Assembly (NCBI RefSeq): GCF_018977255.1
Contig: NW_024704755.1
Span: 15,562,001 to 15,626,000 of the forward strand
Reading direction: 5' to 3'
Source: Callorhinchus milii
Lineage: Eukaryota
DNA length: 64,000 nucleotides
Below the pieces are notes generated by a model, which was not told where the DNA came from, made no database searches, and was given only the letters and a program-made list of their open reading frames with translations. Below are positions 1 to 64,000 of this stretch, piece after piece. Within the stretch, counting starts at the first letter, position 1, and each line of letters begins with the position of its first letter. Both the position numbers and the translations under genes were made by a program.

Positions 1-1400
1 AATTTGTTGCAGCCTAAAACTGATGTTAAAAAAACCTTTAACGTGTTACAAAAACCTTTAACATCAGTTTTAGTCTACACCATGAGAATCTGCTGACTCT
101 GGAGACAGGACACGGGGTACAGATTTTTAAGCCAAATGAACAGATTGGATGAAATTAATGCTATGAGCCAATGTATAACATTTCTTCTGAAACCTAAGCA
201 TTTAATCATTAAAAGCATTACCATGTTGACCGACTTTCCATATTTTATTAAATACAATTCAAAATCATAAATACAAATCTGATGATTTCAGTAACAGTAC
301 ATTATGTATCAGGTTAAAACAATATTTAGTAAACGTTTAATGATAGATATGACAAATAAAATATATTTTTCAGCTTTTACAAAGTCACATTTACCTTCCC
401 TACACTGCAACAATCACTTAAACAGTTTCTCTCTATAAACATAGTCGAATGTGCAGAGTGATCCAGGTGAATTAAAGAAATAACTAAATGCTAAAAATAA
501 TACTGTTTCAACTCATAATAATATAGTAACCTTTGGATAAATAAGAATAACGCTTTACACACGATTGGTTTTGTGAAAGCGCTTCACATGATTTACTGTT
601 TCTGTTTCAGGCGAAATTGCATCTTATTTGTATCCAGCAATGTCCCATAAACAGCGATGAAGTGAATGACCAATTTTCTTTGGGGAATTGTTGGCCAAGA
701 TACCCAGAGAACCGCTTTCCCTTTAGGAGCAATGCTATACGATCTTTAACTTATACCTGAACAGGCAGCGCAGAACAGGTTTTCACTTTTCATCAAAAGG
801 ATAAGAACAATTTGAATATATATATATATATAGCGCCCATCACATGGGGTAGCGGCTCCGAGGGTCTGGAACAACAGCTACGACAATACAGAACTCAGCC
901 ATTATGGCATTGGAGCTTCAGCCCAGAATTTTAGCTCAAAGTCTCGACTTTCGACTTAAACTGCCAAACTTCTGATTTAGAGGGAACATCAGAACTGTGT
1001 TGAGAGAAGGGAAAGATAAAGTGGAAATAAAGATGACGTTTGTCCCTGTGATGGATTGTAACAAGCGAAGGTGGATAATATGATATAGAGTAGGTTGCTG
1101 TGACACTGACTTCCTGTTTGATTGGGGTTGTGCAATGTAGCAGGTGTGGTGGGTGCAATGTCAAACCACACATCTTCAAAAACAATGTGAAAATAACAAC
1201 GCATCCTATTAATAGCAGAGAAAAAGCTGAACACATATCTAAATATAAAAAAATAGGTTTCAGTGTCACGATTGAGCTTGCAGTGTTTCCTGCAACGGAA
1301 AATGTTGTTTTGAGCATCAAGGCATGTCAAATTATTTATTATTGGCAAGTTATAAATCAAGGCAAGTAATTTCAGAAACGTACCAATTCAGTGGAGTATC
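1..1400. repeat. Segmental repeat block upstream of each subfamily-I gene (other copies ~8780-10075, ~22760-24400, ~37860-38280)
   Basis: Shared strings such as caccatgagaatctg, catgaatacaaatctgatgatttcagt and gtgaaagcgcttcacatgattta; implies another gene copy just left of the window. Confidence 0.85.
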
Positions 1401-1405
1401 TCTTC

Positions 1406-1685
1406 TGAGAGAGAGAGAGAGAGAGAGTGAAAGACAGAGACAGACTGACTCAGAGCAAGAAACAGATAGATAGAGAGATTGAGGGAGAGAAACTGAGTGA
1501 GAGAGAGAGACTGGAGAGACTGATATTCTGAGAGATACTAACAGACTGAAATAGAGAGACTGGGAGAGAGACTGAATGAGGGAGACTGAGAGAGACACAG
1601 AGAAAGGGAAACATTGAGAAAGAGAGAGAGAGAGACTGGGGGAGAAACAGAGACATCGAGAGAGAGAGGGGAAGACTGTGAGAGA
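1406..1685 (+). repeat. Imperfect (GA)n/(GAGACT)n microsatellite
   Basis: Directly visible; a larger paralogue lies at 24925-25380. Confidence 0.95.
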
Positions 1686-1899
1686 AAATATATCGAAGGC
1701 GTCCTCCCACGAAGTCCTCCCAAAAGGAGTCCTGTCACAGGAGTCCTTCCATCTGAGCATGATGTCTAAATGAAATGTGTGTCTGTCTGTCAATCTACAA
1801 TCCATATTGGATCATTTTGGTTGCAAGTGAAGCTGCAACGGGTTCAGCTATAATTCTATATATAGTTGTGTTATTTTCCCATCTTTTATACCTTTGTTT

Positions 1900-2680
1900 T
1901 TTTCCATTGGCACAAAATGTAAGAAATTGGTGTTTGAATCTGTTTTCTGACAATACAATTGTATTGTGGTGGCAGGGACCATGGCCTACTCCATGGGAAA
2001 AGGCATCATCCTCTGTAAGCAGAAGGAGGAGAAGGAGGAAAATAAGATCTGGCAACCGATGTCGGTGCTGAATGTAGATGATAATACCCTGGCAAGGGAA
2101 TCTCCGAGTGGATTAACACAATACTGTGAGAGTGATCTGCTCTGCCCAGACCTGTGTGGTTCCGGGCTGGAGGATCTCTGATAGCTTTGCGATACTGAGG
2201 GACACCATCGCCCATGTGCAGGAAGGTGGGAGGACGAAATCTAACTGATCCATGGCAATCAGAGTAAACCTTTGACAGAGTGACTGGTCTGCCCTATCAC
2301 TGCTTGAATAGCGAGGACCACTCTTCCCTTTAGGGTTTTGGCCTCCAGAGTTAGCAAGAAGATATCTCGCTCTCAGTGACTCGATTGCAACGTTCTTTTG
2401 CCAACCAAATATATTGAACCTAACTCAGCCACAAGGAGACCCAGTTTGCTTCCTCCCAACACGGACAGTCATTCGTGGCAATTAGGTAACCATTCAATCG
2501 CAGTTTACAGTCAGCATTGTATGGATAACAGATACCTGGAATTCCCTTTGAACCTCTTTGTGAGCAGTACAACTAAGCATTGAATGTGTGAGAGAATAGA
2601 GCCCCAATCTCATGCTCCTCTCGGCACACATTCGTACCGATTGAGTTGTGGCTCAACCATTTGTCCCTGTGCTGTTTCAC
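1900..2680 (+). mobile_element. Decayed L1/Tx1-clade LINE reverse-transcriptase fragment
   Basis: KGIIL.KQKEE.EE.K.WQPMSVLNVD..LA, then after a frameshift QTCVIPG.RISDSFALLRDTIAYV (read from the 25600-26290 copy). This matches the L1 RT motifs WRPISLLNVDYKILAK and DQT.FIPGR.I.D. Confidence 0.75.
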
Positions 2681-4044
2681 TGAAGCATTGAATGAATCAA
2701 TGAACAATAAACAATCTCAAGATTATTTTTTTAAAAAGACCTGTGTAAAAGTACAACAAACAGACAGTATTGCCCACAACACAAAGCTACAAAACATAAA
2801 TCCTGCAGTATATCCTGCCAAACACTTTCTGACATTGTGACTACATGATAAGGCACCATATCAAATTCATAGTCATTATTAGATATAACTTTGAAGTAAA
2901 CCCACAGCACAGCTCTGGCTGCACTTGTGTTGAGCCAGGACAAAGGCGTAGATCTCCAGAACGTCTCATGTCATTCGAACGTATATCTGTCATTGCACTT
3001 ATAATGAAATATTGTGCACAATAGGTACAACTACTTTGAGAAGCAATGATAAAAAAGCCACTAATAGCTGTAAGTAGTTAATAAACTTCTCTATTTTTAA
3101 TTTGAGAGCGCAATTTGCTTGTAATGCAATTATTTATCGACATTTTGAAATACAGCAGAACCATTGGGGCTTTATCTCTTAGTTGTTTCATGTTAGGTAT
3201 ATTTTTAGCAAATACGTGAACAGTTCAATGTCCATGGCACAAATTTTTCACTGGGTTGGATGAATTGCACCATATTTTGTTGATCAACTTTTAAACTAGC
3301 CTAAGTGTTGTTTTATTAATGCTGAAGAGACAGAGTGACTGGTTTGAGCAATTGATGTTTTTGTTGAGTAAAAGGCTGATTGAACATGTTAAACAATAGT
3401 TCTTTTAGTGGTTTTAGTTCGTGGCTGTTAAAATGATATTTTTTAATCAAAATATTCCATTGTGACTTTTACAAATCTTATCAGATTCATATTAAAAATA
3501 CCTTTGGCAATTAATTATGGATTATAGATAGAGGCGGCAATATTTTCCAAGAAATTTCCTAAAGATATACAATGTATTAATAAATGTAGTTATGTTGAAT
3601 CGGATGCAAAAAGAAAAGCAGCAAAAGACTGAGATGCTAATTATTCGTTATGGTGTAAAACTACATTTAATATACACCAAGAGCAGTTTCTGTGCCTGTT
3701 GCATTACTTAGATCTTGGCTCCCTGCAGATAGCTGCTGCTGCTCCTTCGTGGTTTCTCCGATGTAGCTCTAAATATTCTTAACAGTAGTGTAGGTTTTCC
3801 TGTTTTTTTGGAAGGATATAAATCCAGAACAGCACACGTTAGACTGTTCCCGGCTGCCCTTTGCTTGGTCTGAAAAGGCAATGTTTGAGAATTTAATTAC
3901 ATTCATTCATTTTTCCTCAGTTTTCAGAAATCTCCTCAAATATTTGCAAATTTGAATATGTTACAGCCTTGCCACATAGATTATTAGGTGAAGTTACTCC
4001 TCCTTACAGAACTGAGATCTGCAGAATTCAGCAGACACAATAAA

Positions 4045-5030
4045 ACATACAATACAAAATTGCATTTGTACAGCGCCATTCATGTCGGGAGGAGGTCCCA
4101 CTGGGCTGGAAAGTCAAGGTTTTGGATCTGAGCTGTTGGGTCAGGATCATGGAGGGTCGACGCATGGAGATTAGGAAGGTGACTGAAGACATTGTCATAG
4201 GCGGAGGGACTATGGGATGAAGTGGGGGCAGAGAGGCTGAAGGCCCATCTGCCAATGATGTGTCGGGCAAGTGGGGGACGTGAAGCAGACCAGAGGCTGC
4301 TGAGCGGAAAGAGCAGACATGTTGGTAGGGGTTTAGCAGGTCACAGAAGTAGAGAAGAGCAAGACCGTGAGGGGCTTTGAAGGTGAGGACCAGGATCTTG
4401 AAAGGTATCCTCTGAATGATGGGGAGCCCGAGGAGCTGGGCAAGGATTGGGATGAAAGGTTTGCGGAGCCTGGTATAGAAGAGGAAATGAACTGCAGAGT
4501 TCTGGATTATCTGCAGCCTATGGGGGATGGAGTATGGGAAGTCGACAAGCAATGACCTTTCTTTAATCGAACCTGGATGTGGTGAGTGCGTAGATGAGGC
4601 TCTCGGGGGCCTGGGGTAAGAGTCAGTGGTAGAACTGAGAAATATTGCGGAGCTTGTGAAAGGCAGAGTGGGTCATGGCACAGATGTAGGGGATGAAGGA
4701 CAGTTGAGGATCGAAAGGTACACCTATGTTCCAAATTGGCACCATGAAGTATAGAGTGCATCCATGAAGGGTGATGCTGTCAGCGCCCGAGGTATGAATG
4801 TGCTGACCAAAGCCAAGCACGAGAGTCTTCGTTGTGTTGATATTCGACTGGAGGAAGTTTGCTCTCATCCAGGAGTTGATGTCTGACAGGCTGTCTGTCA
4901 GGACAGCAGTAGTCCTGGAGTCGAGGGTGGAGGCAGAGTAGCAGAGTTGGGTATCATATACATACATGTCTATGGATGATGTCACCAAAGGGGAATATTG
5001 TAAATGTTGAAAAGAAGTTGACCAAGGACC
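4045..5030 (-). mobile_element. L2 LINE 3' fragment
   Basis: Minus-strand ORF remnants LQIIQNSA..., IPFKILVLTFKA.HGLA and DINSWMRANFLQ.N..KT are L2 RT C-terminal motifs. Confidence 0.85.
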
Positions 5031-5470
5031 AATAATAATAATCCTTGCTTTTGATATAGCACTTTATCACGTCATTGAGTCGTCCCAAAGCACTTCACAT
5101 GATATACTGTAAAGTGTATTGACTATACTTTTTTTCAATGGAACAGAATTAATTCCACATCTATATCAACCATTGGCTAGGAAAGAAAATTAAAAATCAA
5201 TCATCATTGATCTGCAGAGAAGTGGTGTGTACAGGTCACTGAATGTGATGTCCCAAGTGCCTCATAGATTAATACACACAATAACTAGTCTTACACAGAA
5301 AGAACAATTATCTGTCTGTACAGTGGTGGATTGCTGCCACTATATCACAGCTCAGATCAGCGACATGGAGAGAAAATATTAGAAGAGAAAGAAAGATGAA
5401 CCACAGGAAAAAACAAACTAGTTGATAATAAACAATGGAGTTCTGCTACATACATACATTTATTGATATA

Positions 5471-5577
5471 CCAGTTGTACCCGTTGCAGCTTTGCTTGCA
5501 ACCAAAAGATCCAATATGGAAGGTGGATTGACATACAGACAGACACATAGACAGAAACTTGTCTTTATTAGTGTAGA
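5471..5577 (-). mobile_element. 107-bp mini-Helitron
   Basis: A|TCTACACTAATAAAG start, (TGTC)n stretch, subterminal hairpin, CTGG|T end (CTRR consensus, AT target). Confidence 0.55.
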
Positions 5578-5744
5578 TAGATAATCATATAAAATTATAT
5601 AAATAAGGGGAAGGGAGAGTTGGAGGGGCTTAAGTCCAGTGGAGGGGCTAAACCCCAGCCAAGGGTGATGTCCCAACTCGAGCCCTAAACTTCACCCTCC
5701 CCGGCTAGTTGCTGCGAGGCCACGGTGCAGAAGATCAACAACAA

Positions 5745-6390
5745 CAACTTAAACTTACACTGCCCTCCAAATAGGGTAGTATCTCAGAGTGCTTAACAGT
5801 GGCGGAGCCAGACTCGATCCGGGGAGAGGGAGGTGACCGTAAGCATGGTCGAAAAGGAAACTTTTAAGGTGGAACTTAAAAAAAGAGAGAGAGGGGGCAA
5901 AGCAGAGGGATTGCGAGAGAGTGTTCCACTGTTTTGGGGCACGGTGGCTGAAAGTGCCACCTCCGATCGTGGAGCGGAGGGTGCGACGGACAAGTAGGAG
6001 GCCAGTGCCAGTCGAGCAGAGGCACCGGCTATTGGATTCGGGGATGAGAAGATCGAAGAGTAATGGTGGTGCCAGGAAGCGAATGGATTTCAACAGGAGT
6101 GTGAGGATCTTGAAGTCGATCTGTTCAGTGATGGAGAGCCAGTGGAGCCTGGCCAGAACTGGTGAGATGGGGTTCCTGGTAAGTATGCTGGCAGCAGGGT
6201 GAGAATGAGCTGGATTTTTGATTTGTAGAACTGGTGATCAGTGAGTTTGAGTAATCCAGATGGGTTTCAGCTGCATTTGGGGTAAGGTACGGTCAGAGGC
6301 GGGCAATCTGGTGAAGGTAGTGGAAGGCGGTCCTTGTCAGGGACCAGATGTGGGGGAGGAAGGACAGCTGAGGGTCAAACCAGACTCTTA
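5745..6390 (-). mobile_element. L2 LINE 3' fragment
   Basis: RTLRSTIGGGTFSHRAPKQWNTL...FKFHLKSFLF with a (ttg)n tail. Confidence 0.85.
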
Positions 6391-6977
6391 GATTGTGCTA
6401 CAAAACGTAGAACTACTGTAACATTAGTTATAGTAATATAGTTCAGGACATGACATGTGACTGCCAGGATGGTGGAAGGCGAACTAGATGGACCTTGGTC
6501 TTCTTTTGCCGAGCAAATTCTTATATTCTAAAGCTTTTATAGCAGCCAGTTTTCCACACAGCAAAGGACCACAAATATTCATGAAGCAAATAATCAAACT
6601 TCCCGGGGGATACATTGCACGGACATATCAAAGTAGAATGTCTCTTCTATTTTCGAATAATACCACAGGATCCTTAAGGTCCACCTCAGGAGGCAGAAGG
6701 GACCTGATTTTAATGACTCACCCAAAGAGCAGGAAGTCACAGTGTGATCCCTTAGCATTGCATTGGATTGTAATGGGACAGTCTGAATAAGTGGGTTCAG
6801 GATAGAATAACGTATTAAATTGAGTTCTACTTACTGTGGTGGGTGAGGTGTGTGGGTGGTGGGGGAGATATAAAGGTTTGAAAACATTGCTTAAAACAAT
6901 TATTATGCAAATCAAAACAAAATTCATTCCAAAATTACATTTGTATAGCGCCTTTCACATTTGACAGGACGTTCCAA

Positions 6978-7235
6978 TCATAGAATTATAGAATTACACA
7001 GCACAGAAGAAGGAGATTCGGCCATCGTGTCTGTCCTAACTCTTTGAAAAAAGCTATCCAAATCAAGCCCACTCCCTGCGCTCTCCACATAGCCCTGCAG
7101 ACTTGTCCTCTTCAAATAATTATCTACTTCTCTCTTAAAATTTGTTATTGAATTGGCTTCCACCATCCTTTCAGGTAATGCATTCCAGATCTGAACAACT
7201 CGCTGCGTCATAATATTTCTGCTCATATCCCCTGT
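6978..7235 (-). mobile_element. CR1 LINE 3' end
   Basis: QRVVQIWNALP...NFKREVDNYL is the CR1 ORF2 C-terminus. Confidence 0.8.
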
Positions 7236-10084
7236 TTCTTTTAACTACTGCAACCAAAGCACTGGACAGTCAGGGATTTGGACCTGGGGGATGTGGAGGG
7301 TTGAGGGCAGGGAAGGTAAGAAGTGGCTGAAGTCTCGGTCGAAGAGGATGGTTGTGATTCGCGCCTTGAAGGAGGCAGCATCATTGACCTGAAACATGAA
7401 CCCATTTTTCTCTTTCCATCGTCTGCTGAGTGTTCCAGCAACTTCTCTTTTTGTTTCAGATTTCCAGCAACTCGAATTCCCACTTTGCTGTGTTGTATAA
7501 ACCCACCGGCTCACATCAGTACAGTAACAAAGAGGCCAAACTTCAGTTGAAGAATATTCTATTGATAAATGTGTTTCATGTTCAATTAAAATCTGTTGCT
7601 GTGTGTTGTATATACAGTCGAGCGGAGAGAAATAAACAAATAATTTACGTATTTCAAGTCCAAAATGCCCCAATAGACTCCTTTCAATATTCTCGGTTGC
7701 TATTGTATTCCCATGTAGAATTAAACATGATCCAGTTCCATTTTGTGATGTTTTCCCTGATGGGCCACTGCAAAGAAATAGACTTCTGAGTCGTGGACAT
7801 TCACATTTATGAACTGGAATGTTTTCGAATCAAATATTTTCCTGTTGTCAGGTTTTGTGTGTAAGAATTTACTCTCCTTGTTTCCACCATTAAAATGTTA
7901 TCTCTGAACCTTATTATCAGTAACCTTGTAGGTGAATTTAAGGTTCTCATCTTTTAATGCTATCTATTCTTCAGGATACTGAATCACTTTAATTGTTTCA
8001 TCACCAGCAAATGAATTAACCTATAATTAGTGCTCATAATTTTTCTCGCCCACAAATATATAGTCAAATCACTTTACAGTATATTCTGTGAAGCAATTTG
8101 AGACATCCTGAAGAAGTGAAAAGCGCTACATTAAATGCAAGTATTATTATTATTAAACAGAGGAAGAAAAGGGAAGAAATAAATAAGCGAGCGAGAGAAA
8201 GATGGAAGAAAGTGAGACCGATCTATTCACTTTACACATTTTGAAACTCTTCTTCTGTATCGTATTGTAGTTAAACTATGCTATAGTAAAATTACATAGC
8301 TCTGGAAAAAATTCTCATTAGAGAAAGATAAGGGAAAACATCACTTACCGCCATTGTAATCACTTGTTGAGAGTCTCCCTGAACCAGTTGCTGGGTATAA
8401 CAAATGTTTTCTGATTGATTAATATGAAATACCTTGCAATGTCTTATGACTTACTGTATCCGTGGTTCAGAAATGAGTTGGATACGATTGGAAACAAGAG
8501 TGCTTTTCATTAGTAAGTGGAATCACTCTTCAGATCAGCAGGAAATATGGTTAAATATTAGCAATTGACTTTTATTTTCTGCGGGTTGCATTATTTCTTA
8601 ATTTTTATACAAATCATTCACGTTTATAATAAGTAACTAGATGATACTAAAGCTGAAGTACAGACCTAAGGAAACAACATTCTATTCAGTTTAATAATAA
8701 TAATTATTGAATTTGATAGAGCGCCTTATCACGTCGTTGAGACGTCTCAAATTTCTTTAGAGAATATTTTGTGAGCAAAAAGTGAATATAATAAAGATTA
8801 GTTTGTTGCAGCATAAAACGGATATTAAAAAAATGTTTACCAACAATCTTAGGCTACACCACGAGAATCTGACAAATCGAATGAAAAGAAATGGAGTACA
8901 TGGAGTGATCTGTAAGGCAATTGCAAAGATTGGATTCATTTAAATTTTTAAAGCTATTTGAAATCATGAATACAAATCTGATGATTTCAGTACATTGTGT
9001 ATCAAGTTACAATAATATTTAGTAGAAGTTTGACGATAGATATGACAGAAGTAAAATACATTTTTTCCATTGTTGCAGCAATATTTATGTTCCTTACAAC
9101 TTCTACAATCAAGTGAACAGTTTCTCTCTATAAACACAATTCAATATGTAGCTCACGATTCAAGTGTCCAGGTGAAATAGAGAAATAACTGAATGGTGAT
9201 AATAATGATTCAACTACTAATTAAATAATCACCCTTGAATAAATAATAATAACAATTTACACAAGGCTGTTTGTGTGAAAGCGCTTCACATGATTTATTG
9301 TTTCTGTTGCAGGTGAAGTTGGCATCTTATTTGCACGCAGGAATGTCCCAGGAATAGCTATGAAGTAAGTGACCAAGTTTCTTTGGGGAATTGTTGGCCA
9401 TGATACCAGGGGCCATTTTCACTTTAGGAGCAATGCTATGAGATCGTTAACTTACACCTGAACCGGCAGCACAGACCTCGTTTCAACATCTTATCTGAAG
9501 GATAAGAACAACAAGTTTGAAATATGTAGCGCCCATCACGCAGGAGAGAGTATTCGAGCATCTGGAACTACAGCTACGACAATACAGAATGAACGCTTTA
9601 AGGCATTGGAGCATCAGCCTAGAATTGTAGCTCAAAGTCTCGACCTTGGACCTGAACCTACAACTTTCTGATTCAGAGGGACATCACCGGAACTGTGTTG
9701 AGAGAAGGGAATTATAGAGCGGACAATGACGTTTGTCCCTGTGATGACCGTGAAACGATATTTGAATCACTTTGTTTGTAGATTTGCCAGCATCGATCAG
9801 AAAATAATCTCAATCACTGATTTATGCCTCGGGACGTCCTCCCGATGTAAAAGGCTGTATATAAATTAAGTTTGTTTTTGATATCATCGATTTCTTACAT
9901 TATGTGCCATGGGGGGAAAATGAGGAAAGAAATCGTAACTGTATTGAAATGAATTTGAGCACACTTTCTGCTATCTGAGTTTATTTCACCTTTAGTAATC
10001 ACATGTAATACAGACATGTACAGAAAGGCACCACTCGCTGTGTCTGACTCTGATGGCCTGTAACACGTGAACATAGATTATCCC

Positions 10085-11145
10085 ACGGTATTAAAGGAAC
10101 AGTGACGGCATGGCTACAGAAGTTGTCTGGGAGACAGAAAGCAGAGATTGGTGGTGAACAGTTGTTTTTCTGACTGAAGTGTGCAGTGATATCCCCCAGG
10201 GGTCAGTATTGGAACAACTGTTGTTTCTGATCAATATAAATGACCTGGACCTGCGTATCGGGAGTACAATTTCCAAGTTTGCAGATGACACTGAGCAAGG
10301 AAAAGTAATCAAAAGTAATCAGGAGGATAGTAGCAGACTGCAAAAGGAGATAGACAGACTGGTAAAATGGACAGTCACATGGCAGATGAAAATTAATGTG
10401 GAGAAATACAAAATGATGGATTTTGGGAGGAAGAATGAGGAGAGGGAATATAAGTTAGATGGTATAAAAGGGGTGAAGAAACAGAGATACATGGTCGTTC
10501 ATATAAGTAAATCTGTGAAGGTGGCAGGACAGGCAGATTATCTGTGAAAAAAGCATATGGGATATTAGACTTTATAATAATAATAATAATCCTTGCATTT
10601 GATATAGCGCTTCACGTCGGGAGGACGTCCCAAAGCGCTTCACAGAACACACTGCAAAGTGAATTGACTGTATATTTGTAGGCGAACGCGGCAGCCAATT
10701 GCGCACAGCAATGTCACACAAACAGTCGTAGATTGAAAATGACCAATTTATTATTGTTTTTTTTGGTTTTTTTTTGGAGGGATTATTATTAGGCGTGTGG
10801 AGTAAGGAAACTTGCCCAAGGTTTCGCCCTCTGCCTGGAATTGAACTCAGGTCTCTGACTTGCAAAGCGAGTACTCTAACCACTGAGCTACAGGACTCCA
10901 CGGGCGGAAAATACAAAAGTTAGAAATTTATGATGAACCTTCATAAAATACTGGTAAGAGTACTCAGTTAGAGTACTGTGCTCAGTTCTGTGTGCCAATC
11001 TTTAGGAAGGATGTCAAGGCTTTGGAGAAGGTGTAAAGGAGATTCACCAGTATGGTACCAGGAATGAGGGATTTCAGTTATCAGGAGAGAGTAGAGAAGC
11101 TAGGATTATTCTCCTGAGAGCAGAGAAGGTTAAGAGGAGAAACTA
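10085..11145 (+). mobile_element. CR1 RT fragment interrupted by a SINE
   Basis: DIPQGSVLEQLLFLININDLD...ISKFADDT. Confidence 0.9.
10572..10899 (-). mobile_element. Near full-length tRNA-derived SINE (other full or partial copies at ~12420-12660, 15995-16345, 28925-29120, 30980-31150, 45990-46215, 49380-49680, 55830-56030, 59720-59930)
   Basis: Head has A box TAGCTCAGTGG and B box GTTCAATTCC; tail is gcgctatatcaaatgcaagg(att)n. Confidence 0.88.
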
Positions 11146-11169
11146 TTTCCACTGGCTTGCTCGTCCTGA

Positions 11170-12390
11170 GACGTGCCTTTGACGGAGGCAAGGGAGGGAG
11201 CAAAGTGAAGGCAATGTGGGATGGAATACCAAGGTTTGGGGGTAGAGAGGGTGAAGGCCCAACAGCCGATGGTGGGGTGGGCTGTGCAGGGGATGTGCAG
11301 CAGGCCGGAGCCCGCTGAGCGGAGAGAGTGGGCAGGTTGATAAAGGATTAGCAGTTTACAGGGTTAGGAAGGGGCAAAGCCACGAAGGGCCTTGAAAGCG
11401 AGAGTGGGGATTTTGAACTTTACCCTCTGGAAGGTTTCCCATTACACCAATTTACTCAATACAAATTGACACAATGATTCAAAGAAAAGGTCTTTATTCA
11501 CACACAAGCAGCAACAGTCTGCATTTATGTTGATATTATATCATCACATTAGCATTCAGTTTTATCCAGCATAACAATCGAAATGTATATAACCCGCGAT
11601 AACACCACACTCTGACTGGAGAAAGCCGTCCTTCCTTACAGACCTCACTTCTCCTCGTCTCAAATCTTTCCGCGTAACACTCTACTTTGTGTTTCTATTT
11701 CTATCATCCATTATTTTTAGCAATGCAGCTGCATGCATACATCCTCTAATAGTTATGAGTTACTTCTCTTAATCTTTCAGCACTGTTTACTCTTTTCCTG
11801 TCTCATGTATTTCAAGGAGGCTTTCTGTACAAGGTGCAACCAACTTGATCTACTCCCTTGATTATGCCCCATCTTCGTAATATCGCCTCCTGATCATGTC
11901 CCATTCCTTTGCCCCAAGCTTGATTTGCACGTGAAACCCTCGGCACCTTTTGGAAAAAAATTCTATTGATGAGTTATTTGGTCTATTTGCTCTGCACCTC
12001 TGAGGGATGGGGAAAACAGTGCAGCCGGGTAAGGGAGGCGGTGATTGGGTCACAGAACCAGGTGCAGGTGAGAACATGAGCTGCAGAGTTCTGGATGATC
12101 TGCAGCTTGTGAATGGAAGAGAAGGGAAGTCCAACAAGCAGAGAATTGTCCTAATTGAACCTAGATGTGATGAAAGTGAGAATGAGGGTTTTGTTGGGCT
12201 GAGGCAGTGGTGAAGCCAGGTGATATTGCGGAGGTGGGGGAATGCACATCAAGTCATGGCATGGATGAGTGGGAGAAAGGACAGTTGAGGTCAAACAAGA
12301 TACCAAGGTTCCTGACTGGTTCAGTGAGGTGGACAGTGCTTCCTTAGATGGTGATGCTGCCAGTGCTTGAAGTGCGGAGGCAATGGTAGG
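11170..12390 (-). mobile_element. L2 fragment split by a solo LTR
   Basis: The L2 sequence is continuous across 11427/12001. Confidence 0.75.
11428..11996 (-). mobile_element. Solo LTR, 569 bp
   Basis: TG...CA termini, 4-bp target-site duplication CCTC (11424-11427 and 11997-12000), AATAAA on the minus strand near 11493. Confidence 0.72.
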
Positions 12391-14176
12391 AGCCAATCAA
12401 GGGGGCCTTTTTTTTCTTGAGGGATTATCATTAGGCGTGTGGAGTAAGGATACTTGCCCAAAGTTTCGCTCTGCCGGGAATCGAACCCAGGCCGCTCGCT
12501 TGAGAGGCGAGTGCTCAATAATAATAATAATAACCCTTGTATTTAATATAGCGCATTTCACTTCTACTAAACTTTCAAAGCGCTTCACAGAATATACTGT
12601 GAAGTGAATTGACTGTCCATTTGTGGGCAAACCCGTGTCCCTGTGATGAATGTCACACGTTACGTGATTTGAGTTACTTTGTTCATAGAATTGGCAGGAA
12701 CTGTCAGAAATCAATTAAAACACTGATTTATACCTCGGGATGTCCTCCCGATGTTATAGGCTTTATATAAATGAAATTTGATGTTGTTGGTTTTTTTAGA
12801 CTATGTGCCATGGGGGACAAACAAAGAAGGAAATTGCAACTCTATATTGAAATGAATTTGAGCAGACTTTATGCTACCTGAGTTTGTATCACCTTTACAA
12901 ATCACATGTAAGACTGTCAGATACAGAAAGTGAACCCTCGCTGTGTCTGACTCTGGCTCTGATGGGCTGTAACAAGTGAACGTAGATAATTTGTTAAAGA
13001 GTAGGTTGCTGTGACACAGACTTCCTGTTTCTTTGGGTTCATGAAATATAGCTGATGTGTAGTGTGCAATCCGAAACCACACTCCTACAGTAACAGTGAG
13101 AAAATAACTGCATCCTATTAATAGGAAAGAAAAGGCTGAACACATATCTAAACACATAAAGGTGTTCAGCGTCACTATTGACCTTGGGTGCTCTCTGCAA
13201 CTAGAAATGCTATTTTGAACCAATTAATAGAAAAGCCGCTAACAGATAGAAAATGCTAAAATCAACTGTGCTCTATGTTTAATCTGAGTGTCTGAATGTC
13301 TTGCAATGAAATCATTTCTTGACATTTTCAAATACAGCAGAACAATTAGGATTTCAACACTTCATTTTTTCATATTAGATTTTTTTTAAGCAATTCAATG
13401 ACATTTGAACAGGTCAACACCCAGGCCTCAACTTTTTCACTGTGTTGTTTCACTAATGCTGAAGAGACAGAGTGACCAGAGGAGACTGATTCATGTAATT
13501 TCTTTTTTTATTCAAAGGGTGATAGAATATGTTACACATTTCAGAGGTTCCTAACTTTTATATATATTCAGGTTTTATTTTTGTAGCAGTTAAAGGACAA
13601 TTCAAACCTCTTTGAGAGGCATACAACTAACTGGTTACCTTTAAATTGTTATCAGATTAAGACAAAAATGCTTTTTCGCAATTAAGTATTGTTATATCGA
13701 TATAGTAACCAATATTTTCCATGATTTTTGCTAAAGACAGATCACGTAACAAACTAATAAATGCAGTTACAGTTAAAAAAGGTGCAAGGAGCATTGCAGC
13801 ACGAGACTAAGGTGGCACATGACTCGGTAAATTGGAAAACTACATCTAATATACACCAGCAAAACACAAAATACTGCAGATGCTGGAATCTGAAACAAAA
13901 CAGAGAGAGCTGGGAAACCTCAGCAGGTCAGGCAGCATCTGTGGAGAAAGGAAAGTGAGTCAACGTTTCGGGTCCACGACCCATCGTCAGAATTTGAGAA
14001 AGGACAAGGGTTCTGACGAATATCAATATCAGTTCCTGAGCATGTTGAATTATTTGGATGTTGGTTTCCTGCAGATAGCTGCTGCTGCTCCTCTGTGGTT
14101 ACTCACATGCAAACTCTGTATCCTTAACTGAACTTTGAGGATTTCCTGTTTTTGAGAGATGTAAATCCAGAACAGT

Positions 14177-14212
14177 TTACGTCAGATTGTTCGCGGCTGC
14201 CCTTTGCTTGAC
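14177..14212 (-). CDS. Gene 2 terminal exon C, truncated (VKQRAAANNLT*)
   Basis: ttgccttttcag| acceptor; homologous to the gene 4 terminal exon, but the ITIM Tyr position is TAA and the downstream ITSM reads TEF. Confidence 0.6.
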   Translation of the reverse strand, partial: VKQRAAANNLT

Positions 14213-14672
14213 CTGAAAAGGCAATGTTTGAGAATTTAATTACATTAATTTGTTTTCCTCAGTCTTTAGAAATCTCCTCGAATATTTGCCAAATATTATT
14301 TACATCACCGCTTGCCCCATAGCTCATTAGATAAAGGCTCTGTACCTCACAGAACTGAGTTGAACAGAATCCAGGGGCTACAAATCTGTTCCTTATTGGA
14401 TTAGTTGCGCGTTGACAACAACATTGGCTGGGAAAGAAAAGTGAAAATCAACCAGGGTAGCAGTTGTTCAAATAATCTGGAGATTAGTGGGATTTTTTTT
14501 GCTAAACAGTGGCAGATTGCTGCCATCATTTCATAGCCCAAGTCAGCGACAGAGAGAGAAAAGATCAGAGGGGAAAGAAAGATTGACCACAGAAATATAC
14601 AAACTAGCTTATAATAAACAATGAAGTGAGTTCCACTATATAGAATGTAGAAAGAGAAATTCTCACATATAC

Positions 14673-14783
14673 CTGGGCATACACATCTCCTTCGTCTTGT
14701 TTTTTTGCTCTTGGAGTTTTCTTGCAACGATTCAAATCCATTTTGGCATAAGTCACTGACTCATTCTCAGCTCCCTGCAGCAT
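14673..14783 (-). CDS. Gene 2 exon 7, cassette B (VTYAKM ... DVYAQ)
   Basis: 111 nt, phase 0-0; tandem paralogue of cassette A, followed by a homologous intron segment. Confidence 0.75.
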
Positions 14784-15154
14784 CTGTAAGACAGACAGTA
14801 TAGATAGTTGGCTGATCAAAATGCCCTTATGAATAAATATTTTCACTTAAATTGAAAATATTAAAAATATAACTTCCAAATATTTTACCAGTGAAAATCA
14901 TCATGTTTAGCGCACACAATGACTAGTCTTTCACAAGAAAAAATTCTATTTGACTATACAGTGGCTGATTGCCGCCATAATATCACAGAACAGAATAGCG
15001 CCAGAGTCCTAATGAAGGACAATAAAAGATATACCACAAAAATGTATAAACTATCTTATATTAAACACTGAAGTGAGTCTCATTCTTTACCAAAGCAAAA
15101 AAATTCAACTGGAAGAAAAGGTTTCTGTTTCGATTTTGTATTTCTCAGATATAC

Positions 15155-15265
15155 CTGGGCGAACACAGTCCTCTCCTCTTGTCTTTCAGGTCTTGGAGTT
15201 TTTTTGGAACTGGCCAAATTCAATGTAACATAAGTAACCGGTTCGTTCTCTTCTCCGTGCTTCGT
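15155..15265 (-). CDS. Gene 2 exon 6, cassette A (ITIM VTYVTL; second motif TVFAQ with Tyr lost)
   Basis: 111 nt, phase 0-0, cag| acceptor, CAG|gtatat donor; read-through would end at the stop at 15080. Confidence 0.82.
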
Positions 15266-15573
15266 CTGTAGAACAGAATGTGATGACAACAAGAAAAATA
15301 CATGATAATTATTTTGTGCCATTCAAGTCGGGATGACGTCCTATGGCACTGATAGATTGTTGTCTTCACTGCTCTGGAAATTTTTGTGGAAATATTGATC
15401 TGAAAGACCTCGAGAATAAATATTTTCACAGCAGTTTATAATTTTTAACATATAGATGCATGTAGGGACTATATTTAAAATGGTATTAGTTCTTAATACT
15501 GAACAATATCTTTTCATTTCAAGAATTCTGTTTTCAGCTGAAGCATCTGCTGAAATTAATTTAATAAATTTAC

Positions 15574-15617
15574 CTGTTTTTCACAATGGTCCAATCTGTT
15601 CTGGTTTCTGTGTGAGC
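15574..15617 (-). CDS. Gene 2 exon 5, cytoplasmic linker GSHRNQNRLDHCEKQ
   Basis: 44 nt, phase 1 to 0 as needed to join the TM exon to the cassette exon; aag| acceptor, CAG|gtaaat donor; homologue in gene 3. Confidence 0.75.
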
Positions 15618-17269
15618 CTTAGAAAGAAATTCAATAAATTAAGTATTCACTCAATTCCCAAGTGCATCACATGATTTCAACTTCTTAACACATTTGCCCA
15701 CCCCCTTCTCTTATTCCTTCAAATGTATTGCCATCCATTGCTCCACACTCTGGAACTGCAGCTGCCTCTGGAACACCATCACTAAGTAACTCCGATTCCC
15801 TTCTTCACCGCCCCCTTTCTTGTTGATGGAAAAAACGAGAGAATAGATTCATTGTGATATGGAATATAAAACCAAAGAGGTATTGTTAAGATGAAAAAAC
15901 GTTGGTTAGACCAATTAGATGATTGTGTCCAGAATTTTTTACCCCACGTAGGAAAGATGTCAAGCAATGAATGGGGTAAAAAAGAGATTTACCAAATGAT
16001 GATAATAATAATAATAATAATAATAATCCTTGCATTTGATATAGCGAAGATGAGATGTATCACATCTATATATCACATATTTGGGATGTCTCAATGTGTT
16101 TCACAGAATAGACTGTAACGTGAATTGACTGTATATTTGTAGTTAAAATGCAGAAGCCAATTGCTCACAGCAGTGTCCCACAAACAGCCATGGTTTGAAG
16201 TGACCAATTTATTATTGTTTTATTTTCTTGAGGGATTAATATCAGGCATGTGGAGTAAGGAAACTTGCCCAAGGTTTCACTCTGCTGGGAATCAAACCCA
16301 GGTCTCTCGCTTGCAAAGCGAGTACTTTGACCGTTGAGTTCCACGAACCAGGCAAGATTGGTGTGACTAATGAGTAGAGACTGGAACAACAGGGATATTT
16401 CTCCTTGGAATAAAGAGGTTTTAATGCTGACCCAATAGAGGTCTTTAAAATTATGAGGGGTTTTGATAGCATCAGTGGAGAATTTATTTCCAATGGTAAG
16501 TGATTCAGTGACAAGAAGACAGTGGTTAAGATAACTATAAAATGGCAAATAGTGGGGCAAGGAGGTTTTTTTTCTACACACAGACAAGTCAGGATATCCT
16601 GTTGAGTGCTACGGTTGAGGTAAAATGCACATTCACTTTCAAAATGAAGAAATAACCTAAAATGAGTTAATTGGATGAGTAATGGAGAAAAATAGGTAAA
16701 TTGGGACTAAAAGCATTGCTCTTAAAAGATAGCACAGACACTATGGACGGAATGTGACTGTATGCAGATCATACTCCTGTGTAAATTTGTATCGTTCTAT
16801 CCAGTTCAAAATTTACGTCTTCCTCTTTCATAGTTTTAGAGGTCTTTCCTGTACCCACAATCCAATTCCACCACCAAATGGGGTGCCGATCCAAGCAGTG
16901 TCAATCATTTGGGATCTTCCATAAGAAATGAATAGTGCTATATAAATGTGAATTTATACTGTACCATTAAATATTTCCCTTACTCCTTTGGTTCCCCATA
17001 TAAAAAAGAATATGAAGATCTTTGTCACATTTTCCAGGAATATCTTGAAATTGTCACGCAATCAATTTATTGTTGAGAAATCCTGTTTTGCCATATTGGG
17101 ACCAGAATCCTAAAGGTTCTAGCATCGCATTTCTGCTGATACCTGATGCTTCTCTCCAATTATATAAAAATCTGGTCGGGCACAATTTCTAGCTTTGTGG
17201 ATGAGACAAAAGTGAAGATTATTGTAATTTCATTGAAGAGATATAAGAACTACAACAACAACATTACAT

Positions 17270-17760
17270 TTGTAATGTGCCACTCACATCGGGAGGATGT
17301 CCCAAGGCACAGATCAGTCAAGGATCAGGACCCGAGCGTAAGGGGTAGGTTTGGGATGAGGGAGGGCAGAGGGTGTAGGAGGGCAGCTGAATGCACTGTC
17401 AAAAGTGTCTTGAGTCGGGCCTTGAAGGAGGCAAGAGAGGGAGCAAGGCAAAGGTATTGTGGGCTGGAGATCCACAGAGTGGGGGCAGCGAAGCTGAAAG
17501 CCCGGTTGCCGATGTTATGGCGAGGCGGGCGGGAGACCTGGAGCAGGCCAGAGCCTGTTGCTCGGAGAGAGGGAACAGGCTTATAGGGGATCAGCAGGTC
17601 AGAGATGAAGGACTGGGCAAGGCCATGGAGGGCCTTGAAAGTAAGGCCAAGGATTTTGAATTCTATTCTCTGGGAGACGGTGAGCCAGTGGAGCCAATCA
17701 AGGGTGCAGGTGATGGGGGCACGGAGCCTGGTGCAGGAGAGGACATGAGCTCCAGAGTTC
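17270..17760 (-). mobile_element. L2 3' fragment
   Basis: Same family as 4045-5030 and 5745-6390. Confidence 0.75.
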
Positions 17761-18095
17761 CAGGTGTGCCAGGTGTGGTCTCACCAGGGCCGTATACAAT
17801 TGCGGCAAGACTTCCCTACTCTTATACTCTAATCTTTTCATAATGAATGCTAACATACCGTTCGCCTTCCTAATTGCTTGCTGCACCTTCAGACTAACTT
17901 TCTGTATTTGGTGTACAAGGACATCCAAGTCCCTCTGGAGGCTAACACATTCCAATCTCTCCGCTTCTAAAAAATAACCCGCTCTACTGTTTTTGCTACC
18001 TAGGTGGATGACTTCGCACTTCCCTACATTATACTTCATCTGCCACCTACCTGCCCAATCACCTAACCTATCTATGTCTCGCTGCATTTTTTTAA
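17760..18095 (-). mobile_element. CR1 RT fragment nested in L2
   Basis: QRDIDRLGDWAGRWQMKYNVGKCEVIHLG...LYTALVRPHL. Confidence 0.9.
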
Positions 18096-18693
18096 TGTCA
18101 TCCTCTGTGTTGACACTTCCTTTTAGTTTTGTGTTATAAAGTTCTGGATGATCTGCTGCTTGTGAGGGGAGGCTGACAAGGAGGAACTAGAAGATTTCAC
18201 AGAGAGAGAGATGGCAGGTGAAATTAAATCCGGAAAACTAGGCATTTGGGAATGTGTAACCAGGTGAGTGGTCTAACAGGATGCTGCAGGTGAAAGTGGC
18301 CCAGACAGAATCTGCCTTTTCTAAATTAATATATTTTCTAAAATTAATTAATTAAGCAGAAAGCTGAAAAAAAACAGGTGAATGGGGCGTGAATTCTTTA
18401 AGGATCGAACAGAGATACAATGGGCTGAATGGCCTTCTATGATGTAAATTTCTGTAGTTCAATCACAACAGATTTCTGACATTCGTTCAGACGTGAAGCT
18501 AAATGTATACAGCATGAGTTTCTGTGAGGACATTTGCAATTGTGAATCAATCTCAACCTATTAATCATTTGCACAGCTTTACAGGATGTCAAGATTCCTC
18601 TCATTGTGACCTGAGATCCTCTAAACTATGAAATAAACTTCATTTAAATTAATAAAATACAATTAAACTAAATAAAATAGGAATATATTTTAC

Positions 18694-18807
18694 CTTTCCT
18701 TTTGTTTAATTGGCATAGTTTCCCAATTATGATCAAAAGCAGCAGAAATGCCAGCCCTCCCCCTGCACATCCACCGATCAGCTTATGAAGACATTGAGAA
18801 CCATTCC
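18694..18807 (-). CDS. Gene 2 exon 4, transmembrane exon
   Basis: 114 nt, phase 1-1: GNGSQCLHKLIGGCAGGGLAFLLLLIIIGKLCQLNKRK. Hydrophobic span with no charged residue, followed by a basic stop-transfer sequence. Confidence 0.9.
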
Positions 18808-19668
18808 CTACAAGAACAACATACATTGAGTGTGTTAATGACCCCAGCAATGAGTTATACCTCATTATCTACACAGTGCATCGGATCAGAGATGTTTACG
18901 CAGATTTGTTTTTAAAACATACTGTAAAACGTGTCCTGGCAGATCAGTTGCTCTAATGGTCAAAAATCAGCCAGTGGAGTTCTTCAGCAAGATTTAGAGT
19001 CACAGGCCAAGCATTGGGGGGGGGTGGGGGGGGGTTGCATACTCCAACTGTACTACAAACCATACTCTGGATTTTCTTATCCATGATTCTAGCCAACCTG
19101 CATCAAATGCTCTTCCGATTATATAAGGTGAGTTCCTCCAGGGAGACAAAGCTCATCCCATTCTAGAGGTGGATGCCATTATGATCAATCATATTTTCAT
19201 TTGACATCTTATCGTGCAGAAAAGCCTCAAAAGCACATCAACAACAACAAGATTCCATTTATAGAGCGCCTTTCACGTCGGGAGGACGTCCCAAGGTGCT
19301 GTACAGTTGGGTCAGGACATCACATAATGACTTTATTATAATGTAGTAAATATATAGGCAAAGTATTCCCTATAATAGGAACAAAGTAGGACATACTGCA
19401 ATTTAAGATGTAAATTTGATGCCCTCATTTCTAAGTGAGCAGAAGCTAAGAACTTGAAACTTTTTGAAATTGTTGAAGAGAATTTAACAGACTCTAAAAG
19501 ACTAAAGGGTAAATTTGAAGAATGACATTTGAAGTTGAACGTTATTTTACAAATATTACTACGGAGTATTCCGCAAGAAAACTACATCATTATAATTTTC
19601 TGTGTAAATAAATGTAAATAATCTACGACTAACAATTTAGTTAGTAACAATTGTCTTCAGCAAATTAC

Positions 19669-19974
19669 CTTTGGATTTACCAACCGTGTAGACAGCAACC
19701 ACTGGAATCCGGAGGCTTACGTGAGTTGCCAGACAGATATAAACAGCCCCGCTCTGTACAGGCTGTGTGTCTTCCATAGAGCTTGAAGCTTTGTAAAGTC
19801 CCTTTGAATTCTTTTCTTCAGTGAAATCTATCCCAGTTTTAACTTCATTGCCATCTTTATTCCAGGTGAGCGTTACATCTCCCGGGTAGAACTCAGCCGT
19901 TTCACACACAAGAATCAGAGACTTTGAATCTCTTTCAGAATCTCTGGGGAATATCTTCAGTGGGGTTGGGGGGA
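19669..19974 (-). CDS. Gene 2 exon 3, Ig C1-set domain
   Basis: 306 nt, phase 1-1: VPPTPLKIFP...LVCETAEFYPGDVTLTWNKDG...YICLATHVSL. The FYP, W and CxxxH motifs are C1-set hallmarks. Confidence 0.92.
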
Positions 19975-21527
19975 CTGTTGGGCAGACAGTGAAGCAGAAT
20001 CATGTTACTTGTGATCAGCTGAAATATAAAACTTCTTTCTCATTTGAATTTTATATTAACTCTTTCCTTGGAACATAATAGAAAGGGATCTGGATTGTAA
20101 CGGCAAGAAAGTGTCATTTTAAAAAGTGTTTGTGTCTTTTGTTTGTAATGATGTGTTCAGTTTAGGAGATATAGTAGACTTGGAGGGGCTAAAGAAGTGA
20201 AGGAGGTCATAATCTTAATATTGTGGCTCTCAGAAGCGATGTGGAATCCTTCTCATCACATGGAATATTGTGAAGTTGTGGGATAAAGACCCACAAGTGG
20301 CCTTAGATGCAGATTGCAGTGGGATATTTCAAAGGGAGGTAGATACAAGTTTTAAAGTATTTGCAGAGTAGCGCAGAAATTGGATTAAATACAAAGCCAC
20401 TATTCTTGAGACACAACAACCTGCAGTTATGTACGCAGGATTGTGTCCCAAAGAAAAATGGAGCTTCCACCATCAATAGACGTATAAACAAAACTCCCTG
20501 TTCACACCAACATTAATTTTGTTCCAACACAGAATTCGCAGGGAAACCTCAGTAGGTCAGGCAGCATCTATGGAGAAAGAAAAGTGAGTCAACGTTTCGG
20601 GTCCATGACTCTTCATTGGGATGAAGGTTCGTGGCCCCTGAACGTTGGCTCACTTTCCATTCCCCAAAGATGCTGTCTGACCTGCTGAGTATTCCCAGCG
20701 ACTTCTGTTTTTGTTTCAGATTTCCAGCATCTGCAATATTTTGCATTTGGATTAATTTTGTTCAGCTTTATTTCTTTGAAGTGTATAATTTTCCAACTAA
20801 TTTATAACAGTTACAATAGATTCTTCGAAATCATTTCATGGCTGTTTGTGGGACATTGCTGTGCGCAAAATGTTCAGGTTATCTAAAATGTTAGCTTCTG
20901 CCTTTTGCATTAATAATAATAATCCTTGCATTTGATGTAGCATCTTAGACATTGTTAAGACGGCTCAAATCGTTGCGCATAATATGCTGTGAAGAGGATT
21001 AATTATGTATTTGTAGACAAAATTCAGAAAAAGTATGTGAGTCAGTAAATTGTAATTGGAACACACATGGAAGAGATTCTGATGAATAATAACCCTAATA
21101 ATAATTCTTAACTTTGAGGGAGTTTTTCACGCTGAGAGGAACAACTCAAAGCATTTTTGAGTTTTGAGGGATTCATTGGCCAGAACACAGCAAGGAAGAA
21201 TTTCTATTCTCTTTTCTAACAGTACCATGGGGTCTTTAACATCCACCTGAACAAGCAGAAGGGACTTCGGTTTAATGCCTCATCCCAATAGCGGGAAGAC
21301 TTAGAGCGCTTCCCGAGCATTGCATTGGATTGTCAGCGACGTGGGGCAATCTTTATGAATGCGTTCAGGATAGAATAAAATATCATATCTAGCTGTAGCA
21401 GTATGGAGGATGGTAGATGTTTGAAATCGTAGCTTATTGCAATTATTCAGCAACTCAACTTCACACTTTGTTGTGTTTCACTGGCTTAGATCAGTACAAC
21501 AATAAACGTTCGATAAAGTTGCTCCCC

Positions 21528-21715
21528 AACAGCCCCCCCACCCCACCCCCATGCCACCAGCCCTGCCACCCCCACCAGCCCCCCCCACCACCACCCTACC
21601 AGCTCCCCCAACCCCCCTCCACCACCACCCCACCAGCCCCCCCACCCCCACCACCCAACCAGCCCCCACGCCCCCACACCACCACCCAACCAGACCTCCA
21701 CCCGCCCCAATCCCT
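21528..21715 (+). repeat. C-rich (CCA/CCC)n low-complexity tract (G-rich on the gene's sense strand)
   Basis: Directly visible; runs into an L2-type tail at 21720-21810. Confidence 0.9.
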
Positions 21716-21842
21716 ACCCTCAGCTCGGGTCCGAAGCTCTGTCTGTCCAGTGCCTTGGGACATCCTCGCGAAGTGAAAGGCGCTTTACAAATGTGTTTTT
21801 GTTGTTGCTATTGTTCTCTGTTACTATTGCCTTCACACTTAC

Positions 21843-22142
21843 CTTTTACAATTAAACGTGATCCAGTTCCATTCCCTGCTATTGTCCCCTGATGGACCAC
21901 TGCACAGAGATAGACTCCTGAGTCGTGGAAACTCACGTTTAGGAGCTGGAATGATTTGGAATAAAATATTTTCCTGTTGTCAGGTTTTGAATGTAAATAT
22001 TCACTCTCTCCTTGCTTCCACCAATGAAGTGTTACATTTGAATTGTGTTGATTTTCGCCAAGCTTGCAGATGAATGTAACGTTTTCACCTTGCAATAGAT
22101 TCTTTTTTGCAGGGTATTGAATCACTGATGCATCACCAGCAA
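21843..22142 (-). CDS. Gene 2 exon 2, VJ-type Ig V domain
   Basis: 300 nt, phase 1-1, tag|TT acceptor and G|gtaagt donor. Motifs VTFIC, LHWWKQ, DSGVYLC and G-strand GNGTGSRLIV. Lies within ORF 21808-22191. Confidence 0.93.
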
Positions 22143-22338
22143 CTATCAGGAAAGGAATTAATCTATAATTAGTGATCATCGAGAGCGACAAAAAAACGGA
22201 GAGAAGGAGAGAAAAAGTGGAAGAAAGTTAGAGGAAGGGAAAGACGTATTCAAGTATTGTAAGTATTAACTATACACATTTTGAAAATCTTCATCTATAT
22301 TTTTTGTATTTAAACTGTGCAATAGTAAAATTACATAC

Positions 22339-22393
22339 CTGTGGCAATAATCCCAATAAGAGAAAGGTATGGGATCACTTCACTCGCCATCAT
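22339..22393 (-). CDS. Gene 2 exon 1, leader MMASEVIPYLSLIGIIAT(G)
   Basis: ATG at 22393, 55 nt, phase-1 donor AG|gtatgt; homologous to the gene 1 and gene 3 leaders. Confidence 0.85.
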
Positions 22394-22485
22394 TGTGATC
22401 ATTTGTACAGACTCACCCTGAACCAGTTGCTGGTGTAACAAACCTTTGCTGATTGTTTAATATGAAATATTTCGCAGTGTCTTGT

Positions 22486-22495
22486 CACTTCCTGT
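22486..22495 (-). promoter_or_regulatory. ETS-family site ACAGGAAGTG about 93 bp upstream of the gene 2 ATG
   Basis: A GGAA core lies at the same position in gene 3 (37530-37537) and gene 4 (52338-52345). Confidence 0.5.
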
Positions 22496-24601
22496 ATCCA
22501 TGCTTCGAAGGTGTGTTGGAACTGATTGGCAAAGAGATTTGTACCTTTATAGGAGTTGTAACGTGAATAAATAATATAGTTACTGATTCACGTTTATAAC
22601 AAGTAACTATATCACAAAAAAGCTGAAATACAGATCTAAAAAAAACACCATTTACTTCAGTTTAATAAAACTAACCATTGCATTTGATATAGCACGTACT
22701 GGAGATGTGTCAAAGCCCTTCACAGAATATACTGTCAAGTGAATTGACTGTACATTTTGTGTGGGAAACGTTAATAAAGCAAAGGTTAGTTTAACATCAG
22801 TTTTAGACTACACCATGAGAATCTGACGAATCTAATGAAAGGACACAGATCACAAATAGAAAGCCAACTGCAAAGATTGGAATAATTTAAAGTTATGAGC
22901 AAATGTATAAAATTTCATCTGGAACCTGAGCAGTAAGTGCATTACCATGTTGAATATCATTCCATATTTTATTCAATGCAATTCAAAATCATGAATACAA
23001 ATCTGACGATTTCAGTAAAAATGCATTATGGATCAGGTTTGGAACATATTTAGTAAAAGTTTAAGGATAGATTTGACAGAAATAAAATATAGTTTTCTAT
23101 TTTCATAAAGTCACATTTATCTTCCTTACAACTGCTACAATCACATGAACAGCTTCTCTCTATAAATACAATCAAATATATAGCTCACGATACCAACGGT
23201 CCAGGTGAATTAGAGAAGTAACTAAATGATAATAATAATGATTCAACTAGTAATAAAATAATAACACTTGTAAAAAATAATAATAACCCTTTACACAAGG
23301 TTGATGGAATGAAAGCGCTTCACGTGGTTTTTTGTGTGTGTTTTAAGCGCAGTTGGCATCTTATTTGCACACAACAATATACCATAAACAACTATGAAGT
23401 GAATGACTAATTTTCTTTGGGGAATTGTTGGTCAAGATACCCAGAGAACCGCTTTCCCTTTAGGATCAATGCGATGAGATCTTTAACTTCCACCTGAACA
23501 GGCAGCACGGAACTTGTTTCAACGTCTTATCGAAAGGATAAGAACAACAAGTTGGATATATATAGCCCCCATCACGCGAGGGTAGAGGCTCCGAGGGTCT
23601 GGAACTACAGCTACGACAATACAGAACTCAGCCATTACACCATTGGAGCATCAGCCGAGAATTGTAGCTCAAAGTCTCAATTTTCGATTTGAACCAACAA
23701 ACTTCTGATTCAGAGGTGTTGAGAGAAAGGAAAGATAGAGTGTAAATAAAGATGGCCTTTGTCCCTGTGTTGACCATCACACGTTAGGGGATTTGAGTCA
23801 CTTTGTTCGTAGAGTTGCCAGCAACTGTCAGAAAATCAGTTCAAACACTTATTTACGCCTCGAGGCGTCCTCCCGACGTGAAAGGTTGTCAATAAAATTT
23901 GTTGTTGATTTCTTAGATTAAGTGCCATGGACAAAATGAAGGAGCAAAAGAGGAAAATATCGTAACTATATTGAAACAAATTTGCGCACATTTATGGATC
24001 CTGAAGATAAACACATATCTTTTAAACATCATATATGTAAGACAGACAAGTATAGAAAGGCAACATTCACTGTATCTGTCTCTGATGGTAATAACACGCA
24101 AATGTGGATAATTTGATAGAGTAGGTTGCTGTGACACTGACTTCCTGCTTCTTTGGATTCGTGAAATGTAACTGGTGTGGTGGATGCAATGTGAATCCAC
24201 ACGTTTACAGTAACAATGTGAAAATAACAGCGCATCCTATTAATAGCAGAGAAAAAGCTGAACATATATCTAAACGGAAAAAAAGCAGTGTTCAGTGTCG
24301 CTATTGAGCTCGCAGTGTTTTCTGCAATGGAAAAGATTGTTTTGAGCATCAAGCCATCAAGTTAGTAGTTTCAGAAACCAATTCAGTGGAGTATCTCTTC
24401 TGATAGTTGGCCTTTTGGCGCGAGCATCTGGAGGATTGTCTCTCTGCAGAGCTGAGCAGACCTTATTCCAGACCGGTAAAACCCCCGGGGGCATCGTCCT
24501 CCCAGAGGAGCTCTGCTTGGGTATGTGGGAGCAGATAGTCCATGGCGCATGTCTTTACACAGAGGAAACCAGGTTCCATAACATGTGCAAACTTGTTTCT
24601 A

Positions 24602-25545
24602 TCTATTCTAATAAAGATGAAGTGTGTGTCTGTGTGACAGTATATCCAACAATCACACAACAACCCATTGACGTAGAGACTGATTTATATCTCATCGGAA
24701 AGGTCTTGCATCTGACAATGTGATGGGCACAATTGGAGGGAATCTCCTATCGTTGATGAGCTGTATTAAAAAATGCTTTAAATAACCCCCAAAATATGAG
24801 GTATACAACTACCTAGCGACAGAGTAACGCATACGCGGTTCAGAGAGATACATCTATATTCTGCAAATTTATGGCACTTTTTTCTGATTGTCATGGAGCT
24901 AGATACTTCCCATGTGGGACAGACATTGAGAGAGAGACTGAGAGAGAGAGAGACTGAGCGAGCCAAAGAGAGAGAAAAGAAAGAGACTGGGAAAGAGAAA
25001 CTGAGAGAGAGCGAGAGAGAGAGAATATATTATAAATTGTATTGAATGTGTGTTTGTGGAAGAGATAGAGAAAGACTGAGAGAGAGAGACTGAGAGAGGC
25101 AGACTGAGAGAGACAGTCAGAGAGAGAGACTGAGAAACAAGATAGTGAGGGAGATTGAGAGAGAGACTGAGAGAAATAAACAGACAGAGAGAGAGAGACT
25201 GAGAGAGAGAGAGTGGAAGAGATACTGTGAGAGACACTAAGAGAGAGAGAAACTGAGATAGAGAGAGAGAGAGAGAGACTGAGAAAAACACGGAGATATA
25301 GAGGCTGAGAAAGATTGAGACTGAGAGAGAGACAGAGAGACTGAGAAAGAGAGACACATACACTGAGAGAGACTGAGAAAAAATATATTGAAGAAGTCCT
25401 CCCACTGAGTCATCCCAAAAGGAGAACTCCCACAGGAATCCTCCCAGCTGAGTATAATGTCTAGAACAAGTGTCTGGTTGTGTCTCAATCTACATGCCAT
25501 ATTGGATCCTTTGGTTGCAAGCGAAGCTGCAATCGGTACAGATAG
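24602..25545 (+). mobile_element. Non-autonomous Helitron-like element carrying a (GA)n expansion
   Basis: 5' end A|TCTATTCTAATAAAG; 3' hairpin TTGCAAGCGAAGCTGCAA followed by ATAG|T (CTAG variant). Confidence 0.5.
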
Positions 25546-25599
25546 TATTCTATGTATAGTTAGGTTTTTATCCCCTTCTTTTATACCTTTGTTTTCTCC

Positions 25600-26290
25600 A
25601 AGGAACATAACACAAGAAATCAGTGTTTGATTCTGTTTTCTGACAATACAATTGTATGGTGGTGGCAGGGACCATGGCCTACTCCATGGGAAAAGGCATC
25701 ATCCTCTTTAAGCAGAAGGAGGAGAGGGAGGAAAATAAGAACTGGCAACCGATGTCGGTGCTGAATGTAGATCATAATATCCTGGCAAGGGAATCTCCAA
25801 CTGGATTAACGCAATACTGTGAGAGTGATCCGCTTGGCCCAGACCTGTGTGATTCCAGGCTGGAGGATCTCTGATAGCTTTGCGCTACTGAGGGACACCA
25901 TTGCTTATGTGCAGGAAGTGGGATAGAAATCTGACTGATCCATCTGAATCAGGAGGGATTTGACTTGATCATTGACAGAGCGACCTGTCTGCCCTATCCC
26001 TGCTTGTATAGATACCCAAAACATTATTTTGCCAACCCAAATACATTGGACCTAACTCAGCCACAAGGAAACTTCCTCCCTCCAAGGACAGTCAGTCTTT
26101 GGCAATTAAACATCCATTCAAGTACAGGGTTTAGTCTGTATTGTATGGATACAAGGTGCCTGGAATTCTCTTTGAACCTCTTTGTGAGCAGTACAACTGA
26201 GCATTGAATGTGAGAGTGGATAGACCCCCAACCTCAAGCTCCTCTTGCACACATCATACTGATTGAGTAGTGGCTGAACCAGTTTACACA
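25600..26290 (+). mobile_element. Second copy of the L1/Tx1 RT fragment (segmentally duplicated)
   Basis: Homologous to 1900-2680; includes ORF 25656-25874. Confidence 0.75.
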
Positions 26291-27339
26291 GTGTCATTTT
26301 ACTGAAGCATTCAGTGAATCAATGAACAATAAACAACCTCAAGAATTTTTTTTTTAAAAAGCCTGTGTTAAAGTATGACAAACAGACAGTAACGCCCACA
26401 AAACACACACAGCTACAAGACTTACAGTATATCCTGCAAAATACTTTGAGACATTGTGACTACGTGATAAGGCACTATATCAAATTCATAGTTATTATTA
26501 GATATGACTTTGAAGTAAACCCACAGCACAGCTCTGGCTGCACTTGTGGTGAGACAGCGCAAAGGCATAGATCTCCAGAATGATATGTCTTATGTCGTTA
26601 GAAAACAAACACACTGCTCTATTTAATTTGAATGAGCGAATCTCTTGTAACGCAATTATTTATCGACATTTTCAAATTCACCAGAACCATTGAGGTTTTA
26701 ATTCTGAGATGTTTCATGTTAAGTATATTTTTAGCAGTTACGTGAACAGTTCAACACTCATACCACAACTTTTTTCTGCATGGGACGAATTGCATCATAT
26801 TTTATTGAACAGCTTTTAAGCTCGCCTATATCATTACATTAATGCTGAAGAGACAGATTGACCAGAGGAGACTGGTTCGAGCAATTTGTGTTTTTATTGA
26901 TAAAAAGGCTGATTGAACATGTTAAACAATAGGTCTTAAGTTTCATCCACTGGTTTTCATTTGTGGCAGTTAAAATGCTATTTTTTAATCAAATAATTCA
27001 TTAGTGATCTTCACAAATCTTATCAGATTCGTACAAAAATACTGTTGGCAATTAATTATGGATTATAGATATAGCCAGCAATGTCTTCCAAGAAATTTCC
27101 TAAAGGTATATAATGTAATAATAAATGCAGTTATAGTTGAACCAGATGCAAAAAGAAATGCAGCACAGGACTAAGATGCTAATTATTCGGTATTGTGGAA
27201 AACTACATCTAATATACACCAATATCAGTTTCTGAGCCTGTTGCATTACATGGATCTTGGTTCCCTGCAGATAGTTGCTGCTGCTGCTCCATGGTTTCTC
27301 ACATGTAGCTCTGCATACGTTGTATCTTTAACAGTACTT

Positions 27340-27420
27340 TTAGGTTTTCCTATATTTTTTTAAAGGATGTAAATCCAGAACATCACGTACTAGTTTGTTC
27401 CCGGCTGCACTTTGCTTGGT
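27340..27420 (-). pseudogene. Gene 3 terminal exon C, degenerate
   Basis: TKQSAAGNKLVRDVLDLHPLKKYRKT*. The ITIM Tyr is lost, and a frameshift at or near the A7 run (27355-27361) puts TTYAEL out of frame. Confidence 0.62.
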
Positions 27421-27879
27421 CTGAAAAGGCAATGTTTGAGAAATTAATTACATTAGTTTGTTTTTGCACAGTCTTTAGAAATCTCCTCATTTATTTGCCA
27501 ATTATTATTGCAGCACCGCTTGCCCCACAGCTCATTTGATGAAGGCCCTGGTCCCCAAGAACTGAGTTGAACAGAATCTAGACACAATTCTTTCCTTATT
27601 GGATTAGTTGCGCATCGACAGCAACCGCGGGCTGGGAAAGAAAAGTGAAGAGCAACCAGGGGAGCAGTTCATCAAATGATCTGGAGATAAATGTTTCTCT
27701 TTTGCTAAACGTTGGCAGATTGCTGGCACCATTTCATAGCCCAGGTAGAGAAGGGACAGAGAGAGAAAAGATCAGAGGTGATAGAGAGGGTAACAACAGA
27801 AATATACAAACTAACTTATAATAAACAATGGAGTGATTTCCACTATATATAATTTAGCAAGAAAAATTCTCAGATATAC

Positions 27880-27991
27880 CTGGGGCTACAAAGTCCTCTC
27901 ATCTTGTGTTTTAGGTCTTGGAGTTTTCTTGGAACGTTTCGAATCCACTTTGGCAAATGTCAATGAACTCATACCCTGCTCCCTGCAGCAT
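27880..27991 (-). pseudogene. Gene 3 cassette B, frameshifted
   Basis: 112 nt (+1 relative to 111). The entry frame stops at 27911-27913. The ancestral frame reads LTFAKV ... RTL*, so both Tyr are lost. Confidence 0.7.
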
Positions 27992-28284
27992 CTGTAAAAC
28001 AGTCCGTGATAGATTGTTGGCTTCGCTGGTGTAGAGACTACTGTGTACGTATTTATCACAATGCCCTCAAGAATAAATAGTTTCAACTATGTTTAAAATA
28101 TTTAAATATAGCTTCCAAATATTTTAGCAGCGAAAATCAACCAGTGTAGCAGTTATTCATTGACCTACAGAAATATAGGCTGTGCCCTTCCGTATATAGC
28201 TAATGTCCCAGAACCTCATAGATTCACACACAATAACTCGTCTTACGCAAGAAGAATAACTACTTGGTTATGCAGTAGCTTGGA

Positions 28285-28815
28285 GATTGTCCTCCCTCAA
28301 TAGTCTGCAGATTATCCAGAACTCTGCAGCTCGTGTCCTCTCTGTATAATTCTCCATGACCCTGTCACTCCATCCTCACCCGACTGCATGGCTTCCCATC
28401 ATACAGATGACACAGTTAAAGATCTTGGTCCTCACCGTACAAGCCCTCCATGGCCTTGCTCCCCCCTACCTCTGTGACCTCCTAAACCCCTACCAACCTG
28501 CCCACTTCCTCCATTCAGCAGGCTCGCCTGCTTAATATCCCGCACATCACCTGCCCCACCATTGGTGGATGAGCGTTCAGCTACTCCGCCCCACCTTCTG
28601 GAGCTCCGCCCTTCAGTACCTCTGCCTTGCCTCTCCCCTTGCCTCCTTTAAGACCCATCTCAAGATACTCCACTTTGACCATGCTTTGAATCACACCCCT
28701 CCAGCCTCCCTGATCCCGACCCCCAGTTCTGCTTCGAAACACTAACTCTCCAGCATCTTGGGAAGTCCTCTCGATGTGAAAGGCATTATACAAAGGTAAT
28801 TTTGTTGTTGTTGTT
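28285..28815 (+). mobile_element. L2 3' fragment
   Basis: Reverse complement of the L2 pieces elsewhere in the window; (ttg)n tail. Confidence 0.78.
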
Positions 28816-29329
28816 CATTGACCTACAGAAATATGGAGTGTGCATTTCCGTGTATAGATGATGTCCCAGTACTTCATAGATTGATGCACACAATATCTCG
28901 TCTAACAAGTAAGACTTGCTTCAGTAATAATCCCTCCAAAGCAAAACAATAATAAATTGGTTATTTTCAACCCACGACTGTTTGTGGGACACTGCTGTGC
29001 GCAATTGGCTGCCACATTTTGCCCACAAATATACAGTTAATTCACCTTACAGCATATTCTGTGAAGCGCTTAGAGATGGCTAGAAGACGTGAAAAGCGCT
29101 ATATCAAATGCAAGGATTATTATATGTAGAATAACTATTTGGCTATACAATGGCGGATTGTCACCATCATATCACAGCCCAGGACATAGCCAGAGAGTGA
29201 AGATTAGAGGACAAAGAAAGATTAACCACAAAAATGTACAAACTATCTTTTAGTAAACACTGAAGTGAGCAAGAAAATTAAATTGTTTAGAAGAGGTTTT
29301 GTTTTTGATTGTGTGTTTCTCAGATATAC

Positions 29330-29440
29330 CTGAGCGTACACAGTCCTCGTCTCTTGTCTTTCAGAGCTTGGAGCTTTCTTGGAACCAGTCAAATTCAATT
29401 TGACATAAGCCACTGGCTGATTCTCTGCTCTGTGTGTCGT
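29330..29440 (-). CDS. Gene 3 exon 6, cassette A (ITIM VAYVKL, TVYAQ)
   Basis: 111 nt, phase 0-0; read-through gives ITSM TVYAQV and a stop at 29243-29245. Confidence 0.82.
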
Positions 29441-29788
29441 CTATGTGATCACAACAAGAAAAATACATTACATTTCTATCGCACATTTTAAGTTGTGCTG
29501 ATGTCCTAAGGCGCTGATGGATTGTTCTGAAAATTGTTGTGTGTGCACTGATCAGAAAGCCCTCGAGAATAAATATTTTCCCCGAAGTTTATGCTGTTTA
29601 ACATATAGCTCTGTAATCAATTACATGAAACTCGGTACCTCATATTTCAACATACATTGAGGCCATGTAGGTGTACGTAGAGAATACATTTAAAATGCTT
29701 TTATTTCTTAATCATGAATAATATCTTTCCATTACAAGAAATCTGTTTTCAGCTGAGACATCTGCTGAAATGAATTTAATAAATGTAC

Positions 29789-29832
29789 CTGTTCTTCGTA
29801 ATGTCCCCTTCTGTTTTGGTTTCTGCGTGAGC
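29789..29832 (-). CDS. Gene 3 exon 5, cytoplasmic linker GSRRNQNRRGHYEEQ
   Basis: 44 nt, phase 1 to 0, CAG|gtacat donor. Confidence 0.75.
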
Positions 29833-31464
29833 CTTGGAAAGAAATTCAATAAATGAAGTATTCATTCAATTTCCACGTAAATATTTTCAAACATATTTTG
29901 GTTAGACCGAATAAAAAGTGATTCAAAGTCCATGAAATGCCAGAGATTGGTTCTAAATCGTTGATGGAATAAGTGAGAAAATGGATAAATTATGGCATGG
30001 AATATAAAACCAAAGAGGTAATGCTAAAATGAAAAATTGTTAGTTAGAGCACAATTAGAATATTGTGTCCAGGATTATTTACCCACTTAGGAAAGACCTC
30101 AAAGAATGAATGTGGTGCAGAAGAGATTTTCCAGATGATACCCGGGGAGGTTGGTTTGATCTGTGAGCAGAGACTGGAGGATCTGGGACATTCCTCTTTG
30201 GAACAAAAAACTTTGAGTGGCGACCTGCTGGAGCTCTTTAAAATTATGAAGTGTTTTGACATCAATGGAGAATTTATTTCTAATGGTAGGTGATTCAGTG
30301 ATGAAAATGCAGTGGCTATGATGGCCATAAAATGGGAAATAGGAAGGTAAGGAGATATTTTTTCCACACACACAGTAGTTAGGAAACCCTGTTGAGTGTG
30401 ATGGTTGAGGTAAAATGCGCATTCGTTTTCAAAAGGGTTCCAGAAGAAGTAACCTAATATGGGTTAACTGGAAAGATAATTGGGAAAATCAGGTAAATTG
30501 GGACTAAAAGCTTTGCTCTTAAAAAGGCAGCACAGAAACAATGGATGGAATGGGACAGTATGCACAGCTGTGCTGTAAATTTGTATTGTTCTACCCAGTT
30601 GAAAATGTACCTCTTTGTCTTCAGTTTCAGAGGTCTTTCCTGTCCCCACCACCCAATTCCATGACCAGTTGGGGTGACCAACCAAGCAACGTCAATAATT
30701 TTGTGTCTTCCACAAGGCATGAATAGCGCTATATAAATGTGAATTTGTATTGTACGGTTAAATGTTTCCCTATTTCCCTTTGTTAAATTTTCCCTTATTC
30801 CTTTTTCTCCCTATTTAAAAAAGAATATGAAATTCTTTGTCACATTTTCCAGGAATATCTTGAAATTGTCACGCAATCTATTGTTGAGAAATCATATTTT
30901 ACGATATTGGGAACAGAATCCTAAATCTGAGTTCTACAGTCGCATTTCAGCTGATACCTGATGCTTTTCTCCAATTATAACTGTTCGTGGGACATTGCTG
31001 TGTGCAATTGGCTGCCGCGTTCGCCCACAAATATGCAGTCAATTCACTTTACAGTAAATACTGTGAAGCTCTTTGGGACGTCAAGAAGGCCTGAAAAGCG
31101 CTATATCAAATGCAAGGATTATTATTATTATTAGTAGTAGTAGTATTATATACTCAATCTGGATTTTGGTATATTGGGCACAATTGCTAAGTTTGCTGAT
31201 GAGACACAAGTGCAACAGTGAAGAGGATTGTAGTTTAATTGAAGAGATAACAGACCCAGCAGATTGCTCAGAGACAGAGAGATGGCAGGTGACACTGGGC
31301 ATTTTGGGTATGTAACTGGGTGGGTCGTATAACAGTGTGCTGTGGGTGAAAGTGGCTCAGGCGGAATCTGCATTTTCTAAACTAGTACATTTTCTAAAAT
31401 TAATTAATTGTAGCGGTAAGTGGAAAACCAGGTCAATGTAATGTGCATTAAGATCATAAGATCA

Positions 31465-33270
31465 TAAGACGTAGGAGCAGGAGTAGGCCAATCGGCCCCT
31501 CGAGCTGCCTCGCCATTTAATAAGATCATGGCTGATTTTCTAACCTAATTCCATTTACCCGCCCTATTCCCATATCCCTTAATCCCTCTATCCTTTAGAA
31601 ATCTATCAACTTCAATATGTTCAAGGATGAAGTATCCACAGCCTTCTGGGGTAGAGAATTTTACAAATTCACTACCCTCTGAGTGAAGAAAAATTTTCTC
31701 AACTCAGTTTGAAAAGACTGACCCTTAATCTTGAGCTATGACCCCTAGTTTTAGATTCTCCAACCAAGGGAAACAGTCTCATGGCATCTACCCTGTCAAG
31801 GTTTCTATAAGATCACCATTGTTTATTCTTCTATACTCAAGAGAATATAGGCCTAGTCTCCGCCAATACCTCTCCCCAAAAGCCGCTGAAACTCTGGTCC
31901 ATGCCTTTGTCACTGCCCGGCTGGATTTCTCTAATGCCCTCCTCGCCGGTCTCCCATCCACTACCATCCATAAAATCCAACTCATTCAGAACTCTGCCGC
32001 CCACGTTCTCACCCGCATGAAACTCCGTTCCCCGATTTCTCACCCCAGTCCTTGCCAGACTGCACTGGCTGCCTATCCCAGAGATTTCAAGATCCTGAGT
32101 AAAGTGAAGTGCAGACAGGCTGTTCTTTGTTTTTCAGTTTCATTTAATGAGCTTTCTTTTGTCTAGCATTTTTACTTATCCTTGAAAGGTTTGATTTTTG
32201 CGTAGGCATTTTTATAATGATAAATATAAATGTATAATTTATAATCACTGGAACGTCCTCCCAACATGAAATGTGCATTAACAATGTAATTTTGGTTTTC
32301 TTGCTGTGTCTTAGCTTCATCTGTGTTCTTTATTTTGTTCCCTCCATCAGTTGGCCACATGTGTGCTCTGTGACACAGGTTGCCATAGGGTTACTTTGAA
32401 TTTGCGGCCACCAGGTGTAAATGCAGGGAAAAATGCAATAATGAAATACATTTTAGGTCATAGTTCATGAACGATAGGAGATAACCAAAAACAAAAATGT
32501 CCATGTCACTCCCAAGTGCAGAACGGCTGAAATCGTTTGAAAAGTAACGGGAGGAGAAGAACAACAGTGTGTTGCAACTACGAAGTAAAGTACCCAGTTT
32601 AGCTGTACACCATTGATGATTCAAAGGACATGTGTCTGTACTATTGACTGTCTGTTGTATTTGTTGTAATTGAACTGACAAACTTTACATTTCTTATTAA
32701 GTAAAGATTTTTAAAGCTTGAGTTGCTGAGTGTCTTTGACGTATCTTAAAAGAGAATGGTGTTTAGTTGAAGGTAATATTCGTGCCTTTCAGTAACATGT
32801 AAGTTCTTGGGCCACACTTAATTACCAAAAAAATATAAACACAATGACATATGTAACAAAAAATACAGAAAATATGTAAATCAAAAGTTAATGGGTCCTT
32901 TTAAAGAGTGAGGGGCAGGATGCAAAAAACATAGCCATTTTGCTTAATGGAAAATGACGCTTGCTGCAAATAGATGCGGTTCTGGTGGTTTTGGAAATTT
33001 CGGCAGTCAAATGTGAACTATTTCAGTTAATGATATATTTTAGTATATGCCTAAAACTAATGGTTACAGTGGTGCATAGAGGCGATCTGCATACCTGTGG
33101 TTGTGCCCTTAAAACATTGCACAAGTCCAAGTTATTGTTGTTGCTGTTGTAGTTTACTCAACCTATCCCCATAAGTCAACCCCCTCATCCCAGGAACCAA
33201 CCTCGTGAATCTACGCTGCACCCCCTCTAAGGCGAGTATGTCCTTTTTTAAATAAGGAGACCAAAACTGT
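31465..33270 (-). mobile_element. CR1 3' fragment interrupted by a ~1.3-kb composite insert (~31858-33153)
   Basis: CR1 sequence ...ataggcctagtctc resumes at actcaacctatcc; the whole segment is absent from the matching gene 2 intron. Confidence 0.65.
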
Positions 33271-33520
33271 AAAGCTGTAAATTTCTGTAGTTCTATCGCA
33301 ACAGATTTCATATGTTGGTTTCATGGAAACTTCTGATTAAATGCATCTAAATATATACAGGTGAGTTTCTATGAGGACATTTGCATTTGTGAATCAATTA
33401 CAACACATTAATCATTTGTGTAGCTATACAAGGGTGAGAGGTTTGCTCTCGTTGTCACCTAATTGTTCTATTCAATTAAATATTTATAATTAACATAAAT
33501 GACATAGGAATATATCTTAC

Positions 33521-33631
33521 CTTTCCTTTTCTTTAACAGACATTGTTTCCCAATGATGATCAAAAGCAGCAGAATTGCCAGCCCTCCAGCAGCACATCCA
33601 GCCATCAGTGCATAGCGCTCAGCCTTACTCC
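33521..33631 (-). CDS. Gene 3 exon 4, transmembrane exon
   Basis: 111 nt, phase 1-1: GSKAERYALMAGCAAGGLAILLLLIIIGKQCLLKKRK; uncharged TM span. Confidence 0.9.
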
Positions 33632-34319
33632 CTACAGGAACATCATACGGGAAAGTGTTGGTGACTCCAGCAATGAGTTATAGTTTTATTCCCTACACAG
33701 TGTTATACTTATATTACAGTTATAGTTTTATTCCCTACACAGTGCATCAGGTCAGAGATTTTAAAGTGGATTTTTTGGAAAAAAAAGTTTTATATTGTCT
33801 GTGGCAGTGCAACCCGTTGGTCAAAAATCAGCCAGCCAAACTCATCAGCGAGACTGAGAGTAGCAGCCAGTCACTGGGGTGCAAAGGCAACAGCTAACCT
33901 GCGCCATGTAGTCCTACTTAGTGAAAGTTACCAAATGAAGAAAATGTAATACCCAATTTGAAGGGAAGTATCTATCACTTAATAAGAACAAAATAGAACA
34001 TACCGCGATTACAGATGTACATTTGATGCTCTCACTTATGATTCAGGAAAGTCAAAGGATTTGAAACTTATTAAAAGAATTTACAGATTAAGAGACGAAA
34101 GACTAAGTTCAAATAATGACATGTGAAGTTGAATGTTAAACAGGATTCTGCAAGAAAATTATATGATTATAATTTATAATATATATGATTATAAATTATA
34201 TGATTACAATTTTCTGATTATAAATTATATGATTATAATTTTCTGTGTAAATAAATGGAAATATGTTTTACATAACAATTTAGTTGAAAACGATTGTCTT
34301 CAGGATATTGGCAAATTAC

Positions 34320-34631
34320 CTTTATTGGATTCAGAAACAGTGTAGACGGCAACGACTGGAATCCGGAGGGTGATGTGAGATACCAGACAGGTATAAACAG
34401 CCCCACTCTGTACAGGCTGTGTCTCTTCCATAGACCTCGAAGCTTTATAAAGTCCTTTTGAATTCTTTGCTTCAGTGAGATCTATCCCAGTTTTAACTTC
34501 ACTGCCATCTTTATTCCAGGTGAGCGTTACATCTCCCGGGTAGAACTCAGCCGTTTCACACACAAGAGTCAAAGACTTTGATGAATCTCTTTCAGAATCT
34601 CTGGGGAATATCTTCAGTGGGGTTGGGGGGA
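34320..34631 (-). CDS. Gene 3 exon 3, Ig C1-set domain
   Basis: 312 nt, phase 1-1; LVCETAEFYPGDVTLTWNKDG...YTCLVSHITL; closely similar to the gene 2 C1. Confidence 0.92.
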
Positions 34632-36966
34632 CTGTAGGGCAGACAGTGGAGTAGAATCACATTACTGTTGATCAGCTGGAATATAAAACTTTATTCTCAT
34701 TAGAATTTTATATTAACTCTTTCCTTGGAACATAAGAGAAAGGAATCTGGATTGTAAAGGCAAGAAAATGCCGTTTTAAAAAGTGTTTGTGTCTTTTGTT
34801 TGTAATGATGTGTTCAGTTTAGGAGATATAGTAGACTTGGAGGGCCTAAAGAAGTGAAGGAGTTCATAATCTTAATATTGTGGCTCTCAGAATTGATGTG
34901 GAATCCTTCTCATCACATGGAATATTGTGAAGTTGTGGAATACAATTCCAACAGTGGCCTTAGATGCAGATTTAAGTGGGATATTTAAATGGGAGATAGA
35001 TAATAGTTTTAAGGGATTTGGAGAGTTGTGGATTAAAAGCTCTGCTACCATTTTAGAGCAACAACAACCTGGATTTAAATAGCAACCATCATGCAGGATA
35101 GTGAATTTAGATGCAGATTCAAATTAAGATTTCACCATGAATAGAGAATAAGAAAAACCTCCCCATGCACACCAACATTAATTTTGTTCCACTATATTTC
35201 TTTAAATTGTATAAGTTTCCAACTAATTTACGACAGTTACAATAGGTGTTCGAAACCATTTCATGTTGTATGTGGAATATTGCTGCAAGTTAAAAGTTCA
35301 GATTTTATAAAATGTTAACTTCTGCTTTTTGTATTTATCATAAAAGTAATAATCTTTGCATTTGGTGTATAATCTTAGATGTTGTTAAAATAGCTCAAAT
35401 TGCTGCACTTAATATGCTGTCAAGTGGATTAATTATCTATTTGTAGACGAAATTCAGAAAAAATTATGTAAATCACTAAATTGTAATTGCCTGGACTACA
35501 GGTGCAAACGTTTCTGATGAATAATAATCCTAATAATAATTCTTATCTTCGAGGGAGTTTTTCAGGATGAGAGGACCATCTCAAAGCATTTCACGAGATT
35601 CACTGTAAAGTGTGTCAATTTTGCATTTTTGTAGGGGAACACAGCAGCCAGTTTTCCATATAGCAATGGAGTGAATAACCAAATTTAACTGAGGGATTCA
35701 TTGGCCAGAATACAGCGTGGAAGAATTTCTCTTCTTTTTTGAATAGTACCACAGGATCTTTAATCTGTAGGATTCTGTAATTAATGTGTTAAATAATATC
35801 TCAAACTATGTCTACTTCATATATTTGAAACATATGATCACTCGCATATGAGGAGAGCTGGTAGTGATGAGCTTCAAAGAAGATCCTTTCTCAATGAGGA
35901 GAAACAAAAGTCTGTTTATAAACAAACTGCTTTCATTCCTAATCAATCGTTTTCTCATGAAAAAATGTCTGCAGCTGGAAAGAGCTCTGTTGCATTTGTT
36001 TTTAGAATGGAACCATCTTGCAAAAGGCAATAGGTAAAACGTCACCTCATCAACAGTATAAATGGAGATCGATTCAAAGGAGAAGGAAGAAAATTGGAAC
36101 TTGGAGTCACACTCCATTTTCCAGCTTCTAAAGAAGGAAGATTATGAATTATACAACTCTAAACCTGCAATAATATCCGGATACTTCTGGGCGATATCGA
36201 ACTGGAAACCGTACAACAATACTTGGATACTTTTTGATGGACAAACACTTGGATAAAAATGGACATTACATTGGACATTGCTCCTCTATCTCTCCCCCAG
36301 CATTTAGTTTGGTCAACTTAAATTGTGTTGAACTGTAGTGTATGCAGATACGTAAGCAAAATTGGATGTATTTTAATAAATTATAACCATTATCAATCAT
36401 AATTAATAAAATTTGATTAACTGTGCCACATTTGTTTCAGTTCGTAGTTCACCGTAGGGTAACGAATGTAAAGGAACCCTCACATATCCACCTGAACAAG
36501 CAGAAGGGACCTGGGTTTAACTTCTCAACCAAATAGCGGGAATCCATAGATCAATCCCCTTGTCTTGCATTGAATTGTCAGTAACGTGGGATAATCCCTA
36601 TGAACGTGTTCAGGACAGAATAAGTTATCAGATAGATATCAGTTCTAGTTACGACAGTATGGATGGATATAAATGTTTGAAAACATTCCTTAACACAATT
36701 ATTCAGCAATTCAACTTCCCACTTTGTTGTGTTTGATAAATTCGCCGGCTCAGATCAGTACAATAACGAACGGGCAAAGCTTTGTTTGCATAATATTCTG
36801 CTCTTCAATGTGCTTCATATTGAAATTAAACCTGTCCTTGTCTGCTGTGCAATCTTATCTTTGTCTGAGAGTAGAGGATTAAATAAATAATTTACCCATA
36901 TTGATTTCAAAATGTAGCAATCCATCGCCGTTCACGATTCTCCGTTACTATTGTATTCACACTTAC

Positions 36967-37272
36967 CATGTACAATTAACTGTGATCCAGTTCCATTTCC
37001 TGCTATTTTTCCCTGAAGGACCACTGCGCAGAGATAGACTCCTGAGTCCTGAAAACTCACGTTTAGGAGCTGGAATGTTTTTGAATCGAATATTTTCTTG
37101 TTGTCGGGTTTTGTATTTAAGTAGTGACTCTCTCCTTGTTTCCACCAGTAAAGTGTTACATATGAACTTTGTTGGATATTGACAGCCCAGCAGGTAAATT
37201 TAACGTTTTCACCTCGTAATGCCGTCTGTGCTTGAGGATGTTGGGTAACTTTCACCGATGCATCACCAGCAA
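36967..37272 (-). CDS. Gene 3 exon 2, VJ-type Ig V domain
   Basis: 306 nt, phase 1-1; VKFTC, LYWWKQ, DSGVYLC, GNGTGSQLIV; lies within ORF 36932-37336. Confidence 0.93.
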
Positions 37273-37382
37273 CTGTCAGGAAATCAATTAACCAATAATT
37301 AGTGATTACACAAATCAAATAAAAGCAATACAACAAACAGAGAGAGGGGAAGAAAAAATAAATAAATAAATAAATAACATAC

Positions 37383-37437
37383 CTGTGACAATAATCCCCA
37401 TTAGAGAAAGATAGGGGATCACATTAATCGCCATCAT
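37383..37437 (-). CDS. Gene 3 exon 1, leader MMAINVIPYLSLMGIIVT(G)
   Basis: 55 nt, phase-1 donor AG|gtatgt. Confidence 0.87.
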
Positions 37438-40400
37438 TGTGATCAGTTGTTGAGACTCACCCTGAACCAGTTGTTGGTGTAACAAACGTTGCTGACTGTT
37501 TAATAAGAAATATCTCTCAGTGTCGTTTGACTTCCTGAGTCCGTGGTTGAGAGATGGGTTGGTTGTGATTGGCAAAGAAAGGTGTACCTTTCAATAGTAA
37601 TTGGAGCTACTGCTCAGATCAGGACAATGGAGGGTTAAATATTGCCATTATCTGTGTTATTTTTTCTGCATTATTTCTTACTTTTCACAGTAAACATTCA
37701 CGTTCATAATAAGTAACTATAAGAAAATAAAACTGAAATACAGAGCTATGGAAACAACGTTCTCTTCAGAGGATAACACTTGCCTTTGATTTAGCCCCTT
37801 ATCACGTCGTATATACAGTAAAGTGAATCAACTGTACGTTTTGTGGGAGAAACGTAATTAAACAACGGTTAGTTTGTTGTAGCCTAAAACTGATGTTAAA
37901 AAAATGTTTAACATCGGTTTTAGGCTGCACCACGAGAACCTGTCGAAATTAGTGAAAGGACACGGAGTATACCGAGTGATCTTTAAGGCAAACGCAAAGA
38001 TTTGCTTAATTTAAAGCTATGAGCCACTGTATAACATTTCATCTGGAACCTGAGCAGTTAATCCTTGAATGCATTACCATGTTGAATGTCTCTCCATATT
38101 TCATTTATGCAATTCAAAATCATGAATCATGATAATTTCAGCAACAAAACATTATGTTTCAGGTTAAGACAACATTTAGTGAAAGTTTAATGATAGATAT
38201 AATAGAAATAAAATATTTTTTTACAAAGTCTTGTTTATCTCAATTGCTACAATCACGTGAACAGCTTCTCTGATAAATTGAACATGATGAAACACAACTT
38301 ATGAGCAATTGCATGCTTAGTACAGTGAGTTAGAAAACGAAGCACAGGAAATGTCGGTCGCAGAAAAATCTCCAAGAGGATCCCCACATTTAAACCTAGT
38401 GGCAGAGTTCAAACATGGAGTGTCTAGACCTGGGACATTTGACCCTGAGAAGTAATCGCTTTTCAGACACTTGAGATGCAAGCAGAGTGTTTGTCAATTG
38501 TATGGGAATCACTGGGACATCTTCGTGATTTGGGAAAAAAGGATAATAAACGTTGGCCCTCAGAAGTTAATCAGTATGATAGTGATCCATTGAATTAAGG
38601 TCACGACAGAGACCTTATGGTCAACGTAGAGGAGGTTCCAGTGGTCGAATTCAAGGTGGGTGGGCGGGGTGGGGATATTTAGGCAAATGTGAATCAAATA
38701 AAACCCTTTAAAGGGAATGATCCTTGTTGCCTACAATGAACAACTAACATAATTGTAGATTGGATCCCGTCAAACAATAATTTGTTTTAACCCGGTGTAA
38801 TACAATTTCAGTATTCATAAAGCGGTAGTTGACAGTGTGAATGCGAGATTGTCTTAAAATATTCTCGAATTCAAGAGGGGTAACGTTGTGATCCCGCTTC
38901 ACAACTGAAATTGTGAATATATTTATTAACCCATGTAGTTGAAAGCACTATTTGAATTAATAGTGAACAATGTTTATGTAGGCTAGAAAAATGTCAAGAT
39001 GTCTATCATAGCTGAAGGTTGTTGAAGATGTTTTCCATAACACATTCATGTTTTAATTAAGGATTGTGTTAAAGATGAGATAGCTGAAGATGTCATCCAT
39101 AACAAATTCATGATTATGTCAAAGATGTTTTCTATAACAATTCAAGTTTTATAACAATTCATATTCGTCTATAATAATAACAATTCTGCAGGTGTAGTAA
39201 CAATTTTGCAGATTATATTTGGTTATTATTTTATGTCAGGTAATTGCTTCATAGAAATGAAAATGGAAAGATTTTACATTCTCATCCTGACTGTGGAAAA
39301 TTGATTATAAAAGACAAGCTGTATCATTGCAGCTACACTCGCAACTCAAGAATCCAATATGGAATGTAGATTGGCACACAGACAACACACAATTAGACAT
39401 TTCATCTTATCTATTCTCATCTGGGAGGACACATTTTGGCCGTGCTGTTCTTTGAGTGGGCAATTCATTTTGACCCACCGTTGCAGTTCTTTCAGCATTG
39501 AAGTGCAGACAGGCTGTTCTTTGTTTTTCAGTTTCATTTAATGAGCTTTCTTTTGTCTAGCATTTTTACTTATCCTTGAAAGGTTTGATTTTTGTGTAGG
39601 CATCTTTATAATGATAAATTTAAGTGTATAATTTATAATCACTGGAACGTTCTCCCAACATGAAATGTGCATTAACAATGTAATTTTGGTTTTCTTGCTG
39701 TGTCTTAGCTTCATCTGTGTCCTTTATTTTGTTCCCTCCATCAGTTGGCCACATGTGTGCTCTGTGACACAGGTTGCCATAGCGCTACTTTGACTTTGCG
39801 GCCACCAGGTGTAAATGCAGGGAAAAGTGCAATAATGAAATACATTTTAGGTCATAGCTCGTGAACGATAGGAGATAACCAAAAACAAAAATGTCCATGT
39901 CACTCCCAAGTGCAGAACGGCTGAAATCGTTTGAAAAGTAACGGGAGGAGAAGAACAACAGTGTGTTGCAACTACGAAGTAAAGTACCCAGTTTAGCTGT
40001 ACACCATTGATGATTCAAAGGACATGTGTCTGTACTATTGACTGTCTGTTGTATTTGTTGTAATTGAACTCACAAACTTTACATTTCTTATGAAGTAAAG
40101 ATTTTCAAAGCTTGAGTTGCTGAGTGTCTTTGGTGCCTCTGTTCCCGAGTCCTTAATTAAAGGAGAGCTATGAAGGATAAGCTTGTCTTATTCTGCTGAT
40201 TGCCCAGAACCCAACACTACCCGTTGCCAGGAAAGCTGGTTATGGCAGGGACACTGCACGCAATTAATTAGTTTAATTCTATGGAATGAAGATGCTAGTG
40301 AGGGCATTACCAAGGAATGAGGTTGGATGAGCCAAAGAACCTTCTTCATTCGAAAATATCTTATGATCTTGTGAAACTATTATATTTACATATGGTGGTG

Positions 40401-41094
40401 TTTAGACAGCCAGTTTGCAGAAGAAAATCTTTATTTGGGAGGATTTTAAGCTAGTCCATAATGATAATACCAGAACTATGTAAATATTTTGCTACATACA
40501 TTTCAGTAAAAAAAATCTTTATTTAATGTGTCAGTGCAGTGGGCTAGGATGCCCACTGTACCCACATTCGATCTAATTTCACTCTTATACCTTTACAGAG
40601 GTCCGTGTTTCTCTCTTGTGTCTCATATGTATCTCTGGTGGTCTGTATTCATTGTTTTCGGGTTAGAATTTCCAGCTGCAGTGGAGCGCACATCAAACAT
40701 TTCTGAACTTGTCCTTAAATGGTCTGTAAAAGCAACATTGTCTGTCATTAACAGCTTTGTGTGATGCAAATTAATTACCGTAAAATATTCTTTTTCGTTG
40801 TCGCTAATCTTTGTCAGAATTTATTTCTGACAATGCTTAACAAAATGCTTAAGACCTGTTAAATAATAATAATGATGATAATAATGATGATAATAACAAT
40901 AATCCTTGCATTTGATATAGCACCTTATCACATCATTGACACATCTCAAAGCACTTCACAGAATATACTGTAAAGTGAATTGATTGTATATTTTGTGGGT
41001 GACAAAAATGTATTGTTTTACAATCCATGTATGAAGTGTAATGCTAAAACATTGATATGACTGCATAAGTCTTTGAAGTGTATCCCGTGGGCAG

Positions 41095-41785
41095 GAAATG
41101 TTTGTTTATCCTTCCACCCCCACATCCGGTCCCTCATCAGCACCGCTTTCTTCCACCTCCGACGCATCGCCCGTCTCCACCAATACTTCTCCCCAAAGGC
41201 CGCTGAAACCCTGTTCCATACCTTTGTCAACACCCGGCTGGACTATTCAAATGCCCTCCTCGCCGGTCTCCCATCCACTACCATCCATAAAATCCAACTC
41301 ATTCATAACTCTGCCACCCGCATCCTCACCCGCGCAAAACTCCGCTCCCCGATCACCCCAGTCCTTGCCAGACTGCACTGGCTGCCTATCCCAGAGAGGA
41401 TCAATTTCAAGATCAAGTCCCTGCACTCCTCTGCACCCCCCGGCCTCTCTGACCTCCTCTCTCCTCAGCACAGTACCCGTTGCCTTCATTCCTCTGGGTC
41501 TGGCCTCCTCGTTATCCCCCGCTGCTCCACCCTCGGTGTCCGTGCCTTCAGCCACTATGCCCCCAGGCTCTGGAACTGCCTTCCTTACTCCCCTCGTCTC
41601 GTTCTCTCCCTTCCCATTTTCAGGTCTCTGCTGAAGACCTTTCTTTTTGACCGGCCTTTGGTCATGTTCCCACCCCTCCCCCTCCCCGTGGCTCGGTCCC
41701 GGGATCCGAAACTGTAAAGCGCTCTGAGACGTCATCCGGCGTGGAGGGCGCTATATAAATCCAAGTTGCTGTTGTTGTTGTTGTT
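41095..41785 (+). mobile_element. Relatively young L2 3' fragment with a 214-codon open frame
   Basis: ORF 41073-41717: AFFHLRRIARL...RLDYSNALLAGLP...LHWLPI.ERINFKI; (gtt)n tail. Confidence 0.92.
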
Positions 41786-44700
41786 GAGTCCTGCAGTATA
41801 ACATTTCATGTTATGTTAGATGTATCTTAAAAGAGAATGGCGTTTGGTTTAGTGCCTTTCAGTAACATGTAAGGTCTTGGGCCACACTTAATTACCAAAA
41901 AAAAACACAATGGCATATGTAACAAAAAAAATGGAAAATATGTACATCAAAAGTTAATGGGTCCTTTTAAGGAGTGAGGGGCAGAATGCAAAAAACATAG
42001 CCATTTTGCGTAATGGAAAATGACGCTTGCTGCAAAAAATGCGGTTCTGGTGGTTTTGGAAATTTCGAAAGTCAAATGTGAACTATTTCAGTTAATGATA
42101 TATTTTAGTGTACGCCTAAAACTAATACTTACAGTGCGTAACTGTGGTTGTGCACTTAAAACATTGGTTAGAATTATATCTTAACAGTGATTGTTATCTG
42201 AGGTTCAGCCTAACCGTTTATATGTCTTATGTATTTGGTCACAACTAACTTAGAGGAAGCAAATGTTGCACATTTTTGCTGGGTAGTGGGCGTTGTTAAT
42301 TTGGTTTGTGTATCAATAAATCTTTCAAACATTAATGATAAAAACATGACCAATGAAATATTAACAGATTATGAAGATGGAACTGGAAAATTGATTTAAT
42401 TAAAAGTACCACACAGAAACACACATGACAGCGGCACAGACACATTTGAATTATTGCCTCACATAAATGATTGTTTCTTCATAAGATTGGACTTGTTCAT
42501 AGATATTCTATAGAACCGTCTTAAATTAGATCAGAAACTGTGTACTTTAAAAGAAAAGTTTAGAAGGTTTCTTTGACAGCCAGCGCCCAACATATATGGA
42601 AACTAATTGCCATGCTTATGAGCACCCAAACCAGATGCAGGGTTCCATGTATTGTACCCTTGTAGCTCAATATTGTAAAGAGGGATTATTTTATTGAGAC
42701 ATTCTCCTGGCATGAAGGGAGCAATACAAATGTAATCATGTTGTTGCTGTTATTATGTTTATATTTACTACTGAAGGATGGCACCTCCAACAATGCCACT
42801 CACTCAGCACTGCATTGGGGTGCAGCCCAAGCTATATGAGTTGTAAGTGTCATGGTGGTGCTTCAATCCACACCTTCTGACTCAGAGAGTGCAACCAACT
42901 GAGCGAGACTGACAGACTGACAAATATTTCCACACAGTGAGCCACATTTAAACTGTGTGTTTGGAGTTAAATTTAATAAACCGTGTTCTAAATCTAGTGT
43001 TCTAAATCTAGATGAAAACAAAACATTTGCATTGTAATTAGTGTTCTGTGACACACTAAAGGTTGCAGATGCAACACGTTAGAAAGATCAGTTTCTTCCT
43101 GTTAGGTATATTTTAGGTACTCCCACACTATAACCTTTTCACTGAGGTTGTTGCATTGCACCATACTTTGTCAAGTTCTTTTTAAGTTTAACTCATAACA
43201 TGGTCACTGTTAGTTTTCAGTGCAGCCAGTCTAAGATAAATTTGAGTTATTCACTTCATTGCAATACTTTGTGAATTCACAAATATCACAAGAATTAAAC
43301 ACTTTAATAAATATTCATCAAACAATTGAGACTTTTTTTACGTCTTTGAATCGATGAAACTGCTGGAATATTCATAGTTATAATGATAGATGATTTCCCT
43401 AAGATATTAATAATGGAAGACGGAGACCATTGATAATCCTCAAGTTGGTATGCACACAAGTGCACCTAATCTTTGTTCTCATGAATTGCTATGATTTAGA
43501 TTTGTTTTGTCGTAGCACCTAAGCAATTGTTTGTGGCATTTATGTTTGACCTTGACATAGGTGAATTAGTCCAAAAGACAATATTTACATAGTTTGAAAG
43601 CTTTGAAAGGGGAAACTATTAAGTTTGGCATATAATTTAAGAACATGAACGGTAAAAAAAAATAGAAAACTGAGGGAGATAAAGAGTTTCACATTTTTAA
43701 GAACATGGGGAAAACATCAAGTAGGGTAGTAGATGGTGCAGACAGTTTGATTTCAATATGGTCATTCATGTAAATGGTTATGGATGTGGAAAAATGATAG
43801 GTTACTCATATGAGAAAATAATAATTTCCATCTTGATAAAATCTGCTCTTCAGAAATGTATTGACATGTGAGGTAATTTAAATAAGGTGAACATATGATT
43901 CTGTAAATTTTCAGGGCTATAGGGTAAGAGAGGGGAGTGGGACTAGTTGGTTAGCTCTTACAAAGACAAGGCATAGGCAAGATGGACCAAATGGCCTCCT
44001 TCTGTGCTGTAAGATTCTGTGATTCTATTATTCCATGCTGAATGCAGTTTTACAAGCATGTCTGTACTAAGTTTTCTTTCCCCCGCAAATTGATTACTGG
44101 GATTGTGTAGAAAAAAGAGCCTACAGTGAATTCTGCGATGCTTTTTGAGGCATGCAACATTCATTCATTCATCCATCTGTTGTAAGTTGTTAAAGTGGCA
44201 TAAAAGAAACACTTATGAAGTTTTGAAAAATGGCCGACTTTGGAGAACAAGCAGCATATTGAGGAAGTAGACCCTAGCAGGGGTGGGAAACCCTGACCAG
44301 ACCCTCATGTTCTGACTCAAGGCCTCAAACTGTCATCTCAGTCACATAATGTATGGGTTGATGCTTGTGATCTGACTCAATGTGTGCTTTAAAGTTACTT
44401 CCCCTTATCCTAATTATCAATCAGGGAACATACATTCACAAACTGTGAGACTATCATGTGTTCACGTGACTTCAGAGAATCCCGTTAGAGACTTGGTTTT
44501 GTTGGGATTTCCAATCCCGAGGTTCAAATAATAACCTGACAATCCAATTCAGGTGTAATGGAGATTTACTAATCAAAGTAACACATACAAAACTAGTAAA
44601 ATAATACTGTCACTACAAGTAATAGAACTTATACCACCAGTTTTGCAGCAGTCAGTCAGTTGCGATGGTTTCAGCACACCTTCTCTCCGATGCCCTCTTT

Positions 44701-46785
44701 GTCTCGCTGGATCTGCTGCCTCACTTACCTAAAGTCAGGGTAGTTATACGTTTTCCACCTAGGGATCTTCCCCCATTCTTCTCCAATCAAGCATCTTAGC
44801 GCATACTCAACATACTCGATCCTTGCACATCCTTTTACCCATGTCTTCTAGATAAGCAGACCCTTTTGAGACAAAGCACCTTGCTCATTATTCTTCAACA
44901 CAGGACATTTTGCTTCTCCCTTCCAAAGCTGGAGCCTGTCTCTGTCTGGTAGAAACATTTATAAAAACCGCAGTCCAACTTAAGTAAGTTAATTAACTCC
45001 AGAGCATCGCTGAGTGATTGCAGAGAACAATGAAGATTGAAAGCTTGGACAAAGAAGACAGAAGACTAAAAGCTAGGAAAAATGGAAGGCTTGATTGCTT
45101 GAAGAACTAACGTTAGCTTGCTGCAACGTTCGGTAGTATTGCTCTGTTTTATTAAGATGGACGTGACTTTTTTTTACACATGTATGCATAATTAAATGTT
45201 TGTTTTGATTAAAACATCCTAAGACTCTGGCCTGTTGGTATTACTGAATCCGAACCTGTTTTGAGTGGTTGCAAACACTCTAACACATCCATCCATCCAT
45301 TTATATGACACAGCTCTTCCAAATGAACCATGCAGACACCCAAAGCATGCAGAAAACGTGTTTATTGTTCGATTCTGATATACAAATCTGTACACCTTTA
45401 ACATTTACTCTCTATTAAAATTGAGCTACTATATATCTAAGTAAACTTATTTTTCTCCACTTAAGCCCACATGCATAAAATAATCTGCACATTTCTGAAG
45501 CAGATGGAGCTATCTGTTTACCTGCAAAACACTTCTCAATTATTAAAAAATGTTAAGGTATCCTAGGGATCTGAACAATAGGAAAATCTGTTACTACAGG
45601 AGATTACCTAATATGAAATTTTGCATCTGTAATAATAGAATCATTGCTTTATAATGTAATTTGTTTTTTTGACAGTTCCACATATGATGGATGAGAGATA
45701 ACATTGTACAGTTGAACGTCGACAAGACAAAGGCTCACCTTCTTGGCTTCAAACAGGGCCTCTCAATGGGCAGTCAGCATCAATTTACAACAACAACAAA
45801 TTATATTTGAATAGATCCTTTCATGTCGGGACGACATCCCAAGACACTGATATAATAATCCTTGCATTTAATATAATGTCTTATCATGTCTTCAAGACAT
45901 CTCAAGTGAGTCACACAATATACTGTAAAGTGCATAGACTGCATATATTTTGTGGGAGAAATGTGGTAGCCAGTAACCACAGCAGTGTCCCACAAACAGC
46001 TGTGAATTTAGCTACCAATTTATTATTATTATTATTATTTTTAAGGGATTATTACCTCGGAAAAGCGACTATCAACTGTGAGTTCCTACTTACTGCTGGA
46101 TAAACAAAAACATATGGAGTAAGGAAACATGCCCAACATTTTGCCATGCCCGGGAATCAAACCCCAGGTCTTCTCGATTGCGAGGTGAATGATCTAACCT
46201 CCAGGACTCCGTGGATGCACATTCCACCTCATGGAGGTGTAGAACTTTGGTGTTGACTCTCAACTGTCCTTTAAACCCCAAATCTGCCTTGATCCGTTCA
46301 GCTGTCCCCCACCTCAGCAACTTTGCTGGCCCTCCGGCCTCCAAGACCCTCATCCATGCTACTATCACTGCTTATTGGAAATGAATCAATCTCTGAAATA
46401 ATTTTGCCAAGTATTTATTAAAGTATGCATTTTGGTAAGTTTCATTTTAGTGATATAATAGCTGTGTTTTTATCTTAGATAAACCATATTTAGGTTTAAG
46501 CACATTATTATATTGATACAGATATTAATGGTTAATTAAAATAATATATACCTGTCAAATATTAGCTTATCCAGACTGAAGCAGGAGGGTTTATTTTCCT
46601 TTAAGCATAATTTGTTGACCGAAAACTAAAATAAAAAACAGACACTGATAACTACAGGTACCTCTGGAAGTCATGGTCGATTAGTGGCGTGATACTGGCA
46701 CATACGTGAATGAACAAAGGCCACGAGGCAAGACCTGCCACTTAAATACGTCAATACTTTGTGTGTGTGTATGGCTCATTGCTTT

Positions 46786-46941
46786 CTAGAGACAGTCTCT
46801 GTTGCTCCTCTGTAGCTTTTTCATCTGTATTTCTGCATACTCTGTATTCTTGTCATTGTGATTAAGCGTTGCTGTTTTCTTGGAGCCAGACAAATCTAAA
46901 GCAGCATAGGTCACTTTGTTACTGGATGTCCCCTGTTTGGT
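46786..46941 (-). CDS. Gene 4 terminal exon (ITIM VTYAAL, ITSM TEYAEI, stop)
   Basis: ttttacag| acceptor, 51 aa then TAG. Summed exons give 1101 nt, a 366-aa open frame. Confidence 0.87.
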   Translation of the reverse strand, partial: TKQGTSSNKVTYAALDLSGSKKTATLNHNDKNTEYAEIQMKKLQRSNRDCL

Positions 46942-47810
46942 CTGTAAAATCAATGTTTCCCAATATCATTAGTTCAAGTGTGACTAATATAATAGCTTGA
47001 CCGAAACTAGTGGATCAATTTGTAAGCATTTGTAGTCATGCCTTAGCCTCATTAATGGTGACCCATATTATTCATAATTTTGAAGGGTTATGATAGAGTA
47101 ATATATTATCTCTATTATTGTGCAATAAAAAGTAACCAGAGGGAACAAAGTTAAGATAATCACACAAAACAATTCAATGGATGTTAGAAAAAAATCTTTG
47201 TTCAAAAGATGGTTTGAGTATAGAATTTTCTGCCGCAACCCGTAGTGGAAGCAGAGACCATGAATATTCTTAAACGGAAATGTTTAAATAGATAAATGAG
47301 TGACGACATCAATGAGTGGGGAGAGTAAGCAGAAAAATGTCATGTATGTATGTTTGTAGTTTTGTTTGTAGGTAGTATGTATAATGTATGAACGTATGTA
47401 ACTCACATTCAATAATTATTATGATTAGATTATCCCATGCTGAAAAAACACAAGGGCAAATTTGACGAAACGATTGACCTGTTTTGGAGTGGTAACATTT
47501 TGTGATATGTGAAGTCCCAGTGGTGCTACTCTGCTGCACTTGTCGCTTAACATGAGGAATGGGCATTTGGGTAAATAATGAACGATTGCTCAAAGTATTG
47601 CAACACTGTGGTTGCAAAATCGGTGGTTGAGGTGGGCGTGTGAAAATTTTGAGAAGCAAGTAAGAATGTTTAGGAACAATTGTCCCCTACAATCAAGTAT
47701 GCAAAGCCTGTTGAAAATTATTTATTGTACTTAGATTAGTGAAGTATCCAAAAATCGGTTGGATGAAAGTGATTTGTGTCTTGGTTTTCGCGTGTTTTGT
47801 AAATCTTTAC

Positions 47811-47921
47811 CTGGGCATATACTGTCCTCTCCTCCTGATGCTTGGGTTTTCCAACTTTTTTAGAACCAGTTAAATCCAATGTGGCATACACCATCCTCTC
47901 AGCATCTGCTTCCATCGCAGT
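47811..47921 (-). CDS. Gene 4 exon 6, 111-nt cassette (MVYATL ... TVYAQ)
   Basis: Phase 0-0, aacag| acceptor, CAG|gtaaag donor; read-through would stop at 47736-47738. Confidence 0.85.
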
Positions 47922-48358
47922 CTGTTAAAACACAGAATGGAGTTACATTGTCATTTGCGTTCACCGCTCTGCAGAATTTTGTTCCGTTCCTAAATAAGTT
48001 GTCTGAATGCATTTTTTTTACCAATCTTAACCAAGTTGGAACGTATTTTCTTTCGCACGGAGACCAATCACTTTAAGTTGCATTATATTTCTTCTCGCAC
48101 AGTTCCTCTGTGAACTGCTGCGATCGCTCACTATCCTTCAGGAACATTGGTACCATTTCTGCCACAACCCCCACCCGATCCACCAGTGAAGCTATCCAAC
48201 CATTCTACTCCGCGCTACGGTAACGCTTTCCGGAATCACAGCCTCAGCTGCCGGTCTCCTTTCTTTTAAGCATCCCATATTGGTTTAATATATCACTGAG
48301 TGGTTTTATATTTAAAATGGTCTCACTTAAATTGCTTTAATTGTGTTAAAAACCTTAC

Positions 48359-48396
48359 CCGTTTTCCGGGGCAGTCCGTTTCATTTGGTATCACGC
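48359..48396 (-). CDS. Gene 4 exon 5, cytoplasmic linker GVIPNETDCPGKR
   Basis: 38 nt, phase 1 to 0, ttcag| acceptor and strong G|gtaagg donor. Chosen on phase and splice strength; not homologous in sequence to the gene 2/3 linkers. Confidence 0.62.
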
Positions 48397-49127
48397 CTGA
48401 ACCTAACCATGAATATAATTAAAATCAATCAATGAAATATTTATTCTTTTTTCATGCTCCGTAATTTCAAAGATATTTGGAGGTTCACTCAACATAAAAT
48501 CGAACATAAAGCTTCAATACACAGTTATATACATAGTACATGTTTCTTCTATACACATTTGGCATTTATTTAAGCGCTGTATTTAAGGTTTCCAAGACGG
48601 TACTCGTGTGAATGGTCCTGTATTAATGCAAGTTGTTCTTCTTGTTGTTATTGTTGTATTGGATTATTTAAAAGTTCATCTGATTCAAACGCTTTCTGTC
48701 CCAGGATTACAATCCGCTGCCTATCTAAATCTTCCCTTTCACAATGTTTACCTCGCAAGTTCAGCGTCCCATAAAAAAAAAAATAATAATCCCTGCATTT
48801 GATATAGCACTTTTCACGTCGGGTGGATGTCCCAAAGCACTTCACAGAACACACTGTAAAGTGAATTGACTGTATATTTGTGGGCGAACGATAAGAAATA
48901 CACCTTGATTTACAGTGCGCTTTATTCTACTTGTTCAGGTTTGTGGCTCCTGCACTTTGGGACTGGTCCCTTCACTCCCTTTCAGAATAAAAACAAGCAA
49001 TAATCGAGGTCTATCATAAAACTGTGTCTTCAACTCTATGTCCCGGGATGGGGTGCTTTTACTCGCTGAATAATTTCTACTGATATTAAACTTTTAATAT
49101 GAGTAAAAAAAACAAATGATTTCTTAC

Positions 49128-49241
49128 CTTTCCGTTTCTTTAGTCTGCATCCGATTGCAAAAAGGATGAAAATAACCAATAATGCACACGCACCACCTGC
49201 ACATCCAGGTGCAAGTAAATTGTTTGTCCAATCACCGATCC
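49128..49241 (-). CDS. Gene 4 exon 4, transmembrane exon
   Basis: 114 nt, phase 1-1: GIGDWTNNLLAPGCAGGACALLVIFILFAIGCRLKKRK; uncharged TM span. Confidence 0.9.
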
Positions 49242-50090
49242 CTACAAAGGACAGAATAACCTAAGGTGGTGAAACCGACACCTTCTAGAGCGAGTCTTCC
49301 ATCATAGAGTATGTTGCTTGTTCTGCAAAGCAGAGAGACTAAAAGTTGAAGCAATTTGCTGCAACTCTAATTGCCCAAATAATAATAATAATCATAATAA
49401 TCATTGCATTTGATATAGTGCTTTTCACATCTTCGAGACATCCCAAAGCGCTTAACAGAATGTACTGTAAAGTGAATTGACTGTATGTTTATGGGCTAAA
49501 CGCTGCAGGCAATTGCACATAGCAGTGACCAACAAACAGTCATGGATTGAAGTGACCAATTTTTTTTTCTTGAGGGATTATTATCATGTGCGTGGAGTCG
49601 CCCAATGTTTTGCACTGCCGAAAATCGAACCCAGGTCTCTCACTTGCAGAGCGAGTGCTCTAACAACTGAGCTACAGCACACCTACACGTCAGGAAACGA
49701 TTTCCACAACACTATGCTCCAACCAATGAATCTAAATTTAGTGATTGTATTGCTAAAGATATTGCATCTTTGTTAAACCGGAAACAACATCGACCTTGTT
49801 TATTGTGGCAATACTTTGCAGAAATGTTTCAGTAAAAAAACGTAATGTAATCTTAGCTTCATTGTACAACAGACTTGTCCGTGAAGTGATTCTAAAATGT
49901 ATATATTTTTGTTGATAAACATGAGGCACGCCACAGCATCAATATTCAAATACGTATACTTTATATAATGATAGCATGTTTCCATGACATCAATAGTGTA
50001 CCTATAATTTCCAACACGGATTAATACTAGACACCAACCCCGTCACAACTTACCTATCATATAATAATTCTAAGATTGTTGGCGACCTAC

Positions 50091-50402
50091 CTGTGTGAGG
50101 AAGCAAAACCGTATAGTTGGCAATCCCTGGATTCTGGAGGCTGACGTGAGATACCAAACAGGTATAAACATCTCCACTCTGAACAGGCTGTGTCTCCTCC
50201 AAATAACTGTGAGCTTTAAACAATTGCCCGGGATTCCTCTGCTCAGTGATAGTATTCACTGTTGTAATTTCTATGCCATTTTTATACCAAGTGAGGTTGA
50301 GATTCTCCGGGAAAAACTCAGCCGTTTCACACACAAGAGTCAGAAATACAGACAGATTTCTTTCGGGATCCATGCGGGAAATCGCCAGTGGGGTTGGGGG
50401 AA
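50091..50402 (-). CDS. Gene 4 exon 3, Ig C1-set domain
   Basis: 312 nt, phase 1-1; VPPTPLAIS...LVCETAEFFPENLNLTWYKNG...YTCLVSHVSL; donor AG|gtaggt. Confidence 0.92.
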
Positions 50403-51607
50403 CTGTAGAACAGATAAAGGGGTAGAATCATGATGTTACTTTGGGGGAATAAACCTTATTCTGATTTCTATTTCCAATTTTCTGACAGTCGAGAAGACTT
50501 GGAGGATTGTAAATCGTTGGAAACCTTTATAGCTTTTGGGGGGATGTTGATGTGCACATATCGGTGCCCTATTTGCCTACAAATATAATTATGAAGCCTT
50601 TGGAGACTGTCCAGGACGTGATTCTGTGCCATATCAATTGCAGTGACTATTATTGCTATTTAACCCACCAATGCAGCCCTGGGGAGGCTGATTTTTGGTG
50701 GGGATATCAACATCGAGGACACATTGAATCTGCCTCTTTGGTGCATGCGTAAGTTCCCACAGCATTTTTGGAAAAGACAAGGGATTTCTCCCCGGGTCCG
50801 GCCAAGAATTCCCAGATAAAAAATGGTCATTTACCTCATAAATATTTTTGGAACATTGTTGCTGACAATTGGATGCCGGCTTCGCGTACAAAAGCCACTC
50901 GTTTATACAACAATTCATGCCGATGTGAAAGGCGTCAAAAAATATATCATATGTGTTATTATTATCATTAGTAAGCCAAATGCGCCAATATCTTCCATAA
51001 ATTGTACAAATTGGGCCAACTACTGATTGAAGGCAATTAAATTACATATTTAAAATCATGGGACATTTATCTTGTGGATACTTCAAATTAAATTATCTAT
51101 ATTTTAAACTGGGGGGAAAAATTAATGCAAGGTGAGGATCTTAAAGTTTCAGAGACTGCAAATCAGTTAGAGGGTACCGAACGGTTACTGCTGGAATAAA
51201 CTGATGAGGGAGACATCACATTCCTTCCAACATGAGGAAATTCTAAAATCGTTTCTAATTATATTTAGTGTATTTGGTGTATTTAAGTTGAAAAGGGACG
51301 GACGTATATGCCATTAATGCTCAGATATGTCACATCATAAAACATGATCCATAATATTATATAACGGTGAATTTCGGCGGGCGGCAGTTTGAATTGTGCA
51401 CAATTGTGTAATAAAAAAAATTATTCGGATTTTGCAGCGTAACTATATTTCTTTCCCCAGAGAGGGAACATTACCATTAATTTGCAGAAAATGACATTGA
51501 AGAATACCACTGTAAATGTAACGAAAACAATATAAAAGATTCCGAAACATTTGTTTGCGGGATATTTCAACATAGGAACAGTCTCTATATCCATATCATT
51601 CACTTAC

Positions 51608-51928
51608 CGTACACGATTAAACGCGATCCATTTCCATTTCCTACTTTTTTCCCCTCTAACACCAGTTCGCAGTGATAGACTGCAGCATCCTGAATATTCA
51701 CATCCAGAAACTGGAAGAAGCGATTTCCTTTACTTTTAACTCCAAACCGTTTCCTGCTATCCTCTTGTGTGTGCAGGTATGTCGTCTCTCCCTGCTTCCT
51801 CCAGTACACTTGGATACGTGAAGAGTGTAGAGAGAATGGATAGCCGCAGTAGAAGGTGATGTTTGTTCCTCTGTTTGCCGTCAAGTATTCAGGGAATTGA
51901 GTAATTTTAACGGAAGTATCACCAAAAA
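51608..51928 (-). CDS. Gene 4 exon 2, VJ-type Ig V domain (subfamily II)
   Basis: 321 nt, phase 1-1; ITFYC, VYWRKQ, DAAVYHC, GNGNGSRLIV. Confidence 0.94.
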
Positions 51929-52198
51929 CTATCAAAAATGAAATATTGATGTATATTAATATGGACAAGTGGGTAGGAAAGCAAAAAAAATTAAATTAGA
52001 CAAAGATACATACAGACACACTGAGAGTAAGTCAGTAAACTGTGTTTATACCGAAACTACTCAATAATAATAATAATCCTTGCATTTGACATGGCGCCTT
52101 GTCACGTTTTCTCAAAGCGTTTCACAAAATATACTGCAAAGTGTAGTGGCAATCTACTTTCATTGCTAAATAAACTGGGTGATAGAGCAATCACTTAC

Positions 52199-52247
52199 CC
52201 GTGGAAATAATCACCAGGACACACAGGTATAACAAAGGACTCAACAT
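52199..52247 (-). CDS. Gene 4 exon 1, leader MLSPLLYLCVLVIIST(G)
   Basis: 49 nt, phase-1 donor G|gtaagt; hydrophobic signal peptide. Confidence 0.9.
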
Positions 52248-52328
52248 AATTCTAACCGCCTGGTGCTGCTGATCTGAATGTTGCTGGACTGTAACAAGCG
52301 TTTGCAGATTGATGTGAAGTACATCCTG

Positions 52329-52345
52329 TGACGTTTTACTTCCTC
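52329..52345 (-). promoter_or_regulatory. GAGGAAGT (PU.1/ETS-like) plus ACGTCA (CRE half-site) upstream of gene 4
   Basis: Motif match about 90 bp upstream of the ATG; function untested. Confidence 0.45.
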
Positions 52346-54779
52346 TCTCTTTAGAAAAGGCCAATTGATTAATAGATTGTCGCGATTTACACTGAAACAG
52401 TGGCTTAGAATTGTACCGACAAAAGCAAGGGAAGTGTGCAGAGAAAATGGTGAACGAAGATAAAATGTATCCGAAGTTCAGGTTTCAAAATAACTTTTTA
52501 CTTCCTGAACCAGCATGTTGTCTCATGCACTAAACCCTGTTGTTTCCCAATGTAGATTCTGGGATGAATTTTATGACACATCTATTTACTTTACAGTTCC
52601 TTCATACTTCACTCTACTCTTATTATACACAACAAAAAGAAAATGCCAAACCTACTATTATTTACCGTATATCTATTTAATCGGCAGAGTTTTAAGAGAT
52701 TTTGTTTTATTAAATAATGATTTATTGAAGTTAATGTGTGAGACTAAAAGTGCAGCTGTGTATCCATATAAACAGTTTACATACATTCAAACTTGTATCT
52801 AAAAGATGGAAAACTGCGTATTATTGATTGATAATAACGGACTATAAGCTGTGCACAGTCTAATATATCAGTAGTTCACGCGGAGACTACATATTTCTCC
52901 CACGGAAGGTTGATGGTGCAGGAAGCTAATCATTGAGGAGAGTATTGTGTCAGCCCGGTTCAGTTACGAGCAGTATCGCCTCTGAATCGGAGAGTTGTAA
53001 ATTCACCACCACTACATAAGAACTCTAAGTTCACAGTCTAGACATACAAGAGCAATATATTTTAATATATTGTTGTTGATTTCACGATATCGATGCAATG
53101 CTTACTGTGTCTAGATCAGTTATTACTGTGTACATTTATGAAGACTGTGACTGCTTGCCATGTATTGCATAAAAGTACACAATGTTATTTTGGAAATTAT
53201 TGATCATATGCCCAAACCTGGAGCACCAGGGCATTGAAGTCGCAGTAATTTAGAGAGTTTATCTGCTGGTGTTTTTTGTGGATCTGTTCACTACAAAACA
53301 CAGTACATTTCCAATTTGCCCGAATGTGGACGGTACAAATAAAGACGAATTAACAGTTAAGAAGACTTAACAATTTACATACTATTGATTTACGGCGTAG
53401 TTTTATATTGAATCGCGAGGTCAATGTAGAGATTTTAGATTCCGTCTTCGTGGCCATGTCTATCTGTTTCACTTTGTGCAACTTGGAAGGAAGCCATTTA
53501 ATTAGTCACAGAGCATATTTATATTTAGAGTTATAGCAAATTGTGAATTTCAGTCCTATCAATTGCGGTAAACCAAATTTGCTATTTTGTATTGACGGCA
53601 AAGATATTCTCTTTATACACAAATAAAGCAAATTGCAGACCAGAGGGAGTAATAGCGTCACAAACTTGGAGAGGCAAGCCTTTGGGTTGTATCAGAGGGC
53701 CGGAGCCCATGTGCAAAGATCAAGCCTCCAGATGTCGCTCTCTCTCTTTCTCTGGGGCTCCAGGAAACAGACCAAAGATCAAGCCTATGGCAAATGGATG
53801 GCCTGGTGGTTTGGAGCAAGGTGGATGGTGAAAATGAATGCTTGTAAGAGAGATTGTAAGACACCGATGTGCACCCCTCCCACCCCACTTAAGCCGCCCC
53901 TCTTGGATTGTGTCGTGTAAAGAAATGTGCCATAACGCTGTTGGGCTGCTAAGGTTTCCCTCCTGTTCTGATAAAACTGTGATGCTTTAACCATGCCCCT
54001 TATATACCAGTCAGAACTTTTCTTATAAACTATTTTGCAAGTAAATATGTACTCCCTGTAGCCCTGAAGTAAAAGTTCCCCTTTGGAATAGGTTGAGATA
54101 AATAGTGAAAAAGTATCAGAATTCTCTATGTTTAATCTATCTGTGTTGGTCTTGGATAAGAGTTGAACTCTTAGTCAGGTATCACCTAGCAATGGTTGTT
54201 GGACCCGAGAGTGTGATAACTACAAGAACGGGCACTGGCAGTCAAGATTAAATTTAATTCTAACGATTTTTCTCTTTACAGTTGTTGTAAAGTCGTTTCC
54301 AATGTATTAAGCATTATAACCATTATTTCACTCAATAATTATTTCACTTTAAATAGTTACAATGTCATGAAAAGCAAAACCCTATTTCATGATTATACTG
54401 TTCAATATAAGGCACCACCTTATCATCTTGTCGACGCCTCTCAATTTGCTTCACGGGATATAAAAATATTGTCATACTAATTTCAAGTGCTTTGAGATGC
54501 CGACGTGAAGGGTGCTATATAAATGCAAGTTGTTGCTGTTCACAAATATTAGTTCTGATCGACCTATTATGCAATACACGGCAGTGGGGTAAAGAGGAGA
54601 ACGTAAAGGTGAAAATGGAAACGTAAAATTGATAAGAGTATAGTTCACATTTAGCCATCATTTCTAGTAATACTCACACAAAGTGACCCAAGATTACAAT
54701 GCACTTTTTCCCCTGACTCTTCCTACACATCAACAAAGGCAATTTTAATGCCCAATCAAGAATTTTGGAAAATATTAAC

Positions 54780-55190
54780 AAGAACAATAATAAAATTACA
54801 TTTCTATCGCACCATTCTTGTCAGGAAGATGTCCCAAGGGGCTGCACAGAAAGAGTTTTGGACACAAGTTGGGGGTTGGGGATGGGGAGTATAGAGGGCA
54901 AGGGGGGAAGCAGGGAGATCGAAAGCACGGTCAAATAGGAGGGTCTTCAGATGGGTCTTGAAGGAGACAAGGGAGGGGGCGAGGCAGAGGGACTGCAGGA
55001 TGGAGTTCCAGAGAGTGGGGGCAGAGTGGCCAAAGGCCCACTCACCAATATTAGGGCAAGCAAGGCGGGGGACGTGAAGCAGGCCTGAGCCCACTGAGCG
55101 GAGGGAGCGAGCAGGATGGTAGGGGATTACAGGGTCGCAGAGGGGTAGGAGGAGGTGACCGTAAGCACGGTCAAAGAGTAAAGTCTTCAG
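54780..55190 (-). mobile_element. L2 3' fragment
   Basis: GLLHVPR...AFGHSAPTLWNS...FKTHLKTLLF. Confidence 0.82.
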
Positions 55191-56974
55191 CTGTGATCTA
55201 CAAGGTGGAGTGAAGCCTAGCTAGGACTGGTGTGATGGGGTTACTGAGTTTAGTGTCAATGAGATTACAGGCTTTGGAGTTTTTAATCATTTAGCTTGTG
55301 GGTAGTGGAGAATGGTGAGAAGGGCATTTGAGTAGTCAAGGTACGAGGTGGCTAAGGCATGGAGAGGGTTTTCTGCTAACGTGCGGGTGAGGTACCATCC
55401 AAAAAGTTCAAATAATCCATAATTCAGCTGCTCCTACCCACACCCACACTAAATTGTTATGTATCACCCCAATCCTCACCAAGCTCTACTGGCTCATTGT
55501 CTTAGAACGGATCAACTTCAAGGTCCTCACCCTCACATATGAAATCTTTCACACATTTTGAAAGGTTTCAGATGCTCCCGGATTCACACCAAAATTTAGT
55601 AATTGTGTAATTTGTAGGCTAAGGTATAACAACCAACAATTAAACAATTCAAAAACAACTCAGTTAAATTCCAATAAAAGAAATGCAATTTTCAAATAAA
55701 ATAAGTGTAAAAATATTGAATAGGTACTGTGGAATAATGATACTGCAGAATGTTCAGTTGCTGATCAGTCTTCCATTTGAACTACGAGTACAATAAAGCT
55801 AATATTCCTTGCATTTGATATAATAAAAATAATAATATCCTTGCATTTGATATAGCATCTTATCACATTTTCGAGACGTCTCAAAGTGCTTCACAGATAT
55901 ACTGTAAGCTGAATTGGTTGTATACGTTGTGGGTGAAACACGGCAGCCAATTGCGCTCAGCTGTGTCCCACAAACAGTCGTGGATTGAGTGACCAAATTA
56001 TTATTATTTTTAATTTTTTAGGGACTTTGTCAATATATTTCGAAACTTTCATATGATATATTGTAAAGTCGTAATGCTGCGGATATTTTATAGGTGAACA
56101 CGGACGCCAATTTGTAAACTGCCATGTCCCACATACAGCAATTGATGGCCAATTTTATTGGGGAGACTGTTAGCCAAGTCACCGATATCAATTATTTTCT
56201 CTAAGTATTGTTAACATGTTATTGTGAGTATATCTCGAATGACCCAAAAACGTTATTCACAAGAAAATATACATATATAATAAGGTTGAGCGTGCACCAG
56301 TAAATAGCTACAACTCAAGCATCTAGCCCTCCACGAGATTATATTACCCACTAACCAATCATACGAGATCCTTACAGCAACACGTGTATGCAGAAAAAGT
56401 ATACCATACATGTGACTACCGAGTTATCAGATTGTATGCATTGGTTTTCCGAGATAATTCAAAGTAATGTTTGATGGGAAACTGCAAGTGATTAAAGCAC
56501 AAGCAGGTGCTAAGTGTAGTGTACAGACAATCGTCGTAACTAGAATTAAATCGGGGACACACAACGTTACCACGCTAGCCAATCCTGTTATCAAATTTTG
56601 TCAAAATAACAGAACGTTACAGCGCAAAAATAGCCAATTCAGCGCAACTGATTCCTGCCGATACTCCATAAATTACCTAACCTAATCACTTCTCCCTCAC
56701 GTCTGCACCAAACTTCCTCTTAAATATGTTGTGCTTCAGCCACAATTTCCATCATGAGATCCACATTCTCACCAGCTTTTGGGTAATTGAATTGGGAAGC
56801 GTTTTGGATGCATTTAAGTTCACAACTGTTCTGAAAGTCGCACCAACCACATCAAATTATTTCCCGAGCTGACAAAGGCAGAAGGTCAAAAGTCATCGCA
56901 ACTTATTCATTTTTGGCAATCGCCAACCTTTGTTGCAGACAGCAATGGGTTCAGATGAGTCCCAAAATTGCCAT

Positions 56975-57368
56975 TTATTGCATTTATATATGTCAACCGG
57001 AATACCACCAAAAACTATAACAAATTAAATATCGATGTATGTTATATGGACAAATGGTTAGCGTAGCAAGTATTCGGAGAATTAAGTTATGTTGATCGAG
57101 GTACGGATCCATTAGAGAATAATTACAAACTACTAGGGAGAGGATGAAAAATTGAGCAAGAAACAGAGAAGTACCGAGAAGAGATAACGAATACGTTGGT
57201 GTATGTGAAACAATACATTCAATGTATACAAATGGAAGTTACCATCTCTTATTTGGTTGCTAAACAGACTGAAAGATACATCCCATTGTTTTTTTTAAAA
57301 AAAAACACATATAAACTGAATGCACACCTGTGGAAATAAACTCCGGAATCACATGCACAGCGCAACAT
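56975..57368 (-). pseudogene. Relic leader plus start of V exon of a subfamily-II gene at the palindrome centre
   Basis: The ATG at 57368 to ...ATTTCCACAG|gt at 57328 is 41 nt, against 49 nt in gene 4 (frame broken). 56990-57070 matches the gene 4 V acceptor region (tag|TT TTT GGT G) and then loses homology. Confidence 0.6.
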
Positions 57369-60300
57369 TTGCTATTATTCTGTTCATTTATCGGGACTGG
57401 TTTAAACCCTTTGCTGCTCTGCAACCCAAGGGTTGTCGATTGCCAAATATGAATATGTGGCTTTGAAGTTTGATCTCCTCCCTTTCTCGGTTCAGGAAAT
57501 AATTGTGTGTGGTTGGTGCGCTTTGTCGAACAATTGTGAATTTAGATAAACCGGGATTCAATCACTGGGGTAACAGATTAGCTGTAATGTTCAAATTAAA
57601 CAACAACAAATTAAATAGGTACAGAGTCTCAAATACAGTATTTATTCTAATTTGCTGAACTTGCGTTTTGATTTATGCATCCAAAACGGTCCCCAATTCG
57701 ATTATCTCAAAGGCAGTGAGAATGTGGAACTCACTGACGGAAGCTGTACATATTTTAACAGGAAGCTTCATGCAGCCAAGAGGGAGAAGGGATTTGAGAG
57801 GGGTGATTTCGCGAGTATAAAGAGTGACAGGAATTATTTGCTCTGAATTCGCTGTTTCTGCATGTAATGTTCTATGTTATTATACATGACAACATTTGAT
57901 AAAAGGATGGGTTAACATATGAGTGTTGTATGTATGCGATTCAGTTCTAATTACATGTTTTTCTGTACATTATACTTGACACATAAAATCGGCTTGAGCG
58001 TTAATCACTTGCACTCTCACTTCAAATTGATTCAGAAGACCAATGCATACAATCTGATAGGTCGGTAGTCACTCGTACAGTGTACTTTTTTTGCAGGCAC
58101 ATATCGCTGTAAGGATATCGTATGACTGGTTAGTGGGTGATAACCTCATGGAGGGCTAGACGCTTCGGTTGTAGTTGCTTGGTGAAAGCTAAACCATGTT
58201 ATTTATGTATAGTTTCTTGTAAATAACTGTATTGGGTCATTGGAGATAACATCGTAATAAGTAAGTGAAAATAATTTATACTGGTGGCTTGGCCAACAAG
58301 CTCCTCAATAAAATTGGTCAATCCATTCCTGTGTGTGGGACATGGCAGTGTACAAATTGAAATCCATGTTCACCCACAAAACAGCCACAACATAACTACC
58401 TTACAATATATGATTCAAAAGAGTGCGAAAAGCCTCATATATGAGGGTGAGGACTTGAAGTTGATCTGTTCGAAGACATTGAGACATTGAGCTTCGTGAG
58501 GATTTGAGTGACATGCAATAGTTTAGTACTTGTGCAGTTAGGAGTGGTGGAATTCTGGATTAGTTGAACCTTGTGGATGGTGAAACTGAGGAGATCAGCG
58601 AGAAATACATTTGAGAAGTCCAAGACGGAGATACAAAGCATGGTTCAGAATTTTGCTGTTGAATTCCAGTATGAAGTAGAAGCAGATGCCGTCAATTTGA
58701 TGGAAATGAAGTAAAGCAGCCTTGATTAGGGAATGAATATGAATTAGGAAGGACACCTGAGAATGGAACCAGATGTCAAGGTTGAGGACTCGTTTGGTGA
58801 GTTTGAGGAATAGGCGTGGAGGCTAAGGCAGTCAGAACCAAGGGAACTAAGGAAGTTTGCTTCCATCTTGTCCATGTTGAGTTGCAGAGGGTTGGTGCTC
58901 ATCCAGACCTTAATGTCTAATCAGCAGACAGACAGCACATTAGTGGGCCTGGTATTGCTATTGGAAGTAGAAAAGTAGATTTAGGTGTCATTTGCATAAC
59001 TCTGGAAGATAACCCCATTTCTGTGGATGATGTTGCCAAGAGGAAGCTATAATCCAAGTTTGCAATGCAAGGGAAAGCCTCAATCAAAATCCATTCATAC
59101 TAAATTCTGTACCCCAATCACACCAGCCCTAGCTTCTGTCCATCTTACCCCCTCCTTCCGCTCTTTTAGATCACAACTGAAGACCTTTCTCTTCGACTTT
59201 GCATAAAGTTAACCCCCCCCCCCACCACCATGCTCAGCGTCAGGCTTCAACATGTTTAAGCGCTCCGAGATGCTGCCCTATATGAAGGGTGCTATATAAT
59301 GCAAATTGTTGTTGTAGATTTGCCTGGTTCAAAAAACAGCAATATAATGACAAGAATAAGGAATATATTATGACATACTGCACTTATTTAAAGTGAAATA
59401 ATTACAGAAAATATAACGCTTGCAATGCTTAATACATTGACAACTTTATGCTCGGAAAAGCGGATAATATTAGTAGACAACTGTAAAAACAAAAGTCATT
59501 GGAATGAAATTTAATGATCACCGCTCGTGCCCGTTAATGTACTTATCACACTCTCGGGTCCAACAACCATCACTGAGTGTTACCCAACTAGCAGTTCAAC
59601 TCTGAACCAAGGCCAACACAGACAGATTAAACACATGGGATTGTGATACCTTTTTAGTGTTTATTTCAATCTACTCCGAAATGGAACTTTTACTTCGGCT
59701 TAGCCTTTGGTCTGCTTAATAATAATAATAATAATAATACTTGCATTTGATATAGTGCTTTTCACGTCGGGAGGACGTACCAAAGTGCTTCACAGAACAC
59801 ACTGTAAAGTGAATTGACTGTATATTTGTGGGCGAACGCGGCAGCCAATTGCGCACAGCAATGTCCTACAAACAGTCGTAGATTGAAAATGACCAATTTT
59901 TTTTATTATTGTTTTTGGTTTTTTCGAGGGATTCCTAAAACAGCAGAAAGAAAACAAGAGAGTGAGAGAGAAAGAGCGACCTCTGGGGGCTTGATCACCC
60001 CTTTGTTGCACACCGGCTCTGGCCCTCTCTGATATCCAAAGCCTTTGTTTCCAATTTTGCTACACTAATACTTCCACTGTTCTGCAAATTGTTTATTTGT
60101 GTTTATGTAGTAACTTTCTTGGCAACAAAAAATAGCAAAATTCGTTTACCACAACTGATAGGACTGAAATTCAGAATTTGTTTCTAACTCTAAATATAAA
60201 TAGACTCCATGACTAATTGAATGGCTTCCTTCCAAGCTGCACAAAGTGAAACAGATAGATATGGTGACGTTGCCAAAACATAAAAACTCCTCATTCACCT

Positions 60301-61140
60301 CATGATTCAATGCAAAACTATACCATAAATCAATAGTGAGTCAATTGTTAAGTCTTCTTAATTGCTAAATCGTCTTTATTTGTACCGTTCACATTCAGGC
60401 AAACTGGAAATGTATTTTGGAGTGAATAGATCCATAAAAAGCAGCAGCGGATAAATTCCTTAAATTACTGCTTCTACAATGCCCAGGTGCTACAGGTTTG
60501 GGCATATAATTAATATTTTCCAAAATAACATTGTGTACTTCTATGAAGTACATGCCAAAAGATTTGGAGTAAATGTCAAGCAGCAAATGCATGTTTTCAC
60601 AAATGTGAACAGTTGTAACTGATCTACAAATCTCAGCATTGTAGCAATATTGTGAAATCAAGAACAATTTATTGTAATAGATTGCTCTTGCCTATCTAGA
60701 CTGTGAACTCTGAGTTCTTATGTGGTGGTCACAAATTTAGAACTCACTGATTCAGAGGCGACACTGCCTCTAACTGAACCGGGCTGACACAATACTCTCC
60801 ACAATGAATAGCTTCCTGCACCAACCTTCCGTGGGAGAAATATGCAGTCTCCGCGTGAACTACTGATATATCAGATTGTGCACATTTTCGGGCATGATCG
60901 ACGTGCTTGAAGAGATGATTTATGATGAATAATGCAGTTCTGCATAGTTTAGATAAAAAGTAGAATGTATGTAAACAGTGTTGATCTTGCACTTCACCTC
61001 ATGAAATGTGAAATGCAATTTCCTGCTGCATTTCACTCACAAATTATGCAGTCAATTCACTCTACAGTACATTATGTAAAGAGATTCAGGACTTCTCGAA
61101 GATGTGATAAGGTTCTATGTCAAATGAAAGGATTATTATT

Positions 61141-62054
61141 AATACATCCTTATTTAATAAAATACAATATCTTAAAAATCGACTGATTAAATAGTATACG
61201 GTAACTAATAGTAGGTTTGACTTTTGGTTTTATTCTGTGTAATAAGGGTACAGTCAAGTATGAAGAAGGAACTGTAAGGTTAGTAGATTAGTAGTAGTTT
61301 CTCTACATTGGGGAACAACTTCCTTCAGTGCATTAAGCAACATGCTGGTTCAAGAAGCAATGGTTATTTTTAAAAAAGAAAAAAAAAAGAAATATAGTTA
61401 CGCTGCGAAATCTGAATAAAAAATATTATTATTTTAAATTGTGCGTAATTCAAACTGCCACCCACCTAAATTCACCCTCATATAATAATATCGATCATGT
61501 TTTATGATTTGACAACTCTGATCATTAATGTAATATAAGTCCGTCCCTTTTCAACTTAACTACACCAAATACACACATTTATAATCTGAAACGATTTTAG
61601 AATTTGCTCGTGCTGGAAGGAATGTGATTTCTCACTGTTCAGTTTATTTCAGCAGTAACCTTTCGGTACCCCACTACTGATTTCTAAAAGTTTAAGGTTC
61701 TTAATGTGTACAATTATTTTTCCAGTTTAAAATATAGATAAATTATTAATAATTAATAATTAACTAATTAATAATTAGTAGATGAATAATTATTAATTGA
61801 TTAATTAATAATTATTAATTAATACATCCTTATTTAATAAAATACAATATCTTAAAAATCGACTGATTAAATAGTATACGGTAACTAATAGTAGGTTTGA
61901 CTTTTGGTTTTATTGTGTGTAATAAGGGTACAGTCAAGTATGAAGAAGGAACTGTAAGGTTAGTAGATTAGTAGTAGTTAATCTACATTGGGGAACAACT
62001 TCCTTTAGTGCATTAAGCAACATGCTGGTTCAAGAAGCAATGGTTATTTTTAAA
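61141..62054 (+). repeat. Near-identical 234-bp direct repeats (61141-61374 and 61821-62054) enclosing a copy (61386-61745) of gene 5 intron sequence 63150-63510
   Basis: Direct string comparison. Confidence 0.9.
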
Positions 62055-62283
62055 CCTGAACTTCGGATACATTTCATCATCTTTCAGCGTTTTCCCTACA
62101 TATCTCTTTTGCTTTTGCCGAAACAATTCTAAGCTATTGTTTCGGAGTAAATGGCAACTGCCTACTAATCAATTGGCGATTCCTAAAGAGGGAGTCAAAC
62201 GTCACAAGATGTACATCATATCAATCTGCATATGTTACAGACCAGCAACAGCTTCAGATCAGTCGCACCAGGTGATGAAAATT

Positions 62284-62332
62284 ATGTTGAGTCCTTTGCT
62301 TTTCCTGTGTGTCCTGGTGATTATTTCCACGG
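62284..62332 (+). CDS. Gene 5 exon 1, leader MLSPLLFLCVLVIIST(G)
   Basis: 49 nt, G|gtaaga donor; inverted paralogue of the gene 4 leader; an in-frame upstream ATG lies at 62275. Confidence 0.88.
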
Positions 62333-62675
62333 GTAAGAGATTACTCTATCATCCCGTTTATTTAGCAATGAAAGTAGATTGAGTAGTTTCAGTTTAAACA
62401 CTCCAGTTTACAATAACAATAAAATTACATTTGTATAGCGCCTTTCTCAAGTCGCTGGAGTCAAGTCAATGTTTCACACCTGAGCTGGGGGTCAAGATCG
62501 GGGAGTGTGGAGTGCAGGGGGAGAAGGAGTGTGATCGAAGAATGGGTCTTGAGACGGGTCTTGAAGGAGTTTACTGATATACTCTCAGTGTGTCTGTATG
62601 TATCTTTGTCTAATTTAATTTTTTTTTGCTTTCCTACCCACTTGTCCATATACATCAATATTTCATTTTTGATAG

Positions 62676-62996
62676 TTTTTGGTGATACTTCCGTTAAAAT
62701 TACTCAATTCCCTGAATGTTTGACGGCAAACAGACGAACAAACATCACCTTCTACTGCGGCTATCCATTCTCTGTACACTCTTCACGTATCCAAGTGTAC
62801 TGGAGGAAGCAGGGAGAGACGACATACCTGCACACACAAGAGGACAGCAGGAAACGGTTTGGAGTTAAAAGTAAAGGAAATCGCTTCTTCCAGTTTCTGG
62901 ATGTGAATATTCAGGATGCTGCAGTCTATCACTGCGAACTGGTGTTAGAGGGGAAAAAAGTAGGAAAAGGAAATGGATCGCGTTTAATCGTGTACG
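62676..62996 (+). CDS. Gene 5 exon 2, VJ-type Ig V domain; remaining exons lie beyond the window
   Basis: 321 nt, phase 1-1, open; 6 nt differences from the gene 4 V exon. Confidence 0.92.
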
Positions 62997-64000
62997 GTAA
63001 GTGAATGATATGGATATAGAGACTGTTCCTATGTTGAAATATCCCGTAAACAAATGTTTCAGAATCTTTTATATTGTTTTTGTTACATTTACAGTGGTGT
63101 TCTTCAGTGTCATTATCTGCAAATTAATGGTAATGTTCCCTCTCTGGGGAAAGAAATATAGTTACGCTGCAAAATCTGAATAAAAAATATTATTATTTTA
63201 AATTGTGTGTAATTCAAACTGCCACCCACCTAAATTCACCCTCATATAATAATATCGATCATGTTTTATGATTTGACAACTCTGATCATTAATGTAATAT
63301 AAGTCCGTCCCTTTTCAACTTAACTACACCAAATACACACATTTATAATCAGAAACGATTTTAGAATTTGCTCGTGCTGGCAGGAATGTAATTTCTCACT
63401 GTTCAGTTTATTTCAGCAGTAACCTTTCGGTACCCCACTACTGATTTCTAAAAGTTTAAGATTCTTAATGTGCACAATTATTTTTCCAGTTTAAAATATA
63501 GATAATTTAATTCAAACTATCCACAAGATAAATGCAATTTAATCGCCTGCAATCAGTAGTTAGCCCATTCTTGCGAATTTTATGGAAGATATTGGCGCAT
63601 TTGTATTATTCATGATAATAATAATAATACGTTTGATATATTTCTACTCATTTCACATCGACATGTATTGTTGTAAAATTGAGTGGCTTTTGTACGCGAA
63701 GCCGGCACCCAATTGTCAAACAACAAAGTTCCAAAAATATTTATGACATAGATGACCAATTTTTATCTGGGAATTCTTGGCCGGACCCGGGGAGAAATCC
63801 CTTGTCTTTTCCAAAAATGCTGTGGGAACTTACGCATGCACAAAGAGGCAGATTCAATGTGTCCTCGATGTTGATATCCCCACCAAAAATCAGCCTCCCC
63901 AGGGCTGCATTGGTGAGTTAAATAGCAATAATAGTCACTGCAATTGATATGGCGTAGAATCACGTCCTGGACAGTCTCCAAAGGCTTCATAATTATATTT

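Follow-up and report, generated by a model that had tools for sequence, protein, structure and literature searches.

A cluster of VJ-C1 receptor genes with ITIM/ITSM-type tails in Callorhinchus milii, probably part of an uncharacterised multigene family of cartilaginous fish

To which receptor family do tandem genes belong that combine an Ig-light-chain-like ectodomain with a tail like that of SIRP-alpha? The question arises from a 64,000-nt stretch of Callorhinchus milii scaffold MU249845.1 (15,562,001-15,626,000), hereafter the window. An initial annotation had ascribed this DNA to a probable cartilaginous fish, correctly, and had read its genes as a lineage-expanded, single-C1 family of SIRP type. 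We consider it likely that the window lies within a large birth-and-death cluster, itself belonging to a multigene family spread across cartilaginous fish. The likeness to SIRP-alpha is one of architecture and tail, and SIRP orthology is not demonstrable by the comparisons made here.

In the window, B, C and D are intact genes, E is represented by its 5' part, A is a pseudogene, and there are several V relics. A to E are genes 1 to 5 of the initial annotation, which had listed five genes and one relic. All five are related exon sets, but A is a pseudogene, E runs past the window end after its leader and V exon, and at least four V relics were found. Self-tblastn recovered the V exons of B, C and D on the minus strand and of E on the plus strand, as well as the C1 exons of B, C and D, at the coordinates given below. 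E-values among related exons were 1e-20 to 1e-73, far beyond chance in 64 kb. Each intact gene is laid out as leader, VJ-type V, C1, uncharged transmembrane (TM) segment and tyrosine-motif tail, as had been proposed. Frames are open, all splice junctions are GT-AG, and the exons for leader, V, C1 and TM share phase 1. The TM segments lack charge up to the stop-transfer K/R. Self-tblastn of the window found no second C1 exon in any gene, leaving one C1-set domain each.

Gene D (46786-52247, minus strand) is intact and encodes 368 aa. Its leader (52247-52199), VJ-type V (51928-51608), C1 (50402-50091) and TM (49241-49128) exons are followed by a 44-nt cytoplasmic exon (48402-48359) that precedes the tail; with this exon the product is 368 aa long, rather than the 366 aa first predicted. 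One tail exon (47921-47811) encodes MVYATL...TVYAQ, and the last exon (46941-46786) encodes the ITIM VTYAAL, the ITSM TEYAEI and the stop. The exact product is on record at NCBI (MU249845.1:15,608,786-15,614,247, equal to 46786-52247 of the window) under the automatic name SIRP-alpha-like. P0001, from an older assembly, differs from it by two amino acids, both in the TM segment.

Gene B (14177-22393, minus strand) has an intact open reading frame of 358 aa, and its exact product was not on record in the database lookup. It comprises a leader (22393-22339), V (22142-21843), C1 (19974-19669), TM (18807-18694) and 44-nt exon (15617-15574). There follow a tail exon with the ITIM VTYVTL and a TVFAQ motif that has lost its tyrosine (15265-15155), a tail exon with VTYAKM and DVYAQV (14783-14673), and a last exon (14212-14177) in which a stop occupies the tyrosine position of a former ITIM. 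The decayed remainder of this exon continues past the stop down to 14053. The annotated neighbor P0006 ends at the same position (...NNLT-stop). Gene C (27911-37437, minus strand) has an open frame of 339 aa, with a leader (37437-37383), V (37272-36967), C1 (34631-34320), TM (33631-33521), 44-nt exon (29832-29789) and a tail exon with the ITIM VAYVKL and TVYAQ (29440-29330). In exon 7 (27991-27911) a 1-nt insertion causes a frameshift and early stop, and a decayed relic of the last exon lies at 27435-27252 (minus). The NCBI annotation calls a 229-aa product that starts at the leader and V exon of gene C (L004 24814-25462).

Gene E (62239-62995, plus strand) is an inverted, head-to-head duplicate of gene D. 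Its leader (about 62239-62331) and V exon (62675-62995), the latter 96% identical to that of D in amino acids, lie within the window, the C1, TM and tail exons falling past its end; a possible extra 5' exon is located at 58577-58711 (plus). The inverted duplication pairs 58.4-64.0 kb (plus) with 55.6-50.6 kb (minus) at 74-89% nucleotide identity, and the NCBI annotation holds a 302-aa product on the strand of gene E that runs off the locus. Gene A (3707-8354, minus strand) is a pseudogene with a leader-like segment (8354-8310), a V exon carrying in-frame stops, a frameshift and replacements of both canonical cysteines (8020-7710), and a frameshifted relic of the last exon in which the ITIM tyrosine has become cysteine (3884-3707). 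No C1 or TM exon of gene A was found in the window, and the NCBI annotation of window positions 1-9557 has no gene call there. A decayed V-like relic with a stop (23670-23840, minus) lies upstream of the leader of gene B, at a distance of about 1.3 kb, and similar V relics occur at 12710-12633, 9803-9633 and 1049-996 (all minus).

The cluster extends past both edges of the window and covers at least 150 kb, from approximately 15.47 Mb to beyond 15.63 Mb of MU249845.1, with the neighboring paralogues P0006 and P0005 at 15.55 and 15.48 Mb. Flanks of up to 10 kb around the cluster loci held family genes only. At E<1e-30 the family numbers 188 clusters (representatives), all of which, in the databases, are predicted proteins. 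Twenty of 20 sampled clusters came from sharks, rays or chimaeras, and named matches came only from Callorhinchus, Heptranchias, Heterodontus, Mustelus, Scyliorhinus, Chiloscyllium, Hemiscyllium, Carcharodon, Mobula, Hypanus and Hemitrygon. Judged from the named matches and these 20 of the 188 clusters, the family appears confined to cartilaginous fish. In the phylogenetic tree, two clades of C. milii genes nest within one clade with 99/98 support, elasmobranchs hold at least four older lineages, and human SIRP-alpha is the outgroup on a very long branch. The two proposed subfamilies (A/B/C and D/E) were recovered by identity and in the tree alike. Paralogue dN/dS values of 0.3-1.1 show relaxed or diversifying evolution and are no proof of function.

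Each tail is built of repeated 111-nt exons that encode one ITIM-like tyrosine and, 23 residues on, one ITSM-like tyrosine. The four tyrosine motifs of gene D comprise two canonical ones (VTYAAL and TEYAEI) and two near-motifs (MVYATL and TVYAQT, off-consensus). The tail strings first reported for this gene are present, but TVYAQ reads TVYAQT across the splice and is not a canonical ITSM. Canonical ITIMs are thus VTYVTL in B, VAYVKL in C and VTYAAL in D, and TEYAEI of D is the canonical ITSM. In B and C the tail has partly decayed, by a Y-to-F change, a stop and a frameshift. Given the motifs lost in B and C and off-consensus in D, some copies may be weakening or non-functional. Among 76 TM-bearing relatives, 45 have at least one canonical motif; some relatives combine a short tail with charge at both ends of the TM (R at its start and D/E-H at its far end).

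In the ectodomain a V domain precedes one C1-set domain, which matches Pfam PF07654 (E 6.7e-16 and 9.4e-18), with V-set/Ig matches besides. The V exon, bounded by AG and GT, runs uninterrupted through a contiguous J-like GxG(S/T)xLxV strand (GTGSRLIV or GNGSRLIV) to the splice donor. A rearranging Ig or TCR identity is ruled out because V and J-like strand share this one exon and there are no separate segments. The AlphaFold model has a pLDDT of approximately 72-93 per 10-residue block over two Ig domains, a TM helix at 238-262 and then a disordered tail. The closest PDB folds to the ectodomain were Ig light chains (E ~1e-14). UrIg2 ranked among the top PDB hits. Domain profiles of the family were scored against reference sequences, of which those of SIRP-alpha, NKp30 and B7-H6 were checked against the PDB. 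Among 12 V references, the leading scores were PD-L1 (36.9 bits), NKp30 (33.5), TCR-alpha V (31.7) and SIRP-alpha D1 (26.5, aligned end to end). By these scores the V domain is no closer to SIRP-alpha D1 than to PD-L1, NKp30 or TCR V. The C1 profile gave MHC II beta2 (DQB1) 56.7, Ig lambda C 53.9, SIRP-alpha D3 51.7 and B7-H6 C 49.3 bits, which we regard as equal, and SIRP-alpha D2 36.8. Since V and C1 score about alike across several IgSF families, the machine names of family members are inconsistent: SIRP-alpha-like or SIRP-beta-like is commonest, and some are called 'NCR3 ligand 1-like' or 'CD276 homolog'.

Could the genes nevertheless be SIRP (co-)orthologues in the strict sense? On this view a single-C1 'proto-SIRP' ancestor would have expanded in cartilaginous fish and given rise to the mammalian V-C1-C1 SIRPs. 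The order of parts is that of SIRP, and the tail of gene D runs collinear with that of human SIRP-alpha, as first claimed, with the four motifs in order and a score of 72 (z 8.4), against 34-58 for six other inhibitory tails, all on provisional reference sequences. SIRP-alpha D3 and the family C1 domain have an N-terminal VPPT motif in common, the commonest machine names point the same way, the short-tailed members with charged TM ends resemble SIRP-beta, and chicken SIRP-alpha reportedly consists of V and one C1. The comparisons of V, C1 and tail nonetheless diverge: the tail, on the provisional SIRP-alpha sequence, favors SIRP-alpha, whereas V and C1 do not, D1 ranking fourth and D3 not surpassing MHC II beta2 or Ig lambda C. 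The family searches retrieved no intermediates outside chondrichthyans, SIRP-alpha branches as a distant outgroup, and the tail likeness may be convergent, as ITIM-ITSM spacing and a TEYA-type motif recur in unrelated receptors. The conserved SIRP synteny is NSFL1C - SIRP - PDYN/STK35; the best 120 matches listed in an NSFL1C search were all tetrapod. We regard SIRP orthology as rather unlikely. Of the original proposal, an expanded V plus single-C1 family with ITIM/ITSM-type tails stands, but its ectodomain has no specific SIRP affinity.

Membership of the shark NCR3 (NKp30) family, reportedly MHC-linked, non-rearranging VJ genes in nurse shark, seems very improbable, even though the FR4 region (VYxC...GNGTGSRLIV) resembles that of human NKp30 (IYVC...GTGNGTRLVV), NKp30 is the second V reference, divergent NCR3 genes are multiple in sharks (five in white shark; MT914154-61 in nurse shark), and isoforms skipping C1 would resemble V-TM-tail proteins. 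NCR3 is described as VJ-only, while B, C and D have a C1 exon and lack the TM arginine of NKp30, and no family member bears the machine name NCR3. White-shark NCR3 adjoins AIF1 on chr19, where the listed genes end at 115.6 Mb, but P0084, a white-shark member of the family, maps to a 193.5-Mb record. In catshark, NCR3 lies at 13.5 Mb of chr13 and the family members at 80.77 Mb of a 198.8-Mb record, and the chr13 gene list has no such gene at 80.77 Mb. These positions speak against membership only indirectly, and MHC-linked shark NCR3 looks like a different locus. That the genes encode B7-family ligands (V-C proteins like B7H6/NCR3LG1 or CD276) and not receptors is scarcely credible. Two of the machine names would suit such ligands, PD-L1 dominates phmmer matches of the gene D V domain, and B7-H6 C matches the motifs CExxxFYPxxxxxTW and VYxCxVxHxSL. 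However, human B7-H6 V reaches only 8.5 bits on the V profile, B7-H6 C scores no higher than MHC II beta or Ig lambda, the J-like GxGxxLxV strand of the family has no counterpart in the V sequences of human B7-H6 and PD-L1 compared, and repeated ITIM/ITSM pairs in the tail are receptor-like.

We thus favor, as the probable reading, a cartilaginous-fish-wide VJ-C1 receptor family that is uncharacterised. The initial annotation had called it possibly uncharacterised; NCBI and UniProt already list members as machine-annotated predicted proteins, but our literature search found no paper describing the family. With SIRPs it shares an N-terminal VJ-type V followed by C1-set domain(s), an uncharged TM and a clustered multigene layout; with SIRP-alpha, a four-tyrosine tail in two ITIM/ITSM-like pairs, by the provisional reference sequence. 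It differs in having one C1 where mammals have two, in encoding each tail pair on a duplicated 111-nt exon, and in being far larger and apparently confined to cartilaginous fish. NKp30/NCR3 has the same non-rearranging, germline-joined VJ-type V with the GxGxxLxV strand and a nearby NGT sequon and is likewise multicopy in sharks, but the present family adds a C1 domain and long ITIM tails, and its white shark and catshark relatives appear to lie off the MHC class III NCR3/AIF1 locus. Ig light chains share the V(J)-C1 ectodomain, and UrIg the germline-joined V exon; in contrast to these and UrIg2, the genes described here encode a membrane receptor with an inhibitory tail, one C domain and no V/J split. 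UrIg/UrIg2 were reported from elasmobranchs (PMC12227049), whereas this family is present in Holocephali. Like KIR, LILR and teleost NITR, it forms tandem birth-and-death clusters that mix ITIM-bearing, charged-TM and pseudogene copies, with V or ligand-binding domains diverging faster than membrane-proximal ones. Those families use C2/I-set domains (V + I in NITR), and we know of none among them with a C1-set membrane-proximal domain.

The genes would encode non-rearranging type I membrane receptors with an Ig-light-chain-like ectodomain, in which a germline-joined VJ-type V precedes one C1-set domain, an uncharged TM helix and a cytoplasmic tail. The residues by which the SH2 domains of SHP engage ITIM/ITSM motifs show conservation throughout jawed vertebrates (PMC12151841), and by analogy the family is probably inhibitory through SHP phosphatases. 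The V domain would bind a ligand, Src-family kinases would phosphorylate the paired tail tyrosines, and the phosphotyrosines would recruit the tandem SH2 domains of SHP-1/SHP-2, dampening activation of the receptor-bearing leukocyte as in SIRP-alpha. Relatives elsewhere with charged TM ends and short tails are probably activating counterparts, which would make this a paired-receptor family. It is possible, though doubtful, that the genes represent, in surviving single-C1 form, the stock that gave rise to SIRPs, or in a wider sense a non-rearranging VJ-C1 stock near the antigen-receptor root; cartilaginous fish alone would have kept and enlarged it, as a paired inhibitory/activating system with polymorphic ligands of its own.

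The gap-free window was read in six frames and searched against itself by tblastn with exon translations, which placed V exons at ~22.1, 37.2 and 51.9 kb, C1 exons at ~19.9, 34.6 and 50.4 kb and repeated tail exons at ~15.2, 14.7, 29.4, 27.9, 47.9 and 46.9 kb, all on the minus strand. Self-tblastn also returned a broken V at 8.0-7.7 kb (minus strand, gene A) and, on the plus strand, one further V exon at 62.7-63.0 kb (gene E). The repetition of exons is not a product of chance, since copy-to-copy E-values in this 64-kb search ranged from 1e-20 to 1e-73. Splice sites were set by eye and then compared with database relatives. Genes B (22393-14177, 358 aa), C (37437-27911, 339 aa) and D (52247-46786, 368 aa), all on the minus strand, have open frames throughout with GT-AG at every junction, and share the exon order leader, V, C1, TM, a 44-nt cytoplasmic exon and 111-nt tail exons. 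The leader, V, C1 and TM exons each end in phase 1, as is usual in the immunoglobulin superfamily. The 44-nt exon moves the frame to phase 0, which is the phase of the 111-nt tail exons, each coding for xxYxxL ... SKK ... xxYAQ. The initial annotation had counted five genes and one relic; B, C and D are indeed intact, but A is a pseudogene, E lies only in part within the window and there are at least four V relics.

The NCBI annotation includes the exact 368-aa product of gene D at MU249845.1:15,608,786-15,614,247, and genes C and E have calls there too. Combined with a database locus that agrees with window positions 1-9557 at 100%, this sets the window at MU249845.1:15,562,001-15,626,000 in assembly GCA_018977255.1. 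The exact product of the 358-aa gene B model was not found on the record, nor were those of P0003, P0012 and P0024 (older-assembly proteins; P numbers denote predicted database proteins). Two residues of the gene D TM exon at 49128-49241 (L/F, V/L) differ from older-assembly protein P0001, a discrepancy of either allelic or assembly origin.

Gene A contains stops and a frameshift, has lost Cys residues and has a frameshifted last exon, and neither a C1 nor a TM exon was found for it in the 64-kb window. Four decayed V-like relics lie on the minus strand at 23670-23840, 12633-12710, 9633-9803 and 996-1049. Three of these are situated ~1.3 kb upstream of leader exons of subfamily 1 (A, B and C), and the duplication unit therefore once had a second V exon or half-gene. 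Gene E duplicates D in inverted, head-to-head orientation, and the window includes only its leader and V exon. The duplication pairs 50581-55562 (minus) with 58414-64000 (plus) at 74-89% nucleotide identity, the blocks being ~3 kb apart and the two V exons 96% identical in amino acids. The older model P0002 opens with a 45-aa exon at 58577-58711 (+), 3.5 kb upstream of the gene E leader and with no counterpart in gene D; this may be an alternative first exon or simply an artefact of the prediction. An interspersed repeat, recognisable by its ORF motif ARLHWLPI..FKIL..L..LL.PY.P.R.LRS..SGLL.VP, occurs in at least seven copies between and inside the genes, including 41367-41585 (+), 5917-6153, 17472-17693, 54999-55142, 28389-28526 and 4274-4441, and two copies coincide with the region of gene A's absent C1 and TM exons. 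The blocks at 1353-1811, 24781-25489 and 21417-21889 are simple-sequence DNA and not genes; such blocks include TC-rich low-complexity sequence that several frames read as SLSLSL and, within intron 2 of gene B, a CCN-rich (proline-coding) repeat.

Pfam identified the C1-set domain (E 6.7e-16 and 9.4e-18), with V-set/Ig matches as well. The V exon continues unbroken through a J-like strand, GTGSRLIV (GxGxxLxV motif), up to the donor site, and the gene is thus germline-joined and non-rearranging. The AlphaFold model comprises two confident Ig domains (pLDDT ~72-93 per 10-residue block), a TM helix at 238-262 and a disordered tail. Its top PDB fold matches were immunoglobulin light chains (E ~1e-14), for which reason the ectodomain is described as light-chain-like (VJ-C1); the Foldseek list against PDB was saturated by Fab light chains, so that it demonstrates the V-C1 fold and does not discriminate SIRP. 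Some predicted isoforms omit the C1 exon (P0098 vs P0050, P0132 vs P0069, P0160 vs P0080), giving V-TM-tail proteins with a layout that would be similar to NKp30; since the Ig exons are in phase 1, omission of C1 preserves the reading frame.

Under the strict ITIM and ITSM definitions quoted in PMC12151841, the gene D tail carries a single ITIM (VTYAAL), a single ITSM (TEYAEI) and two near-motifs, and one ITIM survives in each of genes B and C. Tail erosion is under way in the A/B/C subfamily: in gene B, one motif shows a Y to F change and a stop codon stands in place of the Tyr of the last ITIM, an ending identical in the annotated neighbour P0006, and a 1-nt insertion frameshifts exon 7 of gene C. 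The gene D tail aligns collinearly with that of human SIRP-alpha across all four tyrosines (score 72, z 8.4), while the tails of PD-1, BTLA, CD33, CEACAM1, PECAM-1 and LAIR-1 score 34-58 (z 1.1-4.8). The parallel drawn earlier between this tail and SIRPA is upheld by the alignment.

The ectodomain gives a different answer on SIRP membership. Profile searches of the PDB from the V and C1 alignments were led by multi-domain proteins (titin, antibodies) with additive domain scores, which cannot rank single-domain families, and were replaced by per-domain scoring of a human reference panel. The SIRP-alpha, NKp30 and B7-H6 ectodomains were matched to PDB, NKp30 and B7-H6 being identical to 3PV6_B and 3PV6_A, respectively, and SIRP-alpha agreeing with 2WNG except for allelic D1 differences; the 2WNG sequence was used for scoring, and the rest of the panel consisted of other well-known human domains. 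The family V profile scored PD-L1 at 36.9 bits, NKp30 at 33.5, TCR-alpha V at 31.7 and SIRP-alpha D1 at 26.5. With the C1 profile, HLA-DQB1 beta2 reached 56.7 bits, Ig lambda C 53.9, SIRP-alpha D3 51.7, B7-H6 C 49.3, Ig kappa C 47.3 and SIRP-alpha D2 36.8. By these sequence scores, V and C1 point neither to SIRP nor to another named family in particular, which accounts for the scattered machine names of the database proteins (SIRP-alpha-like, SIRP-beta-1-like, tapasin-related-like, CD276 homolog, Ig lambda-1 light chain-like, NCR3 ligand 1-like and MHC class II beta-like). A search with the human NSFL1C protein returned only tetrapods among its best 120 matches, none informative on shark synteny. 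The SIRP-type family proposed in the initial annotation is therefore favoured by architecture and tail but not by the V and C1 scores, and SIRP membership is unproven. Membership in B7H6 was rejected, as the B7-H6 V domain scored 8.5 bits on the family V profile.

The family could alternatively represent shark NCR3 (NKp30), several MHC-linked genes of which exist in sharks: five in white shark beside AIF1 on chr19, one labelled gene on catshark chr13 and eight in nurse shark. This reading is unlikely on the indirect grounds of domain content and map position. The family has a C1 domain, unlike NCR3; a white-shark member maps to a record of 193.5 Mb, against a chr19 gene list that stops at 115.6 Mb; and catshark members map to 80.77 Mb on a record of 198.8 Mb, a position at which no matching gene is listed on chr13.

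Cartilaginous-fish proteins were the only ones to reach strong E-values, both with the gene D protein as query and with a profile of 14 sequences. An exhaustive profile search yielded 188 representatives at E<1e-30 (clustered at 50% identity); its best 150 matches were family members and giant multi-Ig proteins, with the nearest outgroup not visible among them. All 20 sampled clusters came from sharks, rays or elephant shark, and in these the members of one species share one chromosome-sized record. The 10-kb flanks contain family genes only; with two further paralogues to the left of the window, at 15.55 and 15.48 Mb, the cluster extends over 150 kb or more. In a maximum-likelihood tree built on V+C1, all C. 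milii genes fall into one of two clades, B/C/P0005/P0006 or D/E/P0003/P0009/P0010/P0024, which bears out the two subfamilies proposed earlier. Both nest in one 99/98-supported clade that also includes elasmobranch genes, and elasmobranchs have at least four additional lineages common to sharks and rays; by this topology the family is old, and its expansions took place independently, lineage by lineage. In amino acids, genes B and C are 69% identical in V and 88% in C1, with synonymous divergence of 0.35 and 0.14, respectively, which suggests that gene conversion keeps the C1 exons alike as the V exons diverge. The dN/dS ratio between paralogues (0.3-1.1) is not decisive for selection.

Architecture and tail are the grounds for proposing that these receptors work in a SIRP-alpha-like manner. 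The V domain would bind a putative ligand, the paired tyrosines 23 residues apart would become phosphorylated, and the phosphorylated pair would dock the tandem SH2 domains of SHP-1/SHP-2, inhibiting the receptor-bearing cell. Jawed vertebrates share conserved motif-binding residues in these SH2 domains (PMC12151841). Four family members located outside the window, P0009 (C. milii), P0064 (Heterodontus), P0083 (Scyliorhinus canicula) and P0084 (Carcharodon), have short tails and a conserved TM segment with charged ends (R start, D/E-H end); judging from these features, they probably serve as activating partners of the ITIM forms and couple to adaptors. With such partners, the family would be a paired-receptor system evolving by birth and death, of which the pseudogenes, relics, inverted duplication and faster divergence of V than C1 are supporting signs.

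The locus is not new sequence, as its genes are already public as predicted proteins. A literature search, covering key immunogenetics work only in part, found no published description, and to that extent the earlier suggestion of an uncharacterised family stands; we place it as such with the SHP-coupled paired Ig-like receptors that are built in the SIRP manner. Conflicting as they are, the machine names all denote this one family, and their harmonisation is advisable. Cartilaginous fish are the oldest lineage having antibody/TCR/MHC immunity, and germline-joined VJ-C1 genes are sought as relatives of the antigen-receptor precursor, examples being UrIg, UrIg2 and NCR3. To these few non-rearranging antigen-receptor-like genes is added a large VJ-C1 family that numbers over 100 sequence clusters and occurs in chimaeras as well as elasmobranchs, with SIRP-alpha-like inhibitory tails and probable activating partners. 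It bears on the timing of SHP-coupled paired receptors and on the origin of the SIRP architecture and, if so constituted, would give sharks a major, as yet unstudied system of innate receptors.

Follow-up and report, generated by a model that had tools for sequence, protein, structure and literature searches.

Gene pair and inverted repeat

We analysed a window of 64,000 nucleotides from the elephant shark Callorhinchus milii, which contains a cluster of receptor genes encoding a VJ-type V domain, a C1 domain and a transmembrane segment (TM). Two of them, gene 4 on the minus strand and gene 5 on the plus strand, are arranged head-to-head about 10 kb apart on the opposite arms of an inverted repeat (Table 1). 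The repeat was delimited by MAFFT alignments of the arms and by self-BLAST of the window together with L003, a segment of the same record that extends the window rightwards and is identical to window positions 48640-64000 over the 15.4-kb overlap; coordinates above 64000 continue the window numbering. The window contains 0 N. A preliminary description had estimated arms of more than 6 kb with 75–85% identity and many indels, which agrees with the measured lengths and with an identity of 79.8% outside the tracts described below (726 differences in 3,587 alignable ungapped columns; JC distance 0.236), large indels being numerous. The innermost HSP pairs 56815-56968 with 57544-57386 and thereby leaves a short central spacer. 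The left arm comprises the upstream region and the leader, V and C1 exons of gene 4 and reaches past C1 but not as far as the TM exon, while the right arm overshoots the window end by 1.2 kb. Both arms terminate in a tRNA-Ala-derived SINE, whose mirror copy on the right occupies 64900-65199; ARAGORN placed the respective tRNA-Ala sequences at L003 971-1042 (-) and 16261-16332 (+).

Table 1. Features of the inverted repeat and of genes 4 and 5 in window numbering.
Feature	Position	Strand	Remarks
Left arm	49383..56968		~7.6 kb; self-BLAST and MAFFT
Central spacer of palindrome	56969..57385		417 bp, non-homologous; without alignment
Right arm, in-window part	57386..64000		whole arm to 65199 (= L003 16560), ~7.8 kb
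tRNA-Ala-derived SINE, outer end of left arm	49383..49681	-	Rfam tRNA 48.5 bits; ARAGORN; repeat-family alignment
Tract 1, left copy	51421..52041		V exon, 187 bp of intron 2, 113 bp of intron 1
Tract 1, right copy	62568..63183		partner of 51421..52041
Tract 2, left copy	49467..50860		C1 exon, 456 bp of intron 2, 624 bp of intron 3, most of SINE
Tract 2, right copy, in-window part	63721..64000		continues to 65114 (= L003 16475)
Gene 4 leader exon, coding part	52199..52247	-	MLSPLLYLCVLVIIST + 1 nt; GT donor 52198-52197; matches XP_007902825.2 (P0033)
Gene 4 V (VJ-type) exon	51608..51928	-	321 nt; splice sites read; Pfam V-set/Ig_3
Gene 4 C1-set exon	50091..50402	-	312 nt; splice sites read; Pfam C1-set E=2e-15
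Gene 4 TM exon	49128..49241	-	uncharged TM LLAPGCAGGACALLVIFILFAIGC; outside palindrome (arm homology ends 49383)
Gene 4 small cytoplasmic exon	48359..48403	-	SGVIPNETDCPGKR; limits approximate; tblastn of P0033
Gene 4 cytoplasmic exon	47811..47921	-	TAMEADAERMVYATLDLTGSKKVGKPKHQEERTVYAQ; ITIM-like and ITSM-like tyrosines
Gene 4 last coding exon	46789..46956	-	limits approximate; tblastn; motif scan
Upstream exon of NCBI gene 5 model	58640..58711	+	XP_007902898.2 (P0031); tblastn of P0031
Gene 5 leader exon, coding part	62284..62332	+	MLSPLLFLCVLVIIST + 1 nt; sequence read; P0031 mapping
Gene 5 V (VJ-type) exon	62676..62996	+	321 nt
Gene 5 C1 exon	64179-64490	+	L003 15540-15851; 179-490 bp beyond window end
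Gene 5 terminal exon	67956-68068	+	3.5 kb past C1; encodes GVDGKLYEFAICRFALCICVILLLVIVTVDHFRITSL and stop

Within this diverged background, two tracts are nearly identical between the arms. Tract 1 shows 97.6% identity (15 differences in 615 columns), with ~82% on its sides. The preliminary description had reported a tract of ~620 bp covering the V exon, with 6 differences in 321 nt of exon and a sharp drop of identity at 51421/63183; extent and count proved exact, the drop was seen at 51420/63184, and the other edge (52042/62567) is likewise abrupt. A second, larger tract had been overlooked. Tract 2 extends over 1.4 kb at 98.1% identity (27 differences in 1,393 columns) and includes a perfect run of 493 bp (49987-50479). 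The C1 exons of both genes (312 nt) lie inside this tract and show 0 differences (tblastn 100%). The earlier notion of a homogenised V exon thus held as far as the near-identity of this exon is concerned, but the V exon is not the sole target, since the C1 exon is even more alike. The ~560 bp between the tracts (50861-51420) exhibit ordinary divergence (82.3% identity). JC distances are 0.020 and 0.025 in the two tracts as compared to 0.236 in the background (Fisher p=3e-100). When the mismatch positions were permuted 5,000 times, the longest identical run obtained was 93 bp, as against the 493 bp observed (p<=2e-4).

Counted from the initiator Met through C1, 223 of 228 residues are identical between the two proteins, and the mature ectodomains differ at 4 of ~210 positions. 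The 6 nucleotide differences between the V exons correspond to four replacements (Y>C, G>R, L>V, N>K from gene 4 to gene 5) and 1-2 silent changes, and Y>C provides the V domain of gene 5 with an extra unpaired Cys. The upstream exon of the NCBI gene 5 model is probably a 5’UTR exon, because 38 residues precede the signal peptide in this model, whose 5’ end at least is doubtful. A V-less partial duplicate is located between this presumed 5’ exon and the gene 5 leader.

Genes 4 and 5 beyond the C1 exon

Downstream of C1, the two genes encode different types of C-termini. Gene 4 has an uncharged TM (CAGGACALLVIFILFAIGC), and motif scanning of its last coding exon detected a canonical ITIM (VTYAAL) and an ITSM (TEYAEI); no Arg-TM exon was detectable near gene 4 by tblastn. 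Judged by its tail motifs, gene 4 is a candidate inhibitory receptor that would recruit SH2 phosphatases.

The C1 exon of gene 5 had been forecast ~0.2-0.5 kb past the window end, and it was indeed found there. It is followed by a terminal exon that has a good polypyrimidine/AG acceptor of phase 1, matching the phase of the C1 donor, and ends in TAA. The preliminary description had advised inspection of the TM for Lys or Arg and had named the combination of an uncharged TM and a complete ITIM tail in gene 5 as evidence against an activating partner. We found the opposite: the TM of gene 5 (FAICRFALCICVILLLVIVTV) carries an Arg within a hydrophobic stretch of 21 residues and is followed by a tail of 8 residues (DHFRITSL), in which a motif scan detected no ITIM, ITSM or ITAM and no Tyr motifs. 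In the interval that separates gene 5 from its downstream neighbour, no relic of an ITIM- or TM-type exon was present. By this architecture, gene 5 qualifies as a candidate activating partner, with signalling predicted to proceed via an acidic-TM ITAM adaptor. As to such adaptors, a survey from 2014 reported that a homologue of FcR-gamma is absent from shark genomes (PMC4016189), and our word-index search for FCER1G returned no cartilaginous-fish match among the matches listed.

The TM type of gene 5 is not confined to this locus. A terminal segment of the form R-x(16-20)-[IVF][DE]H-[FVLA] recurs in members of the receptor family from seven cartilaginous-fish species, six of which are sharks: C. 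milii (P0010), Heterodontus, Chiloscyllium punctatum, C. plagiosum, Scyliorhinus, Carcharodon and Heptranchias. The shark homologues continue beyond this segment with a charged cytoplasmic tail of 14-40 residues, longer than that of gene 5. By established phylogeny, the lineages sharing the Arg and Asp/Glu-His positions split ~400 My ago.

These observations bear on two other views of gene 5. It might not signal at all, being instead a null allele, a copy in decay or a decoy that is secreted, with its first exons refreshed by conversion from the functional gene 4. The gene 5 model of the older assembly (P0002) is frameshifted at the C1 end, continues into intron sequence and terminates lacking a TM, and the odd N-terminal extension of the current model, the new unpaired Cys and the V-less partial duplicate would fit decay as well. 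Exact look-up of the spliced gene 5 product returned the genome record as sole match and no transcript. However, all four coding exons (4/4) are open in the current assembly, their splice sites being canonical and their phases compatible. The frameshift goes back to a homopolymer shortened from GGG to GG, a change of the kind that older sequencing chemistry typically produced, and is either such an error or a null allele. Moreover, conservation of the Arg and DH type of TM in seven species would be unexpected for a dead exon. We therefore assign a small yet appreciable probability to a non-signalling gene 5 of this kind. Alternatively, the hydrophobic C-terminus might serve for GPI attachment or simply as an anchor, and gene 5 might be a non-signalling decoy for the ligand of gene 4, in keeping with the C-terminal position of the hydrophobic segment, the very short tail and the reported lack of FcR-gamma. 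As the shark homologues keep charged tails, which is unlike a cleaved GPI signal, and as the Arg and Asp/Glu-His are conserved in position across such distant lineages, this is improbable.

Origin of the near-identical tracts

Palindromes containing tracts of more than 98% identity are difficult to assemble, and the C1 exon of gene 5 differs between the old and the new assembly (H/Q and the frameshift), so the tracts might result from haplotype or paralogue collapse or from a chimeric join. However, the sequence is gap-free, the arms differ by 20% beyond the tracts, and the 42 differences that both tracts hold together are spread along their length. In addition, two assemblies made years apart yielded separate models for genes 4 and 5, and those of the older, independent assembly (XP_007902825.1 and XP_007902898.1) exhibit the same four V-domain replacements. 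Judged by these sequence features, an assembly artefact is an unlikely source of the tracts, with a very low probability. That purifying selection alone kept the exons alike, without transfer of sequence, is extremely improbable: coding exons do lie at the centre of both tracts, but 1.37 kb of the 2.0 kb of tract sequence is intron of 97.4% identity as compared to 82% for intron lying between or beyond them, the leader exon region is just 82% identical, and the tandem paralogues genes 2 and 3 reach at most 89% over the C1 exon region.

The data rather point to gene conversion, because intron sequence is 97.4% identical within the tracts (36 differences in 1,374 columns) and 82.3% between them (94 in 532). 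Uniform identity along the arms had been named beforehand as evidence against conversion; what we observed is a mosaic. The proposal that gene 5 is a conversion partner of gene 4 is supported by two tracts that include intron and lie far above the background. No other paralogue in the window approaches this similarity, the remaining V exons being <=50% identical in protein. The next-best duplicate pair, genes 2 and 3, shows 74-89% identity and no tract of >=97%. At the locus of a catshark relative, no inverted partner was found within 10 kb. Since the V exons differ at only 6 positions, a signal of selection cannot be claimed. As to the mechanism, we infer conversion rather than a double crossover.

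Taken together, we consider the following account probable. An old inverted duplication in a cluster of non-rearranging VJ-C1 immunoglobulin-superfamily receptors would have generated genes 4 and 5. The duplication, or its remaining part, would comprise ~5 kb of upstream sequence and the leader, V and C1 exons, and would stop at the tRNA-Ala SINE between the C1 and membrane exons; the 3’ ends of both genes would therefore be unrelated. After the arms had drifted to ~80% identity, at least two non-reciprocal intrachromosomal transfers, i.e. gene conversion between inverted repeats, would have overwritten both ectodomain exons together with intron flanks, covering 0.62 kb over V and 1.4 kb over C1. 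With JC distances of 0.02 versus 0.24, the last transfers may have occurred within roughly the last tenth of the period that followed the duplication. This would leave an inhibitory-type gene 4 with ITIM and an activating-type gene 5 with Arg-TM behind nearly the same ectodomain.

Relation to known receptors

The best protein matches are the C. milii entries XP_007902825 and XP_007902898, with further relatives among sharks and rays; the family seems to have expanded in cartilaginous fishes. Pfam, the exon map and the structural model agree on a single V-set and a single C1-set domain, and a J-like G-x-G-S-x-L-x-V motif is present in the V domain. The ectodomain was modelled by AlphaFold with pLDDT 80-97, and Foldseek matched it to light chains. 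Among solved structures, shark UrIg2 was the best relative (9dmx, E=1.6e-14), followed by SIRP-alpha (2wng, E=1.8e-13) and Ig light chains. NCBI names gene 4 ‘SIRP-alpha-like’ and gene 5 B7-H6 / NCR3LG1. The domain order of the SIRPs, a V-set and two C1-set domains, does not apply to gene 4, in which a single C1-set domain was found. B7-H6 was absent from the 60 best solved-structure matches listed, which were UrIg2, SIRPs and antibody chains; the name of gene 5 is an automatic similarity label.

Conversion of ligand-binding exons is a known feature of paired receptors (reviewed in PMC3533184). A close parallel outside mammals is provided by the Xenopus CEACAMs (ceacam301/303, 350/351/368), in which ITIM-bearing and activating-type paralogues lie in opposite orientation in one cluster and recent conversion keeps the exons of the ligand-binding domain alike while flanks diverged (PMC5112662). 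They belong to another IgSF family with an N domain and no C1-set domain, however, and their activating members possess ITAM or ITAM-like tails of their own instead of a charged TM. Moreover, conversion stops at the splice sites there, whereas the tracts of genes 4 and 5 include 0.3-1.1 kb of intron and involve both ectodomain exons.

In mammals, the N-terminal domains of SIGLEC5/SIGLEC14 and SIGLEC11/SIGLEC16 are homogenised by gene conversion. These human genes are likewise inverted neighbours with an ITIM partner and a short-tailed partner with basic TM, Siglec-5/14 being described as paired receptors (PMC4042635). Siglecs differ from genes 4 and 5 in combining V-set with C2-set domains, binding sialic acid and using DAP12 for the activating partner. 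Neither the Arg motif for sialic-acid binding nor a C2-set domain is present in genes 4 and 5, which are therefore unrelated to this family. SIRP-alpha and SIRP-beta1 resemble the pair in the order of V-set and C1-set, with an inhibitory ITIM member and a short-tailed activating member with basic TM, but SIRPs have two C1 domains instead of one and the similarity is distant, with low sequence identity. SIRP-beta1 employs Lys and DAP12, whereas gene 5 has an Arg near the outer end of the TM and the conserved Asp-His at the inner end. Shark UrIg and UrIg2 share the germline-joined, non-rearranging VJ-type V domain followed by C1, and conversion among their domain exons has been described in cartilaginous fish (PMC12227049). 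In contrast to genes 4 and 5, these proteins are secreted or associated with the extracellular matrix, contain multiple C domains and lack ITIM or charged-TM partners, and conversion affects repeated C exons within one gene rather than an inhibitory/activating gene pair.

The earlier proposal of paired inhibitory and activating receptors is supported at the level of sequence, gene 4 carrying ITIM and ITSM and gene 5 an Arg-TM without such motifs. From sequence, gene 5 is putatively ‘activating’; both genes are presumably expressed and may share a ligand. Genes 4 and 5 would be a further case of an already known kind of paired receptors, and an arrangement familiar in mammals is found here in one of the oldest lineages of jawed vertebrates.

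Inverted repeat and near-identical tracts

The 64-kb window is gap-free (0 N), and its translated exons match Callorhinchus milii, the elephant shark, a holocephalan. At least five related genes are clustered here, with a layout of leader, V exon with a germline J-like motif, C1-set exon, TM exon and several small cytoplasmic exons bearing ITIM/ITSM-like tyrosines; genes 1-4 lie on the minus strand, gene 5 and the next gene rightward on the plus strand. The spliced gene 4 product equals XP_007902825.2 (P0033, 368 aa) and that of gene 5 XP_007902898.2 (P0031, 302 aa), both on MU249845.1 of GCA_018977255.1. Pfam detects V-set and C1-set domains in the encoded protein; among solved structures, shark UrIg2 (9dmx), SIRP-alpha/gamma and antibody light chains come nearest to it in sequence. 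The V-C1 ectodomain is confident in the AlphaFold model, for which Foldseek returned antibody light chains as the only matches, confirming the V-C1 fold without discriminating families. The NCBI labels 'SIRP-alpha-like', 'NCR3LG1-like' and 'tapasin-related-like' are similarity names only.

Elsewhere in the cluster, two V-like exon remnants are interrupted by in-frame stops, which points to pseudogenised members of the family. The NCBI product of gene 3 (P0012, 229 aa) stops soon after C1 and lacks a TM, with ITIM-type exons present downstream; this reflects a secreted isoform or else a model that is incomplete. A relic Arg-TM exon in gene 3 (30011-30061) was dropped as a candidate, the tblastn match being weak and the DNA reading unconvincing.

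As the preliminary description had proposed, gene 4 and gene 5 are arranged head-to-head on the arms of a genuine inverted repeat, which has a 417-bp spacer. Its right arm continues into L003, a 29.4-kb locus from the same genomic record starting at window position 48640 and 100% identical over the 15.4-kb overlap. Alignable ungapped columns of the arm background are 79.8% identical (JC 0.236), with several large indels. The near-identical stretch described over the V exon (tract 1) is confirmed to the base, with 97.6% identity and 6 differences in the 321 nt of the V exons. Beyond it identity falls to 82.3% and then rises to 98.1% in tract 2, which is absent from the preliminary description, is more than twice as long as tract 1 and includes the entire 312-nt C1 exon with no difference. 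The longest identical run lies in tract 2 and measures 493 bp, while the longest run in 5,000 permutations reached 93 bp; comparison of tracts with background gave a Fisher p=3e-100.

Judging from the alignment, non-reciprocal transfer between the inverted arms can yield this identity pattern, and none of the other paralogues in the window could serve as an alternative donor. That the tracts are an artefact of assembly is unlikely, given sequence without gaps, the 42 differences retained within the tracts and the recurrence of four V replacements in older-assembly gene models. Purifying selection on coding sequence alone might be invoked for the alike exons but cannot account for the tracts, two-thirds of which are intron that is nevertheless 97.4% identical (36 differences in 1,374 columns), compared with 82.3% for the intron between the tracts and 82% for the leader-exon region. 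Gene conversion is therefore favoured. The 560-bp diverged island between the tracts implies that transfer occurred twice or, if only once, that repair was patchy, and a small cluster of 9 differences within tract 2 may likewise reflect mosaic repair or an additional, earlier event. With about 4 replacement and 2 silent changes, the V exon has too few sites to claim diversifying selection by dN/dS.

Genes 2 and 3 are tandem duplicates with 74-89% identity; their best block is the C1 exon region (89%) and no tract reaches 97%, so that strong homogenisation is specific to the inverted pair in the window. A 634-bp direct repeat (97.6% identity), which may be a transposable element or a local duplication, flanks the 5' half of gene 3. 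The right arm also holds a recent partial tandem copy internal to the arm, which lacks the 1.1 kb spanning the leader exon through intron 1 to the V exon. This copy is right-arm in type, with 85% identity to the left arm, and about 2% diverged. Since this equals the divergence of both conversion tracts, a single episode of complex rearrangement is conceivable.

The arms cease to be homologous at a tRNA-Ala-derived SINE, mirrored in the two arms, that sits between the C1 and membrane exons; the 3' parts of gene 4 and gene 5 are thus unrelated. On the outer side, each arm terminates precisely with one copy of the SINE, so the boundary of the duplication or conversion coincides with the SINE tail. 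Further copies of this SINE family are spread through the cluster.

Features of the gene cluster and of the catshark locus L004 (positions beyond 64000 continue the window numbering)
Feature	Position	Strand	Remarks
Left / right arm	49383-56968 / 57386-65199		
Tract 1, left / right	51421-52041 / 62568-63183		
Tract 2, left copy	50860 to 49467		
Tract 2, right copy	63721-65114		63721-64000 in window
Between tracts	50861-51420		
Difference cluster in tract 2	50480-50534		
V exon, gene 4	51608-51928	-	
V exon, gene 5	62676-62996	+	
Gene 4 TM exon	49128-49241	-	no charged residue in TM
Gene 4 small cytoplasmic exon	about 48359-48403	-	
Gene 4 cytoplasmic exon	47811-47921	-	...MVYATLDL...TVYAQ
Gene 4 last exon	about 46789-46956	-	canonical ITIM (VTYAAL), ITSM (TEYAEI)
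Gene 5 model, first exon	58640-58711	+	
Gene 5 C1 exon	64179-64490	+	179-490 bp beyond window end
Gene 5 terminal exon, single	67956-68068	+	L003 19317-19429; 3.5 kb beyond C1 exon
Next gene right of gene 5	starts 77628	+	406 aa, ITIM-bearing
SINE, left arm end	49383-49681	-	
SINE, right arm end	64900-65199	+	L003 16261-16560
Further SINE copies	45852-46040, 48771-48890, 55820-56018, 59717-59916, 61014-61139		
V-like remnants	7751-8005, 23688-23819	-	
Gene 3	34303-37282	-	
ITIM-type exons downstream of gene 3 product	27300-29440		
Gene 2/3 duplication	19579-20369 vs 34222-35026		wider blocks 14-23 kb vs 27-38 kb
Direct repeat	32105-32738 vs 39499-40132		
Right-arm partial copy	61141-61745		61141-61374 vs 61821-62054, 98.3%; 61386-61745 vs 63150-63509, 97.8%
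Catshark V exon	10181-10561		L004
Catshark C1 exon	14599-14901		L004
Catshark Arg-TM exon	16188-16301		L004

The gene 4 and gene 5 products

Counted from the initiator Met through C1, the two products share 223 of 228 residues. Four differences fall in the mature proteins. Two of them, Y>C and G>R, lie in the A'/A'-B region; the CDR1-like loop has L>V and the CDR3-like loop N>K. The gene 5 C1 exon was found where it had been predicted, just past the window. It is followed by a terminal exon whose polypyrimidine/AG acceptor is strong and matches in phase. This exon encodes G-VDGKLYEFAICRFALCICVILLLVIVTVDHFRITSL-stop, with Arg at the fifth position of a 21-residue hydrophobic segment. A motif scan detected no ITIM, ITSM or ITAM in the 8-residue tail of gene 5. 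No ITIM-type TM or tail exon was seen between gene 5 and the next gene, nor an Arg-TM exon near gene 4. At the sequence level, the paired-receptor reading of gene 4 and gene 5 is well supported.

That gene 5 is instead a decaying or decoy copy we regard as improbable, though not negligibly so, because of doubt about the 5' end of its model, a frameshift in the older assembly and the want of a transcript record. The NCBI model begins 38 residues before the signal peptide, in an exon for which no alignable mirror was found in the left arm; this exon is probably a non-coding 5'UTR exon with a fortuitous ATG. The older-assembly model (P0002) carries a GGG>GG frameshift at the C1 end and has no TM; the allele is null unless the change is an error of sequencing. 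Exact look-ups of older-assembly models and N-terminally trimmed gene 5 products retrieved no transcript-derived records.

The Arg...DH transmembrane module

A region-restricted protein search with the last 48 residues of gene 5, limited by its word index, gave no matches; a full HMMER scan with gene 5 recovered family members with the same C-terminal module. In this module a basic residue stands roughly five positions inside the hydrophobic stretch, and the inner end of the stretch has [IVF]-[DE]-H-[FVLA]. The module is carried by C. milii P0010 and by proteins of Heterodontus francisci, Chiloscyllium punctatum, C. plagiosum, Scyliorhinus canicula, Carcharodon carcharias and Heptranchias perlo. 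A GPI signal could be considered for such a C-terminal segment, but the shark members continue for 14-40 cytoplasmic residues after the module, which argues for a true TM anchor. Conservation of the buried charge across the holocephalan-elasmobranch split would be best explained by an intramembrane partner of the Arg, i.e. a candidate adaptor. FcR-gamma was not found in shark genomes in a 2014 survey (PMC4016189), and CD3 chains are annotated in elephant shark (PMC6795676). A human FCER1G query for a cartilaginous-fish adaptor was uninformative, with only tetrapods among the matches listed.

A catshark Arg-TM relative (L004; Scyliorhinus canicula LR744038.1:81271449-81313871) has the same exon order (V, C1, Arg-TM). 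No inverted paralogue lies within 10 kb of it, which neither supports nor contradicts generalisation.

Relation to known paired receptors

In mammals, conversion-homogenised ligand-binding exons of paired inhibitory and activating receptors are a hallmark of host-pathogen arms races. Such converted pairs have also been shown in frogs, and the genomic logic of gene 4 and gene 5 is closest to these oppositely oriented Xenopus CEACAM pairs with recently converted N-domain exons (PMC5112662) and to the human SIGLEC5/14 and SIGLEC11/16 pairs named in the preliminary description. The arrangement may work like that of classical paired receptors (reviewed in PMC3533184). Domain architecture is nearest to SIRP-alpha/beta, and both genes fall outside the SIRP definition because their C1 domain is single. 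Our search of the accessible literature returned no paper on this family, nor on converted paired receptors in any chimaera or shark; papers on UrIg and MHC contain no mention of the genes described here.

The genes are already present in NCBI under misleading automatic names, and the gain is interpretation rather than new genes. Interest derives mainly from phylogenetic position and from the conserved Arg...DH module. The locus is a clean example, free of gaps, from a basal jawed-vertebrate lineage, and has an internal clock, with arms 24% diverged and tracts 2%. The module makes the question of how cartilaginous fish build activating innate receptors experimentally concrete.

VJ-C1-type ectodomains have been discussed as related to antigen-receptor precursors, and the Arg...Asp/Glu-His TM module is conserved between holocephalans and sharks. 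Tentatively, and with considerable doubt, gene 4 and gene 5 may represent one instance of an ancient paired-receptor system throughout cartilaginous fish. This system would be based on an antigen-receptor-like VJ-C1 ectodomain. A dedicated TM module would be common to its 'activating' members, the Arg lying close to the outer leaflet and the Asp/Glu-His marking the inner boundary, and the adaptor that they engage would be one distinct from FcR-gamma. If so, the system would involve a signalling partner yet to be identified, and the inhibitory/activating pairing logic, together with its maintenance through ectodomain conversion, would be older than the divergence between cartilaginous and bony vertebrates.
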